Shown here: in pieces, positions 1 through 64,000 of the stretch | How positions within the stretch are numbered: the stretch's first letter is position 1 | Layout of the letters: the number at the start of each line of letters is the position of its first letter | DNA from: Candidatus Kapaibacterium sp. | Lineage (GTDB): Bacteria > Bacteroidota > Ignavibacteria > Kapaibacteriales > Kapaibacteriaceae | Direction of reading: 5' to 3' | DNA length: 64,000 nucleotides | NCBI GenBank assembly: GCA_018882895.1 | Contig: VERF01000004.1 | Span: 554-64,553 of the forward strand | Notes under the pieces: generated by a model | The model's database searches: none | What the model was told of the DNA's origin: nothing | The model's input: only the letters and a program-made list of their open reading frames with translations | Made by a program: the position numbers and the translations under genes

Positions 1-1
1 T

Positions 2-628
2 TCCTGCGGTCGGTATGGGAATGGCTCCAAATCCGCTGATGCATTTGGTGTTGAGGCCTACCTTCGAACACCAATCTCTCCTGCCGTCAACCTGATTGCG
101 ATGGTCGGGGGAGCGAATGCGGCAAACCGCTCCACCTGGTCTGTTCTGAGTGACAATATTTCACACACACTGGACAGTAACGGGACATACCAAACACGCG
201 TCGGCAGTCATTCGCTCTCGTATTCCTCACAATCAACAGCTGGCATGATCGGCATCGGAATTGAGCTTCGCTCGTTGAGTATCATTCCATTCATTCGTGT
301 CACTTCTATTCGCCAAGCATCAACCGTTCGTAGGATGAGCAATGAGCAGCCGTCAGATGCCATCTTACCGGTTCATCCGGGATTTACCTATGAAGACAAC
401 GGTCGTACCGTCGTTTTGCAACGTCTCGGAGTTCAGGACCATACATCGACGGTCGTCTCTGCAGGATTGATGTTCGGCTACACGGTTACCTACTCAGTCT
501 TTGGTGTAACCCTTGACAACAGCCTGCAGGCTTACGGTGTGTCTGGGCTATCATCGATACACCAGCGATACACCACCAATCTCTCCTATGAGATCGGAGC
601 CCGATTGTTCATGGGCGTTCGGCTCTGA
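2..628 (+). CDS. 3' part of a gene entering from the left edge; beta-rich probable outer-membrane/secreted protein of unknown function
   Basis: Frame 2 is open from nt 2 to the stop at 626-628 (I translated 2-100 by hand and found no stop). The ORF track lists only the Met-started part 101..628. The sequence is G/S/T/Y-rich with an alternating beta-strand-like pattern. No family motif recognised. Confidence 0.4.
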   Translation, partial: SCGRYGNGSKSADAFGVEAYLRTPISPAVNLIAMVGGANAANRSTWSVLSDNISHTLDSNGTYQTRVGSHSLSYSSQSTAGMIGIGIELRSLSIIPFIRVTSIRQASTVRRMSNEQPSDAILPVHPGFTYEDNGRTVVLQRLGVQDHTSTVVSAGLMFGYTVTYSVFGVTLDNSLQAYGVSGLSSIHQRYTTNLSYEIGARLFMGVRL

Positions 629-681
629 GCATTTGCGCCGGGAGCTGCGACAGTGTTGGTCACACTACCAACTCAAGCCCC

Positions 682-2037
682 CTACCCGATCACCATGCGC
701 AATGCTTCGGAAAGGCGCTCAACATGGAAGACTGGGCCTGAAGAAACGCCCCGTGCCGGAGCATAGATGCGCTCGAGGCCAAGGCGAGTAGATTCGGAGA
801 CGCGCTGATCCAGATGCGATACGCGGCGCACCTCTCCAGTAAGGCCAAGCTCACCCACGAACACCACGCCTGAGGGAAGGGGCTGATCCGTTACGCTGCT
901 GGCAATGGCCATGGCGATGCCAAGATCAACGGCGGGATCCTGCACGGCGATGCCGCCGGCCACATTCACAAATACGTCCGCCTGACGTACCTGGACGCCC
1001 CCTCGCTTTTCTAGCACGGCCAGGATCATCTGGAGTCGACGATTGTCGTAGCCCGTGCACACGCGCTGCGGCACACTGTAACCGCTCGGCGACACCAATG
1101 CCTGTACTTCGATCAGCAGCGGACGCGTGCCCTCCATCACGGCTACGATGGCCGTTCCAGACTCATTGACGCTTCGCTGCGAGAGCAAAACTTCGCTCGG
1201 ATTCGAAACCTCACGAAGTCCCAATGACGTCATATCGAACACACCGATCTCATTGGTCGAACCATAGCGGTTCTTGAGCGCTCGCAGCACACGGTAGGAA
1301 TACGTTCCGTCTCCCTCGAACTGCAGAACCGCATCAACAATGTGCTCAAGCACCTTGGGTCCGGCGATCATGCCATCCTTGGTCACATGACCGATGATAA
1401 ACATCGGTACGCCCCGTTCCTTGGCCACGCGCGTCAGCAGCGATGTGCATTCTCGAACCTGTGCAACGCTGCCGGCAGACGACTCAAGATTCTCCGTTGT
1501 TACCGTCTGAACAGAGTCGACGATTACCACTGAAGGATTCTCATTGGCAATCAGATGAACGATTCGCTCAACGTTTGTCTCGGAGGCCACCACAATGCCT
1601 GCAGCGTCAACACCCAGACGTTCTGCTCTCTGCTTGATCTGATGCAGGCTCTCTTCACCCGTCACGTAGAGACAGGGTCGCTCCTCCGACACGCGTCCCA
1701 CGTGCGATGCCAGCTGAAGCATGAGTGTGCTTTTGCCCATGCCGGGGTCGCCCCCTACCAGAACCATACTACCCGGGACGATACCTCCACCAAGAACGCG
1801 GTCCAGTTCCTGCATACCCGTGGGTATGCGCCGAACACGCTCAACGTCGACCGAGCCGAGACGCGTAGCGGAACCGCCGGCGATCGTGCTGAGGCGCTTC
1901 TTACTGGAAGAAGAACTCGATGCTGCATCGACCTCTTCGATCATGCTTTCCCATGCGCCACATCCCGGACATCGTCCAACCCATTTTGGCGTGGAGTGCC
2001 CACAACTGGAACAGCGATAGAGGGTGCGTATTTTCAT
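682..2037 (-). CDS. radA: DNA repair protein RadA/Sms
   Basis: N-terminal zinc ribbon YRCSSCGHSTPKWVGRCPGCGAWES, Walker A GGDPGMGKST, KNRYGSTNE motif and a Lon-like C-terminal domain. ATG at 2037 (MKIRT..) preferred over the upstream ATG at 2070; 'cat' verified at 2035-2037. Confidence 0.93.
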   Translation of the reverse strand: MKIRTLYRCSSCGHSTPKWVGRCPGCGAWESMIEEVDAASSSSSSKKRLSTIAGGSATRLGSVDVERVRRIPTGMQELDRVLGGGIVPGSMVLVGGDPGMGKSTLMLQLASHVGRVSEERPCLYVTGEESLHQIKQRAERLGVDAAGIVVASETNVERIVHLIANENPSVVIVDSVQTVTTENLESSAGSVAQVRECTSLLTRVAKERGVPMFIIGHVTKDGMIAGPKVLEHIVDAVLQFEGDGTYSYRVLRALKNRYGSTNEIGVFDMTSLGLREVSNPSEVLLSQRSVNESGTAIVAVMEGTRPLLIEVQALVSPSGYSVPQRVCTGYDNRRLQMILAVLEKRGGVQVRQADVFVNVAGGIAVQDPAVDLGIAMAIASSVTDQPLPSGVVFVGELGLTGEVRRVSHLDQRVSESTRLGLERIYAPARGVSSGPVFHVERLSEALRMVIG

Positions 2038-2067
2038 ACCGTGATTGCGATCGGAAAGTGGTGAATT

Positions 2068-2075
2068 CAAAGCTA
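2068..2075 (-). promoter_or_regulatory. Candidate Bacteroidota-type -7 box (TAGCTTTG = TAnnTTTG) upstream of radA
   Basis: Plus-strand CAAAGCTA at 2068-2075 lies 31 nt upstream of the 2037 ATG. No convincing -33 TTG at the expected spacing. Confidence 0.3.
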
Positions 2076-2096
2076 GGAAATGTTCAACGGGCGGTG

Positions 2097-3029
2097 ATGC
2101 TTGACCAACAGACAGCGGCAGCGTACGACGTGTGCCAGCGGGTAACGAGGACCCATGCGAAGACGTTCTATGCGGCTTCGCACTTCATCCCTGCCGATAA
2201 ACGCAATGCCTGTTATGCCGTATATGCCTTTTGTCGGTACGTCGACGATATTGTTGATGTGGCGATGGAACGGGGCGACGTGACACGTGCTGATGCCGTT
2301 CGACTCGTTGAACAGTGGCGTAGCGAGGTCAGCACCGTGTATTCAGGCAATCGAGTGATCACCGATGGCCCGGTAGATCCCGCTCAGCAGGATCGAGCCG
2401 CCGTGCTTCTTGCGTGGGAAGACACGCTTCAGAAGTACTCGATCCCACCGAATCTGCCCGAGGAGCTCATCGAAGGCGTTCTGATGGATACCACCATCAC
2501 TCGCTTCGCCACATACGACGAGCTTGCGGTGTATTGCTACAAGGTGGCCTCCGTGGTGGGCCTGATGACGTCCGAGATCTTCGGCTATTCCTCGCCCGAT
2601 GCCCTTTCCTACGCCGTTGATCTTGGCATCGCGATGCAACTGACCAACATCATTCGAGATGTGAAAGAGGATGCCGTCAGGGGGCGAATCTATCTGGCCA
2701 AAGAGGACATGGACTTGTTCGAGGTTTCAGAGGCTGACATTCTTGAGAGTCACTTTACTCCCAACGTACGTGGCCTGATTGCTGAGTACATCCGCAGAGC
2801 CGACGTGCTCTATAGTCGAGCGGACGTCGGCATTGCCATGCTCGAACCGAGCAGCATGGTCACCGTCCTGCTGATGAGTCGCAACTACCAGAAGATCCTG
2901 CGCGCAGTTGAGAAAATGGACTACAACGTCTTCCTTGGTCGCGCAAGCATCGGCCCCCTGGCCAAGCTCATGGCCGTTCCGTCGGCCTACTTTGAAGCAC
3001 GCCGTCTACGACGGGCTCAGCTGAAGTAA
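2097..3029 (+). CDS. crtB: Phytoene/squalene synthase family protein (CrtB-like)
   Basis: Motifs YAVYAFCRYVDDIVD and MQLTNIIRDVKEDAVRGRIYLAKED (the two Asp-rich regions of the trans-isoprenyl diphosphate synthase head-to-head family). ATG at 2097 avoids overlap with radA. Whether the product is phytoene or squalene cannot be decided here. Confidence 0.8.
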   Translation: MLDQQTAAAYDVCQRVTRTHAKTFYAASHFIPADKRNACYAVYAFCRYVDDIVDVAMERGDVTRADAVRLVEQWRSEVSTVYSGNRVITDGPVDPAQQDRAAVLLAWEDTLQKYSIPPNLPEELIEGVLMDTTITRFATYDELAVYCYKVASVVGLMTSEIFGYSSPDALSYAVDLGIAMQLTNIIRDVKEDAVRGRIYLAKEDMDLFEVSEADILESHFTPNVRGLIAEYIRRADVLYSRADVGIAMLEPSSMVTVLLMSRNYQKILRAVEKMDYNVFLGRASIGPLAKLMAVPSAYFEARRLRRAQLK

Positions 3030-3859
3030 TAGGCCGCGTCAGTAATGGTAAAGTGTCCGTAATCGAAATCACCCGATTCGAGATTCCAGACGAACTCCAC
3101 TTCGGTAGGGATCTTCACGCCGTCGATCACCTTGTAGTTGCGACAATGCATGGTAAAACGCGCCTGCTCGAAACCGCTCTTGTGATCGCGATACTTGTCC
3201 GCCGTTACGATGCGCTCGATCTCATCGGCCTCGTTGAAGTGGAATGTCGCATGCACCCTCGTGGCACCGTCGCTGATCACGGCTCGCGCCGTACGGTCGT
3301 CGATCGATTCCCACCGAAGCGTCTTGGTTGGCAGAAATGCCGTAGGGATCCATACCAACTCGCTTAGGAAGCGAAACAGCATCGAAGTATCCGTTTCCTT
3401 CCCGCCATATTCCTGCAGCGTCATCGCACCGTAGAGTTTGATGTGTCCGTGACCCTCGCCCTGCACATAGCTGAGCTTGGCGGTGCGCCACCATATTGCG
3501 TTATGCCTCAGTACGGCATCCCAGACAAATCCCGGCTCCATGCCTGAAATGGTCTCCGTGGCCTTGACTGTGAACCATGGACTACCCGGACGGTGACGGA
3601 AGCGAGCACGCTGGGTCAGAATGGCATAGCGGAGGTTTTCCTGACCCTCGCGCACGACATTGGTGAGGTATCGCTGCACCGGTGCCGGCAAGCCTGCGAC
3701 GAGTTCCCGGGAGAACGGGGCGAGCCGCTGATTGGAAATGGTTCGAACCAGACGTCGAATAGAGCGGCGCACAAAGACACGCGAGATCAGAGCACTACCC
3801 GAGACTAGTACGAGAAATGTACCGAGTCCGGCGAGCAATATGAGGGCGAGCTTTGGCAT
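3017..3859 (-). CDS. Membrane-anchored hypothetical protein (possibly DUF6544-like)
   Basis: 280-aa ORF with an N-terminal TM helix (LALILLAGLGTFLVLV). The LPAPVQRYL motif recalls the DUF6544 family, but that is from memory only. It is the last gene of the minus-strand string following atpG. Confidence 0.55.
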   Translation of the reverse strand: MPKLALILLAGLGTFLVLVSGSALISRVFVRRSIRRLVRTISNQRLAPFSRELVAGLPAPVQRYLTNVVREGQENLRYAILTQRARFRHRPGSPWFTVKATETISGMEPGFVWDAVLRHNAIWWRTAKLSYVQGEGHGHIKLYGAMTLQEYGGKETDTSMLFRFLSELVWIPTAFLPTKTLRWESIDDRTARAVISDGATRVHATFHFNEADEIERIVTADKYRDHKSGFEQARFTMHCRNYKVIDGVKIPTEVEFVWNLESGDFDYGHFTITDAAYYFS

Positions 3860-3866
3860 ACCGAAT

Positions 3867-5243
3867 TCAGGACCTACGTCCTGCCTCCCATGAGTACAGT
3901 GCAGACGATGCCGAACTTACCAAGCCGGAGCCGGCAATCGCAACAATCATGAGAGGAATGATCTTGAACATGCCCCGGCGAAGCGTCTGCTCAACGACGG
4001 CAGCGCTGAAAATCGTACCGACCAGGAACAGTCCAAGAACGGTGATGATGATCATTCCTATCAGCACGGGATTTGCCATGCGGCGGTTCACGATCGCATC
4101 CACGATGATAACGCCAAGGAAAAGCCACACCACCCAGCCCCATAGCTCAGCGCTGGATATCACGGAGGTCCAGCTCGAAATGGCAACCTCACCAAACCGG
4201 CCAATATCAAATCCACGCAACTGTTCCGCCGTCGAAGGGCGCACAGGAAGATACCAGTTGAAGAACACGATGTTCCACAGCGCGAAGGCCACACTTGATG
4301 CGGCGACGATCCCTAGGGATCCGGCCAGCCCCTTGACAGCACCGAAATCCTTGAGGATCCGCGGCAAGCACATGCCCACGACGAGCACAACCAGCAGCGG
4401 CGTCTCCGTGCGAGACCAGCATGCACCGGCAAAGGTCACGGCCGCCAGGGTCATTCCGGGCAGACTCACTTCGTCGATGGCGCGCAACAGAACAAGGCAA
4501 CCGATTGAAAAGAAGGCAGCGTTGGCAAAGTCCGTCTGAAGGATATACGAGTATCCGAGCATCTCCGGCGTAAGCACGAACAGCACAAGCAAGACTCCGG
4601 CAAACAACGGATGCGCCAGGCGCCGCATCATCGACCAGATGCACCACCAGAAGCAGATCGCCACGATGCTCACCCAGATCTGCGTGTACGGGTAACCGAT
4701 CAGCTTCATCATCACCTGCATGAGCATGGCGAAGGGGGCGTAGAACGGCTGATTCGACAGCATTCCCTGGAGCGAGGGATCGCTGAACACTTGGTTGGCG
4801 ATCATGCCTTCCTGTGCCGCATACCGCGCAACGAGATCGATCCCGGCCATTGCATCGAACGGGGTCACGGGCCAGTACCAGCTTGCCCAGACGACCATGT
4901 AAGCAACGTAGCCGACGAATCCGGCGATGACGACATCATAGAGCGTAGGCCTGATCCGTGGCAGGTCGAAGAGTCCTGCGAGGCTTTCTCGCATTGCACG
5001 AATCCTGACAAGCGGAAGCAGCATTGTCACACCACCGGAGACCATCATCGTTTGCTCGGATAATGGAATACCGAACAGTTGGGCAACGAACATGGCCATG
5101 CTGTGAAGGAACATGCCCAGAAGCAAACCGAGCGGCAAGAGCGTCGATCGCTCGAGTCGGTAGCCGATTGCGCCCACCGTTGTGATGCCTATGCTCCATT
5201 GCATCAGAAGCACCAGGGCAAGCATCAGAACATCGCCTCTCAT
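3867..5243 (-). CDS. Polytopic integral membrane protein, possibly a GT-C-fold (ArnT/PMT-like) glycosyltransferase
   Basis: 458 aa with at least 10 hydrophobic segments and aromatic-rich loops. Its start overlaps the upstream stop (ATGA at 5240-5243). No catalytic motif confirmed. Confidence 0.6.
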   Translation of the reverse strand: MRGDVLMLALVLLMQWSIGITTVGAIGYRLERSTLLPLGLLLGMFLHSMAMFVAQLFGIPLSEQTMMVSGGVTMLLPLVRIRAMRESLAGLFDLPRIRPTLYDVVIAGFVGYVAYMVVWASWYWPVTPFDAMAGIDLVARYAAQEGMIANQVFSDPSLQGMLSNQPFYAPFAMLMQVMMKLIGYPYTQIWVSIVAICFWWCIWSMMRRLAHPLFAGVLLVLFVLTPEMLGYSYILQTDFANAAFFSIGCLVLLRAIDEVSLPGMTLAAVTFAGACWSRTETPLLVVLVVGMCLPRILKDFGAVKGLAGSLGIVAASSVAFALWNIVFFNWYLPVRPSTAEQLRGFDIGRFGEVAISSWTSVISSAELWGWVVWLFLGVIIVDAIVNRRMANPVLIGMIIITVLGLFLVGTIFSAAVVEQTLRRGMFKIIPLMIVAIAGSGLVSSASSALYSWEAGRRS

Positions 5244-5755
5244 TGGCCCCCTCCCAGCTTGTCATATACCGCAAGCAATGAGTCGATATTCGTGCTTCCT
5301 CCGGGACGTGTGATCCAGATCGTATTTGCTTCGAGGACCACGTACGCATTGGCCTGCTTTCGTCGGGCTGTATCACGCCAAGCAACGATCGGTTGGAAGC
5401 CAACCATCCATGTGAAGATCCGAGGATCGGTCCAGTAGGCCTTGTTGGCCATGAACTGGTTCCCGTACTCCATCGGAGGCAGCAGCAGAACATCGTTTGG
5501 ACGAAGCTTGCTGACGACGTACTCCGGGATCTCAAGGTTGGCCACATGTCGCATATAGATGCGATCACGCCACCCTCGGATTCGATTCAAAGAATCAAGC
5601 TTTTCGCGGTAGAGTTCGATGCGGGCATTGAACGACGAAGAGTACGGGTTCGCATCGCCCAAGTAGGATCCGACCAGTAGGGTCAGCAGTGCCATCACGG
5701 CGATGGTGAGAGAAACTCCCCTAACGCTGAAAACCGGTCGCTGCACCTCTGTCAC
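5240..5755 (-). CDS. Hypothetical protein with N-terminal membrane anchor
   Basis: 171 aa with one TM helix (SLTIAVMALLTLLVGSYL). It starts 14 nt after the atpG stop and overlaps the next gene by 4 nt. Confidence 0.6.
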   Translation of the reverse strand: MTEVQRPVFSVRGVSLTIAVMALLTLLVGSYLGDANPYSSSFNARIELYREKLDSLNRIRGWRDRIYMRHVANLEIPEYVVSKLRPNDVLLLPPMEYGNQFMANKAYWTDPRIFTWMVGFQPIVAWRDTARRKQANAYVVLEANTIWITRPGGSTNIDSLLAVYDKLGGGQ

Positions 5756-5769
5756 GGGGCTTCTCCCGA

Positions 5770-6651
5770 TCAGGCGCTGGCGAGTGCTTCGGCGCCACCG
5801 ACGATTTCGAGCATTTCCTTGGTGATGGCAGCCTGACGCTCGCGGTTATAGAGCAGCTGAAGCGTGCGCATCAGATCGCGCGCATTCGTGGTGGCATTCT
5901 CCATGGCCATACGACGCGCGGCATTCTCTGCCGCATTGGAATCGAGCAGGGCCGTCCAAACCTGGAGTTTGACATACATCGGCAGAAGCGTGTCGAGGAT
6001 CTCACCGCGCGATGGCTCGTAGATATAGTCGGTACTGGATGACTTCGCAGAATCGCTGCTTGAGGCCGGGATCGGAAGCAGTTGGGTAGTGCGAACAACT
6101 TGACGCATGACGTTCACAAACTGGTTGCCGAGGATCTCCACGTGGTCGATCTGCATACCGAGAAATCCGTCAGAGATAAGATCGGCGATCTCAACGGCCG
6201 TCGAATAATCGAGCTTGAAGAACACGTCGGAGAACTCACGAAGGATCGAGTCCTTGCCCTTGCGCACAGCACCAACAGCCCGCTTGCCCACAGGGATGAT
6301 GTGGATGGTTGCCTTTGGATGCTGAGAGCGAAGCTCCGCAATGCGGTTAGTCAGACTGCGCAGGACGTTCGCGTTGAAGGCACCGCACAGACCGCGGTCG
6401 GCCGTGATGGCGATGATGGCGATGTTGTTGACGTCCTTGCGTGCCTCAAAGAACGGATGCATAAAGTCGGAATCTGCCGACGACAGGTTGCTGAGGATCT
6501 TTTGGACCTGATTGGCAAAGGGGCGGGCAGCCGTTATGGCGTCCTGCGCACGACGCAGTTTGGCCGTGGCCACCATGCTCATTGCCTGCGTGATCTTCGA
6601 TGTGTTGCGGACCGATACAATCCGGTCCCGTGTCTCGCGAAGTGTTGCCAT
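5770..6651 (-). CDS. atpG: F1 ATP synthase gamma subunit
   Basis: N-terminus ATLRETRDRIVSVRNTSKITQAMSMVATAKLRRAQ and C-terminus LQLLYNRERQAAITKEMLEIV are typical of gamma subunits. Confidence 0.95.
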   Translation of the reverse strand: MATLRETRDRIVSVRNTSKITQAMSMVATAKLRRAQDAITAARPFANQVQKILSNLSSADSDFMHPFFEARKDVNNIAIIAITADRGLCGAFNANVLRSLTNRIAELRSQHPKATIHIIPVGKRAVGAVRKGKDSILREFSDVFFKLDYSTAVEIADLISDGFLGMQIDHVEILGNQFVNVMRQVVRTTQLLPIPASSSDSAKSSSTDYIYEPSRGEILDTLLPMYVKLQVWTALLDSNAAENAARRMAMENATTNARDLMRTLQLLYNRERQAAITKEMLEIVGGAEALASA

Positions 6652-6682
6652 TGTCAGTTCTTCGAGGTGGTGTCTTCAGTGT

Positions 6683-7645
6683 TCAAAGGTTTGGCCACTC
6701 ACGAGTGAGATAGCCGTTCACATAGTCAGCAACAGAGTCTTCCAGCGAACCGAAGGCAACGCCCGGAAGGTTCGCATGAAACGTCGACATATCAGCTTGC
6801 GTATAGTTCTGATACTGCTTCGCGAGCTCCGGCGGCATATCGATGTACCGGATGTCGGCCGGCAGCCCCATGGCCGCAAACGTTGCTGCCATAAGATCGT
6901 TCCATGATCTGGCAACGCCGGTACCAAGGTTGAGGATGCCGTTCACGTCCGGGCGCTGTAGGAGCCGAAGCATCACGTTGCAGACATCCTTGACGTAGAT
7001 AAAGTCGCGCATCTGCCCGCCGTCACCGTACGCCCCATCCGTGCTCTTGAAAAGCTCTACATAGCCCCGTTGACGAATCTGCTCGACAGATTTCGAGACC
7101 AGACTCGCCATCGATCCCTTGTGGTATTCATTCGGACCGAAGACATTGAAGAACTTGAGGCCGACACATCTGACCTGCATGTCATTTCGGCGCACCCACT
7201 GATCGAACAGGTGCTTTGAGTACCCATACATGTTCAGTGGCCGCAAATCAGTGGTCACATCAGAATAGCCCCTTGACCCATCTCCATAGGTGGCGGCTGA
7301 ACTGGCGTAGATGAACCGTACCCCTTGAGCGGCGGCAAACTCTGCAACATCCACACTGTACTGATAGTTGTTGTCGTACAGGTAGTCTGCGCTGGTCTCT
7401 GTCGTGGAACTGCAAGCTCCCAGATGGATGATGGCATCAATGGATTCATCGAAATCACCCAGGGCCATCATGTCCCGGAAGTCGTCCTTGCTGACAATGT
7501 CAATGTACGTCTTGCCCACCAGGTTCTTCCATTTCTGACCGTTGCCTAGTGAATCAACGATCAGCACATCTTCTCGACCGGCAGCGTTGAGCGTCGACAG
7601 GAAACAGCTTCCGATGAAGCCGGCGCCACCCGTGAGAATGATCAT
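6683..7645 (-). CDS. hldD: ADP-L-glycero-D-manno-heptose 6-epimerase
   Basis: Co-linear similarity to E. coli HldD/RfaD recalled from memory: MIILTGGAGFIGS, GACSSTTE, DNNYQYS, YASSAATYG, YGYSK, FNVFGPNEYHKGSMAS, LNLGTG, YTQAD. Confidence 0.9.
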   Translation of the reverse strand: MIILTGGAGFIGSCFLSTLNAAGREDVLIVDSLGNGQKWKNLVGKTYIDIVSKDDFRDMMALGDFDESIDAIIHLGACSSTTETSADYLYDNNYQYSVDVAEFAAAQGVRFIYASSAATYGDGSRGYSDVTTDLRPLNMYGYSKHLFDQWVRRNDMQVRCVGLKFFNVFGPNEYHKGSMASLVSKSVEQIRQRGYVELFKSTDGAYGDGGQMRDFIYVKDVCNVMLRLLQRPDVNGILNLGTGVARSWNDLMAATFAAMGLPADIRYIDMPPELAKQYQNYTQADMSTFHANLPGVAFGSLEDSVADYVNGYLTREWPNL

Positions 7646-7657
7646 GGTGACGGTACC

Positions 7658-9208
7658 TTACACCGTGGCGGCGAACCGCTGCGTGAAGGTCGTGAGTGCC
7701 GACTTTAGCTTTTCGACGATCGAATCCGACAGCGCCTTTTCAACCCGCAGACCTTCGACGATGTCTGCATGGTTGGCGTGCACGAAGTCGATCAGTTCCG
7801 ACTCATATCGCTTGATGCTCTCTACCGGCAATTCGTCGGCAAAGCCCTGCGAGGCGGCATAAATGGCGATGATCTGATCTTCGACGGCAACCGGTGAATA
7901 CTGCGGCTGCTTCATCACTTCGAGAAGACGAGCACCACGGCGAAGCTGCTGCTGAGTGGTCTTGTCGAGGTCAGAACCGAAGCGAGCGAATGCTTCAAGA
8001 GCGCGGTACTGGGCAAGGTCGAGCTTGAGAGGACCGGCCACCTTCTTCATGGCCTTGATCTGAGCATTACCACCCACGCGCGACACCGAAATACCGACGT
8101 TCAGAGCCGGGCGTACACCGGCGTTGAAGAGATTCGGCTCGAGATAGATCTGACCGTCCGTGATCGAGATTACGTTCGTTGGGATGTAGGCCGAGACGTC
8201 ACCGGCCTGCGTTTCGATAACCGGGAGTGCCGTCAATGAACCGGCTCCGAGCGCATCGCTGAGCTTGGCAGCGCGCTCCAGAAGGCGGCTGTGGAGATAG
8301 AACACATCACCCGGATAGGCTTCACGTCCCGGTGGGCGGCGCAGCAGCAGCGAAACCTGACGATAGGCAGCGGCCTGCTTGGAAAGATCATCATAGACCA
8401 CCAGTGCGTGACGTCCGTTGTCGCGATAGTACTCGCCCATCGAGCAGCCCGAGTAAGGGGCGATGAACTGCAGTGGAGCTGGGTCGGAAGCTGAAGCTGC
8501 CACCACCGTCGTGTATCCCATGGCGCCATACTTCTCGAGCGTAGCAACCACGTTGGCAACCGTCGAGCCCTTCTGGCCGATGGCAACATAGACGCAGAAC
8601 ACGGGCTTGATGCCCTGCTCTTGCGCTTCTTTCGTATGCGTGTAGGCCTGACTGATGATGGCGTCGAGGGCGACGGTTGTCTTACCAGTCTGACGGTCAC
8701 CGATGATCAGCTCGCGCTGTCCGCGACCAATCGGGATCAACGAGTCGATGGCCTTGATACCGGTTTGAAGCGGCTCGTGCACACCTTGCCGATCGATCAC
8801 ACCCAATGCCTTGCGCTCAATAGGATAGATGGCAGATTCCTTGATGGGGCCTTTACCGTCGATCGGACGGCCAAGGGGATCCACAACGCGACCCAGCAGG
8901 GCATCACCGACCGGAACCGAGGCAATGCGACCGGTACGGCGAACCTGATCGCCTTCCTTCACCAGCGAGTCGTCTCCGAACAACACTGCGCCAACATTGT
9001 CCTCTTCAAGGTTCAGCACCATGCCGACAACGCCATTGGGGAACTCGACGAGTTCCGAGACCATCACGTTGGTCAGACCATAGATGCGTGCCACACCGTC
9101 GCCGATCTGCAGAACGGTGCCCACTTCATAGATATCCGTCTCCTTTTCGAATCCCGAAAGTTGTTTGCGCAGGATCGAGGAGATCTCATCTGGACGAACA
9201 TCAGCCAT
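7658..9208 (-). CDS. atpA: F1 ATP synthase alpha subunit
   Basis: Walker [50 protein letters not shown], and full-length alpha architecture. Confidence 0.97.
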
Positions 9209-9251
9209 TTGCGTAATTCCTTAGGGTTTGTGTCGTTGTGTTGGGTGTGAT

Positions 9252-9791
9252 TTACGCCTGCGCCAGCTGCTTGCCGAGCACGGCGAGTTGATGTCGAAGC
9301 GATCCATCGTGAACCTGATCACCGATGCGGATGACAGCACCGCCGATGATGGATGCATCAACCGAATATGATGCAATAATTGAGCGTCCGAGTGACTTCG
9401 ACAAAGACCCCTCAATACGCGATCGTTCCTCAGCAGATAGGTCCGCTGCCGACGTGACATCCACCCGCTGAACGTTGCGAATCGTGTCGATCTGTGCGTC
9501 CACCTCGTCGGCCACATCGCGCCATATACCGCCACGCCCCTTCTCGATCACCAAGTGCAGGAACGAGAGTGTCAGGGGGCTGATCTTGGACGAGAGCAAT
9601 TCATCGATGACGCTCTTCTTGAGGCTATGCGTAATGACCGGACTGCGCATCATGGCCTGCAGTTCCTTGGAGGAATCGATCGTTGAGCGCACCATTGCCA
9701 TGTCGGCCGAAACGGCATCGACAGAGCCGTCAGCTACGGCCGAGGCAATGAGTGATTTGGCGTAACGACGCGCGATCTTGAAACTTGACAT
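9252..9791 (-). CDS. atpH: F1 ATP synthase delta (OSCP) subunit
   Basis: 179 aa with N-terminal IARRYAKSLI and C-terminal GGAVIRIGDQVHDGSLRHQL, characteristic of OSCP/delta. Positioned between atpF and atpA. Confidence 0.9.
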   Translation of the reverse strand: MSSFKIARRYAKSLIASAVADGSVDAVSADMAMVRSTIDSSKELQAMMRSPVITHSLKKSVIDELLSSKISPLTLSFLHLVIEKGRGGIWRDVADEVDAQIDTIRNVQRVDVTSAADLSAEERSRIEGSLSKSLGRSIIASYSVDASIIGGAVIRIGDQVHDGSLRHQLAVLGKQLAQA

Positions 9792-9796
9792 GGTAA

Positions 9797-10291
9797 TCAG
9801 TTCTTCGAGAGTTCGTTGACGTAACTGTCGACAATGCGCTTATGATCTTCACCATCAAGCGATCGGCCGATAAGCTTCTCCGTTGCTCCGACCACCAGCG
9901 ATGCTACCTCGGTGCGGAGAACCTGAATGGCATCGTCCATTTGACGGTCGATCTCGCGCTTCGCCTCGGCCAGCTTCTGCTGCTTTACGTGCTCGGCCTC
10001 TTCCGTTGCGCGGCGAATGATGTTCTCAGCCTGCACGCGACCTTCCTTGACGATGTCCATCGTCTCACGCTGTGCCTTGGCCAGACGCTCCTGGTTCTCC
10101 CTGATGAGCTCCTGCGCCTCCTTGTTGGCACGCTCCGCACCGGCGATCGCTTCGCGAATGGACCCCTCACGTGAGGCAATCGCATCGCGCATCGGCTTCC
10201 AGCCGAACTTTCCGATGATTAGCGCGAAGATGGAGAAGTTGATCAGGGTCCAGATAACCAGACCGGGGTCGAAAGAAAGAAATGCTGGCAT
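9797..10291 (-). CDS. atpF: Fo ATP synthase subunit b
   Basis: One N-terminal TM helix followed by a long charged coiled-coil region (AEAKREIDRQ..). Position in the operon supports the call. Confidence 0.9.
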   Translation of the reverse strand: MPAFLSFDPGLVIWTLINFSIFALIIGKFGWKPMRDAIASREGSIREAIAGAERANKEAQELIRENQERLAKAQRETMDIVKEGRVQAENIIRRATEEAEHVKQQKLAEAKREIDRQMDDAIQVLRTEVASLVVGATEKLIGRSLDGEDHKRIVDSYVNELSKN

Positions 10292-10302
10292 GTCAGGGAG
10301 TG

Positions 10303-10407
10303 AGTTACCAGTTACGAGTTACTAGTTACTAGGTACTAGTTACTAGATACTAGTTACGAGGGACTAGTTAGTAGGGACTCGTTGCTGGGGACTAGTGCTT
10401 AGTGGGA
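10303..10407. repeat. Tandem heptanucleotide array, arm B (15 degenerate units, consensus AGTTACT on the + strand)
   Basis: Parsed by hand: AGTTACC AGTTACG AGTTACT AGTTACT AGGTACT AGTTACT AGATACT AGTTACG AGGGACT AGTTAGT AGGGACT CGTTGCT GGGGACT AGTGCTT AGTGGGA. It is the reverse complement of the 10444-10660 array and ends 11 nt from the atpF ATG. Confidence 0.95.
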
Positions 10408-10443
10408 GAATGTTGTTGTGAAAGACGCTGAACCGGCCCTAAG

Positions 10444-10660
10444 TACCTGGTACCTAGTACCCAGTAACTAGTACCTAGTAACTAGTACCTCGTACCTCGT
10501 ACCTAGTACCTCGTACCTAGTAACTAGTAACTAGTACCTCGTACCTAGTACCTCGTACCTAGTACCTAGTACCTAGTACCTAGTACCTCGTACCTAGTAA
10601 CTAGTACCTAGTACCTAGTACCTCGTACCTCGTACCTAGTACCTCGTACCTAGTGCCTCG
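10444..10660. repeat. Tandem heptanucleotide array, arm A (31 in-phase units TACCTAG / TACCTCG / TAACTAG on the + strand)
   Basis: 217 nt is exactly 31 x 7. Hand parse gives TACCTGG, TACCTAG, TACCCAG, TAACTAG, ... TGCCTCG. There are no unique spacers between units. Confidence 0.97.
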
Positions 10661-10714
10661 GTCGTCAAGCACGGGTAGGTACCGAGCCTGACGACCGACC
10701 CCGGCGTGCGGGGT
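10659..10714 (-). promoter_or_regulatory. Two adjacent GC-rich hairpins just downstream of the atpE stop
   Basis: CGGTCGTCA (10659-10667) pairs with TGACGACCG (10689-10697), a perfect 9-bp stem. ACCCCG (10698-10703) pairs with CGGGGT (10709-10714), a 6-bp stem with a 5-nt loop. No U-tract follows in the transcribed direction. Confidence 0.6.
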
Positions 10715-10729
10715 CGAGGGGTGTCAGAA

Positions 10730-10963
10730 TTATGGGTTCTTGACGGCCAGGAGGATACAAACGACGCCGGCAAGAAGGGCAACGCCTTCGATAAGGGCGG
10801 CGCCAATGATCATCGTCGTGCGGATATCACCGGCGTTTTCAGGCTGGCGGCTGCTGGCTTCGAGAGCGGCTGCTGCAAGGCGACCGATACCCGTGCCGAC
10901 GCCGAAAACCGTGATGCCGAGACCGAGGCCGGCTGACAACCAGGCAAATGCGACTGGATCCAT
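10730..10963 (-). CDS. atpE: Fo ATP synthase subunit c
   Basis: Two-helix proteolipid with loop SRQPE and the ion-binding Glu in GAALIEGVALL. ATG at 10963 (MDPVAF..) preferred over 10978. Confidence 0.93.
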   Translation of the reverse strand: MDPVAFAWLSAGLGLGITVFGVGTGIGRLAAAALEASSRQPENAGDIRTTMIIGAALIEGVALLAGVVCILLAVKNP

Positions 10964-11032
10964 GAGATTTCCTTCCAAAGTGAAGATGAATGAAGTGTGT
11001 TGTTAACTCTGTTTGACTTGTCGACGTGCGGA

Positions 11033-12142
11033 TCAGTGAGCTTCTGCGTGATGGTGGTCGTCATGGGCGTGATCACCCAAGGCAAGACCAACAAACACAG
11101 CCGAAAGCATGGTGAAGATGTATGCTTGAAGGAATGCCACAAGCAGTTCCAGCAGGTAGATGAAGACCGAGAACAGAACGCTGATTGGAGCAACACCCCA
11201 GCCAACCGTCGGACCCATCTCCTGTGCGAAGAAAAAGATCAAACCGACGAGCGACATCAGAACGATGTGTCCAGCGGTCATGTTCGCAAACAAACGAATC
11301 ATCAGTGCGAACGGCTTCGTGATGATGCCCACCAGTTCGATCGGAACCATGATCGGTGCGATGTACACGGGAGCGCCACCGAGTAGGTGCGCAAACCACG
11401 CCTTGACGCCGGCATCCTTGAATGCAATGTAGTTGACCACGATGAGCGTACATGTTGCAAGCGCCATCGTGACCGGTAGCGCGCCCGTTGCAGCGTGTGC
11501 ACCGGGGAGAAGCGAGATCAGGTTGAGCGTCAGAATGAAAAAGAACAGAGCCATCATAAATGGCATCAGTCTCTGCGCGCGCTTCTCGGTGCCTACGTTC
11601 GGCTGAACGATCTGATCGCGCACGTAGAGAACAATTGACTCAAGAACATTCTGAATACCGCGTGGGGCAGACATCGGAGCCTTGCGATACCGCGAACGCG
11701 CAATGGCAAACAGACCCGTCACAAGGATCATGGCGATCCACTGGTATGCCACGAAGTTGGTGATCGAAAGGTCAAGCGATGGTGACGCGTTTGGAAGCGG
11801 ACATGCTTCCTTCTCGGTGTGAGCTGCATGGGTGCGCACGATGTGATGGCCATGACCCGGGTGGTGCATTGTGAACTGACCACCATCTTCCATTGCATGC
11901 AGGTTCGCATACGTGTGAAAGGCATTGTCCTGATCCATCAGGATCACCGGCAGGATCTCGTAGTGTCCGAAGAAGATGTTCAATTCATGGTGATCACCAA
12001 GCTGATCCAGCAGCTTGTTGAACGTGAACTTCCCATCTGAATGCTCCGCGCCGTGTCCGGTGGCATGAGCACCGGCAGCGGCATGAAGACTGTCTGCCGA
12101 CGGCTGCGTTGAATCGTGCTGTTGTCCGTGTTCGTTGTTCAT
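11033..12142 (-). CDS. atpB: Fo ATP synthase subunit a, with His-rich N- and C-terminal extensions
   Basis: C-terminal half carries the conserved LFANMTAGH (essential Arg in LMIRLFANM) and the LLELLVAFLQAYIF helix. The N-terminal extension of about 130 aa and the C-terminal tail are rich in His. Confidence 0.92.
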   Translation of the reverse strand: MNNEHGQQHDSTQPSADSLHAAAGAHATGHGAEHSDGKFTFNKLLDQLGDHHELNIFFGHYEILPVILMDQDNAFHTYANLHAMEDGGQFTMHHPGHGHHIVRTHAAHTEKEACPLPNASPSLDLSITNFVAYQWIAMILVTGLFAIARSRYRKAPMSAPRGIQNVLESIVLYVRDQIVQPNVGTEKRAQRLMPFMMALFFFILTLNLISLLPGAHAATGALPVTMALATCTLIVVNYIAFKDAGVKAWFAHLLGGAPVYIAPIMVPIELVGIITKPFALMIRLFANMTAGHIVLMSLVGLIFFFAQEMGPTVGWGVAPISVLFSVFIYLLELLVAFLQAYIFTMLSAVFVGLALGDHAHDDHHHAEAH

Positions 12143-12161
12143 AGTCTCGATCGTTCTCGTA

Positions 12162-12545
12162 TCAGGCGTACGCTGCGGTCATGCATGCCATCACAGGTTC
12201 AACCTCTTTTTTTTTAAAGGGGCGATTCGTGCTGGCTAGCTGAAGACGCTTTGTGCGCTCCATAGAGAAGTGAAAAAAAAACACCTCCACCATCAATCCG
12301 GCGAAGGCAGAGATCGAAAACGTCAGGGCGAATGACACTTGGTGCATTTGCACAACCCCCAAACAGAGGTAGGCAAGCGTCACAACCACAATTCCCCGAA
12401 TGGCAAGGCTACCGAACACAATACCCATGAAGGTATTGAGCTCTTTCGACTGCGCACGCTTCGACACGATGTAACCAACCGACGAGTTGGCAACACTGAT
12501 GCCCAGTGCTGTGATGATCGCAACCAATGGCCCCTTCGCATCCAC
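12162..12545 (-). CDS. Small hydrophobic protein at the atpI position (ATP synthase protein I-like)
   Basis: 127 aa with 3-4 TM segments, immediately upstream of atpB on the same strand. Call rests on position and hydrophobicity only. Confidence 0.55.
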   Translation of the reverse strand: MDAKGPLVAIITALGISVANSSVGYIVSKRAQSKELNTFMGIVFGSLAIRGIVVVTLAYLCLGVVQMHQVSFALTFSISAFAGLMVEVFFFHFSMERTKRLQLASTNRPFKKKEVEPVMACMTAAYA

Positions 12546-12555
12546 CCAGAGTTCT

Positions 12556-12804
12556 CTACCTTTCCTTTGTCGTTTCAGCCCCCTTATCGCGCGTCAGTTG
12601 GCTGACCGTGCGCAGGAACTGCGTGAGTCCAACAATCGATCCAAGCACCACACCGGAGACAATGCCGATCGGCTCCGATGACAAACGTGTGTCGATCCAC
12701 CAGCCGAGCGCCGCACCAACCAGAACCGTACCCGCAAGCTGGCCTCCCAGTGCCATGTACGGTGCAAGCTGCTGCATAGGCGACTTCGACGTCGACATGA
12801 TCAT
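12556..12804 (-). CDS. AtpZ/AtpR-like small membrane protein (putative Fo assembly/accessory subunit)
   Basis: Two TM helices (LGGQLAGTVLVGAALGWWID, IGIVSGVVLGSIVGL), typical of the small AtpZ family that opens many atp operons. ATG at 12804 (verified) avoids overlap with the upstream gene. Confidence 0.55.
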   Translation of the reverse strand: MIMSTSKSPMQQLAPYMALGGQLAGTVLVGAALGWWIDTRLSSEPIGIVSGVVLGSIVGLTQFLRTVSQLTRDKGAETTKER

Positions 12805-12827
12805 CACGTCCGTAAAAAAATGCCGCG

Positions 12828-12861
12828 CAAAAATAGGTCGGCCCACGCTAAAAGCCCAATT
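12828..12861 (-). promoter_or_regulatory. Candidate FCB-type promoter of the atp operon (-33 TTG, 21 nt, -7 TATTTTTG)
   Basis: Plus-strand CAAAAATA at 12828-12835 reads TATTTTTG on the minus strand (TAnnTTTG consensus). It lies 24 nt upstream of the 12804 ATG, with a TTG 21 nt further upstream, inside the 43-nt intergenic gap. Confidence 0.4.
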
Positions 12862-14206
12862 CGCGGAGGGCATTCAGAACGGCTTCGCCGTAGATGTTCG
12901 TCGACTCTCCGTACCAGACGCCGTCCGGAACAAAGCGGATGACGCCGTAGGTCGATGGATCGAGCTCTTTCAGGGGGCTGGTGGCAATGACAGTGTGCTC
13001 CTCAGGCCGGAACTCGTTATCCACGTCGTGGATGGCCACAGTACAGCCGAATTCGGTGGGCTTTCTCTCATCGATCGGGGCCTTCTGGTAGCCCAGCAGG
13101 ACGAACGGGATGCGAACTTTGACGACGTATCCGTCCTTCGAGCGAGCAGAAACAGCCCGGATGAGCCGTCGTGCCTGGTTCTGAGTGGGATCAAGGTCAT
13201 CTGTCGTGCGCACCACCACCCGCGGCAAGCGGTCGCCAAAATCACCCAACCGCACCATGATAGTGTACAGTCCTGTATCACTGGAGTGTCGCACGGCTAC
13301 ATCCGTGCGATTCATGATGTTTACGTACCGGGACAGGCCAACCTCGGGCGCGGGCGTCACATCAAGGTGAAGCTCCAGATGGTCTGCCGCACAGGTATCA
13401 CACCAGCCGGTGACCACGTTGGAATCACGCACCTGCACCCTTAGGTACAGAAAGTCATCATCGTAGACCATCCTGGTCCGGAAGGACACGTCATTTTCAC
13501 CTGTCCACCAGTATGAGCCCTCGGTGACGTGATCAATGTCTTGCACCGATGCCTCGGCAACAAAGCCGGCAAAGACCTGGCGTGCCCGACCATAACACGG
13601 AATCGTGATGAACTCGCTCTCATGCGCGGCCTCGTCATCCTTGCGCAGGAAGCGCTCGCGCGTGGCGAGGGACTGAAATGAGCGGTAGGTCTCATGACCC
13701 ATTGACTCGATACGGTCGGTCACAAATTGATCGACAAGCACCACCGCCCCCTCCCGGAAACGATATCCGAGAATGGACCAATCTTCTGCTTTGCGTTTGA
13801 CGGTGACGTAGCAGGACGTGTCACGGATCACAACGCCAACCTCGAGGGGCAGATCGACGAACGGGAAGGGCATCTTGGAGATGTTCACAAGGTAGCCATC
13901 GACGTCCACGAACATGTACACGAGACACTCGCGCTTGCGCGATCCGCTCACGTGAAGTGAAACAGCAAGATCATACACCCCGTCACCACTGAAATCACCC
14001 ACGTCCCAGCCCCAGATTCGGTAGCTGGCACCAAGCGGCATGGCGTTGCGCACATCTGTTAAAAGCTCCTCGGCGAAATATGGATCGGCCCGACGCTTGA
14101 ACTCATCGAAATCCATTCCCGACTGAGCCGAACCAACCACGGGGATCAGGGCTGACAACAAGGCTGCCACGATCCGCAGTTGACGTATGGTCGAGCACAT
14201 GGTCAC
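12848..14206 (-). CDS. Secreted hypothetical protein (signal peptide; possible FG-GAP-like N-terminus and CBM9/DOMON-like C-terminus)
   Basis: Signal-like N-terminus LRIVAALLSALIPVVGSAQS. The DVGDFSGDGVYDLAV motif resembles an FG-GAP/VCBS turn. DHLELHLDV recalls CBM9-like sugar-binding folds. Function is uncertain. Confidence 0.6.
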   Translation of the reverse strand: MTMCSTIRQLRIVAALLSALIPVVGSAQSGMDFDEFKRRADPYFAEELLTDVRNAMPLGASYRIWGWDVGDFSGDGVYDLAVSLHVSGSRKRECLVYMFVDVDGYLVNISKMPFPFVDLPLEVGVVIRDTSCYVTVKRKAEDWSILGYRFREGAVVLVDQFVTDRIESMGHETYRSFQSLATRERFLRKDDEAAHESEFITIPCYGRARQVFAGFVAEASVQDIDHVTEGSYWWTGENDVSFRTRMVYDDDFLYLRVQVRDSNVVTGWCDTCAADHLELHLDVTPAPEVGLSRYVNIMNRTDVAVRHSSDTGLYTIMVRLGDFGDRLPRVVVRTTDDLDPTQNQARRLIRAVSARSKDGYVVKVRIPFVLLGYQKAPIDERKPTEFGCTVAIHDVDNEFRPEEHTVIATSPLKELDPSTYGVIRFVPDGVWYGESTNIYGEAVLNALRELGF

Positions 14207-15201
14207 AATGTTTGGGAGCCCGACAAAATGGTTTCCCGCACATCGATGTGATTTGCCTTTAGACGCGCACCATACTGGGCAACAACCTGCGCTGAAGCAT
14301 AGGATGCCAGTCGGGCCGCGTGCTCGGGATGATGGCGATGAAGCACACCGTAGAGGAACGCCCCGGCGTACATGTCTCCGGCGCCGGTGGCATCAACTGG
14401 TGTGACGGCATAGGCCGGCACGCCTGCCGTGATGCCGTTCCATTGCACAAGAGAGCCTTTGGAACCCTTGGTGACAACCACGTTACGGAACCTTGACGAT
14501 AGCGCTGCAAATGCTTCGTCTCCATCCTCGGCACCTGCCAGAGCCGATGCTTCGCGCTCGTTGCAGAACACCAGATCAGCACTCTTGAGCACCGACCGCA
14601 GACGATCTCCGAATACATCAACGATGAAGCCGTCCGAGCAGCTGACCGCCACCGACGTGCCGTGCCTGCGTGCATGGAAGAGAGCCAGATCGACCGCTTC
14701 GGCTCCGTTATCATCCGTGAGCTTATATCCCTCAACGTAGATCCACTCGCTGGAGCGAATGACGTCTTCGCGGATGTGCGTGCGGTCAAAGGCCGCATTC
14801 ACGGCAAGGGTCGTGTTGAGCGTCCGCTCACTGTCGGGCGTGATCATCACCAGGCACGTGCCCGTGGTCTCGCCGTCGATCGAGGCTGCCGAGAGCTCAA
14901 TGCCGAGCTCTCGGAACTCGGATGCATAGAAATCACCGTAGTGATCCCCGCCGAGCACGGAGCAATAAGCCCCCTTGCCACCGAACTGTGCAAAGGCAAT
15001 GATGGAGTTGGCCGCCGAGCCGCCGCTGCAGCGGTGTACGTCGCGCTGGCCCAGCTGAGCGATGATCTCGCGCTGCCGGCTCGCATCGGTAAGGGTCATG
15101 GCGCCCTTTTGGACGCCGAAGGTGGCAAGTTCGTCCTCGGTAACGCGGTACTCAAGGTCGACAAGGGCATTGCCGATGCCCGACAGCATGATGTTTTTCA
15201 C
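14203..15201 (-). CDS. PfkB-family carbohydrate/nucleoside kinase (adenosine kinase-like)
   Basis: N-terminus GIGNALVDLEY and C-terminal ATP-binding motif DATGAGDMYAGAFLYG, typical of the ribokinase/PfkB family. Confidence 0.85.
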   Translation of the reverse strand: MKNIMLSGIGNALVDLEYRVTEDELATFGVQKGAMTLTDASRQREIIAQLGQRDVHRCSGGSAANSIIAFAQFGGKGAYCSVLGGDHYGDFYASEFRELGIELSAASIDGETTGTCLVMITPDSERTLNTTLAVNAAFDRTHIREDVIRSSEWIYVEGYKLTDDNGAEAVDLALFHARRHGTSVAVSCSDGFIVDVFGDRLRSVLKSADLVFCNEREASALAGAEDGDEAFAALSSRFRNVVVTKGSKGSLVQWNGITAGVPAYAVTPVDATGAGDMYAGAFLYGVLHRHHPEHAARLASYASAQVVAQYGARLKANHIDVRETILSGSQTL

Positions 15202-15252
15202 GGCGCAAATATAGAATCGAGGTCGCCGATTGGCAGTCCGCTCGATCGAATC

Positions 15253-16284
15253 CTAGCCGGCAGCCACCTCTGCGCCTGATTGGCGGATGATCTCCATGCA
15301 GAGTTCGGGGAACTCGATACCGGCCTGCCGCGCTGCCATCGGCACCAGACTGGTGGCCGTGAAACCGGGAATGGTATTCACTTCCAGGCAAAACGGCATA
15401 CCCTCCGGGGTCAGGCGGAAATCCACGCGACTATAGGCGCGACATCCAAGAATGCTATGAGCAGCCACGGCCAGATTACGCACGTGTTCATCGATCACAT
15501 CGGAAATGTCGGCCGGACAGTGGTACTCTGTGTTACCCTTGACGTACTTGTTCTCGAAGTCGTAGTAACCCTGCTTTGGCACGATCTCGATCACCGGTAG
15601 AGCCTCATTTCCGAGCACTGCCACCGTGAGCTCACGTCCAGGCACGTATGCCTCGATCATCACCGACGTTGTGAAAGCCCCCGCCAGGCGGACGGCCGCC
15701 TCCAGCGAGTCCACGTCCGGCTCGTCCAAAATGGTCATGCCCACGGTCGACCCTTGGTCGTTGGGCTTGACGACAAGCTTGCCCGGAATCTCACGCATCA
15801 CGCTTTCGAACAGCCCGTCGTCATCGAACTGATCATGCGTCACATTCACCCACGGAGCCGTGGGGATCCCAGCCGATTGAAACAGGAGCTTGGACAGCCC
15901 CTTGTCCATTGCCGTGGCGCTGGCCAGCATCGTAGAGCCGGTGTAGGCAATACCCCTGAGATCCATCAGCGACTGCATGTATCCGTCTTCGCCGTAGCGT
16001 CCATGCAGGAGGTTGAAAACCACATCAACTCCGTCGAAATGCGCCGAAGTGGCGCACTCAAGAAGCTTCCGCGAATCAAACGCGTCGAGCTCCATCATCG
16101 TCACCTCGCGCGGTGACGCATCGTGGAGCTCCTGATCGGAAAGGGGCTGGCCGGCTCCCCGCATCGGGTCGATTGCCAATACCTCATGCCCCAGCTCCCG
16201 CAGGGCAAACACGGCCGCACGGCCGCTGAGTAGAGATATGTTTCGTTCGGTGCTGATACCACCAAGGAGTACGGCAATCTTCAT
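15253..16284 (-). CDS. ddl: D-alanine--D-alanine ligase
   Basis: MKIAVLLGGISTERNISLLSG, HGRYGEDGYMQSLMDLRGIAYTGS, and an ATP-grasp C-terminus LEVNTIPGFT. ATG at 16284 verified; it lies 2 nt after the upstream stop. Confidence 0.93.
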   Translation of the reverse strand: MKIAVLLGGISTERNISLLSGRAAVFALRELGHEVLAIDPMRGAGQPLSDQELHDASPREVTMMELDAFDSRKLLECATSAHFDGVDVVFNLLHGRYGEDGYMQSLMDLRGIAYTGSTMLASATAMDKGLSKLLFQSAGIPTAPWVNVTHDQFDDDGLFESVMREIPGKLVVKPNDQGSTVGMTILDEPDVDSLEAAVRLAGAFTTSVMIEAYVPGRELTVAVLGNEALPVIEIVPKQGYYDFENKYVKGNTEYHCPADISDVIDEHVRNLAVAAHSILGCRAYSRVDFRLTPEGMPFCLEVNTIPGFTATSLVPMAARQAGIEFPELCMEIIRQSGAEVAAG

Positions 16285-16286
16285 GA

Positions 16287-17042
16287 TTATTGGGCTTCCA
16301 GATAGAGTGAGCGCAGATGCTTGACGTCTTCCCACACAAGCTTCTTCCATTCGGGATTCCGCAGAAGAGCAGCAGGGTGGTAGGTGACAAGGGTCTTGAT
16401 ACCCTGGTAGTCATGGATGGTGCCACGCAGGGCCGACATGGTCTCGGTCGACTTCAGCAGCGTATGTGCAGCCGTCAGTCCAAGACAAAGGATGAACTTT
16501 GGTCGAATGAGCTCGATCTGCTTCCACAGATACGGCTCGCACGAATCAGTCTCACCGACAAGGGGCTTGCGGTTGTTCGGCGGCCGGCACTTGAGAATGT
16601 TACAGATGTACACATCCTCGCGCTTGAATTCGATCGACTCAAGGATCTTCGTAAGCAGCTGCCCGGCACGCCCAACAAAGGGCAATCCCTGGGCGTCCTC
16701 ATCCGCGCCGGGTGCTTCTCCGATCACCATGATGTCGGCATCCGGATTGCCAGAGCCAAACACGAAGTTGGTTCGGGTAGCACCAAGCGGACACTTCATG
16801 CATCCTGAGATGTCGGCGTGAAACGACTCAAGTGTGGTTGCACTCATCATCACATCCATGTTCTGTGTCGGTGCGACAACATCAGGAGCTTCAACTGCCG
16901 CGACCGGGATGACGGGTGCATCCGGCTCGGCTGCCGCGATGACCACTGATGCCGGATCGACATGGTCAACATACACCGTCGAGCCGAGCATCTGCCTCTG
17001 CTGGTGGAGGTAGCGGAGCAATTCGTCAGCGATCGTCGGCAT
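16287..17042 (-). CDS. Family-4 uracil-DNA glycosylase
   Basis: C..CMKCPL (Fe-S ligands), GSGNPDADIMVIGEAPGADED, GLPFVGRAGQLL and HPAALLRNP motifs. Confidence 0.9.
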   Translation of the reverse strand: MPTIADELLRYLHQQRQMLGSTVYVDHVDPASVVIAAAEPDAPVIPVAAVEAPDVVAPTQNMDVMMSATTLESFHADISGCMKCPLGATRTNFVFGSGNPDADIMVIGEAPGADEDAQGLPFVGRAGQLLTKILESIEFKREDVYICNILKCRPPNNRKPLVGETDSCEPYLWKQIELIRPKFILCLGLTAAHTLLKSTETMSALRGTIHDYQGIKTLVTYHPAALLRNPEWKKLVWEDVKHLRSLYLEAQ

Positions 17043-17082
17043 GCAGACATTGACAATCAGGAAGTGGAAGAAACAGAGGATA

Positions 17083-17103
17083 CTGCCGAAGGGGGCTCGG
17101 CAG
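17083..17103 (-). terminator. Hairpin after clpC with the AGGGGGC word as its loop
   Basis: CTGCCGA (17083-17089) pairs with TCGGCAG (17097-17103) and the loop is AGGGGGC. On the minus strand it is followed by a pyrimidine/T-rich stretch (TATCCTCTGTTTCTTCC). It lies between the clpC stop (17115) and the UDG start (17042). Confidence 0.45.
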
Positions 17104-17114
17104 AACGCCGAAGG

Positions 17115-19646
17115 TCAATCCTCGTGCGCTTCGGCCTCTTCGGGCTCCTCAAGTGCGTCGCCGCCCTTGGACTTTGCTGCCGTAAAGAGAATTGCCGCCG
17201 TTTTCTTGTCGAGCTTACCCTTGATGGTGCATCCGTCTGGGAAGCCCCCTCGCAAAACTTCTTCAGCGATAGGATCCTCGACAAATCGCTGGATGGTACG
17301 GCGCAGTGGTCGCGCTCCATACTTCTCATCAAATCCCTTCTCGGCGAGAAACTCCTTGGCCGTCTTTCCGAGCTCAAGCGTGATGTTTCGCGAATGAAGG
17401 CGAACCAACAGCCGCTTTAGCTGCAGATCGATGATCCGAACCATGTGCTCCTTCTTGAGCGGACGGAAGATCACATACTCATCGATACGGTTCAAGAACT
17501 CGGGGTTGAACAGACGCTTCATCGTCTCTTCAACGGTCGACTTCATGTTCTCGTAATTGTCACTAGACTCGTCGGTGGTGAAGCCGATGCGTCCGCCGGC
17601 CTTGACGTCGCGCATGCCAACATTCGAGGTCATGATGATGATGGTGTTCTTGAAGTCGATACGACGTCCAAGACCGTCCGTGAGCTGACCATCGTCGAAG
17701 ACCTGCAGAAGAATGTTGAACACGTCCGGATGCGCCTTCTCGATCTCGTCAAGAAGAACGATCGAATACGGCTTGCGACGGACCTTCTCTGTGAGCTGAC
17801 CTCCCTCTTCGTAACCGACGTAGCCCGGAGGGGCACCGACGAGCCGAGAGACGGAGAACTTCTCCATGTACTCACTCATGTCAATACGGATCATCGCATC
17901 TTCACTGTCAAACATGTATCGCGCAAGGGCCTTTGCCAGCTCGGTTTTGCCAACACCGGTGGGTCCAAGGAACATGAACGAACCGATCGGACGTGATGGA
18001 TCCTTAAGTCCGGCACGCGCCCTGCGAATTGCTTTGGCAAGGTGCTCAACGGCCTCGTCCTGACCGATCACTTCTGAGCGAAGTTCGTCGGCCATCTTCA
18101 GCAGCTTGGCCGTCTCGCCTTCTGCGATGCGGTTGACCGGGATGCCGGTCATCATGGCGATGACGTCGGCCACATCCTCCTCCGAAACGTCGAAGACGAC
18201 GTCGGAGCTGGAGCTTTCCCACTCCACCTTGGCCTGCTCAAGTTCCGTCTGGTACTTCTTCTCAAGGTCGCGTAAACGCGCGGCCTCTTCGAAGTTCTGG
18301 GACTTGACAACACTGTTCTTCAGCGAGCGCAGTTCTTCAATCTTGCCCTCGAGCTCCAGAACTTCCTTCGGCACGTGAATGTGTGCCAGGTGCACACGAG
18401 CACCGGCCTCGTCCATAACGTCAAGCGCCTTGTCTGGCAGGAATCGGTCAGTGATGTATCGATCTGCCATCATCACGCATGAACGCACCGCCTCGTCCGA
18501 GTAGCGAACTCCGTGGTGCTTTTCGTAGCGGTCCTTCACGTTGTGCAGGATCTGAATTGCTTCGTCTGCCGTCGGTGGGTCGACCAGGATCTTTTGGAAT
18601 CGGCGATCAAGGGCGCCGTCCTTTTCGATGTGCTGACGATACTCGTCGAGCGTGGTGGCACCGATGCATTGGATGTCTCCCCTGGCCAAGGCGGGCTTAA
18701 ACATATTCGATGCATCAAGGGAGCCACTGGCGCCCCCTGCCCCGACGATCGTGTGTAGCTCGTCGATGAACAGGATGACGTCCTTGGCCTTCTCCAGCTC
18801 GCTCATCACGGCCTTCATGCGCTCTTCGAACTGACCCCTGTACTTGGTGCCAGCAACAAGTGCAGCAAGGTCAAGCGTCACAATCCGCTTGTCGAAAAGT
18901 ACTCGAGAGACCTTCTTATCGACAATCCGAATGGCAAGCCCCTCAATGATGGCGGTCTTGCCAACGCCGGGTTCGCCGATCAGGACGGGGTTGTTCTTCT
19001 TACGACGCGACAGCACCTGGGCGACCCGTTCGATCTCCTTCTCACGGCCGATCACAGGGTCAAGCTTGCCTTCCACGGCAAGTTTCGTCAGATCCCGTCC
19101 GAAATTGTCAAGCACCGGCGTCTTGGCCCTCTCAGGGGCAGTTGGCCTGGCTGCCGCTGTTGTGCCTCCGGCCGCGCCTCGCTCGGAGCGAGGGGGCGTG
19201 GGGCTCTGGCGGCCACTGAGATAGGCGTCGAGTTCCTTGCGAACGGCGTCGTAGTTGACCGAGAACTGACCCAGGATCTGGGCTGCAATGTTGTCTTCGT
19301 CACGCAGCAACGACAGCAGAAGATGCTCTGTTCCGATCACATCGGCCTTGTAGAGCTTCGCCTCGAGATACGTGATCTTCAAAACCTTTTCGGCCTGTTT
19401 GGTCAGCGGGATATTTCCGATCGTGAGCGGACCGCTCATCGTTCGGACAGTATCCTCTATGGCTTTCTTGAGCTTTCCGAGCTCAACGCCGAGATTCCGA
19501 AGGATCTTAATGCCGATGCCTTCGCCCTCCCGTATGATACCGAGCAACAGATGCTCCGTACCGATGTAGTCGTGCCCGAGGCGCAGGGCCTCCTCACGAC
19601 TCAGACGAATGACGTCTTGTACCCGATTCGAAAAATTGCCTTCCAT
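17115..19646 (-). CDS. clpC: ATP-dependent Clp protease ATP-binding subunit ClpC (class I Hsp100)
   Basis: Double Clp_N repeat ([16 protein letters not shown] / [11 protein letters not shown]). Two AAA+ modules (GEPGVGKTA; GPTGVGKTE). UVR-like linker ([13 protein letters not shown]). Confidence 0.95.
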
Positions 19647-19775
19647 TGCCTGGTTGTCCTTCGGAACATTTCTGGTTCCGTTCGATGACGAATCGACGTC
19701 AATTCTGTTTCGACGTTTCGCTAGAAATATACTGCGTCATTGTTGCGACAGACGGCCCAGATTATGCACAGGCAC

Positions 19776-20684
19776 TCAGTCGAACATGCTCTTGATCTTT
19801 CCGATAGTCACCACCAGACTTGGCTCTGTAGAGACCGCAACCTTGGCCTTGGCCGGGGCCGGTGCCGGAGCGGCCTTCTTGCCCTTCTTTCCCTTGGCTG
19901 CCGGGGCTTCGGCCACAGGCTCGGCAACGGGGGCTGCCGTTGCAATGGCCTTGGTTTGGAACGTCACGCGGACGTCTCCGAGCTTTACATCCTTCAGTGC
20001 CTGACGAACGGCTTCATTGCGAGACTCTACGAGCGCGGCATTCGGATCTGCAGGCGGCGCAGGCATCTGCGGCTCTTCGGGAAGGGGCTGACCCTTCTTT
20101 ACCTTTTTCACGGCCTTTGCCCACGCGTCATGGCGCTTGTTGTAATCAGACATCTGCTGCGCGATCAAGGGGGCGAGCTGGTCCTCGTCGGCCATGATCC
20201 TGACGACCACATTCAGGTGTTGGTTAGCCTTCATGACATCAGCAAGGTCGGCCAGTGCCTTTCGGCCCGGCTCCGTGAGCGTTGCGGCATTGCGGTCAAA
20301 GGCCGCCATGGTAGAACTTAGCTGACGTCCTTCGACGAATGCGCGAACCGTAAAGTCCTGCTTGATCACCTTGAACTTCTCGGTCTTCGGAACGTCAACG
20401 ATGAACTCCTTGCGATAGACATTGAAACCGGCTGCAACGATCCGGTGCGGGCCGGCCTCAGAGAGCGTCTGCAAGTATGAACCATCCTTTGAATTCGAGG
20501 AGATACTCACCTTTTTTCCCGACGGGAAGTTGATGTGGAGCTTACATCCTACGGGTTCGCCGCTAACGGAGTCACGCACAAAACCTTCGATGTTGAGAAT
20601 GGCCTGTTGAGCAGAGAGGTGCACAACGGCACCGCACATGATCGCAAGCAAAGAGATGATGGTTGTCCGAGTCTGAGTCTTCAT
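19776..20684 (-). CDS. Secreted protein with a CarboxypepD_reg-like N-domain, a degenerate OmpA-like domain and an Ala/Pro/Lys-rich tail
   Basis: Signal peptide MKTQTRTTIISLLAIMCGAVVHLSAQQ. FDRNAATLTEPGRKALADLADVMKAN resembles the start of an OmpA_C domain. Low-complexity tail APAAKGKKGKKAAPAPAPAKAK. ATG at 20684 verified. Confidence 0.6.
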   Translation of the reverse strand: MKTQTRTTIISLLAIMCGAVVHLSAQQAILNIEGFVRDSVSGEPVGCKLHINFPSGKKVSISSNSKDGSYLQTLSEAGPHRIVAAGFNVYRKEFIVDVPKTEKFKVIKQDFTVRAFVEGRQLSSTMAAFDRNAATLTEPGRKALADLADVMKANQHLNVVVRIMADEDQLAPLIAQQMSDYNKRHDAWAKAVKKVKKGQPLPEEPQMPAPPADPNAALVESRNEAVRQALKDVKLGDVRVTFQTKAIATAAPVAEPVAEAPAAKGKKGKKAAPAPAPAKAKVAVSTEPSLVVTIGKIKSMFD

Positions 20685-20691
20685 GCGTTCA

Positions 20692-21459
20692 CTAATCCTT
20701 AGTTGGCGAAAGAAATGAGGCGATACCTTTACGAAAATCTTCGGTCTGGCGGGCCATGGCATTCATTACCGTCGCATAATGCAATCCCGCATCAAGCGAC
20801 ATGCCGTGAACGGCGTTGAGCATCGACTTGGTCATGGCCATGGCCGAGGAACTGTTGCGGGCCATCTTCGTGGCGATGCGCAGTGTCTGCTCCTCAAGGA
20901 CATCGTCGTCAACAACGTAGCTGACCATGCCAAGTTGACAGGCCTCCTCGGCACTGATGTTCTCGGCGGTCAGCAGCAGGCGCCGTGCTCTCGTGTCGCC
21001 GATCTTCCGAACGAGGTACACCAGAACGATGGCCGGAACGAAACCGATCTTGACCTCGGAGTAGCCGAAGACCGCAGCATTCCGGGCGGCAACGACCACG
21101 TCGCAGACGCTCGCAAGACCGCATCCTCCTGCTATGGCCGGACCTTGCACCATCGCGATGACGGGCTTCGGACACTCCACGATGGCCTGCAACATGTTCT
21201 TGAGTGAGGTCGAGTCATCCACATTGTCAAGGGGCGAGAGCTCCGATATCCGCTGCAGATATGCCAGGTCTGCCCCTGCGCAGAACGCAGCTCCTTCACC
21301 TCTGAGTACGATCACCTTAACGGCATCGTCGGCCTGCATCGCACGAACGGCATCATGCAGCGAAGCAATGAGCTCGGTGCTCAGGGCATTGCGCTTCTCC
21401 GGACGATTCAGGGTGATCGTGCCGATGCCCTCGGAGGTGTTGGTGACAATGATGCTCAT
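20692..21459 (-). CDS. Enoyl-CoA hydratase/isomerase (crotonase) family protein
   Basis: ITLNRPEKRNAL, VIVLRGEGAAFCAGADL, and the GPAIAGGCGLA oxyanion-hole region. ATG at 21459 verified. Confidence 0.9.
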   Translation of the reverse strand: MSIIVTNTSEGIGTITLNRPEKRNALSTELIASLHDAVRAMQADDAVKVIVLRGEGAAFCAGADLAYLQRISELSPLDNVDDSTSLKNMLQAIVECPKPVIAMVQGPAIAGGCGLASVCDVVVAARNAAVFGYSEVKIGFVPAIVLVYLVRKIGDTRARRLLLTAENISAEEACQLGMVSYVVDDDVLEEQTLRIATKMARNSSSAMAMTKSMLNAVHGMSLDAGLHYATVMNAMARQTEDFRKGIASFLSPTKD

Positions 21460-21518
21460 GGCCCCGAAAATACGGCAACGAGAGCCCCCTGCCATCAACA
21501 CGAACCTCGGCCGAACCC

Positions 21519-24347
21519 TTACCGCACGATCAAAAGTGGCCAGGTGTGGGTCCAGTCGGGCGCGACCGCACGTATGCTGTATGTGCCGGAACTCAGGGAG
21601 CCTACGTCAAGCGGATGTACGTATTGATTCGGCGGAATCATTCGCAGAACATCGACGTGAACCTGCCGACCAGATACATCGAAGACGGAGAACGTGATTG
21701 GCGAGCCTGTACTGGCATCAACCGGCACATAGACAATGCTCGACGCGGGATTAGGAAACACCGGATCAGAATCTGCCGTGAAGAGTGTATCGGTTGGGGG
21801 TCTCCCCCAGACCCATGTTTCTCTCTCCAACTTATCGGCAAGTCCGTTACGGGAGGTATCGATCACGATCACCTGTCGGAACGACCGGCGGTGGCCGGCA
21901 GGCACGGGCATGCGAAAGCGCATTCCCGTGGCCGTTGCCACGTCATTTGTGTCGGTGTAGTTGAACGAGTCCGGTTCGCGCAAAATCGCCGTCTTCCTAT
22001 CAGTCGGGAATCCACCATACGTGGTCGTATTGTCGATCCCGGCCAGCAAAGGCGTGGCATCACTGAAGACGCTTTGGTTGTAGAGGGCAACCATTGGCTG
22101 GGCCGGACCCACCGACGATACGTATTGGAACAGACGATCCTTCTGCGTGACGTTTCGCGCCGGCTGTCGGCCCAAATCCCAGTCGTAAAACCAGGCAACG
22201 GCCAGGTCATGCAGTGTGGTGTCGCTGCGGTTGGTGATTGTCAGGTCGAGACGCATCACGTCATTCAGGGAATCAAGGTCGACAGCCAGCTCAACCTCCA
22301 CGCCAATGCGCAGCGAGTCGGGCGCGTCGGCATCGCTGAACGTCCCCGAAATGGCATGCGCGCCGGTAAAACGGCGGATTGGACGGAAGTGATCGTTGCT
22401 GCGCCTGCCCGAGCGGATAGCGTCCACAGTGCGGCCGTTGGCGTGGATCATGAGGCCCCCTTCATAAAGCTGGCCGCAGAAGTCACGAAATCGCAGCCCC
22501 TCTCCTTGTCCGCGGTCAATGTCGGTGTTGCCTATGCGCCCGCGATCTCCGATGCTGATGCGGACATCCCGATTGGAAAGCGTTGTGTATGCCGGGGCGG
22601 GCGTCACGGCATACGAGTAGCGCCTGTTGATCGCAGCTCCGGAAGCGTCCGTGCCCAACAGACGCATGTGTACGTAGGCGGCGGTGTCTGTTTCGGCCAC
22701 AACCACGAAGTCCTGCTCCGGCAGGAAGAATCGCTCGCCGGTGGCTATCGCCTGCTGGGTGATCGAACCTGCATCGGAGGTCGACTTCAGCGCCGTTCGT
22801 CCGGCGCCGGTGACACCGTCGGTGCCTATGATCTTGAGCGTCCACGGTCCGAGCCGGTTAACGAGACCGACGCGCGCGCGCAGCGTGTCACCAACGGTCC
22901 AGCGCTGCGAACCGCTCCGTGCGGCAAGTTCGATGGTGTCGATCTCGACCGAGACCAGCGTATCGGGATGAGCCGTGACTGCTTTGAGGGCGTTGACGCG
23001 TCCGCGTGGCAGTTGCAATGCGTCGATCTCGGCAGGAACGTCTCTCCAGGGGGCTTCATCGACGGCATCGCGCACCATTGCACAGGCCTGAAGGGGGCCG
23101 ATGGACCGATAGCGAGACCTTACCAGCGCAACGAGGGCCGAGGCGATCGGGGCCGAACCGGACGTGCAGCAGAAGGTTGAGTACGATCCGTCGTTCGACG
23201 TACTCCAGCTCGAATGGCCCGGCGCCATGACGTCGACCGTTGGCCCCCTACCGGTCATAGCAATGACATTGTCGGAGGCATCGACCACGCCGACTCCCAA
23301 CACGCCACGGTAGCTGGCCGGATAGAAGGGGCTGGCTGCATAGTGATTGCCGGCGGCGGCAACCACGGCCGTACCGCGGGCAATGGCATAGGAGACCACA
23401 TCCTGATCTATGCAGCTCGGAGACTGTCCACCCCATGAGCAGTTGACCACGTCGAAGCCGTTGACGGCAGCATACATGATGGACTCGTAGCCGAAGACGA
23501 TGCCCGTTGTTCCCTTGGGCATGGTGCGCAAGGGGAACATCCGACACTTGCCGCCGACGCCGGCAATTCCCTTGCCGTTGTTGGCCGTGGCCGCGCACGT
23601 TCCGGCCACGCTTGTGCCGTGACCGTTGGCTGGATTGAACACGTCACCGGGCTGTGTGGAATCTTCCTTCCACGAAAAATTGTAGCCTCGATGATCATCG
23701 ATGTACCCGTTGTCGTCATCGTCAACGCCGTTTCCGGGGATCTCACCGACACGCGCATGGAGCGCGTCGACAAGGTCCTCGTGGTCCATTCGCACACCGC
23801 TGTCACTGATGCCAATGATCACCGAATCACTTCCGGGCTCGACATCCCACGCGGCATAGGCCTGAATGGTCTTCAGAAGGTCCTGACGCACCCGCTCGGG
23901 ATCATTCGGTTCGCCGCAGAGCTCCATCACGCACCAAGGAGCGGCGCACTCGATGGGGCCGCAGCCGACGCGTAGACGCGCAATGATCTGTTCCGGCGGG
24001 ATGTCGGGTCGGTCATAGCTCACAACGAATGACCGAAGAAGACGTTCCTCGACGACTTGGGCCTCGTTCATGTCCATCGGACGTTGCCGGGTGGACCCCA
24101 ACACGGAGCGCTCACGATACGCCAGCGACTGTCCATACGGAAGAACGGGGCGAACCACGCGCAGACCGAGTTCGGCTAGGATCTCGGGAGCCCGCGCGGC
24201 GTATTCGGCCGACAGGCGGATCTTGAGCATGCCGCGCAGAACGGGATCGGGCCGATGCGGGAGCTCGGCCGGGAGGATCTCATACTGCGCCCACGCAATG
24301 GCAGATGTCAGCACCCATAGAGTGGTCAAGAGCATCCGAACGGTCAT
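21519..24347 (-). CDS. Subtilisin-like (S8) serine peptidase with T9SS C-terminal sorting domain
   Basis: Signal peptide. Triad contexts IIGISDSGVRMDHEDL (Asp), NGHGTSVAG (His), CTSGSAPIASALVA (Ser). Tail VFPNPASSIVYV...SGTYSIRA. Confidence 0.88.
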   Translation of the reverse strand: MTVRMLLTTLWVLTSAIAWAQYEILPAELPHRPDPVLRGMLKIRLSAEYAARAPEILAELGLRVVRPVLPYGQSLAYRERSVLGSTRQRPMDMNEAQVVEERLLRSFVVSYDRPDIPPEQIIARLRVGCGPIECAAPWCVMELCGEPNDPERVRQDLLKTIQAYAAWDVEPGSDSVIIGISDSGVRMDHEDLVDALHARVGEIPGNGVDDDDNGYIDDHRGYNFSWKEDSTQPGDVFNPANGHGTSVAGTCAATANNGKGIAGVGGKCRMFPLRTMPKGTTGIVFGYESIMYAAVNGFDVVNCSWGGQSPSCIDQDVVSYAIARGTAVVAAAGNHYAASPFYPASYRGVLGVGVVDASDNVIAMTGRGPTVDVMAPGHSSWSTSNDGSYSTFCCTSGSAPIASALVALVRSRYRSIGPLQACAMVRDAVDEAPWRDVPAEIDALQLPRGRVNALKAVTAHPDTLVSVEIDTIELAARSGSQRWTVGDTLRARVGLVNRLGPWTLKIIGTDGVTGAGRTALKSTSDAGSITQQAIATGERFFLPEQDFVVVAETDTAAYVHMRLLGTDASGAAINRRYSYAVTPAPAYTTLSNRDVRISIGDRGRIGNTDIDRGQGEGLRFRDFCGQLYEGGLMIHANGRTVDAIRSGRRSNDHFRPIRRFTGAHAISGTFSDADAPDSLRIGVEVELAVDLDSLNDVMRLDLTITNRSDTTLHDLAVAWFYDWDLGRQPARNVTQKDRLFQYVSSVGPAQPMVALYNQSVFSDATPLLAGIDNTTTYGGFPTDRKTAILREPDSFNYTDTNDVATATGMRFRMPVPAGHRRSFRQVIVIDTSRNGLADKLERETWVWGRPPTDTLFTADSDPVFPNPASSIVYVPVDASTGSPITFSVFDVSGRQVHVDVLRMIPPNQYVHPLDVGSLSSGTYSIRAVAPDWTHTWPLLIVR

Positions 24348-27268
24348 CGAAGGAATCTCAAGAATTGAACAGGTCCGGTGATCTCATCATTGATGCGGAG
24401 CGTGTAGGCCCCCTTCTCCAAGAGCGAAGCATCGAATGCAATGTCGCCAACACCGTCGTGCTGCCACGACATACGAACTTGCCCAAGCATGTCGATCACG
24501 CTGCACCGGCACGGGCCCGCCGAACCACGAACTGTGGCAATGTCCGTAACAGGATTGGGATCAACCTGTAGGATTGCTGTTGCTGTTTCACGTTCGCCCG
24601 CAACGGAAACGGTCGTCAAGGCCTCACGCATCAGCGCTTGGGCGCTGGCCGCGCCATCACCGACGGTAATGATGACCGAGAACGTCCACTTCTGACCAAC
24701 GTCAAGGGGCTTCGTGCGGCGCATTCCGGCCAGCACGAAGACGTCGGCGCGGTCGATAGCAGCGCTGGAAATGCCGCCGGATAGCAGATTCACACGGTCA
24801 CGATGCGTGAACCCGTCACTATCGTCTATGATTGAGGCAAGGGGCAGACTGGCCGACTGTGCTCGGTCATCGGGATCATTGCTCATGACGGCCACGCAGA
24901 CATAGCTGGCCGGTCCAAAGGTCACCCCATCGGGTAACGTCACCCGTTGCGCCGCCACGTTGAGACCGCGCATGCCCGATGGGATAGCCAACTCGTCGAG
25001 AGCCGACTGATCATTACGGCCACCCGAGCTAATGTCCCAGTCGAGCAGATAGCCGGCGGCAACACTCGAAAGAGATGCTGACCGCGGCATGATGCCAACG
25101 TTCCATACGGTGGCCGGCTTGTCTGCCCACGGAAAGACGCAGGTCTGTGTGACCTCGATATCCAGCGGCTGCAGAGCCGCCGAATCGATCATGCGACACA
25201 TGTTGGGCTGGGGCATCATGCCAAATGGCTTGACTACGGCGAAATCCGATGCCAGCGGTGGGTCATTCTTGTAGCCCGTGACGCTGCGTGGACCATCATC
25301 GACCACGAACAGCCCTCCGGGTGACATCAGTTGGTTCGAAGGCTTGCGAGCAAAGCCGGCACCCTGCCTGGATGCGTCGATCGACGTGTAACCCACCATG
25401 CCGTCATCAGCCATCGAATACACGAGAGCTTCATTCTCAAAGCGTGTGATCGCGGCCGGCAGTTCGATGTAGTGAAACCCAAAATCCTGAGAGGATTCGC
25501 CAAGGATCTCTACGCGCACCAGACATGCTTCCGATCCGATCGTTTCTACGATAAATGGAAAAGGTCTCGAGCTTACCGACGCTCCTGTGCCGATCTGCCC
25601 CAGGACGTCACGTTCTTGCAGACTCCGAAGTGACCAGCCATTGGCGGAAACAATGCGTGGCTCGACCTCGGCGGTTCCGGGAGCAAGGTCGTTGGTGACC
25701 TCGAAGACAAGCAGGAGCGTGTCGCCCACGCCGAATCGCGTCGACGCGCCCCGCCCGGCCACACTTTGGCGCACCGAGGAGATACGCATGCTGGGACGAG
25801 AAAGGGGCTCCTGCGTCACCGCCCTGAACAGGTTGAGTCGGGGGGCAATTGACTCGGCAAACGTCGGATTCAGCGATGAGATGTCATCAGCCGTAGCACG
25901 AAGGTGTGCTGCGACCTGTTGGGCCGTCAGCTGCGGCCATCGTGCACGGACCACCGCCGCCGCCCCCGCCACGATCGGCGAAGCGAAGGATGTGCCTGTA
26001 GTACCACTCGATGTATAGTCCGAAACCACTTCATTTAAGCCGACACTCTCCACGATCGTCGTCAGTGCCAGATTGCCCGGTGCCACGAGGTCAGTGTTAC
26101 CTCCAAGACCACTTGAACCCACAACGAAGTCATCAGGTGTAGTCTCTCCCACGCCCAACACACCTGCGTAAGCAGCGGGGTAATTTCTGCGGTTGAATTC
26201 GGTCCCTCCGGAGCCCCTTCCATGGTTGCCCCCGGAGGCTACCACCAGAACGTTCTTCGCAACACAGTAGTCGATCACCGATTGATCGATCGCCGAGGCG
26301 GGCTTGACGCTGCCCCAGGAGGTGTTGACAACATCCAGACCGCGTTCCGCGGCATAGATCAGCGATTGATAGCCGTACATGATCCCACCGTCTTGGCTGG
26401 CCACAGCCATAGGAAAGAAGCGCGACGACATGCCGGCCGATGATATTCCCTTACCGTTATTGGTCGATGCCGCAGCCAATCCAGCAACACGTGTGCCGTG
26501 GCCGAAGCCTGCGGGAGTTCTCGAGGTGTTACCCTTGGTTGACGCGTCACAGCTGAAACAGTATCCTCGGTGGTCATCGACATACCCATTTGCATCATCG
26601 TCAATTCCGTTTCCCGGAATCTCGGACGTATTCGCCGCGATGTTACCGCTCAGGTCCTCATGCCGCTGATCGATCCAGTCGTCGCTGATGCCAATGACGA
26701 TCGTGTCCGCCCCCTTGAATACCTCCCATGCCTGCTCGTAGCCGATGGTTCGAAGGTAGTCCTGCTGCGACCGAAGTGAGTCATTGGGCGCTGCGTGAGG
26801 CTGGTCGATAGTCCACGGCTCGGCGATCTCGACCTCACCCGGAAGCACCTTCAAAAGCTGGGCAATGGCGGCCGACACCGAACGCCGGCCATCGAAGGCG
26901 ATGGTAAAGGTGCGCGTAAGACGGTCTTCGGCGTCACGCAGCTCCGGCCGGTGCGCCATCAGAGCGCTGGGTCGGGCAGGCTCGGAGGGCGGACGCGCAA
27001 CGCTTCTCGACGAGAAGTGCTCTGTCCGCTCAGGAGGAAGAAACTGATGGTCGACCCAATAACCCTTGGGTAAGATGCGGTTGACGTCCGAGACGCTGCG
27101 CTTGGACGTCATGCGCACGTGAATTCTTCCGGAGACGATCTCAAGGGGCTGACCGCCAAAGCTCACCGTTTCGCGCTGAAGTTCCTGACACGAAAGGCCT
27201 TGCCATGCCAACAGCAGCATGGCAGTAACAGCCAGGTGGACAATGTTTCGGGCTCGAGGTTTGGGCAT
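24344..27268 (-). CDS. Second, paralogous S8 serine peptidase with T9SS C-terminal sorting domain
   Basis: VIGISDDWIDQRHEDL (Asp), FGHGTRVAG (His), GTTGTSFASPIVAGAAAV (Ser). Tail VDPNPVTDIATV...GAYTLRI. Its stop overlaps the start of the downstream paralogue (24344-24347). Confidence 0.88.
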   Translation of the reverse strand: MPKPRARNIVHLAVTAMLLLAWQGLSCQELQRETVSFGGQPLEIVSGRIHVRMTSKRSVSDVNRILPKGYWVDHQFLPPERTEHFSSRSVARPPSEPARPSALMAHRPELRDAEDRLTRTFTIAFDGRRSVSAAIAQLLKVLPGEVEIAEPWTIDQPHAAPNDSLRSQQDYLRTIGYEQAWEVFKGADTIVIGISDDWIDQRHEDLSGNIAANTSEIPGNGIDDDANGYVDDHRGYCFSCDASTKGNTSRTPAGFGHGTRVAGLAAASTNNGKGISSAGMSSRFFPMAVASQDGGIMYGYQSLIYAAERGLDVVNTSWGSVKPASAIDQSVIDYCVAKNVLVVASGGNHGRGSGGTEFNRRNYPAAYAGVLGVGETTPDDFVVGSSGLGGNTDLVAPGNLALTTIVESVGLNEVVSDYTSSGTTGTSFASPIVAGAAAVVRARWPQLTAQQVAAHLRATADDISSLNPTFAESIAPRLNLFRAVTQEPLSRPSMRISSVRQSVAGRGASTRFGVGDTLLLVFEVTNDLAPGTAEVEPRIVSANGWSLRSLQERDVLGQIGTGASVSSRPFPFIVETIGSEACLVRVEILGESSQDFGFHYIELPAAITRFENEALVYSMADDGMVGYTSIDASRQGAGFARKPSNQLMSPGGLFVVDDGPRSVTGYKNDPPLASDFAVVKPFGMMPQPNMCRMIDSAALQPLDIEVTQTCVFPWADKPATVWNVGIMPRSASLSSVAAGYLLDWDISSGGRNDQSALDELAIPSGMRGLNVAAQRVTLPDGVTFGPASYVCVAVMSNDPDDRAQSASLPLASIIDDSDGFTHRDRVNLLSGGISSAAIDRADVFVLAGMRRTKPLDVGQKWTFSVIITVGDGAASAQALMREALTTVSVAGERETATAILQVDPNPVTDIATVRGSAGPCRCSVIDMLGQVRMSWQHDGVGDIAFDASLLEKGAYTLRINDEITGPVQFLRFLR

Positions 27269-27311
27269 GGCAATTGGTTTTAGCAGATTGAGTTTTTCGT
27301 ATCAACACCAC

Positions 27312-29042
27312 ATGTCAGACCAGCAACACTACATCGTCACGGCCCGTAAATGGCGTCCCCTGCGCTTTCATGACGTCGTAGGGCAGGAGCATATTACAAC
27401 AACGCTGAAAAACGCCATTTCCATGAAGAGGGTTCATCATGCATACCTCTTTACCGGACCCCGAGGCGTTGGCAAAACGACGTGTGCCCGGATTCTGGCC
27501 AGAGCTCTGAATTGCACGAATCCCACCGACCAGGAGCCTTGCAATGCGTGCGAGAACTGCACCAACATGCTCGAAGGTCGGAACATGGACATCGTCGAGA
27601 TCGACGGTGCGTCCAACAACAGCATTGACGACGTTCGAAAGCTCCGCGACAACGTCAAGTACGCTCCCGTATCGGGCGCCTACAAGATGTACATCATCGA
27701 CGAAGTCCACATGCTTTCAACGGCGGCCTTCAACGCCCTGCTGAAGACGCTGGAGGAGCCCCCTGCCCACCTGATCTTCGTGTTCGCAACAACCGAGATC
27801 AACAAGGTTCCGGCCACGATCCTGAGTCGGTGTCAGAGATTTGATTTCCGACGCATGGAGATCGACACGATCGCACAGCACCTTGCCCACATTGCGTCGG
27901 CCGAGGGAATCAGCATTGATGAGGAGTCGCTCATTGCCATCGCCAAGAAGGCCGATGGCTCGATGCGCGACTCACAGTCGATCTTCGACATGGTCGTGTC
28001 GTTCTGCGGCACGTCCATCACCATAGCCGACCTTGGGCGTGCGTTGCAGTTCATCGATGCGGACTTCTATTTCACGCTAAGCGACGCCATCGTCGGACGT
28101 GACATCCCGAAGATGTTCGAACAGGCGCGCATCGTGGTTCAGCGCGGATACGACCTGCAGGAGTGCTTGATCGGATTGCTAGAGCACTTTCGCAATATCC
28201 TGTCTGTCATCACCACCGGCGGTACGGGGCTGATCGAGGCCTCCAAGGCCGACCTTGAGCGATACAGTGACGCGGCAAAGCGCTTCACCAAGGCCGATGC
28301 TCTGCGGATCATGACCCTTATCTCTCAGGGTGAGGCGGCGCTTCGGCAGCACCCACCCCAGCCACGCGTGCGGTTCGAGTTCACACTCGTTCAGCTGGCG
28401 GCTATGGACTCCACGGTCGACCTCGGTACGGTGCTGGCGGCGCTTCAGAATCCGGCCACTGCACAGCGTTCCGCCCCAGCCCTTCCGTCGTCGATCCCTT
28501 CGGCTGCGAGTCAATCGATTGTCGGCGGAGTAGCAACGGCTCAGCATGTTCCCGTACGGCTCGGAACACCGATCGTGATGCGAGCGTCATCCTCCCCGGT
28601 GAGTTCGCTCTCGTCATCGAATCTTGCCCGGAGATGGGCCCAGTGGGTAGAGACCCTTCCTGAAAGCCTTGCGATCGTCCAACAGTCCGTTCGTCAGAAT
28701 CTCGTCAGAGCCGACGTCACGGATGTCGGTATCGTTCTTCATACGACCTCAACAGTAATGCATCAGCGCCTGCAGGACTCACTGCCGACGCTCAAGGAAC
28801 ACCTGGCCACCACCTACGGGGTGGCTGTGGGTGTGAACATCGTGCTGAATTCTCGCACGCAGGCATCGTCTGCCCCAACTCAGCTTTGCAGCGAGCAGGT
28901 GCGGCCCACAGGGCCAGTGACCATTAGGGTGGCAGACGATGCCCCTGCGGCGGCGACGTCAACTTCCGACAGACTCCTCCCAATTGAGGAAACGCTCATA
29001 GAACTTTTCGGTGCGCGTCGGTCGACGGCACCCCGGAGATGA
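27312..29042 (+). CDS. dnaX: DNA polymerase III subunit gamma/tau
   Basis: ARKWRPLRFHDVVGQEH, Walker A GPRGVGKTT, zinc module CTNPTDQEPCNACENC, IIDEVHMLS and SRCQRFDF. ATG at 27312 verified. Confidence 0.95.
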   Translation: MSDQQHYIVTARKWRPLRFHDVVGQEHITTTLKNAISMKRVHHAYLFTGPRGVGKTTCARILARALNCTNPTDQEPCNACENCTNMLEGRNMDIVEIDGASNNSIDDVRKLRDNVKYAPVSGAYKMYIIDEVHMLSTAAFNALLKTLEEPPAHLIFVFATTEINKVPATILSRCQRFDFRRMEIDTIAQHLAHIASAEGISIDEESLIAIAKKADGSMRDSQSIFDMVVSFCGTSITIADLGRALQFIDADFYFTLSDAIVGRDIPKMFEQARIVVQRGYDLQECLIGLLEHFRNILSVITTGGTGLIEASKADLERYSDAAKRFTKADALRIMTLISQGEAALRQHPPQPRVRFEFTLVQLAAMDSTVDLGTVLAALQNPATAQRSAPALPSSIPSAASQSIVGGVATAQHVPVRLGTPIVMRASSSPVSSLSSSNLARRWAQWVETLPESLAIVQQSVRQNLVRADVTDVGIVLHTTSTVMHQRLQDSLPTLKEHLATTYGVAVGVNIVLNSRTQASSAPTQLCSEQVRPTGPVTIRVADDAPAAATSTSDRLLPIEETLIELFGARRSTAPRR

Positions 29043-29518
29043 TCATCATGGCACTTCAGAACGGCACAAAGGCACCGGCGATCAAGGCAAAGACCGACTC
29101 AGGCGGGGCGTTCACACTGTCCTCCTGCAAGGGGGCGTGGGTGGTCCTGTACTTTTATCCGAAGGACGACACGTCGGGCTGCACAGCCGAGGCCTGCGAC
29201 TTTCGTGATGCGATGTCGGACCTTACCAAGCGCGGCGTAACGGTCGTTGGTGTGAGCCCCGACAGTCCAGCGTCTCACGACCGGTTCAAAGCCAAGTATG
29301 ATCTGAACTTCACGCTTGTGTCCGACGAGGACCACGCCATCTGCGAGGCCTACGACACATGGAAACAGAAGTCCATGTACGGCCGCACATATATGGGTGT
29401 GGAACGAACCACGTACATCATCAACCCTGCCGGGAAGATCGTCGCAACCTTCGAGAAGGTAAAGGTCAACGGACACGTCGATCAGGTCAGTGCGGCGCTC
29501 ACCGAGCTGAGTGCCTGA
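29039..29518 (+). CDS. bcp: Thiol peroxidase Bcp/PrxQ (peroxiredoxin)
   Basis: WVVLYFYPKDDTSGCTAEACDFRD active-site context. 159 aa. The start overlaps the dnaX stop. Confidence 0.9.
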   Translation: MIIMALQNGTKAPAIKAKTDSGGAFTLSSCKGAWVVLYFYPKDDTSGCTAEACDFRDAMSDLTKRGVTVVGVSPDSPASHDRFKAKYDLNFTLVSDEDHAICEAYDTWKQKSMYGRTYMGVERTTYIINPAGKIVATFEKVKVNGHVDQVSAALTELSA

Positions 29519-29521
29519 TCG

Positions 29522-31129
29522 ATGATCGATACCCATGCCCACATCGACACCGAGGTGTTCGAGGGCGACCGGGATCAGATGCTTGAGCGTGCCTTCGCAG
29601 CCGGAATGGAGGCGATCATCGTGCCCGACATCAAGCCGTCGACGCGCCCGCATCTCAAGAGTGTTGTCGACTCACATCGGCGTTTGTTTCGCGGCGTGGG
29701 CATTCATCCTCATCACGCCGGTGAGGTCGACCATCATGACCTTGATCTGGTGATGCAACAAAGTCATGAAGACAAGGTGGTGGCCATCGGTGAGATAGGG
29801 CTCGACTACTACTATGACTTCTGCACTCCTGAGATACAGAAGTCGTACTTTCGCGAGCAGTTGAAGATCGCAAAGTCGCGGTCACTTCCGGTGATCATCC
29901 ACAATCGGGAAGCCGACGAGGACGTCCTCCGGATTCTTGAGGAGGAACAGGACGGAACGCTCCGCGGCGTTCTGCATTGTTTCTCAAGCGGTGTTGACGT
30001 CCTTGATCGAGCCATCGGACTGGGTATGCACGTCTCGTTCACCGGCAACATCACCTTTGCGCGCTTCACACTACACGAGGTACTTCATCGTGTCCCCCGT
30101 GACCGTTTTATGCTCGAAACCGATTCACCATACATGACACCAGTTCCTCATCGAGGCAAGCGCAACGAACCGGCCTATGTTCAACTGGTCGCGGAAAAAT
30201 TCTCGGAGATCACCGGAATGACACTATCGGACGTACTCGAAAGCACAACCGCCACGGCACGACGTTTCTTTGGACTTGTTGTGGCACTGTTGGTCATCAC
30301 ATTGGGAGCGACCGCGCAGCCAGCGGCTCCAGATCCGGACAGATACGACGTTGATTCGGACTATGATGTGGCCTACGAGAACTACCAAGTCGATTCGGCC
30401 TCCTGGGCTCGCCTGGTAAAGCCCCGTTCATTCGGATTCGGCATCAGTGTGGGATCCAACACGATCACCGAGCGCCGGATCTATCGGCAACTTTACAATC
30501 GTGACCTCGCCAGTGGGCCGACGTGGAGAAGTGATCTTGACTCCACTGCATCATTCTCATATCCTTCAATCCTGAGCTTTGGAGGCACAGTGGCACTGCA
30601 GGCCTCGGATCGGCTAATGCTTGAGGCCACCTACGTCAACACCCGAAACGACAGCAAACAAAAGCTATACAATCTGCCAATCATCACGACGCATATTGCT
30701 GAAGCCACGATGCTCTATGCGCTCAATCCCTATAATAAGGTCAACTTCATCCCGCAGATCGGAATGGCGTATGCCTATACTGACGATGGTGTTCAGACCA
30801 CCTCCAAACTGGGGATTGTTGGCGGTATCGGCGCGGGAGTGGCCATTCCGACCTCATTCGGGACGTTCTACCCGATGTTCAACGTTCGATTCAATTTCAT
30901 GCTCGGGCAGGATCTCAAGCAGGTCGTGCGCACGGAGTTTGTCGATGAAGAGGACAAGGCCAAAGCGTGGTATAACGCGTCGATGACCCGGCCCGACCCA
31001 CTTGCGCCCAATTCCGGAACGGCCGTATACTACGATGAGACCAAGAACCGGTATTCTCAGGACCTGGCCGATATCACGACGATCTACTCGATCCCGCGGC
31101 TGACGATCCTGTTCTATCCGAACTTCTGA
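29522..31129 (+). CDS. TatD-family metal-dependent hydrolase/DNase fused in frame to a TM segment and a beta-rich domain of about 270 aa
   Basis: aa 1-252 carry TatD motifs (IDTHAHID, GEIGLDYYY, VIIHNREA, LHCFSG-like LHCFSS, LETDSPYM). aa 247-266 form a hydrophobic helix preceded by RR. aa 267-535 are beta-rich and end ..LTILFYPNF, an OMP-like terminal Phe. Confidence 0.75.
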   Translation: MIDTHAHIDTEVFEGDRDQMLERAFAAGMEAIIVPDIKPSTRPHLKSVVDSHRRLFRGVGIHPHHAGEVDHHDLDLVMQQSHEDKVVAIGEIGLDYYYDFCTPEIQKSYFREQLKIAKSRSLPVIIHNREADEDVLRILEEEQDGTLRGVLHCFSSGVDVLDRAIGLGMHVSFTGNITFARFTLHEVLHRVPRDRFMLETDSPYMTPVPHRGKRNEPAYVQLVAEKFSEITGMTLSDVLESTTATARRFFGLVVALLVITLGATAQPAAPDPDRYDVDSDYDVAYENYQVDSASWARLVKPRSFGFGISVGSNTITERRIYRQLYNRDLASGPTWRSDLDSTASFSYPSILSFGGTVALQASDRLMLEATYVNTRNDSKQKLYNLPIITTHIAEATMLYALNPYNKVNFIPQIGMAYAYTDDGVQTTSKLGIVGGIGAGVAIPTSFGTFYPMFNVRFNFMLGQDLKQVVRTEFVDEEDKAKAWYNASMTRPDPLAPNSGTAVYYDETKNRYSQDLADITTIYSIPRLTILFYPNF

Positions 31130-31131
31130 TC

Positions 31132-31752
31132 ATGGCCGTGATTCTCACAGGCACAGCCCTGTCGACCGATCTGGCAACGATCCGAGCAAAGGACGCTCCG
31201 ATCGATGTGTTCCGCACAGCTGTCCACAGGATCGGACTTCACTTGGCATCGGCTACGCTGAACGCTCTGCCGGCCAAGACCATTGACGTGACGACTCCGT
31301 TGGAGACCACCGCTTGCTCAGTGATCGACGGACACGTCGTCCTTGTTCCGATCCTACGAGCCGGCATGGGAATCCTCGACCCGTTCATTGCGCTGTGTCC
31401 ACAGGCCTCAGTCGGCTTCATCGGTCTAAAGCGCAACGAGGAAACGCTCGAGCCACACGAGTACTATCGGAACCTACCTCCATCGGATCCGGCTACCACG
31501 TTCATCGTGCTCGATCCGATGCTGGCCACCGGCGGCAGCATGAGTGCAACACTTTCCATGCTTCGCCCCCTTCCACACCAGCGCCTCTTGGCGGCATGTC
31601 TGATCGCCTCGCCCGAGGGCATCTCCGCGATCGAGTCCGAGCATCCGGATGTGACGCTGTTCTGTGCGGCATTGGACCGCGAACTCAACTCTCTTGGATA
31701 CATTGTTCCGGGGCTGGGCGATGCCGGTGATCGCCTCTTCGGAACGTCATAA
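31132..31752 (+). CDS. upp: Uracil phosphoribosyltransferase
   Basis: PILRAGMG, PRPP loop VLDPMLATGGS and C-terminal GYIVPGLGDAGDRLFGT. Confidence 0.93.
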   Translation: MAVILTGTALSTDLATIRAKDAPIDVFRTAVHRIGLHLASATLNALPAKTIDVTTPLETTACSVIDGHVVLVPILRAGMGILDPFIALCPQASVGFIGLKRNEETLEPHEYYRNLPPSDPATTFIVLDPMLATGGSMSATLSMLRPLPHQRLLAACLIASPEGISAIESEHPDVTLFCAALDRELNSLGYIVPGLGDAGDRLFGTS

Positions 31753-31775
31753 TCATTTTACGAAAGGACCTTTCC

Positions 31776-31982
31776 ATGACAATTCTGCACTTTGGCGAGC
31801 ACAGCGTTCCGTATGCAGACATTCTCAATGCCCGCGTCAACTGCAGCTTCAATACTGCCGAGATCTACGTTGATATTGAAGTTCAGGGAGGGGGCGTCAT
31901 GAGCCTTAATCTGCCGGACTCACTCAGCTTCATGGATGCGTTCATCAATCACATCCGCAGCGAGAAGAACATCACGAAGTGA
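31776..31982 (+). CDS. Small hypothetical protein (68 aa)
   Basis: ORF only. It sits 24 nt after upp on the same strand, and its 3' end overlaps the convergent aminotransferase gene by 11 nt. No motif recognised. Confidence 0.4.
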   Translation: MTILHFGEHSVPYADILNARVNCSFNTAEIYVDIEVQGGGVMSLNLPDSLSFMDAFINHIRSEKNITK

Positions 31983-33132
31983 TCGTTCCGAGATAAAGGC
32001 GCACTGAAGCAACGAGAGCTTCAAGATCGGCCTCAGACGTGTGCGCATGAACGCTGAATCGCAGCATCGGCCTGCCCAGCCACTCATGAACCACGACCTC
32101 GATGGAACGCTGATCGTAGAGCCAGTTCTTCATTTCGACGACGTTGACGTTTTCCGGAAGGAGCACGGTCCCAAGCTGAAGCATGGGGTCTGCTCCTTCC
32201 GCTCGTATTGAGACCACCCCATCAATGGCAGCGAGTTGTGCCTCGGTTGCACTTGTCAGTGCTCGAGATCTGCGCTGTACTTCCTCCCAATCAGACCGGC
32301 GCATCCATTCAAGCGCAAACGGAACAGTCAGAAACGGGCTGTGGTCGCGCGTACCAAGAAACTCGTTCTCGTCAACAAACATCCCATCTCCAACCGTCGG
32401 AATATCCGAGCCCCAACTGACAACCAGCGCCGGCAGGGTCGAGCGGTACTTATTCGACGTCCACATGAATGCACTTCCCTTGGGCGTGCACATCCACTTG
32501 TGGCAGTTCCCGGTGTAGAAGTCGGCACCAAGCTCCGAGAGATTCAGGTGGATATGACCCGGTACATGCGAGCCATCGATCACCGTAATGATGCCGGCCT
32601 TGCGCGCGCGTGCGCATAGCTCTTCGACGGGCATGCGAAGTCCTGTCGGACTCGTGATGTGACTGATGAAGAGCAGTCGCGTCCGGTCATTGACGCCTGA
32701 CCAGATAAGCTCACAGAGCTCGTTCATTGAGGGGGCAGGCATCGGTATTGCAATGCGGCGCCATACCGCCCCTTTGTCGATCGCATACTGCTTCCACGCG
32801 CGATCGCAGGCTCCATATTCATGATCCGTCGTCAGTATCTCGTCGCCCGGTTGTAGCATTTCGCCAAATGCATGCGCCGCAACGTTCACTCCATAGGTTG
32901 AATTCGAGACGTAGGCCAGATTGGCAGCATCGGCCCCGAGATACTCAGAAAGGGCCTGACGTGCCGTGCGCATGTGATGCATCAGCTCGCGGAAATAGAG
33001 CACCGGCTGCGATTCGAGTCGCTCGATCCATCGACGCTGCTCTTCGAGTATCAAACGCGGGCACGCACCGAAGGAGCCGTGATTGAGAAAGATCACATCA
33101 TCACGCAGAATGAAGTCCGCACGATTCGGCAT
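31972..33132 (-). CDS. Class-V aminotransferase (cysteine desulfurase / isopenicillin-N epimerase-like), PLP-dependent
   Basis: Fold-type I layout with the PLP-Lys context GNCHKWMCTPKGSAFMW. 386 aa. Confidence 0.8.
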   Translation of the reverse strand: MPNRADFILRDDVIFLNHGSFGACPRLILEEQRRWIERLESQPVLYFRELMHHMRTARQALSEYLGADAANLAYVSNSTYGVNVAAHAFGEMLQPGDEILTTDHEYGACDRAWKQYAIDKGAVWRRIAIPMPAPSMNELCELIWSGVNDRTRLLFISHITSPTGLRMPVEELCARARKAGIITVIDGSHVPGHIHLNLSELGADFYTGNCHKWMCTPKGSAFMWTSNKYRSTLPALVVSWGSDIPTVGDGMFVDENEFLGTRDHSPFLTVPFALEWMRRSDWEEVQRRSRALTSATEAQLAAIDGVVSIRAEGADPMLQLGTVLLPENVNVVEMKNWLYDQRSIEVVVHEWLGRPMLRFSVHAHTSEADLEALVASVRLYLGTITS

Positions 33133-35030
33133 CAGCGTCGCTCCTTGATGATCGCGCGCACGCAGCGATTACCGACGCGCCCCATCGGGGTGCGATTCAT
33201 CGTATCATTCGTCACCATGGTCTCGACGGTGATGCGGGACGCATCTGCACCGAGGAGCTCTGCCACGGCATCAGCGCGCTTGCGTGCAAGCCCCTTGTTC
33301 GACTCTACTGTGCCGATGTTGTCGGTGGAGGCAATGAGGGTAACCTCGGATCCTGCCTTCAGCGCTGTACGCACAGCATCAAGCTCCCGTTCGTTCACGT
33401 TCCGAAGTGCGGAACTGTTGAAATCGAAGTAGCACAAGGCCCGAGCAGCAGAAGCGCCGGTTGCATAGGGGTCGACCTGACGGATCGTAAGCGTGCTGTC
33501 AGCGTATCCCGCCGTAACGATGCGCTCCTGACGATCCTCATCAACGTAGGTGCCGACGCTGACGGATGAACTGATCGTCAGTCGACCACTTCCACGTCCG
33601 ATCGTCATGGTATCCAGCCTCAGCCAGTACGTCGGCCCCGTGCCGTTGAGACCCAGCGGTGTTCCGTTGATATCACCCTGCACGGTCTGCCGGCACGTAG
33701 TATCACACGTCATCACGTGCGCAAAGTCTATCCTGCCCGGAAGGAGTGCTTCGCTACTTGTTGATTCAATGGCCGTCAGAATCGCTGGACGGTCGTTCAG
33801 CAGGAATGATACGCTTCGGTGTTCGTCGAGCAGGATCGAATCATCAGGCATTGCCGGCGTTTCGGTGCGAACGGCTATCCTGGCAGGATCAATGCCAAGC
33901 TGACGAATGGTCCAGAGGAATCTCTCTTTGGCAAGGACCGGTGGCTCGTCTGCGGCGGCCGACCCAATAATGGTCACCCTTAGTGCTGGATTGGCCATCA
34001 TGGTAGAGCGCACAGCTTCGATCGTACGCTGTTGCAGACGCTCACGGTCCGTTTCGCCGGCAAGGGGCGTGGTGGAATTCGTCTCGAAGAAGAGCACTGA
34101 TGGAACGTCATACCTGGTCTGCACAACGCTCCGCTTAATGACGGGCACAACAATCGTATCAGCCTCGGTGGCAAAGACGATCCGTGATGACAACGTAGGC
34201 ACACGGGGTTCCACCACTGGCGGTGGCGGTGGTGGCGGTGGTGGTGGCGCTTCCGGGTCGGGCTTCGGAATAGCGTAGCGAACCGATGCGCCCAGACGCA
34301 GCGATGATGCCGACCACTGAAGCGACGACGTCAGATTCGTCAGCCCGAACTGGTAGCCGATCTCGGGAGAGAACTCGAGTCCTGATTGAAACACCAGCGG
34401 CCACGACGCCGCGATGGTTGCAAACACTTGCGTTGATGCATTGGGAAGATCGCCGTTGAACGCATTGCGCACGCGCGAGCCATCGGAAAAGGTCACGCCT
34501 GCGTCGGCCGGCTCGACGAGTTCCTCCTGCTGGGTGAAGGTCGGGCCAAGTGGAAGGCCGATCATGCCACCGAGCCGAAGCCGAAGCGGCAACGAGGCAA
34601 GGGGGCGAGCACTCACAAAGGGCTCAATACCGATGACGCCATACGCTGCGGTTACGGTGTGGCGCGCAATTCCCTCAGAGACCGTAGACCCTCGGATCAC
34701 ATAAGAGATGAACTCATCCTCTTCCAGCGTAGCCGAAAGGTCTGTCCATGACAAGCGTGCGCCGATGCGGATCGGCTCATCACCAAGGGTTGAACCAAGA
34801 TCGTAGGTGATCGAAGCCCCAAGTGACGGGCCGATGCCACTACCGCCTGTAAATGTGGCGCAACATGAGGGAAATCGCGCATCGATGCGACTGAAATCGG
34901 CCCTGTGGATGTTGTATCCAACGGATACATCGGCCTGAACAGCGAGCCTCGTCAGCCCCGTGTCCGTCTGTCCGTTTGTACTCTGCAAGCCGCCGATGAT
35001 GACGGCCAGTGCAATCAGGCCAACCTTCAT
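33132..35030 (-). CDS. OmpA-family outer-membrane protein: N-terminal beta-barrel-like domain, poly-Pro linker, OmpA_C-like domains
   Basis: Signal peptide MKVGLIALAVIIGGLQS, an uninterrupted Pro run EAPPPPPPPPPPVVEP, and C-terminal FDFNSSALRN...STDNIGTVESNKGLARKRADAVAELLG. Confidence 0.8.
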   Translation of the reverse strand: MKVGLIALAVIIGGLQSTNGQTDTGLTRLAVQADVSVGYNIHRADFSRIDARFPSCCATFTGGSGIGPSLGASITYDLGSTLGDEPIRIGARLSWTDLSATLEEDEFISYVIRGSTVSEGIARHTVTAAYGVIGIEPFVSARPLASLPLRLRLGGMIGLPLGPTFTQQEELVEPADAGVTFSDGSRVRNAFNGDLPNASTQVFATIAASWPLVFQSGLEFSPEIGYQFGLTNLTSSLQWSASSLRLGASVRYAIPKPDPEAPPPPPPPPPPVVEPRVPTLSSRIVFATEADTIVVPVIKRSVVQTRYDVPSVLFFETNSTTPLAGETDRERLQQRTIEAVRSTMMANPALRVTIIGSAAADEPPVLAKERFLWTIRQLGIDPARIAVRTETPAMPDDSILLDEHRSVSFLLNDRPAILTAIESTSSEALLPGRIDFAHVMTCDTTCRQTVQGDINGTPLGLNGTGPTYWLRLDTMTIGRGSGRLTISSSVSVGTYVDEDRQERIVTAGYADSTLTIRQVDPYATGASAARALCYFDFNSSALRNVNERELDAVRTALKAGSEVTLIASTDNIGTVESNKGLARKRADAVAELLGADASRITVETMVTNDTMNRTPMGRVGNRCVRAIIKERR

Positions 35031-38000
35031 CGGATCACCACCAATGCAGCCGAAGAGACATATCCGTTGGCATCAAGAACCACCCGGTATGTACCCGGAC
35101 GTAGGTTCAACAAGTCCATGCGATGTTCAACGGTGCCGACAGGGACGTCGAATGCGGCATCAGACACAACAGCTCCCTGAGCATCAATGATCCGCAGTCG
35201 AACTCTTTCCACCTCTCGGTCGGAGACAACCCCGATGGTTACTTGATCCGACGTTGGATTCGGGAAGATGCCGCCGATGATCGGTCCTGTGGGGAATCGC
35301 AAGTGCCTCGTAGGATCAGGATTGGCAATGCGCAGCAGTGCCGACCCGTAGGTGGTCGTGACAACACGGCTGAATCCGGCCGACGTCGAGTCGAAAAGCA
35401 TAACCGAAGAATCCTGCTGGCCGATACCGGCCGGGCCGATTAGCCAGATGGCCGTGTCCTGACGGTTGAACGAGCGTTCCACCCGGAAGCGGATCTTGCG
35501 GCGTCCACCGCTGACGTCTTGGGAGAGGATCTCCCCTGAGCCCCCTAACACCTCGATGCTCTGAGCAAGGAAGTGGTGCTCGTCGATGTCGACAATGACT
35601 TCGAGGGGGCGAACTCCATCATAGCGGACGTTTTCGGTTACCGAGGTGATCACCGGAATACGGACGATCTTGCGTGGGTCGACCGTGACGCTCTGCGGGC
35701 GCACGATGGCCGTACCCGAATAAGCCATCAGACGAACCTGGGCGTTGACGGCGCACGGTGTGAACCGGAACGTCAGGAAATCGTTGCCGCTGATCGGGCT
35801 GCCATCATGTGTCACCGTGAACACCAGCGAGTCACCGGGCGCAATGACAGTTGGGACAACCAGATCGGTCGTAAAGGGAGCGCCGGCAGTGAGTGTCACC
35901 TCAGAAAGCGTTGCGGGCGATGCAGAACGATTCCTAAGCACCATGTTCCGCTGCGTACGTTCGGGAATGAAGGCCAAGGTTGGATGAGAGACGGATATCT
36001 CGTCACCGGCGCCTCGCCCCGTCACGCGGATCGAACGATATATGATGTTCTGACCGGCATAGGCGATCACAACCTCATCGGTGTCGCTCCCTCGCAGTCG
36101 CGGCAGGAAAAGCACTTCGATCTGAATACTTGCACCCGGCGCAAGCTGCTCGCCAGGCGTGTAGCCTCGTATGCGGAACTGTGACGCCGTGCCCTTTCGC
36201 ATGAACATCCCGTCGATCACCACCGGCACGGGGTCATTGTTGCGTATTACAGCAAAGGTGCGACGGGAGGTGTCGCCAACACAGATATCACCAAATGAGG
36301 TGAGATCACCAAACGTGGTAAGGTCACGGTCTACCGAACGGACACGCAGCGGAACGCGGATCGTGCGGTCACATGCCCTAAGCTCAAATGTGTCAGTCAG
36401 AAGACCGGTGTCGCGGGGCACTGCGCGGAACCGAAGTTGTACGCATTCTCCGGGAGCAACGGTGTCTGGACGAAAGGCCTCCGGCATGGTCACCCACAAC
36501 GAATCCTGCAGTCCGCCGGTATTGAAAACCGCCGATACGGCACCTCGGTTGCAGATCTCACCGGTGATGACGGTGTCGATCCGCGATCCGATCAAACGAT
36601 CGCCGAACGATATCGTCGGCGTCGACATGTCAGGGGGCATGATGGCCAGCACGCCGTCACTGAGATCGGTCTCAGGGTTGATGATTCGGCGAAGCAGAAG
36701 ATTCTGCTGCAGGTCATTCGAGCACGATGCGAGGGTCGACCCATCAGGTCCGTACTCAATGTCGTTCATCAGCAGATTATGTCCGGGCATACCGGGAATC
36801 CCTCCCAGCATGCGACGTTGCTGCACGTCGTACTGCTGGATCTGCGGCTGACCTTGGGCGCCGAGGGTGACAAAGGTCTCGCTCGGATTGATGGTCACAC
36901 CCACGAGGTTCAGACCTTCGCGATAGATCACTCGGATCAATGACGTTGTGCGGGTATCGTACAGGAACGTCCGTTGTTCCTGCGGCGAATTGCCGGCACC
37001 AGCATCGGCCACGCCTGCCAGGGCAATGAGACCATTCGAGCGTGAGACGGTGAGCGTCTGCATGAGAGGAGCACCGATGCGCAGCAGCGATGTGGTATAA
37101 CGAGCCTCCAGAGCCCCGGTCTCGGGTGACAGGCGGACCACATCACCGTTGATGAGTGAGACATTGATCAAACTATCGGCGAACCGAACCGCCGATATCG
37201 GCGCATCAAGTGTGATGCCGGAGCGAACCGCCAGTGACGCTCCATCGTGGACGCGCACATTGGCCGTAAGGGGGCCTGCAACATAGACCGTTGTGCCGGC
37301 GGCGTTTGCGCAGACTTCCGTCACTTCGGGAATGTCTGCGTCGACGGTTGACGTTGGCCTCTCGGTGCCCGACGTCAGCCGCACGATCTGGTCACGCGCT
37401 GGTGCCGGCCTATTGACTACTGCAAGCAGGTCTCGCGTTGATCCCGCATAGCTCAGTGTCGTGATCTTGATTCCCGGAATGGTCGTGCCATCCACCACAT
37501 ACCTGTTCACGATCTGAGATGTTCTGATGTCCCACTCAAGCACGGTACCATTTTGATAGGCCGAACTGATGTATCGTCCATCACTCGAAAACGCAAGGTT
37601 GGTTGCCTGCGAGCGTTCACCGGCCAGCCAACGAGAATCCGATGCTCCCTGCTTCTGGTACACGCGAATTCGCAGACTGTCTGTGTACTCCAGCGGGACG
37701 TCCCAGACAACCGATGAGTCCATCGTCGAATCGATGAACTTCCACGAACGACCATTGTTGACCGAGTATTCTACGAAGGTCGAGAAGCCCTGGATAGCCC
37801 CTTTCCATGTGATCGGCAGGCGCTGGCAGGGGGCGATGCGCTCACCGCCGTTGGGACTGATGAGTTGCAGAAGTGTCGATGGTTGATACGTGGGTGTATT
37901 GGCAAACAGCATCACCGAATGGCGCTGTCCACCTTCATACACCACTGTCAGCACGTCGCTGATCGGGCCGGGCTTACTTGGACGGAAGACCAGGTCGATC

Positions 38001-38704
38001 CGATAGTCCGTGCCAACGTCCACCTCCACCGGCGGCGGCTTCGACCCGTAGGTACGCTTCCAGACGATCGTGAAGTCGCCATTGGTCGTGAGGATCGAAT
38101 CGATAAAGAGCCGGCGCTCATTGCCATTTGCATCTCGTGTGGCAGCAAACGTTCTGATGTTGAGCTTCGAGAGTGACTCGCTGCCTACGGCCACATCACC
38201 GAGGTCGAGAAACAAAGGGAGCCTGCGAAACGAACTGTCACATAGAAAGACATTACCGCCTCGATTGGGGTTCACCGACCAGGTAAGCGGAAGAATGCCG
38301 ACATCGCCGTTGTTGACGGCATAGAGCGTAGCACCCCCTTCGGCGAGCGTCGGGAACACGTTGATACGAGGACTGAAGGTCGAGGCCGTGAACACTGCAC
38401 GCCAGATACCGCTGCCGTCCGGCGTCAGCTCAGTGATACGCATGAAGCGGTTACTCTCCTGCACATAGACGTCCATGCCGGTCAGGGTCACAGGCTGCCC
38501 GTTGCGCGTGGCGCGGAATCGAACCGTCACCCGCGGAAATGTGGACGCGTCTATGAACGCCCCGACACCGGGAATCGCAACGCCGGTGATACTGATCTGA
38601 GCCTGCACCAGGCAGGGGGCCAGCAGAGCGGCAAGCACGAGCAGTGAACGGACGAGCCTGCGCGCGGACAAAGAAGGTCGATATGAATGCCGTGGTGAAA
38701 GCAT
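35027..38704 (-). CDS. Very large secreted protein (about 1225 aa): WD40/beta-propeller-like repeats, several Ig-like domains and a T9SS C-terminal sorting domain
   Basis: Signal peptide LLVLAALLAPCLVQAQ after the ATG at 38704 (verified; avoids overlap with the upstream ATPase gene). WD-like SSDGRYISSAYQNGTVLEWDI and GPDGSTLASCSNDL. Tail FPNPTSDQVTIGV...PGTYRVVL. Confidence 0.8.
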   Translation of the reverse strand: MLSPRHSYRPSLSARRLVRSLLVLAALLAPCLVQAQISITGVAIPGVGAFIDASTFPRVTVRFRATRNGQPVTLTGMDVYVQESNRFMRITELTPDGSGIWRAVFTASTFSPRINVFPTLAEGGATLYAVNNGDVGILPLTWSVNPNRGGNVFLCDSSFRRLPLFLDLGDVAVGSESLSKLNIRTFAATRDANGNERRLFIDSILTTNGDFTIVWKRTYGSKPPPVEVDVGTDYRIDLVFRPSKPGPISDVLTVVYEGGQRHSVMLFANTPTYQPSTLLQLISPNGGERIAPCQRLPITWKGAIQGFSTFVEYSVNNGRSWKFIDSTMDSSVVWDVPLEYTDSLRIRVYQKQGASDSRWLAGERSQATNLAFSSDGRYISSAYQNGTVLEWDIRTSQIVNRYVVDGTTIPGIKITTLSYAGSTRDLLAVVNRPAPARDQIVRLTSGTERPTSTVDADIPEVTEVCANAAGTTVYVAGPLTANVRVHDGASLAVRSGITLDAPISAVRFADSLINVSLINGDVVRLSPETGALEARYTTSLLRIGAPLMQTLTVSRSNGLIALAGVADAGAGNSPQEQRTFLYDTRTTSLIRVIYREGLNLVGVTINPSETFVTLGAQGQPQIQQYDVQQRRMLGGIPGMPGHNLLMNDIEYGPDGSTLASCSNDLQQNLLLRRIINPETDLSDGVLAIMPPDMSTPTISFGDRLIGSRIDTVITGEICNRGAVSAVFNTGGLQDSLWVTMPEAFRPDTVAPGECVQLRFRAVPRDTGLLTDTFELRACDRTIRVPLRVRSVDRDLTTFGDLTSFGDICVGDTSRRTFAVIRNNDPVPVVIDGMFMRKGTASQFRIRGYTPGEQLAPGASIQIEVLFLPRLRGSDTDEVVIAYAGQNIIYRSIRVTGRGAGDEISVSHPTLAFIPERTQRNMVLRNRSASPATLSEVTLTAGAPFTTDLVVPTVIAPGDSLVFTVTHDGSPISGNDFLTFRFTPCAVNAQVRLMAYSGTAIVRPQSVTVDPRKIVRIPVITSVTENVRYDGVRPLEVIVDIDEHHFLAQSIEVLGGSGEILSQDVSGGRRKIRFRVERSFNRQDTAIWLIGPAGIGQQDSSVMLFDSTSAGFSRVVTTTYGSALLRIANPDPTRHLRFPTGPIIGGIFPNPTSDQVTIGVVSDREVERVRLRIIDAQGAVVSDAAFDVPVGTVEHRMDLLNLRPGTYRVVLDANGYVSSAALVVIR

Positions 38705-38735
38705 GGAGCAGAGAACACGCCCAAGGGCGGGATAG

Positions 38736-39527
38736 TTACACCGAGGAAGGAGCGGGGACAAAGCGTGCAAGAAATTCCACCACGACGGGATCTGAAGAGG
38801 CCTGCAATTCAGCCACGGATCCTGTGAATCGCACGACGCCATCATGCAGCATGATCACGTGGTCTGCGACATTATAGACGCTGAACATATCGTGCGTGAT
38901 GACAACGGACGTTACGTGGTACTTTCCGGCAAGTTCATGCAGCAGATCATCGATCTGCTGGGACGTGACGGGATCAAGTCCTGTTGTTGGCTCATCGTAA
39001 AAGATGTACTCGGGCTGGCCCACCAGCGCACGTGCCACACCGACACGCTTGCGCATGCCTCCCGAAAGATCGCTGGGCTTCTTGGCTGCCAGGATGGCAA
39101 ACTCACGCTCGTAGTCAGCGCTACCGTTGCCGCCGACCGGCGGCAGAAGACCCACGGCACTTAGTACACGTCGGGCCTCGGCATTGATATGGTCGGTGTC
39201 GGTAACGCCATGCTCGACCAAGCTGATGATCACGTTCTCAAACACCGTGAGCGAATCGAACAGGGCAGCCCCCTGAAAAACGTATCCGATGCCGCGGCGC
39301 ATATCAAAGAGTTCGGACTTCGACAAAGTGTCAACATTGCGCCCATCAATAAGCACCGAACCCGTGTCGGCCTTGAGCATGCCCACGATGTGCTTCAGCA
39401 GCACACTCTTGCCGCAGCCGGACCGGCCGATGATGCACGTGGTCTTACCGGTCGGGATCGTGCAGCTCACGCCGTTGAGAACGACCTTGCTACCGAATGC
39501 CTTCTTGATGTTGCGCAGTTCGATCAT
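38736..39527 (-). CDS. ABC transporter ATP-binding protein, MlaF-like
   Basis: Walker A GRSGCGKS, signature [15 protein letters not shown], Walker [12 protein letters not shown] and H-loop ITHD. The N-terminus [12 protein letters not shown] is typical of the MlaF/Ttg2A type. Confidence 0.85.
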
Positions 39528-41326
39528 GCATTGGTTGGAGCCGACATCCTGGCACGGATCACTTCGAGCGTACCCGTCGGAATGGCGTCGATGAGCTTCC
39601 TGGTGTATGGATCATTGGGCGATTCGTAGAGCTCGTTCGACGTATTCATCTCTACAATCTTGCCGGCGTTCATTACGGCAATGCGATCGCTGATGAACTT
39701 CACTACACTCAGATCGTGCGAGATGAAGATGTAGGTGAGCTTGAACTCATCGCGAAGTGCCACCAACAGGTTCAGCACTTGGGCCTGAACCGATACGTCA
39801 AGTGCGCTGACGCTTTCGTCGCAGATAAGAAGCTTCGGCTTCAGTGCAAGCGCGCGCGCGATGCAGATACGCTGGCGCTGACCGCCGGAAAACTCGTGGG
39901 GGTAGTTCGAGAAATGGCGTGGCAGCAGGTTCACCTTATCGAGCAGGTACATCACATGTTCCTTGCGCTCCTGTTCGTTGCTACCGATCTCATGGACATT
40001 GAGAACTTCCATGATGGCGCTGCCGACGCTCAGGCGCGGGTTCAGTGATGAATACGGGTCCTGGAAGATGATCTGGAAATCGCGGCGCATCTTCTTCAGG
40101 TCTGCAGAACCAAGCGTACGCACGTCCCTTCCGTCAAACATCACCGAGCCGCTTGTCGGCTCGACCAGCCGCAGGACGGCGCGTCCGGTGGTGGTCTTAC
40201 CGCAGCCGGACTCGCCAACAAGGCCGAGTGTTTCTCCGGGCTTGACGTTGAAGGTGATGTCATCAACGGCCTTGACCACACCGCTGGTGCGCCCAAAGAA
40301 GCCTGATTTTATAGGGAAGTGGACCTCGAGATTGCGCACATCAAGCAAGGGGGCTTGCTTGGCAAGTTCTGCATTGCGCGTGGCGATCTCGGCGGCGGAG
40401 AACGAAAGCTCATCAACCCGTTCATCAACCGTTTCGCGCGTGCGAGCGCTGATCTCTCCGCTTTCTGATTCTTCCATGAAGTCACGAACCGTCGGAAGAA
40501 CTTTCAGCTTCCGATCAAGTCGTGGGCGGCAAGCCAATAGCCCCTTGGTATAAGGATGCTGAGGGTTCTCGAAGATCTGCTGCACCGTGCCCTGTTCAAC
40601 GATCCTGCCTTTGTACATAACGATAACGTCATCGGCAATCTCGGCGATGACGCCAAGATCGTGTGTGATGAACATCATGGCCATGTTGTGCTGACGCTGC
40701 AGCTGGCGCATCAGATCAAGGATCGTAGCCTGCACCGTGACGTCCAGTGCCGTCGTCGGCTCGTCGGCGATCAGCAGATCCGGATTGCACGACATCGCCA
40801 TGGCGATCATCACCCGCTGCTTCTGTCCACCCGACAGCTGGTGCGGATAAGACGTCATCATCTGCTCCGGACGGGGGAGCTTGACCTCGTTGAGAAGGTG
40901 CAAAGTGCGAGCGCGTGCTTCTTCGGTGGACACGTTCTGGTGCAGCTTGATGGCCTCGATGATCTGATCACCGCACGTAAACACGGGGTTGAGCGAGGTC
41001 ATTGGCTCCTGAAAGATCATGGCAATGCGATTGCCACGATACGTGCGCATCTGCTCTTCCGAGATCTTCAGAAGATCCGTCGCGGCTCCACCAGTCTCGT
41101 GGAAGATGATCTCGCCACCGGTGATACGTCCCGGCGGGGTCGGGATCAGCCGCATGGCACTGAGACTGGTGACGGACTTACCGGATCCGGACTCACCCAC
41201 AATGCCAAGGGTACGTCCCTTGTAGACGGTGAAGGACACGTCGTTCACGGCCTTGACGTCGTAGACATCCGACCGAAACTCCGTAACAAGGTTGCGCACT
41301 TCAAGCAACGGTTCCATAGGCGGCAA
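39524..41326 (-). CDS. Duplicated (two-cassette) ABC ATPase of the oligopeptide/dipeptide (DppD/DppF, YejF-like) type
   Basis: Cassette 1: [28 protein letters not shown]. Cassette 2: [29 protein letters not shown]. Both have the DPYT/HPYT oligopeptide-type C-terminal motif. Confidence 0.88.
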
Positions 41327-41358
41327 AGATACCCAAAGCCTCCGAGCTCCGGGGCGTT

Positions 41359-42654
41359 TTACACTTTGGATTCCGCCACGATTCGTCGGGCGTTCAACCG
41401 CAGGTAGAACGTAGAAAATGTCCGCCCGGCCGCCATGGACACCGCAGCGGCCATAGCGCCATTGAGGTCGGTCATTCCGACCAGAAGGATCATAGTTCCG
41501 GCAATGCCCCCTACCTCCATCATCGTCGAGATGGTCACCTTCACGTTTCGTCGGGCCGTGATAAGTGCCGATCGGTAGAGTGAATAGGCAACGGCGATGA
41601 ACGGCAGACTCATCAGCACAAAGGTTGGCACCCGGGCGAACTCGGCAAGGTGGGGCTCAAGGCCGTAGATGTGCTCGTAGATCATGTTCAGAAGGGGCGT
41701 CGTGGCAATGATGCCCAGGACCACCGTTGTGACGATGACAATGCGTACGCCCACGCGCCGCACCACCTCGTAGTTCTGGAACTTGTCACCAATGAGGGCA
41801 ACGCCAACTTCCTGATACGAGAAGCCGAAGCTCCGGAAGACGAAGACCAGTGAATCCACCACCGGAAGAACGGCCAGCGAGGTCAGCGTCAGCGGTGCCC
41901 GCCCCATGAAGAACGTCAGCATGGGCGTGACAACGAACCCGATCAGCGACGTCAAGGCAAGGGGCATCCAGAACTGGCGGATATCGTCATTGGTCAGCTC
42001 AACATCCCCACTGGGCATATCCCGATAAGACTGCAGGACCCCTCGGCACATCAGCCGTGTGGCGATGGCCTCACAGATCACTCCGACGGTGAGACTTGCC
42101 GCACCCACGACCACTCCGTTGAGAGATGTTGCCGACACCAGCAGCAGAGCTGCCGACATCATGGTGAGCAACCGCACGACCGTTCCGTAGGCAACCAGAC
42201 GTGTATTGCCGTTGCGGATCATCAGTCCCTGATAGAATCGTCGATACCCAATGGCAGCCGGCCACGGAATGAGCACAATGAGTGCATCCCGCATCAGCGC
42301 GCTCACCTCTGTGGGCAGCTGCAGGACGCTGTTGGCAACGAAGTTGTAGACCCATGGAAGGGTGACCACGATCATCCCGAGGGTGACGCCGATATTGACC
42401 CTGCGGGTGAAGCGCCGAAGCGTATTCATCGACCGCTCGTCACGCGCAAGCGCCACCGACGTGCTCAGAAGCTGGATCACCGGTGATTCGATCAGCATCG
42501 CCAGGGCAAGGGCCACACCGTACGCAGCAAGATTTACCTCGGCATCGGTCATGCGGGCGATCACCGACGTAAGGATCGGCCCCTCAATGGCCATCATAAG
42601 CCAGGTCATACTAAGCGGGACCCAGAACCGCACGACATCGCGCGTTGTCAGCAT
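41359..42654 (-). CDS. 12-TM membrane protein of the MOP/MATE flippase-exporter type
   Basis: About 431 aa, highly hydrophobic with two-fold internal symmetry. ATG at 42654 verified. Family assignment is by topology and feel only. Confidence 0.6.
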
Positions 42655-42670
42655 TTCGCAAATTAGCTGT

Positions 42671-43189
42671 ATGAACTTCCATGAACGGCAACCGGCACCG
42701 AAAGCGATCGTGTATGTCTTTATTGTGGGCATCACCGTTCAGGCCGCTGTCATACTCGGCATGAGCTGGCTTTTCCACATCAGCTCTGATGGTCAGGAAC
42801 CTTTTGAGATCCTTCCGGCCGCCGGTAGCGCACTCGTCTTTTCTGTGGTTCTGGTTGCCATGTGGCAGACCACACTCAAGATCTGGATCGACGACGTCGG
42901 GATTCGACTGCGAATGCCCCCTTTCCAGCTCTTTTCCGAACGAACCATCCGCTGGAGCGAAATCGAGTCGGTTACGATCCGCAAAGTGAACCCATTTGGT
43001 GAATTCGGCGGCTGGGGCTACCGATGGAACCTCGGCAAGAAGACGGGCTACGTATGGAACGGCAAGCAGGGCATCGAAGTCGTGCTCAAGAACGGCAAGA
43101 GCGTGGTCATCACGATAATGGATCTTGAGGGGGCTCGCCAGGCTCTCGAGGGTCGCGTGCCGGTTCAGCTGAAGAATATCTCACGGTAA
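42671..43189 (+). CDS. Small membrane protein with a bacterial PH-like C-terminal domain
   Basis: Two TM helices followed by IRWSEIESVTIRKV..GWGYRW..GIEVVLKNGKSVVIT. ATG at 42671 verified. The longer ORF-track version (from 42362) is antisense to the flippase gene. Confidence 0.6.
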   Translation: MNFHERQPAPKAIVYVFIVGITVQAAVILGMSWLFHISSDGQEPFEILPAAGSALVFSVVLVAMWQTTLKIWIDDVGIRLRMPPFQLFSERTIRWSEIESVTIRKVNPFGEFGGWGYRWNLGKKTGYVWNGKQGIEVVLKNGKSVVITIMDLEGARQALEGRVPVQLKNISR

Positions 43190-43313
43190 CAATTCAACCA
43201 CGATTAGGTAACGGGAACGTCAAACTCCGGTGAAAGCTGAGCGATAGGTTCGCGCACTGACTGCACGCAGTGTTGCCGAACATCATTCACTATTCATTTT
43301 TCTTGGAGTTACC

Positions 43314-45158
43314 ATGTTTCGTTTTGTTGCCAGCGTCATCGCACTGGCAGTCTGCGTATCGGCCGGCGCGCAGGACTTTCCGGTGCGAATCGAACCCGTG
43401 ACGATCATTCCCTATCTGCAGGGCCGTGTGGTTGTCCCTCCGTCTCCGCTCAAGTATCAGAACATCTTTGTGGGAGCCGTCGACACGGTTGAAACCAAGG
43501 ATGGTAAGGCTGTTGCAAAGCAATGGCACGACTACATCGGCTATGCTGCAGATCCAACCGGCAACTCTCTCGGCTACGCCATCGTTAACCACGAAATGAT
43601 CGAATCCAATGACAAGATTGGCGACGGCGGTGGCATGACGATGTTCAAGCTTGGCAAGAAGGCTGACGGAACTCTGGAAGTGCTCAATCAGACCCTATCT
43701 GATGGTCGCTCAGGTAAGTTCTTCAATGTCGACTTCAAGAACACCGTGGGCGAAACGGGCATGAACTGCGGCGGCATGTCATGGAGCAACCGCGTCTGGA
43801 CAGCTGAAGAGTGGTATCAGACAACGAACAAGATGATCAACGCCGACGGCAAAGGATTCCGCGACACGACGGACTTCGAGATCGGCAAGATGCTGCCGTC
43901 CGGTTTTCCGGGCCTCGATGGAAAGAAGATCAAGCGCTACGAGAATCTCAACTGGATGGTTGAGATCGACCCTGTCAACGCAAAAGCTATCCGAAAGCAA
44001 TACAACTGGGGACGCCAAGGATTCGAATCCGGAGTCACGATGTCTGATTCCAAGACCGTATATCTGTTTGAGGACGGTGAAGTAGGCAAGTCGCTTCTGA
44101 CGAAGTTCGTTGCCGACCAGCCGGGTGACTTCACCAAGGGCAAGCTGTATTTCTATAAGCAGGATGCCGGCGCATTCACCGGCACATGGGTGGAAGTTCC
44201 AAACGATCCCGCCACAAACTGGGACATCATGGTCGCCCCTCACGCATGGGCAAAGACCAAGGGCATCACCGGCTTCACGCGTCTCGAATGGGGTCAGATC
44301 AACAAGACCGATGGCAAGATCTACATCACTGAGACAGGCAATGACCGGCCGGGTTCGCGCTACAAGGCTGCCCTGGCCGAGGGGTGGACGCTTCCGAAGC
44401 ACACGTATGATCGCGCCACGGCGCAGGGCGTCACGATCGACAGCTCTGCCTACTGGGACTATTACGGACGCGTGTTGGTGTTTGATCCAAAGGACAACTC
44501 CGTTCGCGCCTACATTGAGGGCGGACCGTACGTGACAGATGCCAACGCCACGATGAACAAGTATCCCGAAAAGCACCTTTCCAATCCCGACGGCATTGGT
44601 TTCCTGTATGTCAATGGCAAGACCTTCATGGTCATTGAAGAGGACCTCAATGGTGTGAGCTTCGGTCGCATGCCAAACACCGGAATGCGCGGTACGAATT
44701 GCGAAGCATGGCTGCTCGATATGTCGAAGGAACCGACCATCGACAACCTCTATCGCTTGGCGATCTCTCCATACGGATCCGAGATCACCGGTTTTGCATC
44801 ATTCGACGATGGCAACACAGTTCTGATCAACTCTCAGCACCCCGACAATGCCACCATCAGTGACAATGCCGCAAAGAACTCCCTGACGTTTGCCATCACA
44901 GGCTTGAAGCAACTCGTCAGCAGCATCGACAACGATGATGATCAGAAGGATCAAGCCGGCATTCGTGTCTTCCCGAACCCGACATCATCGCAGATCCAGT
45001 TCACACAGTCGACAGATGCTGCTCTCTATGATGCCACAGGTGCTCGCGTTCGCGTCATGCGCGAATCTTCAACAATGGATATCTCAGACCTTGCTTCAGG
45101 CGTCTACTATGTCCGCTTCGTCGATGGTTCGACTCGTCAGGTCGTCATCGAGCGCTGA
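43314..45158 (+). CDS. Secreted beta-propeller-like protein (PhoX/DUF839-like?) with T9SS C-terminal sorting domain
   Basis: Signal peptide MFRFVASVIALAVCVSAGAQ. The LSNPDGIGF motif is reminiscent of PhoX/DUF839. Tail VFPNPTSSQIQF...SGVYYVRF. A GGAG lies 8 nt upstream of the ATG. Confidence 0.65.
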   Translation: MFRFVASVIALAVCVSAGAQDFPVRIEPVTIIPYLQGRVVVPPSPLKYQNIFVGAVDTVETKDGKAVAKQWHDYIGYAADPTGNSLGYAIVNHEMIESNDKIGDGGGMTMFKLGKKADGTLEVLNQTLSDGRSGKFFNVDFKNTVGETGMNCGGMSWSNRVWTAEEWYQTTNKMINADGKGFRDTTDFEIGKMLPSGFPGLDGKKIKRYENLNWMVEIDPVNAKAIRKQYNWGRQGFESGVTMSDSKTVYLFEDGEVGKSLLTKFVADQPGDFTKGKLYFYKQDAGAFTGTWVEVPNDPATNWDIMVAPHAWAKTKGITGFTRLEWGQINKTDGKIYITETGNDRPGSRYKAALAEGWTLPKHTYDRATAQGVTIDSSAYWDYYGRVLVFDPKDNSVRAYIEGGPYVTDANATMNKYPEKHLSNPDGIGFLYVNGKTFMVIEEDLNGVSFGRMPNTGMRGTNCEAWLLDMSKEPTIDNLYRLAISPYGSEITGFASFDDGNTVLINSQHPDNATISDNAAKNSLTFAITGLKQLVSSIDNDDDQKDQAGIRVFPNPTSSQIQFTQSTDAALYDATGARVRVMRESSTMDISDLASGVYYVRFVDGSTRQVVIER

Positions 45159-45212
45159 CCTTCGTCAGGGGGCTTCTATTCTCTGTCGACCAAACAGTTC
45201 ATCGTAATCAAC

Positions 45213-45254
45213 GGGGATCGGCTGCACCTGATGCGGCCGGTCCCTGTTCCTATT
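45213..45254 (+). terminator. Candidate intrinsic terminator after the PhoX-like gene
   Basis: GGGGATCGGCTGCA (loop cctga) TGCGGCCGGTCCCT gives about 13 pairs if two G-U wobbles are allowed, followed by GTTCCTATTT. Confidence 0.4.
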
Positions 45255-45269
45255 TGAGGCACAAGAGCC

Positions 45270-47201
45270 ATGCGTAACCAATATCTCTTCGGACTTCTGA
45301 TCCTGCTACTTGTCGGTCATGACGGACACAAGGCATCGACTGACAGAAGACAGCAATTGCGAAGTGTCATCTCCTCAATCGCGCGGCATTCGGATTCGTT
45401 GGTAACGAATAATGTCCGAAAGGCAGTCGCAAGTATTCAGTCAGGCAACACCCAGGATGCTCTGCGGCACTATGAGGGCATACGCCAAGCCTACAAGGCC
45501 ATTGAGCCCCTTATCGAACACATTGATCCGTCGATGGTGACCATGCAGCTCAACGGTGCACCACTGCCAAAGCTGGATGCAAAGTCGCAGTTCGTTGATG
45601 TGCTCGAACCACATGGTCTTCAGGTGATCGATGAGATGTTCGGAGCTGATCAGGATTCCGTTATTGCCAACGGTGATGAACTGACGAAGGAGCTACTTCA
45701 ATTCTCCGTCAACATGCACAGTGCCGCAGCACTGATAAGCAACACTCCTTGGACGGATCGACTTGTTCTGGAGTCCTGTCGCACGGGAATCATGCGACTG
45801 ACCACGATGGGAATATCCAGTTTCGACCGTCCAGCCACCGAGCCGTTTCTTTCAGAGAATCTCGCCATCATGCGCACCATCCGGATGTTGGTGATCTGCT
45901 ACCGCGACGTTTGCCAGCAAAATGATCTGGCTGCTCTCTACGAGCAGGCACTGACGCTGATCGACGGCACGGGGCCGTACTTTGGGCAGTCAGATGGAGC
46001 ACTCGACAAGGCTGAGTTGATACGAACGATACTCGACCCGCTTTACGGCTCGATCGCTCGCCTTCAGATCGGTTTGGGCATCGAGCTATCGACGGAGGTC
46101 AGCCCTTCTCAGCCGGTGGTGAACCCTACCGCTGAAAGCATGTTCTCGTCCTCGACGCTGATGCCGACCGCATCAAGTGGGATTCATTACAACAGCATCA
46201 GTAATGATCTTTTGGACCTAGGCAAGGTGCTGTTCTTCGATCCGATATTATCCGACAACGCAGAACGCGCCTGCGCTTCGTGCCACCAACCGGAGCGGGC
46301 CTTCACAGACGGGCTGGCCAAGGGTCTTGCCTTTGACCATCAGGGCACGATCCTTCGAAACACGCCGACGTTGATCAACTCGGTCTACGCTAGGCGTTTC
46401 TTCTTTGACTTGCGCGCTCAACGCATCAGTGATGTCGTTGCCCACGTGATCACCGATCAGCAGGAGTTTCATTCGTCACTCATTGATGTTGTGGGCCGAA
46501 TCCGTGCCTCATCTGAATATGTTGAAATGTTCGAACGGGTCTTTGGCCGTCGAGGAGCCGAATCGATCGACGCTACCAACATCTCGATGGCTATAGGTGC
46601 CTATCTCACGACACTTGTTAGCATGAACTCGCGGATGGATCGATACCTGCGCGGCGAGAGCGTTACGATCTCTGCATCAGAGCGCCGTGGTTTCAACCTC
46701 TTCATGGGTAAGGCTGCATGTGCATCGTGCCATTTCCCTCCGACCTATGCCGGCTACGTCCCCCCGACATTTGTCGAGTCGGAGTCGGAGATCATCGGTG
46801 TACCAGCTCGGCACGATACAGTCAATGCACTCGAGGATTCCGACGTGGGCCGTGCCGGCGGGATTCTCCGCGAGAACTCGGTGATCTATCGCGGGTCCTT
46901 TAAGACACCAACCGTCAGAAACATCGCACTTACAGCCCCCTACTTTCACAATGGTTCATACGAGTCGCTTGAACAGGTGATGGACTTCTATGTGCGAGGG
47001 GGCGGTGCAGGCATAGGTCTTCATGTTCCCTATCAGACTCTACCATTCGATCGATTGGAATTGACCAGGCAAGATCAGGACGATATCATAGCCTTTATGA
47101 AGGCGCTTACCGATACATCGCTGAAGGTGAATCCTCCGGCGCGACTGCCGTCGATCGGCAGCTCAAAGACTGATCGAAGGCCGATCGGAGGTCGTTACTG
47201 A
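45270..47201 (+). CDS. Di-haem cytochrome c peroxidase (CCP/MauG family) with an N-terminal extension of about 300 aa
   Basis: Two CxxCH sites (CASCHQPERAFTDG and CASCHFPPTYAG) and TPTVRNIALTAPYFHNGSYESLEQV. The N-terminal 300 aa are helical with no motif recognised. Confidence 0.85.
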   Translation: MRNQYLFGLLILLLVGHDGHKASTDRRQQLRSVISSIARHSDSLVTNNVRKAVASIQSGNTQDALRHYEGIRQAYKAIEPLIEHIDPSMVTMQLNGAPLPKLDAKSQFVDVLEPHGLQVIDEMFGADQDSVIANGDELTKELLQFSVNMHSAAALISNTPWTDRLVLESCRTGIMRLTTMGISSFDRPATEPFLSENLAIMRTIRMLVICYRDVCQQNDLAALYEQALTLIDGTGPYFGQSDGALDKAELIRTILDPLYGSIARLQIGLGIELSTEVSPSQPVVNPTAESMFSSSTLMPTASSGIHYNSISNDLLDLGKVLFFDPILSDNAERACASCHQPERAFTDGLAKGLAFDHQGTILRNTPTLINSVYARRFFFDLRAQRISDVVAHVITDQQEFHSSLIDVVGRIRASSEYVEMFERVFGRRGAESIDATNISMAIGAYLTTLVSMNSRMDRYLRGESVTISASERRGFNLFMGKAACASCHFPPTYAGYVPPTFVESESEIIGVPARHDTVNALEDSDVGRAGGILRENSVIYRGSFKTPTVRNIALTAPYFHNGSYESLEQVMDFYVRGGGAGIGLHVPYQTLPFDRLELTRQDQDDIIAFMKALTDTSLKVNPPARLPSIGSSKTDRRPIGGRY

Positions 47202-47238
47202 TTGATAACACCAATTGAGCATTGCCTAACTTGTATCC

Positions 47239-48393
47239 ATGAGTCTGGCAATTGCACTGGTTTTGATGTTCAGCGGCATCGCTGCGGTTTCGGCTGCAGA
47301 TACCGTGCGTGTGGCGTCCTACAATCTTCTGAAGTTCAGTCAGGACAACGAGGACGGTCGAATTCCGATGTTCAGGCAGATCCTGGACTCGATTCGGCCC
47401 GACGTCGTAGTCTGTTCAGAGGTGGCCGACGCAACGGTCGGGCCTCGGTTCGTTTCAGATGTGATGCGGTGGGCTCCATTTGCAGCTACGCCATACTACG
47501 ATGGACCCGATACAGATATCCTGGTGCTATATAACCAGTTGAAATTCAGCCTCCTTGGCACGCGGCGCATTCCCACAGAGCTGCGGGACATCTTTGAGGT
47601 AACGCTTGAGCATTTGGATAAGGACGGCAGGGCCGACGACACGGTCGTCGTCTATGGCCTGCACCTAAAAGCATCTTCGAGCTCCTCCGATGAGCAGCAA
47701 CGTACGCGTGAGATGACGGCTCTTGTGTCGAACATTACACAGCGACGCAATGCCGTCATTTGCGGAGACTACAATGTCTATCGTCCCGACGAACCGGCAC
47801 TGCAAGCACTGATAGGTCCAAGCGCAAAGCGCCAATTCGTAGACCCTCTCGGTTCAAACTGGCGTCGTAACGACGTTGCCTTCGCCTCATTCTACACGCA
47901 GTGCACGCGGGCAACGACAATCGCCGGCTGTGGTGGCGGCGTTGACGGTGGAATCGATGATCGGTTTGATTTCATTCTGCCAAGTGCGGAGCTCGCACCG
48001 CGCGTTCTAACGTCCACCTACACGGCATTTGGTAACGATGGTGCTGCACGCTTCAACAAATCCATCGATGATCCGCCAAACACAAAGGTCAGCGCCAGCA
48101 TGGCTGCCTCCTTGAAATGCGCCTCCGATCACCTGCCGATCTATGTTGATATCGTGATGGGCGAGCTGTTCACATCCGTCGGCGACGACGCTGCCACAGG
48201 CTGGTGGAAGTGTGATGGTCGAACGATCACCATCATGGGGGGCACCCCCGATGTGACCATCTACTCATCTCAGGGACGGCGCGTGTCCGTTCTGCCGATG
48301 TCGCAAATGGTCCAGACCATCGATGACCTACCCACAGGCTCATACATCATTCACCGGGCCAACGCAGTAGTCCGTGCGGTGATCATACGCTAG
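47239..48393 (+). CDS. Secreted endonuclease/exonuclease/phosphatase (EEP) family protein, probable T9SS cargo
   Basis: Signal peptide followed by VRVASYNLLKF. Also VVCSEV, GDYN and a terminal SDHLPIYVDI catalytic motif. The C-terminal ~70 aa are beta-rich and end PTGSYIIH..VIIR. Confidence 0.8.
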   Translation: MSLAIALVLMFSGIAAVSAADTVRVASYNLLKFSQDNEDGRIPMFRQILDSIRPDVVVCSEVADATVGPRFVSDVMRWAPFAATPYYDGPDTDILVLYNQLKFSLLGTRRIPTELRDIFEVTLEHLDKDGRADDTVVVYGLHLKASSSSSDEQQRTREMTALVSNITQRRNAVICGDYNVYRPDEPALQALIGPSAKRQFVDPLGSNWRRNDVAFASFYTQCTRATTIAGCGGGVDGGIDDRFDFILPSAELAPRVLTSTYTAFGNDGAARFNKSIDDPPNTKVSASMAASLKCASDHLPIYVDIVMGELFTSVGDDAATGWWKCDGRTITIMGGTPDVTIYSSQGRRVSVLPMSQMVQTIDDLPTGSYIIHRANAVVRAVIIR

Positions 48394-48396
48394 GCA

Positions 48397-48425
48397 TTAA
48401 AAAGGGGCTGGCGAAACAAGCCCCC
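48397..48425 (-). terminator. Intrinsic terminator between convergent genes (stem formed by the AGGGGC / GCCCCCT word pair)
   Basis: GGGGCT (48404-48409) pairs with AGCCCC (48419-48424). On the minus strand the hairpin is followed by TTTTT (plus-strand A-run 48399-48403), directly after the stop at 48431. Confidence 0.6.
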
Positions 48426-48430
48426 TAACA

Positions 48431-49405
48431 TCACTGACCGAGAAGCCAAGCAAAGATGAGCGGAGCGACGATCGTTGCGTCCGACTCAATGATGAACTTC
48501 GGCGTGGCGATATCGAGCTTGCCCCAGGTGATCTTTTCGTTCGGGACAGCTCCCGAATACGAACCATAGCTTGTTGTGCTATCCGAGATCTGGCAGAAGT
48601 ATGACCAGAACGGCACGTCGTGCCATTCCAAGTCCTGATACATCATCGGCACTACGCAGATAGGGAAATCGCCGGCGATACCGCCACCGATCTGGAAGAA
48701 GCCCACGCCCTTGCCTTCGGAGTTCTTACGATACCAGTCAGAGAGCCAGACCATGTAGTCGATGCCGCTTTTCATCGTGGTGGACGTGAGTTCGCCCTTG
48801 ATGCAATACGAGGCGAAGATGTTGCCCATCGTCGAGTCTTCCCATCCCGGCACCACGATCGGCAGGTTCTTCTCAGCAGCCGCGATCATCCACGAATTCT
48901 TGGGGTCGATCTCATAATACTGCTCCATCTCTCCGCTCAGGAGCATCTTATACATGTACTCGTGCGGGAAGTACCGTTCACCGGCGTCTTCGGCCATCTT
49001 CCATTGCTTGAAGATGTGCTTCTGGATGCGGCGAAATGCCTCCTCCTCCGGTATACAGGTATCGGTGACGCGGTTGAAGCCCCCTTCAAGAAGCTCCCAC
49101 TCATCCTTCGGTGAAAGGTCGCGGTAGTTCGGCACGCGCTTGTAATGCGAGTGCGCCACCAGGTTCATGATGTCCTCTTCCAGGTTCGCACCCGTGCAGG
49201 AGATGATCTGCACCTTATCCTGGCGGATCATCTCAGCAAGAGATATGCCCAGCTCGGCAGTACTCATGGCGCCGGCTAGGGTAACCATCATCTTGCCACC
49301 TTCGGCCAGGTGCGTCTCATAGCCCTTGGCTGCGTCGACAAGTGCGGCGGCATTGAAGTGCAGATAGTTCGATTCGATAAACTGTGATATCGGTCCGCGT
49401 TGCAT
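48431..49405 (-). CDS. Deoxyhypusine synthase-like protein (homospermidine synthase-like)
   Basis: LAGAMSTAELG, ISCTGANLEEDI, RVTDTCIPEE and GGGIAGDFPICVVPM, typical of the DHS family. ATG at 49405 verified. Confidence 0.85.
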   Translation of the reverse strand: MQRGPISQFIESNYLHFNAAALVDAAKGYETHLAEGGKMMVTLAGAMSTAELGISLAEMIRQDKVQIISCTGANLEEDIMNLVAHSHYKRVPNYRDLSPKDEWELLEGGFNRVTDTCIPEEEAFRRIQKHIFKQWKMAEDAGERYFPHEYMYKMLLSGEMEQYYEIDPKNSWMIAAAEKNLPIVVPGWEDSTMGNIFASYCIKGELTSTTMKSGIDYMVWLSDWYRKNSEGKGVGFFQIGGGIAGDFPICVVPMMYQDLEWHDVPFWSYFCQISDSTTSYGSYSGAVPNEKITWGKLDIATPKFIIESDATIVAPLIFAWLLGQ

Positions 49406-49432
49406 GTCGACTCCGTGTTCGAAAGTGGACGG

Positions 49433-49440
49433 CAAAATTA
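49433..49440 (-). promoter_or_regulatory. Candidate -7 box (TAATTTTG) for the DHS-like gene
   Basis: Plus-strand CAAAATTA at 49433-49440 lies 28 nt upstream of the 49405 ATG. No clear -33 element. Confidence 0.3.
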
Positions 49441-49486
49441 CCACGGATAGGCCTCTGCGCAGTCTGCAGAGCCATATATTGCCACC

Positions 49487-50566
49487 ATGGTACAGCATAT
49501 TCCATGGGCCCGGGTCACCGGTTTCGCGGCTGCCATCATTGCCCTTATCGCATCCGGCATCGTTCTGAAGAATCTGAGCGGCATTCTCATCCCGTTCGTC
49601 CTGGCCGGCTTCCTGTCGATCCTCTTCAAACCGCTGGTGCAGTTTTTGCGTGCCAAGGGCGTGCCGATGGCGATCTGCCTCATTCTCGTGCTCATCGTAT
49701 CAGGCTCAGCTCTCTGGATCGTCTATGTCATCGTCGCCGCCGGCATTGAGGCCTTTCAGGAACGATCCGCATTCTATTCCCAGCAACTTCAAAGCGTGAT
49801 TGCCTCAATGAATGAGGCCGTTGCCCCAATGCTCAAGAGAGCACGAATCAAATCCATCACGTGGGGCGACGTTGTATCGGCCGAGCGTGTGACATCGTTT
49901 GCAACCTCGCAGCTGACAGCGATCTTCTCTGTGCTGAGTGACGGATTGATGGTGTTGTTGTATCTGATGTTCATGCTCTTGGGACACGAGACATTCCCCG
50001 CCAAGGTTCGCTATGCGTTCACGGACGAGCGCGGAACCATGCTCCTGGCGCTGTTTCGCACGCTCAACACCAAGGTTCGCAAGTACCTGATCGTTAAGAC
50101 CGCCTTTAACCTTCTGAATGGCTTCATCACGTGGGCCATTTTGGCGGTCTTTGGCGTGGACTTCGCTCCTCTGATCGGTCTGCTGGCCTTTGTCTTCCAC
50201 TACATTCCAAACATCGGGTCAGTGATCTCTACGCTGATACCGGCGCTGTTGTTTCTGTTGCAGACTCGAGACATGGCTCAGGTTGCCATCCTCACTGCAG
50301 TGCTGACGGTGGTGCACAACCTCATTGGAAACACCATAGAACCAAAGGTCATGGGAGACCGACTGGATCTAAGTCCGGTGGTGGTTCTGTTCTCCCTCAT
50401 TTTTTGGGGATGGATGTGGGGGATCGTCGGCATGGTGCTGTCGATACCGATCATGGCCGTGGCCAAGGCACTCCTCGGCAGCGTTGAATCAACACGTCCG
50501 CTGGCCATCTTAATGGGAAGCGGTGAGCCCCCTACCGTCGAACTTCAAGAGCCCAGCGCGCCCTAA
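49487..50566 (+). CDS. AI-2E family transporter (PerM/YhhT-like permease)
   Basis: About 8 TM segments with a conserved C-terminal region FHYIPNIGSVIS...LFSLIFWGWMWGIVGMVLSIPIM. Confidence 0.85.
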   Translation: MVQHIPWARVTGFAAAIIALIASGIVLKNLSGILIPFVLAGFLSILFKPLVQFLRAKGVPMAICLILVLIVSGSALWIVYVIVAAGIEAFQERSAFYSQQLQSVIASMNEAVAPMLKRARIKSITWGDVVSAERVTSFATSQLTAIFSVLSDGLMVLLYLMFMLLGHETFPAKVRYAFTDERGTMLLALFRTLNTKVRKYLIVKTAFNLLNGFITWAILAVFGVDFAPLIGLLAFVFHYIPNIGSVISTLIPALLFLLQTRDMAQVAILTAVLTVVHNLIGNTIEPKVMGDRLDLSPVVVLFSLIFWGWMWGIVGMVLSIPIMAVAKALLGSVESTRPLAILMGSGEPPTVELQEPSAP

Positions 50567-50568
50567 CT

Positions 50569-51249
50569 TTGTTTATGCGCATTGAGCTTAACGACGTCAC
50601 AGTCGACACCCGGCACGGTCCCATCCTTACGGGAGTAACCCTTTCGTTGGAGCCCGCCTCCAAGACGGTCATCACCGGACCCGGCTCATGTGGCAAATCC
50701 GTCCTGCACTCGGTCCTTCTCTGGCAGAGCCGGCCAACCTCGGGTAGCATGATCATCAACACGGTTCCGGCCGCGACTATGTCGGCCGGAAGCCTCCGCA
50801 GATATCGCACGCAGCTCGGCGTCATCGCACAGATACCCACGTTCGACCATGAGTTAACGGTGTTCGAGAACCTGCTGCTGGCTGCCGCAGCGCGCGGGCT
50901 ACGGCGCGAAGAGGCCACATCTGCAGCGCTTGAGGCGCTGGCCGACGTGGGCATGAGCCACCGTCGAAGTCACCGTGTTGATGAGCTCTCGGATGCTGAG
51001 CGGACACTGGTTGGAATTGCTCGCGCCGTTACGGGCCCAACGTCGATGCTGCTCATCGACGATGCATTTGTAGGATTGGACGAGCCGACCCTGCGCACGG
51101 CGCTTGACATGATGCTGACGACCGCGTCGCGACGGGAGATCGGGCTGGTGATCACAACGTCCGACCCGACGCTTGCAGAGCTGATCCCTGGTTGTGACCG
51201 ATACACGATGCATGAGGGCCGACTTTCACCACTGCAGGAGGCGGCATGA
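50569..51249 (+). CDS. FtsE-like ABC ATPase-fold protein with degenerate catalytic motifs
   Basis: Walker A GPGSCGKS is intact. The signature is LSDAE (not LSGGE), Walker B is LLIDDAFVGLD (no catalytic Glu) and the H-loop position reads TSD (no His). No FtsX-like permease gene is adjacent. Confidence 0.7.
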   Translation: MFMRIELNDVTVDTRHGPILTGVTLSLEPASKTVITGPGSCGKSVLHSVLLWQSRPTSGSMIINTVPAATMSAGSLRRYRTQLGVIAQIPTFDHELTVFENLLLAAAARGLRREEATSAALEALADVGMSHRRSHRVDELSDAERTLVGIARAVTGPTSMLLIDDAFVGLDEPTLRTALDMMLTTASRREIGLVITTSDPTLAELIPGCDRYTMHEGRLSPLQEAA

Positions 51250-51992
51250 AGCGCATCGCCATCATTGGTCATGGGGCTATGGGGCGCGAAGTCGAACAGC
51301 TTGCCGAGCCCCTTGGCATGACAATAGCCGGGGTCTATGATCTGGATCGTCCGATCACATCAATCACAAGTGCCGACTTCGATGTGGCCATCGACTTTTC
51401 CTGGCCCGATGCCGTCATCGATAATGTCCGCGCAGTGTCAGCTCTGAATCGCCCCATCGTCATCGGCACAACCGGATGGTATGACCACATGGATGCGGTG
51501 AAGTCGATCATCGAAACGTCATCCGTTGGCTGCGTCTGGGGTTCGAACTTCAACATCGGAACGCACCTCTTTGCTCGCATCGTGCAGCGTGCTGCCCAAC
51601 TGGTCGATGCGCATTCCAGCTTTGACGTGATGGTGCATGAGTGGCATCACAAGCGCAAGCGCGACAGTCCGAGCGGAACGGCTCTGACACTGGCGTCCAC
51701 CATCATGGAGGTGCTCAGTCGTAAGACCTCGATCAGCACCGAGACGCAGCACGAGAAGATCGATCCGGCCGCACTCCACGTCAGTTCAACGCGTGGAGGT
51801 GAAGTGATCGGACGTCACCAGGTTACCATCGACGGACCATACGAGACCATCGACATCATACACTCAGCCAAGAACCGTCAGGGTTTTGCTCAGGGGGCTC
51901 TACTGGCAGCCTCATGGATCTACGGTCGCACTGGCTTCTACGACATTGCCAACGTGATCGACTCGCTCACCACCGAAACTTCAGGTACATGA
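51246..51992 (+). CDS. dapB: 4-hydroxy-tetrahydrodipicolinate reductase
   Basis: MKRIAIIGHGAMG NAD(P)-binding start, VIGTTG, and EWHHKRKRDSPSGTAL (the E-HH-K-D-PSGTA motif). Confidence 0.9.
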   Translation: MKRIAIIGHGAMGREVEQLAEPLGMTIAGVYDLDRPITSITSADFDVAIDFSWPDAVIDNVRAVSALNRPIVIGTTGWYDHMDAVKSIIETSSVGCVWGSNFNIGTHLFARIVQRAAQLVDAHSSFDVMVHEWHHKRKRDSPSGTALTLASTIMEVLSRKTSISTETQHEKIDPAALHVSSTRGGEVIGRHQVTIDGPYETIDIIHSAKNRQGFAQGALLAASWIYGRTGFYDIANVIDSLTTETSGT

Positions 51993-52396
51993 TGCAACTG
52001 CGTATTCGTCTCACGGTTTTCGTTCTGGCCATGACGCTGATCTTGGCCAACAATTCCGGCTCGGCCGGAGGCAGCCCGAGGCCGCATGGTGGGGTGCGAT
52101 TCGACCCACCGACGCTCGTTGTCACGCGCGACAGTACGGGATTCGTACAATCAATGGTCAGGGTCTACAGCGATCACGGTGACTCGATCCGCGTGATGGG
52201 AGTCAGCGGATCCTGCGGTTGTGCCTCGGCCTCTGTGCAGCGCCCGCTCATGCACGACACAACGCCGGCGAAGATCTACGTGATGATCGACGCACGACAT
52301 TTCAAGGACAGCATCAATACCGTCCAGTATACCGTCAATCATTCAGGCAGCTCGCGGCCTGCCATGTTCAACGTCAGCGTCAGGTGCAAACCCTAA
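51989..52396 (+). CDS. Small secreted DUF1573-like protein
   Basis: Signal/anchor LTVFVLAMTLILANN and a GSCGCASASV (CGC) motif that I associate with DUF1573. The ATG at 51989 overlaps the dapB stop. Confidence 0.55.
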   Translation: MMQLRIRLTVFVLAMTLILANNSGSAGGSPRPHGGVRFDPPTLVVTRDSTGFVQSMVRVYSDHGDSIRVMGVSGSCGCASASVQRPLMHDTTPAKIYVMIDARHFKDSINTVQYTVNHSGSSRPAMFNVSVRCKP

Positions 52397-52408
52397 GGGA
52401 GCTCAATC

Positions 52409-52810
52409 ATGCAGTACTGGCTCGTGAAATCCGAACCTGAGGTCTATTCCTGGGAGCAATTCGTCAAGGACAAGCGAACGTTCTGGGACGGTGTGCGCAA
52501 CTACCAGGCTCGCAATAACATGCAGGCCATGGAAAAGGGCGACCAGGTGATCTTCTATCACTCGAGCGACGTCAAGGCAGCCGTCGGCATTGCCGAAGTC
52601 GTCAAGACCGCGTATCCGGATCCGACAACGGACGAGCCCGCATGGGTAGTGGTCGACTTGAAACCGGTTCGCCCCTTGAAAACTCCCGTCACCCTGGCAC
52701 AGATCAAGGCCATGCCGGCAATGAACAACGTCGCCCTTGTACGTCAGGCACGACTGAGCGTTCTGCCGCTTACGGCAGATGAGTTCGGGATGATCGTGAA
52801 GGGCGTTTAG
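52409..52810 (+). CDS. EVE (PUA-like) domain protein
   Basis: MQYWLVKSEPEVYSWEQF...WDGVRNYQARNNMQAMEKGDQVIFYHS is the canonical EVE/thymocyte-nuclear-protein-like start. 133 aa. Confidence 0.88.
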   Translation: MQYWLVKSEPEVYSWEQFVKDKRTFWDGVRNYQARNNMQAMEKGDQVIFYHSSDVKAAVGIAEVVKTAYPDPTTDEPAWVVVDLKPVRPLKTPVTLAQIKAMPAMNNVALVRQARLSVLPLTADEFGMIVKGV

Positions 52811-54309
52811 CCGCGCAGACGCTTCTTGAGCACATCGACGTCCTGGCGGATCTTCTTGTCCGTGTCGATGTAGTTCAGAATCTGCTGACAGGAGTGCAAC
52901 ACGGTCGTGTGGTCACGACCACCAAAGTGCAAACCAATGCTCTTGAGCGACGTCTGCGTCAGCTGCTTGGCAAGGAACATGCACATCTGACGGGCCAGCA
53001 CGATCTCATGCTTACGCGTCTTGGCCGAAAGCAATGCTACGTCGATCGAGTAATACTCGGAGACTTCCTTCTTGATCTCGTCGATCGTCAGAGTGCGGGC
53101 GCCGAACGAGTTCGAAACTCCACGAACCACCTCTTTGGCAAGCTCAATCGTCAGCTCACGGCTGTCGAGCGAAACCTTTGCCAACAATGAGATCAGACAA
53201 CCTTCGAGTTCGCGCACGCTACTTGTGACGTGGCGGCCAACGTATTCGAGCACATCGCCCGGGAGATCCATGCCTTCTTCCATGCTTTTCTGCTGGAGAA
53301 TGGCGATCCGTGTCTCGAGGTCAGGGGGCTGAATGTCCGTTGTAAGACCCCACTGGAACCGTGAGATCAGGCGCTCGTCGAGATCTGCCAGGTCCTTTGG
53401 TTGCTTATCCGAGGTCAGGATCAGCTGCTTGCCTTCCTGATGGAGGGCATTGAAGGTGTGGAAAAACATGTCCTGGGTCTTTTCCTTACCACCCAGAAAC
53501 TGAATGTCGTCCACAATCAGAACATCCACACCTCTGTAGAAACTCGTAAAGTCGGGCACCTTGTTGGTCTGGATGGCATTGATGTACTCCATCGTGAACT
53601 TTTCGGAGTTCGTATAGAGCACTTTCGCATTCGGGTTTCGTTGAAGGATACGGTTTCCAATGGCTTGGACAAGGTGTGTCTTGCCCAGCCCCGTAGGACC
53701 GTAGATCACCAGCGGATTGAATTTCGTTCGACCCGGATTGTCTGCAACGGCGATGCCGGCTGAAGTTGCAAGCTGGTTGTTCTCGCCACGGATGAAGTTA
53801 TCGAACGTGTACCGTGGATTGAAGTACGTCGGGAAGTGTGTGGTACGAACCTGCGTCTGAGTCTGCGGACGAGCTTCGGTAAACGGAAGCGAAGGCTGCA
53901 CGCCCGTGCGCATCGTCGGAAGCTTTACCGTGCGCTGATCCGATGCGGGGGCGTTGTCATCGACGACGACCTCGAATTGAACCTTCGCCTTAGCTCCGAG
54001 AACGCGCTGGACCGTCTTCTGCAGAAGATTGGAGTAGTGCTGCTCGATCCACTCGTAGAAGAAATGGCTTGGAAGCTCAAGAGTGATGTTGCTACCGTCC
54101 AATTTGGTCGGATGCATCTTCTCAAACCATGTCTTGTAGACCTGGTCGGAGACGTTATCGCGCACTATTGCCAGACACTGTTCCCACAATGAATCAACGT
54201 CTGCTGACGAAGTCCTCGCGGTACGCTGAGTTGTCTTGCCCGTTGGGTTGGTGTTCTGACCCGAGGGGCGCTCTGCGGAGAAAAGTTTGAGAGCGTCGTC
54301 GTTTTTCAC
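52807..54309 (-). CDS. dnaA: Chromosomal replication initiator DnaA
   Basis: LWEQCLAIVRDNV..YKTWF (domain I), AAA+ YGPTGLGKTHL, VLIVDDIQFL, and the domain IV DNA-binding motif GGRDHTTVLHSCQ. Confidence 0.96.
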   Translation of the reverse strand: MKNDDALKLFSAERPSGQNTNPTGKTTQRTARTSSADVDSLWEQCLAIVRDNVSDQVYKTWFEKMHPTKLDGSNITLELPSHFFYEWIEQHYSNLLQKTVQRVLGAKAKVQFEVVVDDNAPASDQRTVKLPTMRTGVQPSLPFTEARPQTQTQVRTTHFPTYFNPRYTFDNFIRGENNQLATSAGIAVADNPGRTKFNPLVIYGPTGLGKTHLVQAIGNRILQRNPNAKVLYTNSEKFTMEYINAIQTNKVPDFTSFYRGVDVLIVDDIQFLGGKEKTQDMFFHTFNALHQEGKQLILTSDKQPKDLADLDERLISRFQWGLTTDIQPPDLETRIAILQQKSMEEGMDLPGDVLEYVGRHVTSSVRELEGCLISLLAKVSLDSRELTIELAKEVVRGVSNSFGARTLTIDEIKKEVSEYYSIDVALLSAKTRKHEIVLARQMCMFLAKQLTQTSLKSIGLHFGGRDHTTVLHSCQQILNYIDTDKKIRQDVDVLKKRLRG

Positions 54310-54658
54310 CAGTCGTTATCCCTTCATCATCCGATGGTTGCACTACCGTATCCCCACACTGCTGCATCCCAAACCATGCATCGAAACTCGGGCAACTTCC
54401 CCTTAGCTGCTGTGCCGAGCCCCTCACTGATACAAGTCGGGCTGCGAATATGGTCTGTGGATAACATGCTTCACAAGCAAAAAGTGCAGTTAGTGTGAAT
54501 TTTTTTCGCTTGGTAATTAACCAATCGTTTCGTAACGATTTTTGCTCATTACGCCATCGGCATCGCAGGGTCGCGGCTGCCCGTTGACCAGGCGCCGAGC
54601 CCTGAGCAGTCCGTATCTTCGTGCTTTCCACCACCAGTATACGGATCGGACCTGAACG
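54310..54658. other. Candidate oriC (dnaA-tatC intergenic region, the largest non-coding gap in the window)
   Basis: 349-nt gap next to dnaA with one perfect DnaA box and several degenerate ones (GTTATCCCT at 54315, TATCCCCACA around 54349). An AT-rich tract lies at 54478-54548 (AAAAAGTGCAGTTAGTGTGAATTTTTTTCGCTTGGTAATTAACC...). Confidence 0.5.
54456..54464 (-). promoter_or_regulatory. Perfect DnaA box (TGTGGATAA on +, TTATCCACA on -)
   Basis: Exact match to the 9-mer consensus read directly from the sequence. Confidence 0.7.
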
Positions 54659-55414
54659 GTGCCCAATGCCGAATCACAATCAGCCTCGGAGATGGGGTTT
54701 CTCGAGCATCTTGAGGAGCTACGCAAACGCATAATGCTCTCTGTTATTGGGATCACAGTTGCTTGCTGCGTGGTGGGATTTTATGGCGACGAGGTGATGA
54801 ATCTTCTGCTTCTTCGTCCGGCTTTGGAGTCAAAGGTCAAGCTGCAGAACATCGAACCATTCGGGCAGACCTTCCTGTACTTCAAGGTCATCGTACTCTC
54901 GGGCATCATACTTGCCTTTCCGTGGATACTCTATCAGGTTTGGCAATTCGTGGCTCCCGGTCTGTATATGACCGAGCGGAAGTGGGCACTTCGAATCACT
55001 GTCATCACGAGCATCTGCTTCCTGGCTGGCGTTTCCTTCGGATACTACTTTCTCATCCCGAGCATGCTGAGTTATGTGACGGATTTTGCCAACCCAAACA
55101 TTGAGAACAACATCGCCATCGGCAGTTATTTCAGCTTCCTGGTCAACATGCTTCTAGCGTCCGGCCTGATCTTTGAACTTCCGATGGTCACATGGGTGTT
55201 AGCGCGCATGGGGATGGTCTCGCACGTGGGGATGACGAAGTATCGCCGACATGCTATTGTGGTCATCCTCATCCTTGCGGCGGTGATCACTCCTTCTCCC
55301 GACCCGGTCACACAGATGATGGTGGCCATACCCCTCTGGATCCTCTATGAGATCAGTGTGGTGATCGCCCGAGCATCATATCCGAAGATTGCCACACCAT
55401 CACCAAACTCATGA
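54659..55414 (+). CDS. tatC: Twin-arginine translocase subunit TatC
   Basis: FLEHLEELRKRI N-terminal motif and six TM segments. The start could instead be the Met at aa 12. Confidence 0.9.
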   Translation: MPNAESQSASEMGFLEHLEELRKRIMLSVIGITVACCVVGFYGDEVMNLLLLRPALESKVKLQNIEPFGQTFLYFKVIVLSGIILAFPWILYQVWQFVAPGLYMTERKWALRITVITSICFLAGVSFGYYFLIPSMLSYVTDFANPNIENNIAIGSYFSFLVNMLLASGLIFELPMVTWVLARMGMVSHVGMTKYRRHAIVVILILAAVITPSPDPVTQMMVAIPLWILYEISVVIARASYPKIATPSPNS

Positions 55415-56394
55415 GCAGCCATTCCATACAGTCCATCAGCGCACCGGTTCACGAAGAGATCGAGAGATTCGACGGGTACCTGCGCCAGCAGGTGCGATCG
55501 CAGACGGCATTGCTCGACACGGTGGTGCGCTACATTATGCGTCAGCGCGGCAAGCGCGTGCGCCCTGCTCTTGTCTTCCTCGCAGCCGGTGCCTGCGGCA
55601 CGATCGGCGAGAGATCGTTCATCGCCGCAGCAATGGTTGAACTCCTTCATACTGCCACGCTTGTTCACGATGATGTTGTGGATCAGGCCGACATGCGTCG
55701 GGGAGTGGCATCGATCAACGCCGTGTGGAAGAACAAGGTTGCCGTTCTGGTGGGTGACTACTTTCTGTCGAGGGGGCTTTTGATCGCCGTCAACAGCGGC
55801 GAGTTCGATTACTTGCGCGTTACCAGCGACGCAGTACGTCGCATGAGCGAAGGCGAGCTGCTGCAGATGCAAAAGAGCCGTCAAAAGACCATCGACGAAG
55901 AGACTTACTTCCGCATCATATCGGACAAGACAGCATCGCTGATTTCGACCTGTTGCGCCGTGGGCGCAATCAGTGCGACCGATGATGAGGCCAAGCGCGC
56001 AGCCCTGACTCAGTACGGCGAGCTTGTCGGCTTGGCGTTTCAGATCCGCGACGACGTGCTCGATTATACCTCGCGAACCTTCATCCTGGGCAAGCCCGTA
56101 GGCAATGACATCCGTGAGGGTAAGGTCACCCTGCCGCTGATCTATGCAATGGCCAAGGCCGACTCTTCGGATGCCAAGAAGATTCTCGGCATCGTCAAGT
56201 CCAAGCGGGCCGACCGAAAAGATGTCGCTCGGGTGATCGACTTTGTTGAGCGCAACGGAGGAATCAGCGCCGCTCAGGAACGGGCGGAAGCCCTGAAGCA
56301 GCAAGCAGTTAGTCAGCTTGAGGGGTTTGCACCCTCGATCTACCAATCGGCCCTTGTCGACTTTGCTAATTTTGTCGTCGCACGTACGTCATAG
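55411..56394 (+). CDS. ispB: Long-chain polyprenyl diphosphate synthase (octaprenyl/solanesyl-type)
   Basis: First DDxxD in LLHTATLVHDDVVD and second in AFQIRDDVLD, plus GKRVRPAL. The start overlaps the tatC stop. Confidence 0.9.
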   Translation: MSSHSIQSISAPVHEEIERFDGYLRQQVRSQTALLDTVVRYIMRQRGKRVRPALVFLAAGACGTIGERSFIAAAMVELLHTATLVHDDVVDQADMRRGVASINAVWKNKVAVLVGDYFLSRGLLIAVNSGEFDYLRVTSDAVRRMSEGELLQMQKSRQKTIDEETYFRIISDKTASLISTCCAVGAISATDDEAKRAALTQYGELVGLAFQIRDDVLDYTSRTFILGKPVGNDIREGKVTLPLIYAMAKADSSDAKKILGIVKSKRADRKDVARVIDFVERNGGISAAQERAEALKQQAVSQLEGFAPSIYQSALVDFANFVVARTS

Positions 56395-56426
56395 CCACGG
56401 TTTCAAAATTTCGGGAGGTACCCTCC

Positions 56427-57128
56427 ATGTCCCAGCTCAACGCAACCAGCTTCTCGCAAGCGATATCGGCAGATGCCATCCGTACGTACGTCCAGCGCGT
56501 ATATGCCTGGATGGTTGGCGGTCTGCTTCTGACCGGGGTAACGGCATTCGTTGTCGCAGGCTCTGATGTCATGCTCAGCGCCATCTTCGGCACCCCCCTT
56601 AAGTGGGTAATCTTGTTTGGCCCTGTCGCAATGGTTTGGTTCCTGGCCGCACGGGTTGACCAGATGAAGCCGAGCACGGCAGCCGGACTGTTCATTGCCT
56701 ACTCGATCATGAACGGCTTGTCCTTCGCTGCGATCTTTCTCGTATATGAACTCGGGAGCATCTTCCAGGTCTTCCTTATCACCGCCGGCATGTACGGCTC
56801 GGCTGCGGCCTATGGTTATCTGACCAAGCGAGATCTGTCAGGCATGGGTTCATTCCTGTTCATGGGGCTCATCGGACTGATCCTTGCCTCGGTCGTCAAC
56901 ATCTTCCTCGGTAGCTCAGTTCTCGAATTCGCCGTATCTGTCATCGGTGTGCTGATCTTCACGGGTCTGACAGCCTACGACATGAGTCGAATCAAGGAGC
57001 AGGCCATCGTGATGTATGCCGGCGAGGGCCTCGCCCACAAGCGCGCGATCGTTGGTGCCCTGTCGCTGTATCTGAACTTCATCAACCTCTTCCTGTATCT
57101 GCTGCGCCTGTTCGGCAACCGCGACTAA
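56427..57128 (+). CDS. Bax-inhibitor-1/YccA family membrane protein
   Basis: Seven TM segments, N-terminus IRTYVQRVYAWMVGGLLLTG, and a basic C-terminus LYLLRLFGNRD, typical of BI-1/YccA. Confidence 0.85.
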   Translation: MSQLNATSFSQAISADAIRTYVQRVYAWMVGGLLLTGVTAFVVAGSDVMLSAIFGTPLKWVILFGPVAMVWFLAARVDQMKPSTAAGLFIAYSIMNGLSFAAIFLVYELGSIFQVFLITAGMYGSAAAYGYLTKRDLSGMGSFLFMGLIGLILASVVNIFLGSSVLEFAVSVIGVLIFTGLTAYDMSRIKEQAIVMYAGEGLAHKRAIVGALSLYLNFINLFLYLLRLFGNRD

Positions 57129-57155
57129 CACGTCGCCACGCCAGATCAGCTGAAC

Positions 57156-58130
57156 ATGTCACGGCCTCTGCATCCCGATTTTGCCATTGAGGCACTTCAG
57201 CTCCTTGACGCCTCGAGAGCCATCGACGCCGTGCGCCTCTGCAGCATGGGCATTGAGGACTACCCTCAGTATGCCGGTGGCTACGTTATGCTGGCCAAGG
57301 CTTATGCGAAGCTCGGACTGACCGATGATGCCGAGGCTTTGGTGCGCGACATCACGATGCGTTTCCCGCACGTGCATGTGACCCTTTCCCAACGGGAGAC
57401 AGTCGAAGCACCGGTAGTCGAAGCACCGCAAGCCGAAGCACCGGAAGTTGAATCACCGGAAGTTGAATCACCGGAAGCTGAAGCACCGGAAGTCGAAACA
57501 CTGGAAGTTGAAGCACTGGAAGTCGAAACACCGGAAGTCGAGATACCGGAGTTTGAAACACCGGATGTCGTAACACCGGAACTTGTGGCGCAACCAAGTG
57601 AACAGGTCGACGAAGTGTCCGTCGCCCCCTACCACGTCCTTCGCATGATCGAAACGGCGCCGATCGCCGATGATGCGCCGATCATTCGCAGTGGCAGTGT
57701 GCGGCTCATTCCGGGACTGGAGTTCACCACACTGCGTGTCGAGGGGATACGATCGCGCGGGCGCCGTGGTATCGGTTCGCTGCCTGAGCCCCCTTCTTTC
57801 AGAGCATTCCACGCGGTGCGCCGACCTCAGCGTCCGGCTGAACCGACGCCGCAGCGTAAGCCGATCAGTCTCGAGGAACTCGCCTCTCGATTGGTCGATG
57901 TCAAGATGCCGCGTCAAAGCGAGATTGATGCTGCTTCAGCTCGCAACGAGCCTCCACCACCGCCGCAACCCCAGCCGATCCTGGTCACCGAAACGATCGC
58001 CAACATCTACATGCAACAGCAGTCTTACGACCTGGCGATCGAGGCATACAAGACCCTTATGACACGCAAGCCGGAGCGTCGGGATCACTTCGAGGCGCTC
58101 ATCCGCGAATGCGAGCGCAAGCGCGGGTAG
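57156..58130 (+). CDS. Hypothetical protein with TPR-like ends and a central acidic pentapeptide-repeat region
   Basis: TPR-like helices at both ends (YAGGYVMLAKAYAKLGLTDDAEAL; IANIYMQQQSYDLAIEAYKTLM). Central (V/A)E(A/S/T)PE x12. Confidence 0.7.
   Translation: MSRPLHPDFAIEALQLLDASRAIDAVRLCSMGIEDYPQYAGGYVMLAKAYAKLGLTDDAEALVRDITMRFPHVHVTLSQRETVEAPVVEAPQAEAPEVESPEVESPEAEAPEVETLEVEALEVETPEVEIPEFETPDVVTPELVAQPSEQVDEVSVAPYHVLRMIETAPIADDAPIIRSGSVRLIPGLEFTTLRVEGIRSRGRRGIGSLPEPPSFRAFHAVRRPQRPAEPTPQRKPISLEELASRLVDVKMPRQSEIDAASARNEPPPPPQPQPILVTETIANIYMQQQSYDLAIEAYKTLMTRKPERRDHFEALIRECERKRG
57402..57581 (+). repeat. 12 tandem 15-bp coding repeats (GTCGAAGCACCGGAA consensus)
   Basis: Parsed by hand into 12 in-phase 15-mers encoding VEAPV VEAPQ AEAPE VESPE VESPE AEAPE VETLE VEALE VETPE VEIPE FETPD VVTPE. 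Confidence 0.95.
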
Positions 58131-58135
58131 GTCCG

Positions 58136-59425
58136 ATGCTTCTGTCGCGATACATTCTTCGAACGCACGCCGCCCCGTTCCTTTTCGGTACGGTGGTGAT
58201 CATGATACTGTTTCTTCTGCAGTACTTCATGCGATGGCTTGACCAGCTGGCAAGCAAGGGGCTGGATGTTTCAACCATCATCATGTTCATGGTCCTCAAC
58301 CTCTCGTGGATCGTCGTCCTGGCAATACCGGTCGGTGTGCTCTTCAGCACGATCATGGCCTTCGGGGCAATGTCGACCACGCATGAAGTGACGGTGATGA
58401 AGGCCAGCGGCGTCGGACTTCTACGCATGATGGTTCCGGTGGTGAGCTGCGGTGTTCTGCTCTGGGGCTTCGTATTCTGGTACACAGATACCGTGCTGCC
58501 GGAGACGAACGTTCGACTTTCGGCAATGATGCGCGACATTGAACGCACCAAACCCACCTTCGCTGTTGATGAAGGTCAGTTCAGCACGTACCTTGACGGG
58601 GTAACCGTGCTTGCACGCCATGTGGATACCAACGGCCTCATGCGCGGCATGACCATCTATGATCGGTCGAAGTACGAGGTTCGCAACGTGATCTCTGCTG
58701 ATTCCGGACGATTGCAGTTCTCTCCGTCGCTGACGCGACTCGTGGTGCAACTCCACAACGGTGAGATCCATCAGCGAAGCGTGCGCGATCCGATGGATTA
58801 CCGGGTGATCCGTTTTGCCGGCTATCAGATGACGCTTCCGGCAGAGAACATGATGTATCAGGCCTCCGATGTGACCGGAACCTCGCGGTCTGATCGTGAG
58901 ATGAGCATCGCTGATATGCGCCAGGTTGTCGACCGAGCTGAACTCCAGGCCCGTCAGGCCGACGAGCGGTACGACACGGCATTCATTCGGCATATGGACT
59001 ATGTGCTGCGCGACGGCTCGCCGGCCGACAGTTCAGTGCGCAGCATGAAGGACAGGATCGAGAGGGCCATATCCATCGTCGTCTCGACGCGTTCAACACT
59101 CGAGTCCGAGCGTCTTCGCCGATCCAGCGAGTTGACCGTTGCCAACAAGTACCTCGTTGAGATCCACAAGAAGTATGCGATCCCGTTCGCATGCCTGCTC
59201 TTTGTGTTTGTCGGCTGTCCAATGGGCATCCTCACAAAGGGCGGTAGCTTCGGATCGAGCGCTCTGATCTCGCTCGGCTTCTACGTCCTGTACTGGATTT
59301 CTATGATAGGGGGCGAGAAACTTGCCGACCGAGGTCTTTTGTCACCGGCCGTCGCAATGTGGGTCGGCAATGCAACCATCGGATTGATCGCGGCGATCGT
59401 TACCCTTCGCGTGAACTCGCGGTAA
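58136..59425 (+). CDS. LptF/LptG (YjgP/YjgQ) family LPS export permease
   Basis: N-terminus MLLSRYILRTHAAPFLFG, three TM segments, a large periplasmic loop, then three C-terminal TM segments. ATG at 58136 verified, 5 nt after the upstream stop. Confidence 0.85.
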   Translation: MLLSRYILRTHAAPFLFGTVVIMILFLLQYFMRWLDQLASKGLDVSTIIMFMVLNLSWIVVLAIPVGVLFSTIMAFGAMSTTHEVTVMKASGVGLLRMMVPVVSCGVLLWGFVFWYTDTVLPETNVRLSAMMRDIERTKPTFAVDEGQFSTYLDGVTVLARHVDTNGLMRGMTIYDRSKYEVRNVISADSGRLQFSPSLTRLVVQLHNGEIHQRSVRDPMDYRVIRFAGYQMTLPAENMMYQASDVTGTSRSDREMSIADMRQVVDRAELQARQADERYDTAFIRHMDYVLRDGSPADSSVRSMKDRIERAISIVVSTRSTLESERLRRSSELTVANKYLVEIHKKYAIPFACLLFVFVGCPMGILTKGGSFGSSALISLGFYVLYWISMIGGEKLADRGLLSPAVAMWVGNATIGLIAAIVTLRVNSR

Positions 59426-59436
59426 CTGCCTGCCCC

Positions 59437-60600
59437 TTACCAGACGAATCTGTTGAGGGCTTCGCTGGCGCGAGCAAACGCCTCGTCCACCGTTGCGCCC
59501 GTGGCCGTAAGGTGTCCCATCTTCCGACCCATTCGCACGTCTTTCTTCCCGTATAGGTGCAGGGCAACATCGTCCACCTTCAGCATCTCGATCACACTAT
59601 CGGGAACACCGCTACCGGTGCGCTCACCTAGCAGGTTGATCATGCATGCCGCCGGCACACGCATTTTGGCAGAGCCAAGGGGCATGTTGGTTACCGCACG
59701 AATGACGTTCTCAAACTGCGATGTATGGCAGGCCTCAATGGTGTAGTGTCCGCTATTGTGTGGCCGTGGTGCGATCTCGTTGAAGACGATCTCATCAGCA
59801 AGTGTCAGGAACATCTCAATACCGAACACACCTACGCCACCGATGGCCTCGACGCAGGCAACGGCGATCTCCTGGGCCCTGCGCTGCAGATGATCTTCGA
59901 TCGGTGCCGGTGCAAGTACCGTCACGCAGATATGCCCCTGCTGGATGGTCTGCACGCACGGATATACAGCGATCTCGCCGCGCTTGTTGCGCGCAACCAT
60001 CACTGCCAACTCCTTAGTGAAGGTAACGAATGACTCGGCCAGCAGCGGCCGAGGGTCCTCACCCTCCATGAACCGACGCCACACCATGTCGATCTCGGTC
60101 TCACGCTTGATGGTGGCGTTTCCATAACCATCATACCCGAACTTGCGCGTCTTGGCAACAAACGGATATCCGTGCTTCTGACCAAAGGCAACGAGATCTT
60201 CCTTCGTAGTGATCTCAGCGAACTCCGGCGTCGGAATGCCCGCCCCCTTCATGGTAAGCTTCTGCGTGTACTTGTCCTGCACAAGCCGCATTGTCTGCGG
60301 CGACGGAAACACCAATCGCCGCTCGGCGATGACGTCCAGGATCTCAGGGTCAATGAACTCATTCTCCAACGTTATGATGTCGGAAGCCTGAATGAATCGC
60401 TCCAACTCGGCAGAGTCCTTCCACCCTCCCGGAAACTCCAGCTTGGTCATCACCCCAGCAGGTGAATCCTCGCCATGTTCAATGATCGCCACGCGAAGAC
60501 CCATCCGATAGGCCTCGTGCGCCGTCATCTTCGCAAGCTGCCCACCCCCGAGTATTCCGAGGGTAAGGGGCTTTGTCAGTTGTGTCAGGGAAGGAAGCAT
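59437..60600 (-). CDS. purK: N5-carboxyaminoimidazole ribonucleotide synthase
   Basis: ILGGGQLAKM N-terminus and ATP-grasp motifs (GYPFVAKT..GYDGYGN, EIAPRPHNSGH). Confidence 0.92.
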   Translation of the reverse strand: MLPSLTQLTKPLTLGILGGGQLAKMTAHEAYRMGLRVAIIEHGEDSPAGVMTKLEFPGGWKDSAELERFIQASDIITLENEFIDPEILDVIAERRLVFPSPQTMRLVQDKYTQKLTMKGAGIPTPEFAEITTKEDLVAFGQKHGYPFVAKTRKFGYDGYGNATIKRETEIDMVWRRFMEGEDPRPLLAESFVTFTKELAVMVARNKRGEIAVYPCVQTIQQGHICVTVLAPAPIEDHLQRRAQEIAVACVEAIGGVGVFGIEMFLTLADEIVFNEIAPRPHNSGHYTIEACHTSQFENVIRAVTNMPLGSAKMRVPAACMINLLGERTGSGVPDSVIEMLKVDDVALHLYGKKDVRMGRKMGHLTATGATVDEAFARASEALNRFVW

Positions 60601-60603
60601 TTC

Positions 60604-60631
60604 AGGTTACAGGTTACAGGTTACAGGTTAC
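60604..60631. repeat. Tandem heptanucleotide array (AGGTTAC x4 on +), ending 3 nt from the purK ATG
   Basis: Hand parse of ttc|AGGTTAC|AGGTTAC|AGGTTAC|AGGTTAC|agggg. On the transcribed (minus) strand this reads CCTGTAA x4, giving a TAA in every unit. Confidence 0.95.
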
Positions 60632-60680
60632 AGGGGAAGCAGCAATTTGGTATCAGCTTTACCTCGGTGAAAGATCGAGC

Positions 60681-60715
60681 CTGTCACCTGTCACCCATCA
60701 CCTGTCACCTGTTCA
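60681..60715. repeat. Tandem heptanucleotide array (CTGTCAC x5, two variant units, on +), an imperfect inverted partner of 60604-60631
   Basis: CTGTCAC CTGTCAC CCATCAC CTGTCAC CTGTTCA. On the minus strand this reads CAGGTGA units (TGA in every unit). The array encodes the last 6 aa and the stop of acpS (..EQVTGDG*). Confidence 0.9.
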
Positions 60716-61077
60716 ATCACTACCACTGCCAAAGCAACGGTAGATGTGTGGCTAAGTGAGACATGGATGGTGTGTGATCCCCATCGTTCGAGCATGGCAC
60801 CGAAGAGTTCGATACGGGGCTCACCGGATTTCTCGTTCACGATGCCGACGAGCTTAAAGGACATACCATCGCGCATGCCGGTCTTGACGGCCTTGGAGAA
60901 GGCCTCCTTTGCGGCAAAGCGAGCGGCGTAATGAAGAAAACGTGTTTCACCGAAATGGTCACAGTAGGCGATCTCGGTGTCGGTGAAGATCTTCGACAAA
61001 AACCGATCGCCGTACTGGTCGTAGGCAGCTTTGATGCGCGGGACGTCCACCACGTCGGTACCGATGCCGATGATCAT
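60691..61077 (-). CDS. acpS: Holo-[acyl-carrier-protein] synthase
   Basis: [26 protein letters not shown] and SLSHT motifs. ATG at 61077 verified; it overlaps the cobB stop. Confidence 0.9.
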   Translation of the reverse strand: MIIGIGTDVVDVPRIKAAYDQYGDRFLSKIFTDTEIAYCDHFGETRFLHYAARFAAKEAFSKAVKTGMRDGMSFKLVGIVNEKSGEPRIELFGAMLERWGSHTIHVSLSHTSTVALAVVVIEQVTGDG

Positions 61078-61790
61078 GAAGCGACTCCGATAAGCTGTGG
61101 CAGTACTGAGGCACTGGTGCCGACAAGCACGTGATGGGCTTCGCGGCTGAAGACGGTAGGATTCGGGTTGACCTCTACGATCGTTGCGCCGTACTGCTTG
61201 GCCGTGTAGGCAAGACCGGCGGCCGGCCATACTTCCGCACTCGTACCGATCACAAACATGATGTCGCAGCCGCGCGCCGCCTGCTCAGCCGCTGCAAAGA
61301 CGTCCTGCGGCAGCTCTTCTCCAAACCAGACCACGTTGGGACGCATCGGGCCGAGGCATTCGACGCAGTCCAAGCGGTCGTCAGTTCGGATGTGCCCGCA
61401 GTCATTACAGCGGTTTTCGATCAGGTTGCCGTGGACTTCAAGAACGTTTCGGCTGCCCGCACGCTGGTGCAGTCGGTCCACGTTCTGCGTGATCAGCGTG
61501 AATGTGCCTTCATGTGTCCTCTCCAGCTCTGCCAATGCATAGTGTCCGGCATTCGGCTCCACACTCGTGGCGATGCTGCGGCGGTGAGCATACCACTCGC
61601 GTACGCGCTCCGGGTTGGCCAGAAAGCCCTCCATGCTGGCAAGCTCTTGGGGGGAGAATTTTGCCCAGAGTCCGTCGGGATCGCGAAACGTGGGCACGCC
61701 CGACTCGGCACTCACACCAGCACCGGTCAGCACGGCGATCGACCGTGCCTGCCTAAGTATGCCGCGTACCGTGTCGACGTCGTTGCTCAT
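61074..61790 (-). CDS. cobB: NAD-dependent protein deacylase (Sir2/CobB)
   Basis: [26 protein letters not shown], Zn ribbon CNDCGH...CVEC, and VWFGE. Confidence 0.9.
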
Positions 61791-62900
61791 GCTGCGGAGT
61801 TGAGTTGGTCTTCCAGAAGCAGATATGCCTTGATGAGCTCGTCAATGTCACCATCCATCACCGAATGCACGTCCGTGATCTTTGTCTCCGTGCGGTGGTC
61901 GTTGACCATTGTGTAAGGTTGGAAGACGTACGAGCGGATCTGCGAGCCCCATTCAATTTTCTTCTTGGAACCTTCGATGGCGGCCTTGGCGGCTTCCTCT
62001 TCTTCGCGGCGGATCTGGTACAGGCGAGACTTGAGCATCTTCATCGCATGCTCGCGGTTGAGCAGCTGCGAACGCTCCTGCTGACAAGCCACTACCACAC
62101 CCGAAGGGATGTGACGCAGACGCACGGCGGTCTCGACCTTATTGACATTCTGGCCACCCTTGCCCCCTGATCGAAACGTGTCCATTTCCACGTCCGCAGG
62201 ATTGATGACGATCTCAACATCATCCTCCACCTCCGGGTACACGAACACCGAAGCGAACGACGTGTGACGTCGGGCATTGGAGTCATACGGGCTGATGCGA
62301 ACCAGACGGTGCACGCCGTTTTCTGCCTTGAGATATCCGTACGCATACCGGCCGCGTATCTCCAGCGTGCAGCTCTTGATACCCGCGGTATCGCCTTCCT
62401 GCTCTTCGGCAAGGTACACCTCGAAGCCGTGCTTTTCGGCCCAGCGAGTGTACATGCGCATGAGCATCTCGGCCCAGTCCTGCGCTTCCGTACCGCCGGC
62501 ACCGGCATTGATCGTTAGGATGGCATTGCGGTTGTCGTCCTGACCCGAGAGGATCTTGCGAAGCTCCAGCTCATCGACGGATGTCAGGCACTTGGCAAGT
62601 TCCGCAAGGATGTCCGACTCCATCGAGGAGTCGTCGGCCTCTTCGGCCAGTTCGATCAGGGCCTGCACGTCGCCGACGCTTCCCTGCGCCTGTTCCCAGG
62701 TCTGCACCCAGTCCTTCAGATTCGCAGCTTCCTGCATCAGCTTCTGGGCCTTCTGGGCATCATCCCAGAAATCCGGTGCTTGGGAGAGCATCTCCCGTTC
62801 TGCTATCTCGTCGCGCTTGCGATCGATGTCAAAGGAACCTCCGCAATTGGTCCACACGGTCGCGGAGTTCACTCACTTGTTGCTTTTGTGGCTCAAACAT
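61787..62900 (-). CDS. prfB: Peptide chain release factor 2, requiring a programmed +1 frameshift
   Basis: ORF0 is ATG at 62900 ... CTT TGA (stop at 62829-62831). The main frame continues as DIDRKRDEI.. and contains SPYDS (SPF-equivalent region) and the [17 protein letters not shown] motif. Confidence 0.93.
62828..62843 (-). promoter_or_regulatory. RF2 autoregulatory +1 frameshift site (SD-like GGAGG, 3 nt, CTT TGA C)
   Basis: Minus strand reads CGG AGG TTC CTT TGA CAT. Shifting +1 at CTT-T gives GAC ATC GAT = DID, matching the downstream ORF. Confidence 0.9.
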
Positions 62901-62934
62901 GGCGCAAAGATACGGAGCCCCGCTCGGCCAGCGG

Positions 62935-64000
62935 TTATTGCAGGGGGCTGGACAGGGTCAGGATCCATCCGAACGAGCCAAACCGGGCCAGCGGTCCCAC
63001 CGGCCAGCGCGCATCGACGCGTAGCATGAAGAGGTCGCTGATGAAGCTCGGGATCCGAGCCACGCCGAAGCCCGCCTCCATGTACACACCATTGGTGCTG
63101 TCGAAGCTGACGCCGGGCACAACGGCGCCGGCACGGTTCGTGGTGCTGATGCCGTTGAGGACGCCGATCAGATCCACTCCCCGACCAAAAGTGAGTCCGG
63201 GAAGGCCAATGGCCCGCCACCAGAGATCGGTGAAGTTGTGCTCGAGGCCGAAACGCACAAACTCCGTTCCGGCAAAGGCATTGATCCCAATGGTGGGAAA
63301 GTCCGACAGGATTCCGAACGTCGGGAATGCCCGCATTGCAACGAACCGGTATTGGTTCGGTGTTTCCGTTGCCTGCAAGCCCCCTGCCAGCGTCAGCTCC
63401 AGGAGCATCGGGGAGTATCCTGTTTCGTATGTGGGCAGACGCAGTGTGGTGGAGGCATCGACCGACCAGAAGGTTGCACCGGAGATGGTCTCTCGGCCGA
63501 CAACTCCATGGATAAGTCCCGAGAAGGGATCCGATGAACCGCCGAAGATCGACCCAAAGGAACGGGGCGTGCGAGCCGTCAGCGACAGCACCTGAAAATC
63601 ACCCTCGCGGGCCAACACGCGCGGACGCGGCAGCGAGTCGATAAGGGGCATGTTGATGTGACGCGACCAACTGGCCTCCATCGTTGTGATGACCCATCGC
63701 GAGCGCGCCTGAAGACCAAGAGCGAATCCGTCGCGACGATAGAAGTCCTGATACTCGGGGAACAACAGATTCGCCAGATCAATGCTGCTGAAACTCAGCT
63801 GGGTTGTTTTGGCCTCCTGCACGCTTGCCAACGACGAATAGACGCTTCCGGAGACGCCGAGTGAGAGTCTGCGAGCCCGGTACACGGTAGCATCCATTGC
63901 CACACGACCAAATCGTGTACCACCGGACCCGAAACCGCCCGACAACGTCATACGCACCGGAGCCAGCTTGGCGATGATCGATGCGCCATACACTGTCTGG
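62935..64000 (-). CDS. 3' part of a gene running off the right edge; beta-barrel-like outer-membrane protein (Omp85/other, uncertain)
   Basis: The frame stays open to nt 64000; the track start at 63993 is a GTG, not an ATG. Glycine/aromatic-rich alternating strands. No definitive family motif. Confidence 0.45.
   Translation of the reverse strand, partial: QTVYGASIIAKLAPVRMTLSGGFGSGGTRFGRVAMDATVYRARRLSLGVSGSVYSSLASVQEAKTTQLSFSSIDLANLLFPEYQDFYRRDGFALGLQARSRWVITTMEASWSRHINMPLIDSLPRPRVLAREGDFQVLSLTARTPRSFGSIFGGSSDPFSGLIHGVVGRETISGATFWSVDASTTLRLPTYETGYSPMLLELTLAGGLQATETPNQYRFVAMRAFPTFGILSDFPTIGINAFAGTEFVRFGLEHNFTDLWWRAIGLPGLTFGRGVDLIGVLNGISTTNRAGAVVPGVSFDSTNGVYMEAGFGVARIPSFISDLFMLRVDARWPVGPLARFGSFGWILTLSSPLQ

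Follow-up and report, generated by a model that had tools for sequence, protein, structure and literature searches.

The Chi words of E. coli (GCTGGTGG), B. subtilis (AGCGG), S. aureus (GAAGCGG) and L. lactis (GCGCGTG) are short, asymmetric and G-rich, and the word described here, ARGGGGC, resembles them in all three respects. Like Chi, it is frequent both within and between genes, is lineage-specific and varies between lineages. As its spacing suggests, its function may also depend on orientation, and the genome that carries it is predicted to encode AddAB. Every known Chi is read from its 3′ side, and known Chi words are 60–90% co-oriented with replication. ARGGGGC differs from them in showing no such co-orientation, in an over-representation that exceeds that of any described Chi, in regular spacing on each strand with tandem doublets in two genera, and in an excess that codon usage does not explain. 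The abundance of Chi in E. coli and S. aureus, by contrast, can arguably be explained by codon usage (bioRxiv 10.1101/2021.07.08.451572). In PMC2887965, the AddAB of a member of the Bacteroidota still had no known Chi sequence.

A further comparison is offered by the uptake sequences of Neisseriaceae (DUS, GCCGTCTGAA and its dialects) and Pasteurellaceae (USS, AAGTGCGGT). To our knowledge, all of these systems depend on a secretin and a PilB/PilT-type ATPase. ARGGGGC shares with them a density of about one per kb, equal orientations, no polarity, spacing more even than random, tolerance in coding DNA and dialects in related lineages (PMC2817400, PMC1939737). It differs in being only 7 bp long, in residing in a genome without type IV pilus and secretin, in not being depleted from coding DNA, in forming few inverted terminator pairs, in an exclusion between sites that is orientation-specific, and in doublets that some lineages favour.

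The KOPS and SRS words of FtsK and SpoIIIE (GGGNAGGG, GAGAAGGG) are G-rich and oriented too; a translocating motor reads them, and recognises them more strongly when copies adjoin or overlap. KOPS have a strong origin-to-dif polarity, and the KOPS-like GGGCAGGG shows a 79% skew in this genome, whereas ARGGGGC is non-polar. Cyanobacterial HIP1 (GCGATCGC) is likewise a hyper-abundant short word, found about once per kb in all reading frames as a lineage trait. It is, however, palindromic and linked to a methyltransferase, while ARGGGGC is asymmetric and without a matching methyltransferase.

Abundance and definition of the word

In the window (the whole 64,000-nucleotide stretch of DNA that was analysed), an exact search found 57 copies of AGGGGGC/GCCCCCT, 27 of them AGGGGGC and 30 GCCCCCT on the + strand. 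An earlier note had counted about 56 by eye (27 and 29), and all 21 of its example coordinates fell within 7 nt of true sites. Dinucleotide shuffles of the window gave 6.1 ± 2.5 copies, with a maximum of 14. The over-representation proposed in that note therefore stands, but its expectation of 15–20 copies was too high and the excess is larger than it had claimed.

Across the 2.57-Mb genome, AGGGGGC is the top-ranked 7-mer, with 2106 copies, ~13-fold over the order-2 Markov expectation. Under a maximal-order Markov model the excess persists but is just 1.27-fold (z = 11), since AGGGGG (z = 31) and GGGGGC, both contained in the word, share the same excess. The flanks of the G5 run are sharply defined: A_G5_C occurs 2106 times in the genome versus 63–173 times for each other flank pair, and in the window 57 of 73 exact G5/C5 runs (78%) carry the A...C flanks, in line with the "four fifths" reported before. 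The recurring G4 variant also proved real, AAGGGGC being present in 1642 copies (7-fold over the order-2 Markov expectation). Since AAGGGGC and AGGGGGC exclude one another in the same orientation, they form one functional class, ARGGGGC or A(A/G)GGGGC, of 7 bases, with ~3,700 copies over both strands of the genome and a density of ~1 site per 1.3 kb per strand.

The window (1–64000) holds 92 ARGGGGC sites, 57 AGGGGGC and 35 AAGGGGC, of which 48 lie on the + strand, 44 on the − strand and 14 in intergenic DNA. The 27 AGGGGGC on the + strand (2679–62948) start at 2679, 4733, 9574, 12972, 17090, 19191, 20168, 23048, 23092, 29130, 31889, 32730, 34600, 35604, 36632, 37269, 37828, 38614, 40348, 43128, 45167, 46997, 51892, 53323, 55771, 59308 and 62942. 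The 30 on the − strand (677–63385, GCCCCCT on +) start at 677, 997, 1750, 2953, 5246, 12578, 13746, 14969, 17244, 18732, 21484, 22455, 23243, 24408, 26709, 27758, 31565, 35540, 39268, 41506, 42916, 46935, 48420, 49079, 50527, 57624, 57788, 60242, 62162 and 63379. AAGGGGC starts on the + strand (21 sites, 877–63649) at 877, 6518, 8455, 12217, 16141, 16560, 20082, 21229, 23326, 24704, 24839, 25802, 27143, 34062, 41692, 41959, 48402, 58256, 59677, 60565 and 63643, and on the − strand (14 sites, 4328–59438, GCCCCTT on +) at 4328, 7268, 9536, 12530, 15897, 26213, 32768, 33290, 37797, 40540, 45506, 51308, 52671 and 59432.

A conserved DNA-level feature

Within genes, each of the six coding phases showed a 4–17-fold enrichment of the word over a synonymous-shuffle null, in which proteins and codon usage are preserved, with 1755 copies observed in total versus 270 under this null. 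The suggestion that we are dealing with a recognition-type DNA signal, and not with a peptide-motif or codon-usage artefact, is thus upheld. As had also been noticed, all codon phases and intergenic DNA carry the word; its density is similar in intergenic (0.89/kb) and coding DNA (0.80/kb), with no coding depletion. About 85% of sites lie inside genes at a sense:antisense ratio of 52:48, and the word shows no transcription polarity.

Between species at 77–81% DNA identity, 63–68% of the sites were identical, compared with 18–27% for control 7-mers. Four-fold-degenerate positions were conserved at 77–78% within sites and at 44–51% outside them (p = 2.5e-6 and 3e-9). This conservation indicates that ARGGGGC is maintained by selection and, as it extends even to silent codon positions, that the word is a genuine DNA-level signal.

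Genome-wide, sites are twice as frequent within 50 bp downstream of stop codons. The gene-end copies singled out previously agree with this: the AGGGGGC at 677–683 (− strand) overlaps the stop codon of radA (ORF 682–2070, − strand), and that at 45167–45173 (+ strand), 9 nt past the stop of ORF 43314–45158, forms part of the post-stop peak. The placement of copies inside terminator-like hairpins was correct for individual cases. As read from the sequence, the intergenic hairpin at 17083–17103 (+ strand) has the stem CTGCCGA/TCGGCAG and a 7-nt loop that is exactly AGGGGGC, and an inverted AAGGGGC ... GCCCCCT pair on both strands at 48402–48426 is terminator-like, lying between the convergent genes 47239–48393 (+) and 48431–49498 (−). 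Across the genome, such close inverted pairs are uncommon: 46 GCCCCYT..ARGGGGC pairs are spaced 20–40 bp, and pairs of this kind account for only a few percent of sites.

Orientation-specific spacing

The new observation here is that ARGGGGC sites exclude their neighbours in the same orientation only. Same-orientation sites exclude one another over ~500 bp, and opposite-orientation sites do not. The share of same-orientation pairs was 28.5% at <300 bp versus 49.8% at 1.2–3 kb (p ~1e-57). The same-orientation pair correlation was 0.06 at <20 bp and ~0.4 at 40–60 bp, climbing to 1 only by ~500–600 bp, compared with values of 1 or higher for opposite orientations. The exclusion also acts between AGGGGGC and AAGGGGC, is equal for sense-sense and antisense-antisense pairs, and was replicated in the congener G050, as well as in genera g16 and g19 beyond their doublets (see below). 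Control 7-mers showed clustering, not exclusion.

The window displays the same pattern, with 34 same-orientation adjacent pairs (median 866 bp) and 57 opposite ones (median 434 bp); among pairs <300 bp apart, 8 are same-orientation and 22 opposite. Its tightest same-orientation pair, at 23048–23098 (+ strand), lies within one gene with the sites 44 bp apart and is a rare exception to the exclusion. This orientation-specific spacing is an indirect sign that one strand may be read directionally.

The word was strand-balanced in every genome examined, consistent with the lack of skew described in the earlier note. Over a 400-kb stretch of a congener in which the GC skew keeps one sign, 213 versus 220 sites were counted by strand, and a leading-strand proxy gave 57% and 47.5% for the word and 79% for GGGCAGGG. 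No replication polarity was therefore seen in either comparison. By the same values, the word lacks the strong origin–terminus polarity of KOPS/SRS. From the absence of skew, the note had argued against a Chi-like or KOPS-like signal. Its non-polarity is correct, but the dismissal of Chi is countered by the orientation-specific spacing, which fits one-strand, directional reading, and by a genuine AddAB in the genome.

Candidate readers and dialects among relatives

Enrichment of the word is a family-wide trait of Kapaibacteria-like MAGs, with lineage-specific dialects. Sites are single in g1 and g18 and form tandem doublets in g19 (8–10 bp) and g16 (10–14 bp); genus g17 showed no word enrichment. 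Doublets numbered 367 in genome G060 (8–10 bp start-to-start), 49–64 in g16 and 0 in G000. We know of no precedent for tightly spaced tandem doublets in Chi; their appearance is closer to that of sites bound cooperatively by a dimeric protein or by one with tandem domains. The source organism is a freshwater bacterium, and its lineage is uncultured.

The earlier note had likened the word to DUS and USS. Under such a reading, a surface or periplasmic receptor would prefer word-bearing DNA, and biased uptake together with recombination would raise the density of the word. The shared traits listed above favour it; moreover, ComEC and DprA are present in the genome, radA lies in the window, and Riemerella columbina, also a member of the Bacteroidota, prefers its own DNA in transformation, with no signal defined (PMC7965970). 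However, ComEC and DprA are near-universal, which makes their presence barely informative, and neither a secretin (PF00263) nor a PilB/PilT-type ATPase (PF00437) was found in the genome, which is rated 100% complete. In USS systems, uptake does not depend on orientation, and a second USS nearby does not raise it further (PMC1939737, PMC7811141), so that exclusion would be expected in both orientations, with doublets unfavoured. The strictly same-orientation exclusion and the doublets favoured in g19 and g16 are both contrary to this, as are the undepleted coding DNA and the scarcity of close inverted pairs, and we regard uptake as unlikely. A by-product of methylation and biased repair, as with HIP1 or Dcm-Vsr, in which near-cognate mismatches are repaired toward a methyltransferase target, would fit the single transition separating AAGGGGC from AGGGGGC (the change expected if a methyl-C in the C-rich strand were deaminated) and the mild depletion of one-mismatch neighbours (0.4–0.95x). 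Yet no single neighbour is strongly depleted, and orientation-specific exclusion and doublets are left unexplained. Neither Vsr nor a C5-methyltransferase (PF00145) was found in the genome, and N6/N4 methyltransferases (PF01555, PF02384) were patchy, being absent from several congeners with 1200–2000 word copies; the search covered these three methyltransferase families. The methyltransferase target offered earlier as an alternative thus found no support, and we consider this origin very improbable. Least probable of all is an RNA-level or terminator element, formed by G/C hairpins at gene ends or acting in transcripts. The post-stop peak, the 46 inverted pairs at 20–40 bp and the two window examples described above speak for it, but the mostly genic location, the sense:antisense balance, the few close inverted pairs and the equal exclusion in sense-sense and antisense-antisense pairs speak against it, and the coding-phase and strand statistics largely refute it.

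Taken on its spacing and conservation, ARGGGGC is probably a functional signal that some directional DNA process reads strand-specifically, and its reader is most likely a directional DNA-repair motor rather than a DNA-uptake receptor. Judged by motifs, profile and predicted fold, the genome encodes a genuine AddAB. The AddA homologue scored 315 bits against addA_alphas and matched 3U44_A at 3e-49. The AddB homologue has the invariant four-Cys Fe-S set and the DYK nuclease motif and matched 3U44_B at 6e-13 by profile; the top five Foldseek hits of its AF2 model (pLDDT 82) were all AddB chain B (1e-29). RecC was not found in the genome. AddAB is the leading candidate reader, but its link to ARGGGGC is tentative because AddA, AddB and a second helicase-nuclease also occur in motif-less g17, at similar divergence. 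Just one AddB column (R136 to Q/E) sets g17 apart from every motif-bearing genus, which is no more than chance, and a low-power test saw no divergence asymmetry around oriented sites. Alternatively, the word could be a new kind of oriented, non-polar signal bound head-to-tail by a DNA-binding or translocating protein other than AddAB and not concerned with uptake, with motor loading, strand-specific repair marking or packaging as possible roles. The sharply defined, lineage-specific doublet spacing suggests that a dimer or tandem domains make cooperative contacts. Where the motif is present or absent is not mirrored by any of the candidate readers, and we know of no class that unites per-strand regular spacing and non-polarity with singlet/doublet dialects and a density that is the same in coding and non-coding DNA. 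No protein emerged as a candidate for such a role, however; FtsK is single-copy in each genome without an additional paralogue, and a Chi-like scanner would account just as well for every property but the doublets. We consider this alternative rather unlikely.

We tentatively propose that ARGGGGC is a Chi-like "self" signal at the DNA level, read by the AddAB helicase-nuclease; both AddAB as the reader and the Chi-like mechanism are possible rather than probable. AddAB would load at a double-strand end and degrade DNA until AddB reached the word on the 3′-ended strand, and would thereafter spare that strand and pass it to RecA. Each orientation would serve only enzymes arriving from one side, so that the two orientations would constitute sets independent of one another. 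Each set would be kept dense and evenly spaced by selection, or by a drive linked to recombination that acts on incoming linear DNA, and a second site shortly behind the first would add almost nothing. As both sets would be needed everywhere, no replication polarity would arise. GCCCCYT..ARGGGGC pairs were 1.2–1.7-fold enriched up to 600 bp, a weak effect (z ~2.3); in this arrangement, the DNA between the two sites would be shielded if the word were read from its 3′ side.

Abundance and DNA-level conservation of the word

An exact search of the window detected 57 AGGGGGC/GCCCCCT sites, 27 on the plus strand and 30 on the minus strand, which confirmed the site count (about 56) and positions that an earlier note had read from the sequence. 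Dinucleotide-preserving shuffles of the window yielded 6.1 ± 2.5 sites (maximum 14), so the excess claimed in the note was real but larger than it had estimated. Its remark that four fifths of G5/C5 runs carry A...C flanks was also accurate (57 of 73 runs, 78%). The window corresponds to G000:C35:554-64553, where G000 denotes the host assembly (2.57 Mb, 131 contigs, 56.7% GC). Across this genome, AGGGGGC occurred 2106 times, ranking top among all 7-mers, compared with 159 copies expected under an order-2 Markov model. A maximal-order model gave a ratio of merely 1.27, because the sub-words AGGGGG and GGGGGC share the same excess. Exact G5 runs were flanked by A...C 2106 times genome-wide, and by each other flank pair 63–173 times. 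As the positions outside the 7-mer carried at most 0.3 bit of information, the word is not a piece of a longer repeat, and a longer repeat or mobile element was ruled out as its source. A second word, AAGGGGC, was present in 1642 copies (7 times the expectation), and none of the one-mismatch neighbours of AGGGGGC was strongly depleted. A literature search for the word itself returned unrelated primers as the sole matches.

A simple codon-model ORF caller predicted 1807 genes (85% coding), and synonymous codons were shuffled inside each gene to give a null that preserves both the proteins and per-gene codon usage. AGGGGGC was found 1755 times within genes versus 270 in this null, with a 4- to 17-fold enrichment in each of the six strand-and-phase classes. 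These results ruled out a codon or peptide artefact, as the note had anticipated. Site density was 0.80 per kb in coding DNA and 0.89 per kb in non-coding DNA. AGGGGGC favoured the sense strand and AAGGGGC the antisense strand, the combined ratio being 52:48. The abundance and skew of Chi in E. coli and S. aureus have been argued to stem from codon usage (bioRxiv 10.1101/2021.07.08.451572), whereas AGGGGGC exceeded the codon-usage null in every frame.

Based on its RadA relatives, the organism falls among freshwater Kapaibacteria/Ignavibacteria-like MAGs of the Bacteroidota, in an uncultured branch. The word was enriched in all 18 congeners sampled, with 450–2100 copies of AGGGGGC compared to 50–150 of the reversed control word, and no excess was detected in 12 genomes that belong to the same order but to other families. 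Of the family's eight genera, seven showed a 3- to 7-fold enrichment of AAGGGGC; the exception, g17, showed none (ratio ≤1 in four genomes). Plus- and minus-strand counts were balanced in every genome examined.

Approximately 40 kb of the window could be aligned to the congeners G052 (81.5% identity) and G003 (77%). AGGGGGC sites were identical in 68% and 63% of cases, respectively, whereas all 7-mers were fully conserved in only 26% and 18.5%, and G/C-rich control 7-mers in 27% and 18%. At four-fold-degenerate third positions with an unchanged amino acid, conservation was 77% and 78% within sites versus 51% and 44% for the same codon families outside them (Fisher p = 2.5e-6 and 3e-9). As judged from these alignments, the conservation of both sites and silent positions indicates that purifying selection, or else an ongoing conversion force, maintains the sites irrespective of the encoded proteins. 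The cases available for judging compensatory turnover of lost sites were too few, and no asymmetry of divergence around oriented sites was seen, at low power.

Orientation-specific spacing without polarity

ARGGGGC, the two words taken together, comprised 3748 sites in G000, or one per 1.37 kb per orientation. The pair correlation of same-orientation sites was 0.06 below 20 bp, ~0.4 at 40–100 bp and ~0.6 at 100–300 bp, and it returned to 1 only by 500–600 bp. ARGGGGC..GCCCCYT pairs showed no depletion (0.9–1.35), and GCCCCYT..ARGGGGC pairs were mildly enriched (1.2–1.7) out to ~600 bp. Of all pairs closer than 300 bp, 28.5% had the same orientation, compared with 49.8% at 1.2–3 kb (binomial p ~1e-57). 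The exclusion held for sense-sense and antisense-antisense pairs alike. AGGGGGC and AAGGGGC also excluded each other in the same orientation (68, 114 and 135 pairs per bin versus a plateau near 183), and they therefore form one functional class. In contrast to this exclusion, five other abundant 7-mers used as controls clustered mildly in the same orientation. In a 400-kb stretch of the congener G050, both the enrichment (12-fold and 8-fold) and the exclusion (6, 13, 24, 29, then ~35 per bin) were reproduced, with flat counts for opposite pairs.

Site numbers per 10-kb window were sub-Poisson (Fano 0.6–0.7 versus 1.05–1.3 for controls), and the local difference between the counts of the two orientations was under-dispersed. 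There were no motif-free islands, the longest gap (8.1 kb) being as an exponential distribution predicts. One of the longest gaps, the 7.7-kb stretch G000:C59:831-8579, holds the genome's only N6_Mtase (type I HsdM-like), consistent with recent acquisition of an R-M island, even if a gap of this length could arise by chance.

The lack of strand skew described in the earlier note was borne out: in a 400-kb region of G050 where GC skew stays negative, 213 plus-strand and 220 minus-strand sites were counted, and in the complete genome G040 (genus g18) the balance persisted through the skew switch. With contig skew as a proxy, the share on the G-rich strand was 57% for AGGGGGC and 47.5% for AAGGGGC. 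On G000 contigs longer than 20 kb, this share was 79% for the KOPS-like GGGCAGGG, 77% for CGGGGGA and 70% for GGGAGGC; this genome thus has polar G-rich words, unlike ARGGGGC. No GC-skew switch was found around window positions 52807-54309 (minus strand), the 4-kb profile being negative on both sides.

The spacing took a different form in some sister genera. In G060 (g19), 33 tandem same-orientation doublets, mostly 8–10 bp from start to start, accounted for 66 of the 119 sites in 220 kb; they lay mostly within long ORFs, on both strands, with unconserved flanks. G034 (g16) contained 19 doublets with a spacing of 10–14 bp. G060 contained 367 copies of the arrangement ARGGGGC-N(1-3)-ARGGGGC, and the two g16 genomes 64 and 49, compared with none in G000 and 0–2 in nearly all other family genomes (reversed control ~0). 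Beyond the doublets, g16 and g19 again showed same-orientation exclusion, which extended to ~1.2 kb in G060, where sites are sparser. Avoidance of G-quadruplexes or slippage was ruled out as its cause, since it extends to 500 bp and doublets abound in these genera. In G040, single sites were enriched 5-fold, with too few pairs for an exclusion test.

In g17, the top over-represented words were GGCAAKG and the 10-mer GGYGGCAAGG, the latter with 66 copies (35 plus, 31 minus) in 400 kb of contig C8 of G036, or 7 times the G000 density. Both words are flanked by 3-periodic sequence, and copies of GGCAAKG show same-orientation clustering, so the GGCAAKG class looks coding-driven and may not be a true substitute signal.

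Candidate readers of the word

Because the word shows neither replication nor transcription polarity, the replisome, FtsK-type segregation signals, the ribosome and RNA polymerase are excluded as readers, and the lack of polarity points to a process able to begin anywhere and from either side. An RNA or terminator explanation is very improbable. The USS receptor binds duplex DNA regardless of orientation (PMC1939737), and two close USS give no extra uptake (PMC7811141). With such a receptor, any nearby second site would be redundant in either orientation, whereas here only same-orientation neighbours were, so the two orientations form functionally independent sets. This is what would be expected if one strand were read by something travelling one way. 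The earlier note was thus right that strand skew is lacking, but the exclusion fits one-strand, directional reading of the Chi-like kind, against which it had held that lack.

The same exclusion speaks against the DUS/USS likeness that the note had favoured. ComEC and DprA, which are near-universal, were present in G000, but neither a secretin nor a PilB/PilT-type ATPase was found in this genome, which is rated 100% complete. An uptake or transformation signal is therefore unlikely. The note's alternative, a methyltransferase target, was likewise unsupported. Neither a C5-methyltransferase nor Vsr was found in G000, and N6/N4 methyltransferase families were patchy, several congeners with 1200–2000 copies of the word having neither. 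Together with the lack of a strongly depleted neighbour, this ruled out VSP or methylation drive, and we give a methylation/repair explanation hardly any weight.

The feature is real and functional, and it is probably a signal read strand-specifically by some directional DNA process. Processing of double-strand ends, either at breaks in the chromosome or on incoming linear DNA, would fit. Even spacing in each orientation would minimize how much DNA is lost ahead of the first correctly oriented site. Inward-facing GCCCCYT..ARGGGGC pairs would shield the segment between them at both of its ends if the word were read from its 3' side.

AddAB was the only double-strand-end processing enzyme of this kind found, with no RecC detected in G000. 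AddA (1159 aa) combines a UvrD-type helicase with a PD-(D/E)XK nuclease (315 bits versus addA_alphas); among solved structures, B. subtilis AddA is its best match (3e-49). AddB (G000:C1:2720-5857, 1045 aa) has the invariant cysteines C717, C1019, C1022 and C1028 (C-x2-C-x5-C) and the nuclease motifs IDRID...DYK, and it matched B. subtilis AddB in a profile search (6e-13). In Foldseek, its AlphaFold model (pLDDT 82) matched AddB chain B along the full length in each of the top five hits (E ~1e-29), with AdnA and RecC coming next. AddB identity was 33–75% within the genus (RadA 84–90%) and 19–33% between genera; such fast evolution is unusual, and the Fe-S cysteines and nuclease motifs are nonetheless invariant among orthologues. 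Next to recJ (10336-12036) lies a 937-aa protein (G000:C90:7496-10309, minus strand) that carries a PD-(D/E)XK nuclease at its N terminus and an SF1B (Upf1/Dna2-like) helicase at its C terminus; it was detected in 48 of the family's 51 genomes and might be a second module for end resection.

Motif-less g17 has AddA, AddB and the nuclease–SF1B helicase at similar divergence, RecC was not found there, and FtsK is single-copy in each genome; none of these five discriminated g17 by presence. Just one AddB column, R136 (to Q/E), which adjoins the invariant W137, was constant across all motif-bearing genera yet altered in each of the four g17 proteins, a signal no greater than single-sequence genera show by chance.

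AddAB is a candidate reader that we put forward tentatively, on sequence evidence, and the link is weakened by its presence in g17, the doublets and the missing polarity. In the one relevant study located, from 2010, the Chi sequence of a Bacteroidota AddAB was still unidentified (PMC2887965). If AddAB reads ARGGGGC, the word provides a directly testable Chi candidate for this enzyme type, with natural singlet and doublet variants for recognition studies. We know of no precedent for tightly spaced doublets in Chi, and they suggest cooperative binding. It is possible, though somewhat doubtful, that a reader other than AddAB is yet to be found, in which case the word could be used to track down a new DNA-reading system.

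Genome-wide signal words (Chi, KOPS, USS/DUS, HIP1) are few, and each opened a field. The properties of ARGGGGC overlap with those of both Chi and USS/DUS and fully match neither, and the chance that it is something new is substantial. A bolder and rather doubtful reading is an undescribed signal class read by neither AddAB nor an uptake receptor. In this reading, an oriented word would recur at regular intervals along each strand separately, with no polarity relative to replication or transcription; its reading unit would switch between singlet and tightly spaced head-to-tail doublet from one sister genus to another, and one genus would have lost it. The evidence for DNA-level selection is cleaner than for Chi, as it covers all frames, silent sites and regular per-strand spacing. 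Orientation-specific pair correlation also offers a simple general test, in any genome, for distinguishing strand-read from duplex-read signals.

Other repeats in the family

The 8-bp unit AAGGGGCG forms short tandem arrays on contigs C1, C2 and C5 of G050 (e.g. C1:26451-26473 and C5:40410-40512); these arrays include the motif word, yet are distinct from the g19 and g16 doublets. On G060:C40, a near-palindromic repeat built on CTCCGGGAGAGTTCTCCCGGAGA, with at least 15 copies in 220 kb, may be a REP- or MITE-like element of g19. Across its genome, G000 carries two kinds of mostly intergenic 7-bp tandem array: (GAGTGAC)n, with 214 copies of AGTGACGAG (161 intergenic), and (TACGGAT)n, with 314 copies of ACGGATTA (294 intergenic). 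Related (AGTGACA/G)n arrays are present in g17, on G036:C8 around 199.8 kb and at 364.9-366.3 kb.

Follow-up and report, generated by a model that had tools for sequence, protein, structure and literature searches.

The gap between atpE and atpF in the window (the whole stretch of 64,000 nucleotides of DNA that was analyzed) holds two arrays of tandem heptanucleotides, of about 15 and 31 units, arranged as inverted partners. We give a probability of about one half to the reading that they are a hypervariable heptanucleotide SSR pair (LSSR, STRR or 'TAACTGA-type'), made by slippage, and that the mRNA hairpin they are predicted to form buries the atpF leader. The large inverted array is specific to the strain of the window, and the positions that carry heptamers are conserved at atpF while the identity of the unit turns over.

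The homologues of AtpF and PurK were from MAGs named 'Bacteroidota', 'Candidatus Kapabacteria', 'Ignavibacteria' and 'Chlorobiota', and we therefore place the host in a lineage of the FCB group. The genes on the window's minus strand are ordered atpB, atpE, a 438-nt gap (10292–10729), atpF, atpH and atpA. The features of the locus are as follows:

11033–12142, minus strand: atpB (ORF).
10730–10963, minus strand: atpE, the upstream cistron, encoding the F0 c subunit of 77 aa (ORF; relatives encode an identical protein matching PF00137).
10697–10715, minus strand: stem-loop 1, GACCCCG-CACGC-CGGGGTC, 3' of the atpE stop; 7 pairs, in all relatives.
10660–10696, minus strand: stem-loop 2, GGTCGTCAGGCTCGG...CCGTGCTTGACGACC; 14 predicted pairs, conserved.
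10442–10659, minus strand: 5' arm, 31 phased heptamers (AGGTACT x14, AGGTACG x9, AGTTACT x5 and 3 variants), from TRF and a unit parse.
10408–10441, minus strand: non-repeat spacer, the predicted hairpin loop, which includes TCTTTCAC; its sequence is unique in the window.
10303–10407, minus strand: 3' arm, about 15 heptamers, AGTAACT being dominant and alternating with CCCTAGT-like units (TRF periods 7 and 14).
10292–10302, minus strand: 11-nt linker CACTCCCTGAC preceding the atpF ATG; its CCTGAC end is common to the closest relative (L001–L003).
9797–10291, minus strand: atpF, the downstream cistron, encoding the F0 b subunit of 164 aa, with the 3' arm as its leader (length and start agree with those of the homologues).

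Read as RNA, the gap has, after the atpE stop, the two stem-loops, (AGGUACU)31, a spacer of about 34–36 nt, about 15 AGUAACU units and finally the 11 nt CACUCCCUGAC between the AGUAACU arm and the atpF AUG (ATG at 10289–10291). TRF reported the long arm at 10442–10658 (period 7, 31.0 copies, 87% matches, 0 indels, score 315) and the short arm at 10303–10374 (period 7, 10.3 copies, 80%), with a period of 14 that reaches 10396. On the plus strand, the long block was parsed into TACCTAG x14, TACCTCG x9, TAACTAG x5 and 3 singletons, and the short block into 15 AGTTACT-like units, the 4–5 units closest to the loop being very degenerate. The two blocks are convergent on opposite strands and 34–58 nt apart; as 93-nt arms (10303–10395 against 10454–10546) they are 84% complementary, and many other registers reach 74–86%. 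The initial annotation had described 15 degenerate and 31 phased heptamers in inverted orientation, which TRF, the unit parse and the complementarity of the arms bear out, and it was also correct on the spacer of 36 nt, the phased block of 217 nt, the 11 nt to the atpF ATG and the stop codons in all frames. It had the arrays filling the whole gap, which is not the case, as the 70 nt adjoining atpE are the two conserved stem-loops. The block of CTAG that it pointed out is indeed a concentration of this tetranucleotide, with 26 (60%) of the window's 43 copies in the element, but 26 were counted where about 40 had been announced; outside the element there are 17 copies, where base composition predicts 238 and a Markov model 55.

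The consensus heptamers of both arms lack a G-tract of three or more residues, and GGG occurs only in single degenerate units, such as CTGGGTA in the atpF 5' arm and GATGGGT in the 5' arm of a second element, before purK, described below. Self-match scans of the whole window detected arrays at period 7 alone, with almost none at the other periods from 4 to 11. A period-15 array at 57401–57581 is a coding peptide repeat, unrelated to the heptamers. No SD-like motif was found ahead of atpF and purK, a statement made for these hand-checked genes, the SD-usage profile from first-ATG ORFs being uninformative. A scan of 9700–12300 identified no promoter- or terminator-like sites in the gap, Bacteroidota-type promoters lying outside the coverage of the tool. 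No Rfam family matched at the gathering score anywhere in the whole window, and the e-value search of the gap yielded sub-threshold matches to miRNA precursors alone, which correspond to generic long hairpins.

The minus-strand RNA from 10280 to 10735 had a predicted folding energy of −207.6 kcal/mol, against −160.3 ± 6.3 kcal/mol for dinucleotide shuffles (z = −7.5), in agreement with the proposal of the initial annotation that the atp transcript can form a long imperfect hairpin in which roughly one G.A mismatch falls in each heptad. In the MFE structure, 72 pairs join 10454–10536 of one arm to 10313–10395 of the other, and 71 of these are Watson-Crick. The dominant units of the two arms pair at 6 of 7 positions, leaving one G.A mismatch, and each arm contains minority units that are the perfect complement of the majority unit of the opposite arm. 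About 16 units of the 5' arm have no partner in the 3' arm, and in the MFE structure the surplus units form 44 pairs among themselves. The computed probability of being unpaired at positions −30 to −11 of the atpF leader was 0.22 in the window, versus 0.83–0.87 in four relatives (L001, L002, L004 and L007) and 0.57 in the array-less relative with 80% AtpF identity (L010); the same region of the purK leader had a value of 0.19 in the window, versus 0.49–0.58 in relatives. Positions −10 to +12 around the ATG are predicted to be fairly open in the window (0.55–0.65), and occlusion may therefore be weak.

We compared seventeen related atp loci, from about six lineages. The atpE-atpF gap in these loci measures 115–134 nt (115–127 nt in the relatives with 96% AtpF identity) and consists of two stem-loops after the atpE stop and, except in the 80% lineage, a short forward heptamer array; the inverted arm was absent from all seventeen. 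The array comprises 4–6 forward heptamers, ends 2–3 nt ahead of the atpF ATG, and its unit differs with the lineage:

AtpF identity 96%: leader unit AAAACCC / AGAACCC.
AtpF identity 91%, together with the lineages with identical AtpE: leader unit CACACCT.
AtpF identity 89%: leader unit AAACCTG / TAACCTG (relative L007: A/TAACCTG).
AtpF identity 80%: no unit at the atpF leader.

L001 and L002, identical in AtpF, have arrays that differ by 12 nt. These differences among relatives, together with those at purK, lead us to regard the atpF and purK leaders as hotspots with a fast turnover of units, at which the large inverted structure is strain-specific.

The part of the gap next to atpE behaves differently. 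Compensatory double changes were observed in 10 of the 21 pairs of the two stem-loops (7 lineages), with changes on both sides in 9 of the 14 pairs of stem-loop 2 and one compensatory change in stem-loop 1. It had been suggested that the heptamer element sets the ratio of c to b subunits; this is unlikely, as lineages with 80–96% AtpF identity have a gap of 115–134 nt without the inverted arm, and a block that close relatives lack cannot be a conserved device for this ratio. The covarying double stem-loop after atpE is probably a better candidate for conserved control, and it could, for example, protect the 3' end of a transcript ending with atpE.

The window contains one further period-7 locus (60601–60712, minus strand), located between acpS (60691–61077) and purK, with the following features:

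60680–60712, minus strand: 5' arm, about 5 units of CAGGTGA (TRF, sequence and translation).
60638–60679, minus strand: spacer or loop of 42 nt, which also has TCTTTCAC (sequence).
60601–60637, minus strand: 3' arm, TAACCTG x4.6 (TRF, 100% matches).
59437–60600, minus strand: purK, 387 aa (homologues of 387 aa with the same start).

The 5' arm of this element encodes the end of acpS, that is, its last six codons (..QVTGDG) and the TGA stop (60691–60693). The purK transcript would thus read about 5 CAGGUGA units, the 42-nt spacer, (UAACCUG)4.6, AA and AUG, the 3' arm stopping about 1–2 nt short of the purK ATG (60598–60600). In the predicted fold, each unit of one arm pairs with the other arm at 6 of its 7 positions, and the remaining one is a G.A mismatch. 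The only sequence common to the atpF and purK elements is one 8-mer, TCTTTCAC. The purK relatives at 87–88% identity have a gap of 11–12 nt with no repeats, and a relative at 92% (L138) has a gap of 195 nt, in which inverted heptamers (GACGAGT / CACTCGT) flank a 56-nt tandem triplet. A CRISPR array is ruled out by the contiguous 7-mers without spacers, and IS ends are excluded by the anatomy. We reject a REP or MITE-type mobile element on two grounds: no other copy of the spacer of the atpF element was found in the window with up to 3 mismatches allowed, and the two elements have nothing but the 8-mer in common. The initial annotation had likewise set these three classes (CRISPR, REP and IS end) aside.

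Units of the AGGTAC type are also found elsewhere, at unrelated loci of two related MAGs and in viral sequences: flanked by an antitoxin-like and a Fic gene in L024 (an assembly shared with the 88% purK relative), next to a tRNA gene in L099 (an Ignavibacteria MAG), and in seven IMG/VR contigs. With these arrays, the purK element and the related arrays at atpF, the tract is not an orphan; a single orphan tract was what the initial annotation had named as a possible refutation. We also surveyed GTDB species genomes for (GTAMCNN)x4, obtaining at least 120 stretches, each studied as an 8-kb locus. The groups among the matches listed were Bacteroidota, Ignavibacteria, Gemmatimonadota, Acidobacteriota, Planctomycetota, Chloroflexota, Cyanobacteria, Patescibacteria, Proteobacteria, Actinomycetota and others; the GTAAC core in this cross-phylum set is partly an artefact of the search pattern used. 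These loci contained at least 253 period-7 arrays, and among the matches listed 59 of 253 (23%) had an inverted partner within 250 nt, defined as at least 3 units in which 18 or more of 21 positions fit the reverse complement of the consensus of that array, versus 4 in the reversed and 7 in the complemented control (2–3%). At least 20 adjacent inverted pairs, including the two of the window, have 0–1 mismatch per consensus unit. For 12 of the 20 pairs listed, a candidate start of a long ORF lies 1–15 nt past an arm (1–20 nt for ATG alone), a figure that is indicative only, as it has no control and the starts are homologue-verified inside the window only; measures based on the first start after an array are, moreover, biased by the all-frame stops of the arrays. 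Comparison of sense and antisense folding energies for 12 oriented inverted pairs among the matches listed showed no consistent bias, the antisense strand being more stable in 6. For this reason we make no claim that an mRNA hairpin has been selected for, and the inverted symmetry may be a mere by-product at the DNA level.

We suggest that the arrays arose and grew in situ in the atpF leader, by replication slippage and template switching. The minority units that perfectly complement the opposite arm, and the roughly 16 partnerless units of the 5' arm, would be marks of slippage and concerted evolution. The starting state would have been a short, G-poor and unstructured forward heptamer array like those of the related lineages, and in the strain of the window this leader array has gained an inverted partner that over-expanded to 31 units. 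Both arms are presumably transcribed, because the gap sits inside the co-directional atpB-E-F-H-A operon and gave no promoter or terminator matches. In the mRNA, the arms are predicted to zip together over about 72 bp into a long imperfect helix, which is interrupted by a G.A mismatch every 7 nt and would cover the atpF leader from −11 to about −110. Such a helix would be expected to lower or tune the translation of atpF, to provide RNase III with a double-stranded substrate, or both. The arrangement is strain-specific and would thus be a recent, evolvable modifier, possibly a near-neutral one. The adaptive value of a strong repressor hairpin in an essential operon is not obvious. Among the roles offered in the initial annotation, a contingency locus varying by slippage and an occlusion of the atpF initiation region are plausible.

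Four other explanations have to be weighed against a slippage-made pair that buries the atpF leader. According to one of them, which we consider somewhat unlikely, the arrays are neutral junk, a runaway microsatellite-like expansion tolerated in a non-coding gap without real consequence for atp expression, whose symmetry reflects template switching between strands. Their strain specificity and absence from relatives with 96% identity are consistent with this explanation, as are the surplus of about 16 unpaired units in the 5' arm, the computed accessibility of the immediate start region, the lack of a sense-strand stability bias in the inverted pairs among the matches listed, and the occurrence of the AGGTAC-type unit in unrelated contexts such as viral contigs and a site beside a tRNA gene. 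However, at least four lineages keep a heptamer array exactly at the atpF leader despite the turnover of the unit, both elements of the window adjoin verified start codons, and a leader helix of about 72 bp is unlikely to be inconsequential, given the precedent of the hmw1A hairpin discussed below. We consider it highly improbable that the element is an artefact, through misassembly or chimerism of a metagenome-assembled contig. Tandem repeats are a classical site of misassembly, and no independent assembly with this atpF allele was found: the AtpF of the window had no exact match in the protein collection, and two scans of metagenome DNA (with the array/hairpin junction and with a 29-nt conserved hairpin) gave no match to the locus. 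Nevertheless, the longest exact repeat within 10251–10720 is 40 nt, so that the array, with its aperiodic unit variants, has a unique path and is resolved unambiguously at any k ≥ 41, with no ambiguous collapse. Both flanks are collinear with the relatives, another, independent element built in the same way occurs 50 kb away, and many finished and long-read assemblies carry comparable arrays, all of which argues against an artefact.

Two explanations remain. The forward heptamers, with their GUAAC or AACC core spaced at 7 nt, might bind an RNA-binding protein similar to S1, Csp or CsrA, or act as an SD-independent enhancer, the inverted arm then being an anti-leader that masks them. This was the proposal of MacGregor 2015 (PMC4679880) for TAACTGA arrays at starts without an RBS, and the absence of an SD-like motif at atpF and purK and the core common to GTAACTA (atpF), GTAACCT (purK) and A/TAACCTG (atpF of L007) fit with it. 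We nevertheless regard it as improbable. The unit at the atpF site changes between close lineages (AAAACCC, CACACCT, AAACCTG, AACTAGT), which argues against a sequence-specific binder; there are just two loci in 64 kb, no candidate protein was found, and the shared core partly reflects the pattern with which the cross-phylum set was searched. Alternatively, the element could act at the DNA level, as a contingency locus or as a non-B-DNA or recombination hotspot affecting replication or transcription, for which we see very little likelihood. Heptamer SSRs are tied to polymerase slippage in the account given by Mrazek 2007, array length differs among Xanthomonas species (PMC4692102), and the extrusion of a cruciform by inverted arrays is conceivable in principle. 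However, atpF and purK are housekeeping genes rather than surface or virulence genes, and the arrays are non-coding and lie outside a promoter, so there is no obvious route to on/off switching; the spacer of 34–58 nt and the 16% of mismatches would also disfavor a cruciform. The slippage-made pair with a predicted leader hairpin remains the reading that we prefer. It may be extended to the tentative and rather doubtful idea that inverted heptamer hairpins abutting start codons are pan-bacterial, evolvable 'dimmers' of translation or RNase III processing, of convergent origin, with the atpF leader of this Ignavibacteria/Kapabacteria-like lineage as a hotspot. Inverted pairs in at least 8 phyla among the matches listed would then have been generated convergently, and a leader that is unstructured and favors initiation would become sequestered on gaining an inverted arm.

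The atpF locus provides a natural allelic series, from no array, through a short forward array predicted to be unstructured, to a large inverted array predicted to be sequestered, which could be used to test the tuning of translation or mRNA processing by repeats in bacteria not dependent on Shine-Dalgarno pairing. It would be of interest to do so, since the function of heptamer repeats, the most over-represented long simple repeats of prokaryotes, is almost unstudied. For annotation, the locus is a warning that a large block rich in CTAG within an operon gap can be a recent, strain-specific expansion of repeats and not a conserved regulator.

STRRs in the strict sense are defined by specific cyanobacterial units and belong to heterocystous cyanobacteria. 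The elements of the window, with the units AGGTACT/AGTAACT and CAGGTGA/TAACCTG and a host of the FCB group, differ from them in unit sequence and in phylum. They resemble STRRs and LSSRs, on the other hand, in their period of 7, their intergenic or intercistronic and dispersed location and their rapid turnover, and as tandem, dispersed arrays that are variable among close relatives they belong to the broader class of heptanucleotide LSSR/STRR-like repeats; at the atpF leader, copy number and identity vary from 15 + 31 units in the window to 4–6 or none in the relatives. The analogy with STRRs drawn in the initial annotation is apt as a 'works like' comparison. In its treatment of long SSRs, Mrazek 2007 presents the heptamers as the most over-represented class in prokaryotes. 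Heptamers close to start codons have been described in Nostoc (Pradhan 2022, preprint), and a 26-unit GGGGATT array is located between pecE and pecF in the pec operon of Anabaena (PMC4692102).

The closest likeness in position is to the direct repeats of the heptamer TAACTGA that MacGregor 2015 (PMC4679880) described in Beggiatoaceae, 15 Cyanobacteria and 5 Bacteroidetes. Those arrays are mostly forward, end about 1 nt ahead of start codons without an RBS and sometimes overlap the end of the upstream ORF; they reach up to 43 copies in some Bacteroidetes, the close relatives of which have short, repeat-free gaps, and S1, Csp or CsrA binding was proposed for them. The elements of the window share with this family the tandem forward heptamers near a start codon without an RBS, at 11 nt (atpF) and about 1–2 nt (purK) from homologue-verified ATGs, the all-frame stops and the overlap with an upstream ORF's end (acpS). 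They differ in their units (TAACTAG and TAACCTG, each at 2 of 7 positions from TAACTGA), in the presence of inverted partner arrays in both elements, versus a single inverted case in 170 TAACTGA sets (PMC4679880), and in a Kapabacteria/Ignavibacteria-like host, outside that study. The idea that such elements were undescribed in FCB bacteria was wrong, since published heptamer arrays, those of TAACTGA in five Bacteroidetes (PMC4679880), already cover the Bacteroidetes. In its discussion of initiation in SD-less Bacteroidetes, Baez 2019 (PMC6847099) reports tuning by mRNA secondary structure.

The inverted arrangement itself has a counterpart in Xanthomonas, where Rehm 2015 (PMC4692102) counted 70–75 inverted pairs of GGGAATC heptamer arrays per genome. 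These arrays are mostly intergenic and transcribed, their potential to form stem-loops was noted by the authors, and related genomes differ in the length of the arrays but not in their type (single or inverted). As in the window, two nearby arrays converge on opposite strands. However, the Xanthomonas units (GGGNATC) are G-rich, with G-quadruplex or i-motif structures, whereas those of the window are without G-tracts, and adjacency to start codons was not reported for Xanthomonas.

The 5'-UTR of Haemophilus influenzae hmw1A provides the sole experimentally grounded mechanism for such a structure. Rapun-Araiz 2025 (PMC12721329) showed that its (ATCTTTC)n repeats form a long imperfect hairpin, the cleavage of which by RNase III increases expression; changes in repeat number depend on the hairpin, about 10 repeats form it and additional repeats leave it unchanged. 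The window would share the combination of a heptamer SSR in a presumably transcribed leader and a long imperfect hairpin, the latter as a predicted fold. Unlike in the window, the right arm in hmw1A is a non-repeat G-rich stretch and not an inverted array, and the gene is a monocistronic, phase-variable adhesin gene versus the intercistronic gap of a housekeeping operon. We conclude that the element is an SSR array of heptanucleotides, which sits close to a start codon as the TAACTGA arrays do and is inverted in the manner of the Xanthomonas pairs, that it may, by analogy, act as the hmw1A hairpin does, and that nothing at the atpF locus goes beyond phenomena already described.

A second inverted pair of heptamer arrays lies on the window's minus strand, in the acpS-purK gap, and two stem-loops immediately follow atpE:

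60601-60712, minus strand: inverted heptamer pair in the acpS/purK gap, consisting of about 5 units of CAGGTGA, a 42-nt spacer and 4.6 units of TAACCTG
10660-10715: two stem-loops directly 3' of the atpE stop codon, kept in 7 lineages

The 3' arm of the second element stops 2 nt short of the purK ATG, and in relatives with 87-88% identity the acpS-purK gap is only 11-12 nt long. The acpS reading frame enters the array (60691-60712), such that heptamer units encode the C-terminal residues (..QVTGDG) and the TGA stop codon. The AcpS tail is therefore unlike those of the relatives, which end in ..IESVSQS* or ..LEQP*. In L138, a purK relative with 92% identity, the same gap contains a 56-nt unit repeated three times, flanked by the inverted heptamers GACGAGT and CACTCGT (whole arrangement, 340-545). 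The repeat solution at this shared hotspot differs from that of the window.

The loops of the two inverted elements, at atpE-atpF and acpS-purK, have the octamer TCTTTCAC in common on the transcript strand (10418-10425 and 60667-60674). This octamer occurs only three times in the window, against an expected 1.9, and the probability that the two loops would share an 8-mer by chance, calculated post hoc, is about 1-2%. Once both elements were excluded from the window, CTAG was the most strongly depleted palindromic tetranucleotide, with 17 occurrences versus 55 expected from a Markov model and 238 from base composition. GTAC was close to expectation (observed/expected ratio 0.78), and GATC, with 620 occurrences versus 238 expected from base composition, was strongly over-represented. 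The window also contains a period-15 tandem array (57401-57581; 12 copies of AGTCGAAGCACCGGA) within a coding region, encoding a V/A-E-A/T-P-E-like pentapeptide repeat; this array is unrelated to the heptamers.

The stem-loops after atpE display compensatory changes in 10 of 21 pairs across the 7 lineages and had no match in Rfam; for atpE they may act as an element that stabilises the transcript or serves in its processing. Elsewhere in the atp locus, a gene for an NAD-dependent epimerase/dehydratase (6683-7645 in the window) interrupts the usual atpA-atpG adjacency throughout the lineage, being present also in the related loci L001-L012.

Arrays of (AGGTACR)n were found at other sites in related Ignavibacteria-like MAGs (L099, 7790-7901; L024, 683-773), one adjoining a tRNA gene and the other in the gap from which an antitoxin-like gene and a Fic-family gene diverge. 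Among the matches listed from the scan of GTDB species genomes, inverted pairs with 0-1 mismatch per unit were present at loci L015, L021, L054, L066, L071, L076, L103, L109, L116, L128 and L130, in Gemmatimonadales, Planctomycetota, Patescibacteria, Rickettsiales, Poribacteria, Acidobacteriaceae, Chthoniobacterales, Chloroflexota, Flavobacteriales and Dysgonomonas. Many of these listed pairs have a candidate start codon, assigned from a long ORF rather than verified by homologues, 3-20 nt past one arm.

Follow-up and report, generated by a model that had tools for sequence, protein, structure and literature searches.

An apparently recent, fast-changing heptamer-repeat hairpin at the acpS–purK junction of a Candidatus Kapaibacterium genome

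Two arrays of seven-nucleotide repeats face each other between acpS and purK in the uncultured bacterium Candidatus Kapaibacterium sp., and the locus raises the question of whether such an inverted pair is a conserved regulatory element or the outcome of recent repeat expansion. The stretch of DNA analyzed, termed the window, is 64,000 nucleotides long. Judged by sequence comparison, the acpS–purK hairpin is a recent, fast-changing example of widespread bacterial intergenic heptamer repeats and not a conserved regulatory element.

The array pair and its flanking genes

Both genes are encoded on the minus strand. The upstream gene, acpS (60691–61077, 128 aa), was identified as that for holo-ACP synthase by Pfam domain PF01648 (E = 3.4e-17) and by alignment; its true start is the ATG at 61077 (MIIGIGTD...), and the mechanically predicted ORF of 60691–61230 is too long. 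The downstream gene, purK (59437–60600, 387 aa), carries the Pfam ATP-grasp and PurK_C domains and starts with the ATG at 60598–60600, from which the N terminus MLPS.. is kept in all relatives.

Tandem Repeats Finder detected, on the plus strand, a (CAGGTTA) array at 60603–60634 (period 7, 4.6 copies, 100% match) and a (CCTGTCA) array at 60680–60712 (period 7, 4.7 copies, 84% match). Direct reading gave four copies of AGGTTAC at 60604–60631 and, at 60681–60715, the five units CTGTCAC, CTGTCAC, CCATCAC, CTGTCAC and CTGTTCA. An inverted-repeat search paired two arms of 32 nt each (60603–60634 and 60680–60711) at 81% complementarity, the spacing between them being 45 nt by this search and 49 nt by the unit boundaries of the initial annotation. 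Complementarity is broken once per heptad, by T·C on the plus strand and by G·A on the minus strand, which is the transcribed one, and the G·A mismatch claimed for the minus-strand RNA was confirmed by direct reading. The pattern GTAACNNGTAACNNGTAAC has four matches within the 64-kb window, against 0.00 expected from 100 shuffles. The predicted hairpin has a folding energy of −47.8 kcal/mol (z = −2.75) in minus-strand RNA and of −45.7 kcal/mol (z = −2.9) in plus-strand RNA. The two arrays and the hairpin of the initial annotation are thus real by direct reading, by Tandem Repeats Finder, by the inverted-repeat search and by folding.

Read along the transcript, the upstream arm (60680–60715, minus strand) consists of five CAGGUGA units, two of them variant; it is rich in G, and the 3′ end of acpS lies within it. 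The spacer (60635–60679, minus strand; 45 nt) forms the hairpin loop and contains a small internal stem (CUCG..CGAG). The downstream, purK-proximal arm (60603–60634, minus strand) reads (CCUGUAA)×4.6 in the sense direction, is G-poor and 100% periodic, and abuts the purK AUG at a distance of 3 nt, as had been stated. The upstream unit CAGGTGA contains 3 G and 1 C, and the downstream unit CCTGTAA 1 G and 2 C. Overlap of the arrays with coding sequence is limited to the last six codons of acpS. With copies beyond chance, an unstable copy number in close relatives and a mainly intergenic position, the arrays have the properties of long heptanucleotide simple sequence repeats (LSSRs).

The upstream arm also forms the end of a protein. 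The acpS stop codon, a TGA at 60691–60693 on the minus strand, lies within the third unit of this arm, and in the AcpS tail ..IEQVTGDG* the codons for QVTGDG are repeat-encoded; that the array supplies the last six AcpS codons together with the TGA had been read correctly. In the relative L090 a TAG stands in place of the window's CAG and AcpS ends ..VVIE*, and AcpS tails differ freely among relatives. On the sense strand there is a TGA in every CAGGTGA unit and a TAA in every CCTGTAA unit, and the plus-strand units are without a stop. The sense-only placement of stop codons proposed initially was therefore found at acpS–purK, but it did not survive as a signature of such arrays: among 14 independent Kapabacteria units, six carried stops on the sense strand only and two on the antisense strand only, a difference that was not significant, and among 94 distinct start-proximal units of a wider sample stops were present on the sense strand in 43 and on the antisense strand in 42.

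A terminator and promoter scan gave no site at the element, where no U-tract is present and the stem is followed by GAAAUG. In a scan of Rfam 15 no family reached its gathering score, the sole match being the generic hairpin mir-587 (25 bits vs 80). A metagenome scan anchored on the exact junction (AACCTGTAACCTGAAATGCT) returned 0 matches, and no second copy of the element was found within the 64-kb window. The long stem that is the structural prerequisite of an RNase III-type SSR hairpin is present in the modeled fold.

A further inverted pair lies on the minus strand between atpE and atpF. Its atpF-proximal arm (10303–10396) has AGUAACU-type units in the sense direction, in about 13 copies and with a partly 14-nt period, and its upstream arm after atpE (10442–10658) reads (AGGUACK)×31. 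The parallel drawn in the initial annotation between the two loci holds for the architecture, which is as at acpS–purK, but not for the stop codons, since the atp locus also has TAG on the non-transcribed strand; the units differ between the two loci. The 31-copy upstream arm was found in no relative examined, including one with a 96% identical AtpF, and judged by these relatives the atpE–atpF array pair is specific to the window.

The junction in relatives and the wider class of arrays

The comparison set comprised 40 species-level loci, 35 of them with acpS directly upstream of purK. At 21 of the 40 loci there is no array, and the genes overlap or are separated by at most 13 nt (usual range 1–13 nt). 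Arrays at this junction are limited to the closest subclade, that with a PurK identity of 92% or more, in which some array is present in 9/9 species-level representatives. The arrays of these close relatives are built from the units GTACCCA, CGATGAC, CCAATGA and AGTGACS/ACTSGTC and, in one case, from an octamer pair; octamer and 19–21-nt periods also occur at the site. Copy number varies and often a single arm is present, observations to be read with the caveat that short-read MAG assemblies often break at heptamer arrays and may collapse them. Near-identical contigs (L002–L005) carry GTACCCA in 4.4, 6.4 and 7.4 copies, and AACCCAR is present about three times in L169 vs 4.6 times in L170. The upstream arm AGTGACS is common to L095 and L096, with the complementary arm in L096 only. 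Conserved placement of the arrays, as envisaged at the outset, was not seen in the relatives checked, given the 21 of 40 loci that have no array and the closest relatives that have no upstream atp arm.

The element does belong to a class with many members, as had been suggested. Per 100 kb there are 5.0 arrays of period 7 or 8 in the near clade and 0.4 in distant Kapabacteria, a difference of about 12-fold. They are found in every type of intergenic space, including that between convergent and divergent genes, and the expectation that they would lie only between co-directional genes was not upheld.

Partner arms draw on a shared set of units. In L090 each arm holds both variants (AGGTTAC and AGGTGAC, with their complements). 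For other pairs, exact complements across the two arms were counted for 5/6, 8/9 and 19/31 units. At one orthologous site, flanked by conserved GTTAAC..TTAAC, L108 has TAGCGAA/TTCGCTA and L113 has CAGMGAA/TTCRCTG, each pair being mutually complementary. The AGGTGAC/CCTGTAA pair recurs, with the same G·A mismatch, in contigs L191 (GC 56%) and L086 (GC 66%). The grouping of the two window loci into one family on the strength of AGGT and GTAAC was abandoned, as unrelated units occupy the same junction in relatives and a control heptamer is equally frequent in viral contigs: (TCAAGCT)×4 had seven matches there and (AACCTGT)×4 three. A special AACCTGT/AGGTGAC sequence family was rejected on the same grounds, the control heptamer being matched in composition (7 vs 3 vs 1 vs 0). 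Among viral sequences, GTAACNN ×4 had at least 80 matches. Also rejected was a rule that the per-heptad mismatches are always transversions, which is true of about five Kapabacteria pairs; in the wider sample roughly half are transitions.

The arrays are polarized relative to genes. In the wider sample of array pairs the G-rich arm came first in 49 and the C-rich arm first in 6. Of the start-proximal arrays 58 were C-rich and 31 G-rich, and of the stop-proximal ones 72 were G-rich and 22 C-rich. An ORF start within 30 nt downstream was seen for 34/105 AACCTGT arrays in the sense orientation and for 15/105 in the opposite orientation. The idea that start-proximal arrays mirror G-poor leaders was tried and rejected; ordinary leaders of the relatives contain 27.6% G, with an SD-like 4-mer in 17 of 58.

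Repeat turnover, tolerance and competing explanations

The reading we favor, with a probability of roughly 55%, is that the element is an inverted pair of hypermutable heptanucleotide SSR arrays that expanded recently within an ancestral acpS–purK junction of 1–13 nt in which the two genes were translationally coupled. Heptamers are the over-represented class of long SSR for which polymerase slippage has been proposed (Mrazek 2007, as relayed in PMC4679880 and PMC4692102). Slippage in replication would lengthen and shorten the arrays and swap their unit, as the comparative pattern suggests. The second, complementary arm could have arisen by template switching within a strand (fold-back copying), or else through expansion inside both arms of a small pre-existing hairpin, and each arm would then have been homogenized for a unit variant of its own. 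Here AGGTGAC would have been fixed in the upstream arm and the complement of AGGTTAC in the downstream arm, and it is because the arms fixed different variants that there would be exactly one mismatch per heptad.

Gene expression may then have acted as a filter, leaving, on the sense strand, a start-adjacent arm with much C and little G and a G-rich arm after the stop. A stop-bearing unit would close the upstream ORF within three units at any copy number. In the modeled structure, the insertion of roughly 110 nt forms a stem (about −48 kcal/mol) by which the acpS stop would come to lie beside the purK AUG. A ribosome ending in the upstream arm would open this stem and free the purK leader, so that coupling would be kept; in folding calculations, forcing 31 nt around the acpS stop to stay single-stranded raised the unpaired probability of the downstream arm from 0.21 to 0.70. 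The insertion would be tolerated because the RNA hairpin preserves acpS–purK coupling, and a dedicated regulatory function would not be needed. Note, however, that the co-variation of arms and the strong polarity could be equally compatible with selection on a functional hairpin, and that the presence of an array in 9/9 representatives of the closest subclade could reflect maintenance beyond inheritance and turnover. The recurrence of the AGGTGAC/CCTGTAA pair with the same mismatch in L191 and L086 is not predicted by drift alone.

It could be that the hairpin is instead a dedicated RNA device, selected between cistrons as a site for processing by RNase III or for stability, or as a translational attenuator or coupler. 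The stable predicted fold of the sense strand, the co-varying arms of L108 and L113, the polarity of the pairs relative to genes and the position of both window pairs within operons all agree with this, and the c subunit of F-ATPase is needed in excess, a requirement that the site after atpE would suit. There is also a precedent in Haemophilus influenzae hmw1A, where a transcribed (ATCTTTC)n hairpin in the 5′-UTR is cut by RNase III (PMC12721329), although the arm polarity of that hairpin is the opposite one. Most orthologous junctions, however, have no such element, nor has the atp junction in the closest relatives; a single arm is frequent, the plus-strand RNA folds equally well and no Rfam family was matched; sense-strand G·U mismatches were not in excess over A·C (13 vs 12, a comparison of low power with crude gene calls). 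We consider this explanation possible but doubtful, and the same holds for its full form, in which repeat number would tune strength and so uncouple or balance acpS against purK and atpE against atpF. Unlikely is the broader proposal that inverted heptad arrays form a general selected ‘zipper’ RNA hairpin from Bacteroidota to Proteobacteria and viral-collection contigs, with polarity fixed on both strands (the G-rich arm transcribed first) and complementarity kept by arm-to-arm templating; here repeat number and periodic non-wobble mismatches would tune stability stepwise, and on stability would depend how housekeeping operons are processed between cistrons, opened to Rho or translationally coupled. 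Heptad-spaced sites near starts could also serve a nucleic-acid-binding protein (S1-, Csp-, CsrA-like or DNA-binding), as has been hypothesized for TAACTGA repeats (PMC4679880) and as the start-proximal, sense-biased AACCTGT arrays (34/105 vs 15/105) and the identical units in unrelated taxa might suggest. Yet the units are different at different loci, and in sister species they differ at one and the same locus, so that no single protein specificity fits; with octamer and 19–21-nt periods at the same site and no candidate protein found, this explanation is improbable.

Insertion of a miniature mobile element (MITE- or REP-like) into the junction, with the heptamer arrays as terminal inverted repeats, would account for the AGGTGAC/CCTGTAA pair in contigs L191 and L086, for the REP-like hairpin (GTCATTCC-N9-GGAATCC) that L094, L096 and L101 have between their arms, and for an IS3-family element inside one array pair. 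It is nonetheless very improbable: the window spacer is unlike those of L086, L191 and L096, no target-site duplication was seen, the units differ at the two window loci, arm lengths are unequal and variable, and single arms are frequent. Copy-number polymorphism within species, an AcpS tail that depends on the array and the established paradigm of SSR-based switching recall a contingency (phase-variation) locus, in which a change of repeat number would turn expression of PurK or AcpS on and off or adjust its level as bet-hedging. But acpS and purK are housekeeping genes, purK is never frameshifted by unit changes, stops in all frames hold the AcpS tail to a few residues, and AcpS tails vary freely among relatives; Rehm et al. 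came to the same negative conclusion for their own arrays (PMC4692102), and we rate the prospect of switching here as slender in the extreme. That the stem acts between acpS and purK as an intrinsic terminator or attenuator of transcription is scarcely credible, stable and intergenic though it is and although some related pairs lie between convergent genes, since it is without a U-tract, the scan finds no terminator-like site and the stem adjoins the purK AUG inside an operon. Canonical terminators such as that of E. coli trpA typically run from a C-rich to a G-rich arm in the 5′-to-3′ direction, contrary to the arm order in the array pairs.

Relation to described repeats and implications

Inverted heptamer pairs and their polarity were previously known from Xanthomonas and Nostoc. 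There, GGGAATC and GGGGA(C/T)T arrays are intergenic, variable in copy number and of unknown function (Rehm et al. 2015, PMC4692102), occur in 70–75 convergent two-array cases per genome that are capable of forming stem-loops, and differ in length and sequence between sister species (PMC4692102). Their G-rich strand is the coding strand downstream of ORFs and the non-coding strand upstream of them (PMC4692102), a polarity that the window pair shares, with the G-rich strand after an ORF on the coding strand and the C-rich strand before one. The likeness thus extends to convergent inverted pairs, polarity and variable copy number. The differences are that those genomes use one G4-forming unit throughout, whereas here each locus has its own unit and a G-quadruplex is not possible because the window units have no G3 tracts (GG at most), that the host belongs to a different phylum (Bacteroidota, Kapaibacteriaceae), and that here the arms are fixed for different variants and one lies inside coding sequence.

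The (ATCTTTC)n hairpin of H. influenzae hmw1A has a G-rich partner, and its cleavage by RNase III alters expression and is required for repeat-number change (PMC12721329). It is the only compared case with an experimentally established mechanism, whereas the window hairpin is known from sequence and folding. Both are transcribed heptamer arrays that form part of a long hairpin immediately before a gene; hmw1A, however, has a single repeat arm with the pyrimidine-rich arm 5′, of opposite polarity, in the promoter-proximal 5′-UTR of a phase-variable adhesin gene, and the window pair is intercistronic between housekeeping genes. The TAACTGA direct repeats of marine Beggiatoaceae, Cyanobacteria and Bacteroidetes (MacGregor 2015, PMC4679880) resemble the window arrays in being sense-oriented a few nucleotides before a start, in place of a Shine–Dalgarno site, in having stop codons in the unit, in the recurrence of the unit across unrelated phyla and in having relatives without arrays at the same junction. 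The unit here is CCTGTAA (TAACCTG) and not TAACTGA; there one unit dominates per genome, with 169 direct sets and one indirect, and Beggiatoa copy numbers are short, at 2–6 (PMC4679880). The LSSRs of prokaryotes (Mrazek et al. 2007, via PMC4679880 and PMC4692102) have units of 5–11 nt, heptamers being the commonest, and are non-coding and sporadic across lineages; as relayed in those two papers, the class is purely descriptive and does not include inverted pairing or polarity.

The window pair has variants fixed per arm and a host among Kapaibacterium-like Bacteroidota, and its units differ from those of the cyanobacterial STRR. The latter were reportedly described by Mazel et al. in 1990 as three named heptamers (CCCCAGT, TTGGTCA and CAACAGT) of heterocystous cyanobacteria, tandemly repeated in intergenic and transcribed regions. 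According to a 1997 account by Vioque, heptamers are said to extend both arms of helix P12 of RNase P RNA with strain-specific units, that is, arrays extending an existing stem, as may have happened here. The only relative with an STRR-type unit is L092, whose CCAATGA corresponds, after rotation, to the complement of STRR2 (TTGGTCA). At the MS2 coat–replicase junction, translational coupling occurs by hairpin melting. The window pair is like such systems in that the upstream ORF ends in one arm and the other arm covers the downstream initiation region; their stems are short and conserved, whereas the stem here would be a recent repeat expansion and its coupling is modeled.

In some bacterial lineages, heptamer arrays are a common feature of intergenic DNA. 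The acpS–purK locus provides a natural time series, from a tight, coupled 1–13-nt junction to single arrays, inverted pairs, octamer pairs and units of about 20 nt, the latter forms appearing among sister species whose proteins differ by no more than a few percent. It adds a shared unit vocabulary, the co-variation of arms and an array that forms the end of a protein, and it carries the polarity rule of Xanthomonas and Nostoc over to unrelated units of non-G4 type from many other contigs. In practical terms, the arrays break MAG assemblies at predictable sites. If the hairpins are functional, they would offer a copy-number-tunable setting of expression ratios within operons; if they are not, they would be a model for how hypermutable DNA can enter operon junctions without breaking operons.

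Structure and gene context of the acpS-purK array pair

The heptamer arrays and hairpin reported between acpS and purK in the initial annotation were recovered by Tandem Repeats Finder (TRF), direct reading and an inverted-repeat search, and the array pair is a real feature. At period 7, TRF placed the purK-proximal array at 60603-60634 (unit CAGGTTA on the plus strand, 4.6 copies, 100% match) and the acpS-proximal array at 60680-60712 (unit CCTGTCA on the plus strand, 4.7 copies, 84% match); by direct reading of the same strand these are AGGTTAC x4 and CTGTCAC x5, the latter with CCATCAC and CTGTTCA as variant units. Together they constitute a 32-nt inverted repeat of 81% complementarity with 45 nt separation. 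The transcribed (minus) strand reads (CAGGUGA)n in the upstream arm and (CCUGUAA)n in the downstream arm, with a single G·A mismatch per heptad and all else paired. The minus-strand RNA fold (-47.8 kcal/mol; z = -2.75 against dinucleotide shuffles) was comparable to that of the plus strand (-45.7 kcal/mol, z = -2.9), and the pattern GTAACNN x3 matched the window four times, where 0.00 matches were expected.

Four minus-strand genes identified by Pfam, purK (59437-60600), acpS (60691-61077, real start MIIGIGTD), a Sir2-family gene (61074-61790) and prfB (61787-62872), have overlapping or tight junctions and therefore form one operon. The downstream arm lies 3 nt from the purK ATG. In the upstream arm the acpS TGA (60691-60693) falls within the third repeat unit, so that repeats encode the AcpS tail QVTGDG. 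The AcpS C-terminus of relatives is usually ..VVVIEE, at 123 aa. In the comparison locus L090, a TAG occupies the position of the window's CAG, so that AcpS ends ..VVIE*, and the array begins directly after that stop. The tail of the window's AcpS is a product of reading on into the array.

The prfB gene carries a classical programmed +1 frameshift (62828-62900, minus strand), in which a 23-residue short ORF starts at the ATG at 62900 and the main frame resumes from the site GGAGG-TTC-CTT-TGA-C at 62842-62828. Its internal SD-like GGAGG suggests that the organism has a usable anti-SD.

The acpS-purK and atpE-atpF junctions in relatives

The closest AcpS, PurK and AtpF proteins came from uncultured MAGs, most consistently labelled Candidatus Kapaibacterium (Bacteroidota, Kapaibacteriaceae). 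Some Kapabacteria-like MAG contigs with PurK 76-95% identical to that of the window (L090, L107, L115, L118, L128 and L160) bear implausible deposit names (Patescibacteria, Hyphomicrobiales, Bradyrhizobiaceae, Chitinophaga pinensis).

The junction was compared across 40 species-level purK loci of the genome collection, together with metagenome contigs. In 35 of the 40 loci acpS is immediately upstream of purK, and in five (L108, L111, L113, L126, L128) another gene precedes it. The spacer is at most 13 nt, or the genes overlap, in 21 of the 40 (for example taaCTTCGACTatg; 1 nt in L115 and L118; overlapping genes in L121), and six further spacers of 22-134 nt were array-free. Across the 40 loci and the metagenome contigs, arrays at this junction were confined to the subclade in which PurK is at least 92% identical.

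Sequences of the relatives come from short-read MAGs, which break at arrays or may collapse them. Contigs end exactly at acpS-purK arrays in L001 (inside the array, CAGGTTTCAGGT), L007, L009, L090, L091, L093, L096 and L117, and L006 is N-masked there (2345-2659). The arrays are systematic MAG assembly breakpoints and copy numbers from short-read assemblies are therefore unreliable. With copy numbers read in that light, the window's CAGGTGA / CCTGTAA pair has an identical downstream arm in L091; L090 has AGGTTAC (one AGGTGAC) x5, a 3-nt loop, then ACCTGTA / ACCTGTC / ACCTGCA x9; L092 has CCAATGA x8, then ~20-nt units; L007-L009 have CGATGAC x5-11; L095 has AGTGACS x18, the complementary arm being absent; L096 has AGTGACS x9 / ACTSGTC x10; L094 has the octamer pair ACAGAGGT x11 / GTACCTCA x8.5 with one mismatch per unit; and L097, L160 and L002-L005 have one GTACCCA array each, at 4.4-7.4 copies in otherwise near-identical contigs. 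The acpS-purK pair is of recent origin, and at this junction unit and copy number turn over rapidly.

At the second locus, the atpE-atpF spacer is 115-134 nt in all relatives examined (one with AtpF 96% identical), and contains, from atpE onwards, a conserved pair of hairpins and a short C/A-rich heptamer array (AACCCAR, ACCTCAC or AACCTGW) that directly precedes the atpF ATG; no upstream complementary arm was found among them. Since the 438-nt spacer of the window, with (AGGTACK)x31 and AGTAACT-type units, was found in no relative examined, this pair is recent too. The two hairpins right after the atpE stop (10660-10728, minus strand; GACCCCG..CGGGGTC and GGTCGTCAGG..CTTGACGACC) are kept in all relatives and the adjoining heptamer arrays are not.

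A 14-nt tandem repeat with self-complementary units, TGCG(T/C)AACGCAAAA x2.6-3.5, was also observed downstream of a DUF5686 gene (L002 6944-6992; L004 3915-3963; L007 7478-7514; L008 31-79; L009 318-366). The gene after it is an AAA-ATPase in L002-L004 and L008, and prfB in L007 and L009.

A coding repeat of 15 nt (x12, ..EAPEVESPEV..) runs through 57401-57581 (plus strand) in the TPR-protein gene. The segment orthologous to it in more distantly related loci consists of AGTGACG-type heptamers with a 33-nt in-frame super-period (VTSEVTSDELQ x3; L121 13073-13187, L123 19785-19898, L125 12557-12701). The unit is that of the acpS-purK arms of L095 and L096, and heptamer arrays therefore enter coding sequence too.

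Heptamer arrays in Kapabacteria and beyond

High-scoring tandem repeats in 1.35 Mb of Kapabacteria DNA most often had period 7 (35 arrays, score at least 50), with its multiples 14 and 21 next. The near clade (PurK at least 73% identical) has 5.0 period-7/8 arrays of at least 4 copies per 100 kb, the distant clade (PurK 54-65% identical) 0.4. The arrays lie 0-12 nt from stop or start codons, between co-directional, convergent (purK/lptF in L101, L104, L107, L110, L112 and L121; dnaA/EVE in L108 and L113) and divergent genes (L115), and about half are inverted pairs. Units with an exact complement in the partner arm made up 19/31 at the window's atp locus, 8/9 in L096, 5/6 in L108 and 5/14 in L112; the window's purK pair is extreme (0/5), its arms being fixed for different variants. 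At one orthologous site, L108 and L113 have variants that differ yet are mutually complementary within the conserved flanks GTTAAC..TTAAC, which suggests that the arrays expanded within an older short stem and that the arms are coupled. Three different array pairs (L094 ~9850; L096 ~253; L101 ~7528) have a REP-like hairpin, GTCATTCC-N9-GGAATCC, precisely between their arms. Similar hairpins occur without arrays in distant Kapabacteria (L136, L137, L148, L156). At the purK-lptF junction of L101, an IS3-family insertion sequence (7487-8924; 150-aa and 367-aa ORFs) lies between AGGTACN / AGTACCT arms beside the REP-like hairpin, and was inserted later than the hairpin.

Outside the lineage, >120 metagenome contigs of GC 33-72% contain (AACCTGT) arrays of 2.9 or more copies. 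In these and 80 viral contigs TRF detected 595 period-7 arrays in 199 loci, with 138 adjacent inverted pairs at no more than 2 mismatches per unit. The window's AGGTGAC / CCTGTAA pair with its G·A mismatch recurs in two contigs, L191 (928-1172, GC 56%) and L086 (370-515, GC 66%), with unrelated spacers and neighbours; their partner arms share a constant CAGG/CCTG core and vary mostly in the other 3 nt of the unit. AACCTGT and AGGTGAC as special units were ruled out, as their x4 arrays were present in 3 viral contigs and 1, against 7 and 0 for the controls TCAAGCT and ACATCGT. Three contigs of the viral collection (L065, L073, L075; GC ~57%) carry dozens of TCAGTAA / ACTGATT / CAGTGAT inverted heptamer pairs, spaced ~300 nt apart, with units one mismatch away from TAACTGA.

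Of the initial annotation, the feature itself stood and the interpretation was only partly right. Its single AGGT/GTAAC family is contradicted by units that differ at the same junction, at the atp locus, lineage-wide and beyond. Stop codons on the sense strand only had been taken as a signature. A stop on a given strand is expected in a random heptamer array with P = 0.245, and the window pattern (sense stops in both arms, antisense none) in a random one-mismatch pair with P = 0.008, a pattern noticed post hoc. Stops were sense-only in 6 and antisense-only in 2 of 14 independent Kapabacteria units, and of 94 distinct start-proximal units elsewhere 43 had sense stops and 42 had antisense stops (expected 35), so this is not a property of the class.

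Inverted pairs had the G-rich arm 5' and the C-rich arm 3' in 49 cases and the reverse in 6 (22 versus 4 without units related to the search patterns), an arrangement that is identical when read on either strand. With heuristic gene calls in this wide sample, arrays lying no more than 25 nt before an ORF start comprised 58 that are C-rich on the sense strand and 31 that are G-rich; those within 25 nt downstream of stops, a set with some ascertainment bias, were G-rich in 72 and C-rich in 22. G-poverty of ordinary leaders was not seen in these genomes (G = 27.6%). The G-rich heptamers of Xanthomonas and Nostoc are placed likewise relative to ORFs, with 70-75 convergent pairs in each Xanthomonas genome (Rehm et al., PMC4692102), and the window's acpS-purK pair follows the same polarity rule. 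We infer as one possible reason that a C-rich arm transcribed second would pair immediately and give Rho no access.

Origin of the pair and rival readings

Complementary arms appear de novo, unit vocabularies are common to both arms, and the pairs are polar. Quasipalindrome template switching is an established concept, and the second arm may be made and corrected by such fold-back switching, or by expansion within an older stem; differential homogenisation of the arms would leave one mismatch per heptad. The arrays themselves would be created and homogenised by slippage, an origin put forward by Mrazek 2007 (cited after PMC4679880 and PMC4692102). In the folding model, the downstream arm of the free RNA was mostly paired (P unpaired 0.21) and the AUG open (0.78). 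When the 31 nt surrounding the acpS stop were kept unpaired to mimic a terminating ribosome, the value for the arm rose to 0.70. With the arm freed in this model, the insertion could be looped out and coupling retained.

The main rival is that the pair is a selected RNA hairpin. Experiment offers a parallel in H. influenzae hmw1A: there the transcribed (ATCTTTC)n repeat and a G-rich partner arm form a stem that RNase III cuts (PMC12721329). Transition mismatches gave no RNA-level signature (G·U 13 versus A·C 12 on the sense strand, at low power), and a selected hairpin is considered unlikely. Weaker than the selected hairpin are the readings of the arrays as binding-protein sites, which is improbable, of the pair as a mobile element, which is quite improbable, or as a phase-variation device, which is very improbable; that it is a terminator has a negligible chance.

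The recently arisen acpS-purK pair falls among the intergenic heptamer SSR arrays, a kind that includes inverted pairs and is known, though not explained. What is new is that its units are locus-specific and non-G4, that its arms are fixed for different variants, and that a coupled operon junction and a coding end have been invaded by arrays in an uncultured Bacteroidota lineage.
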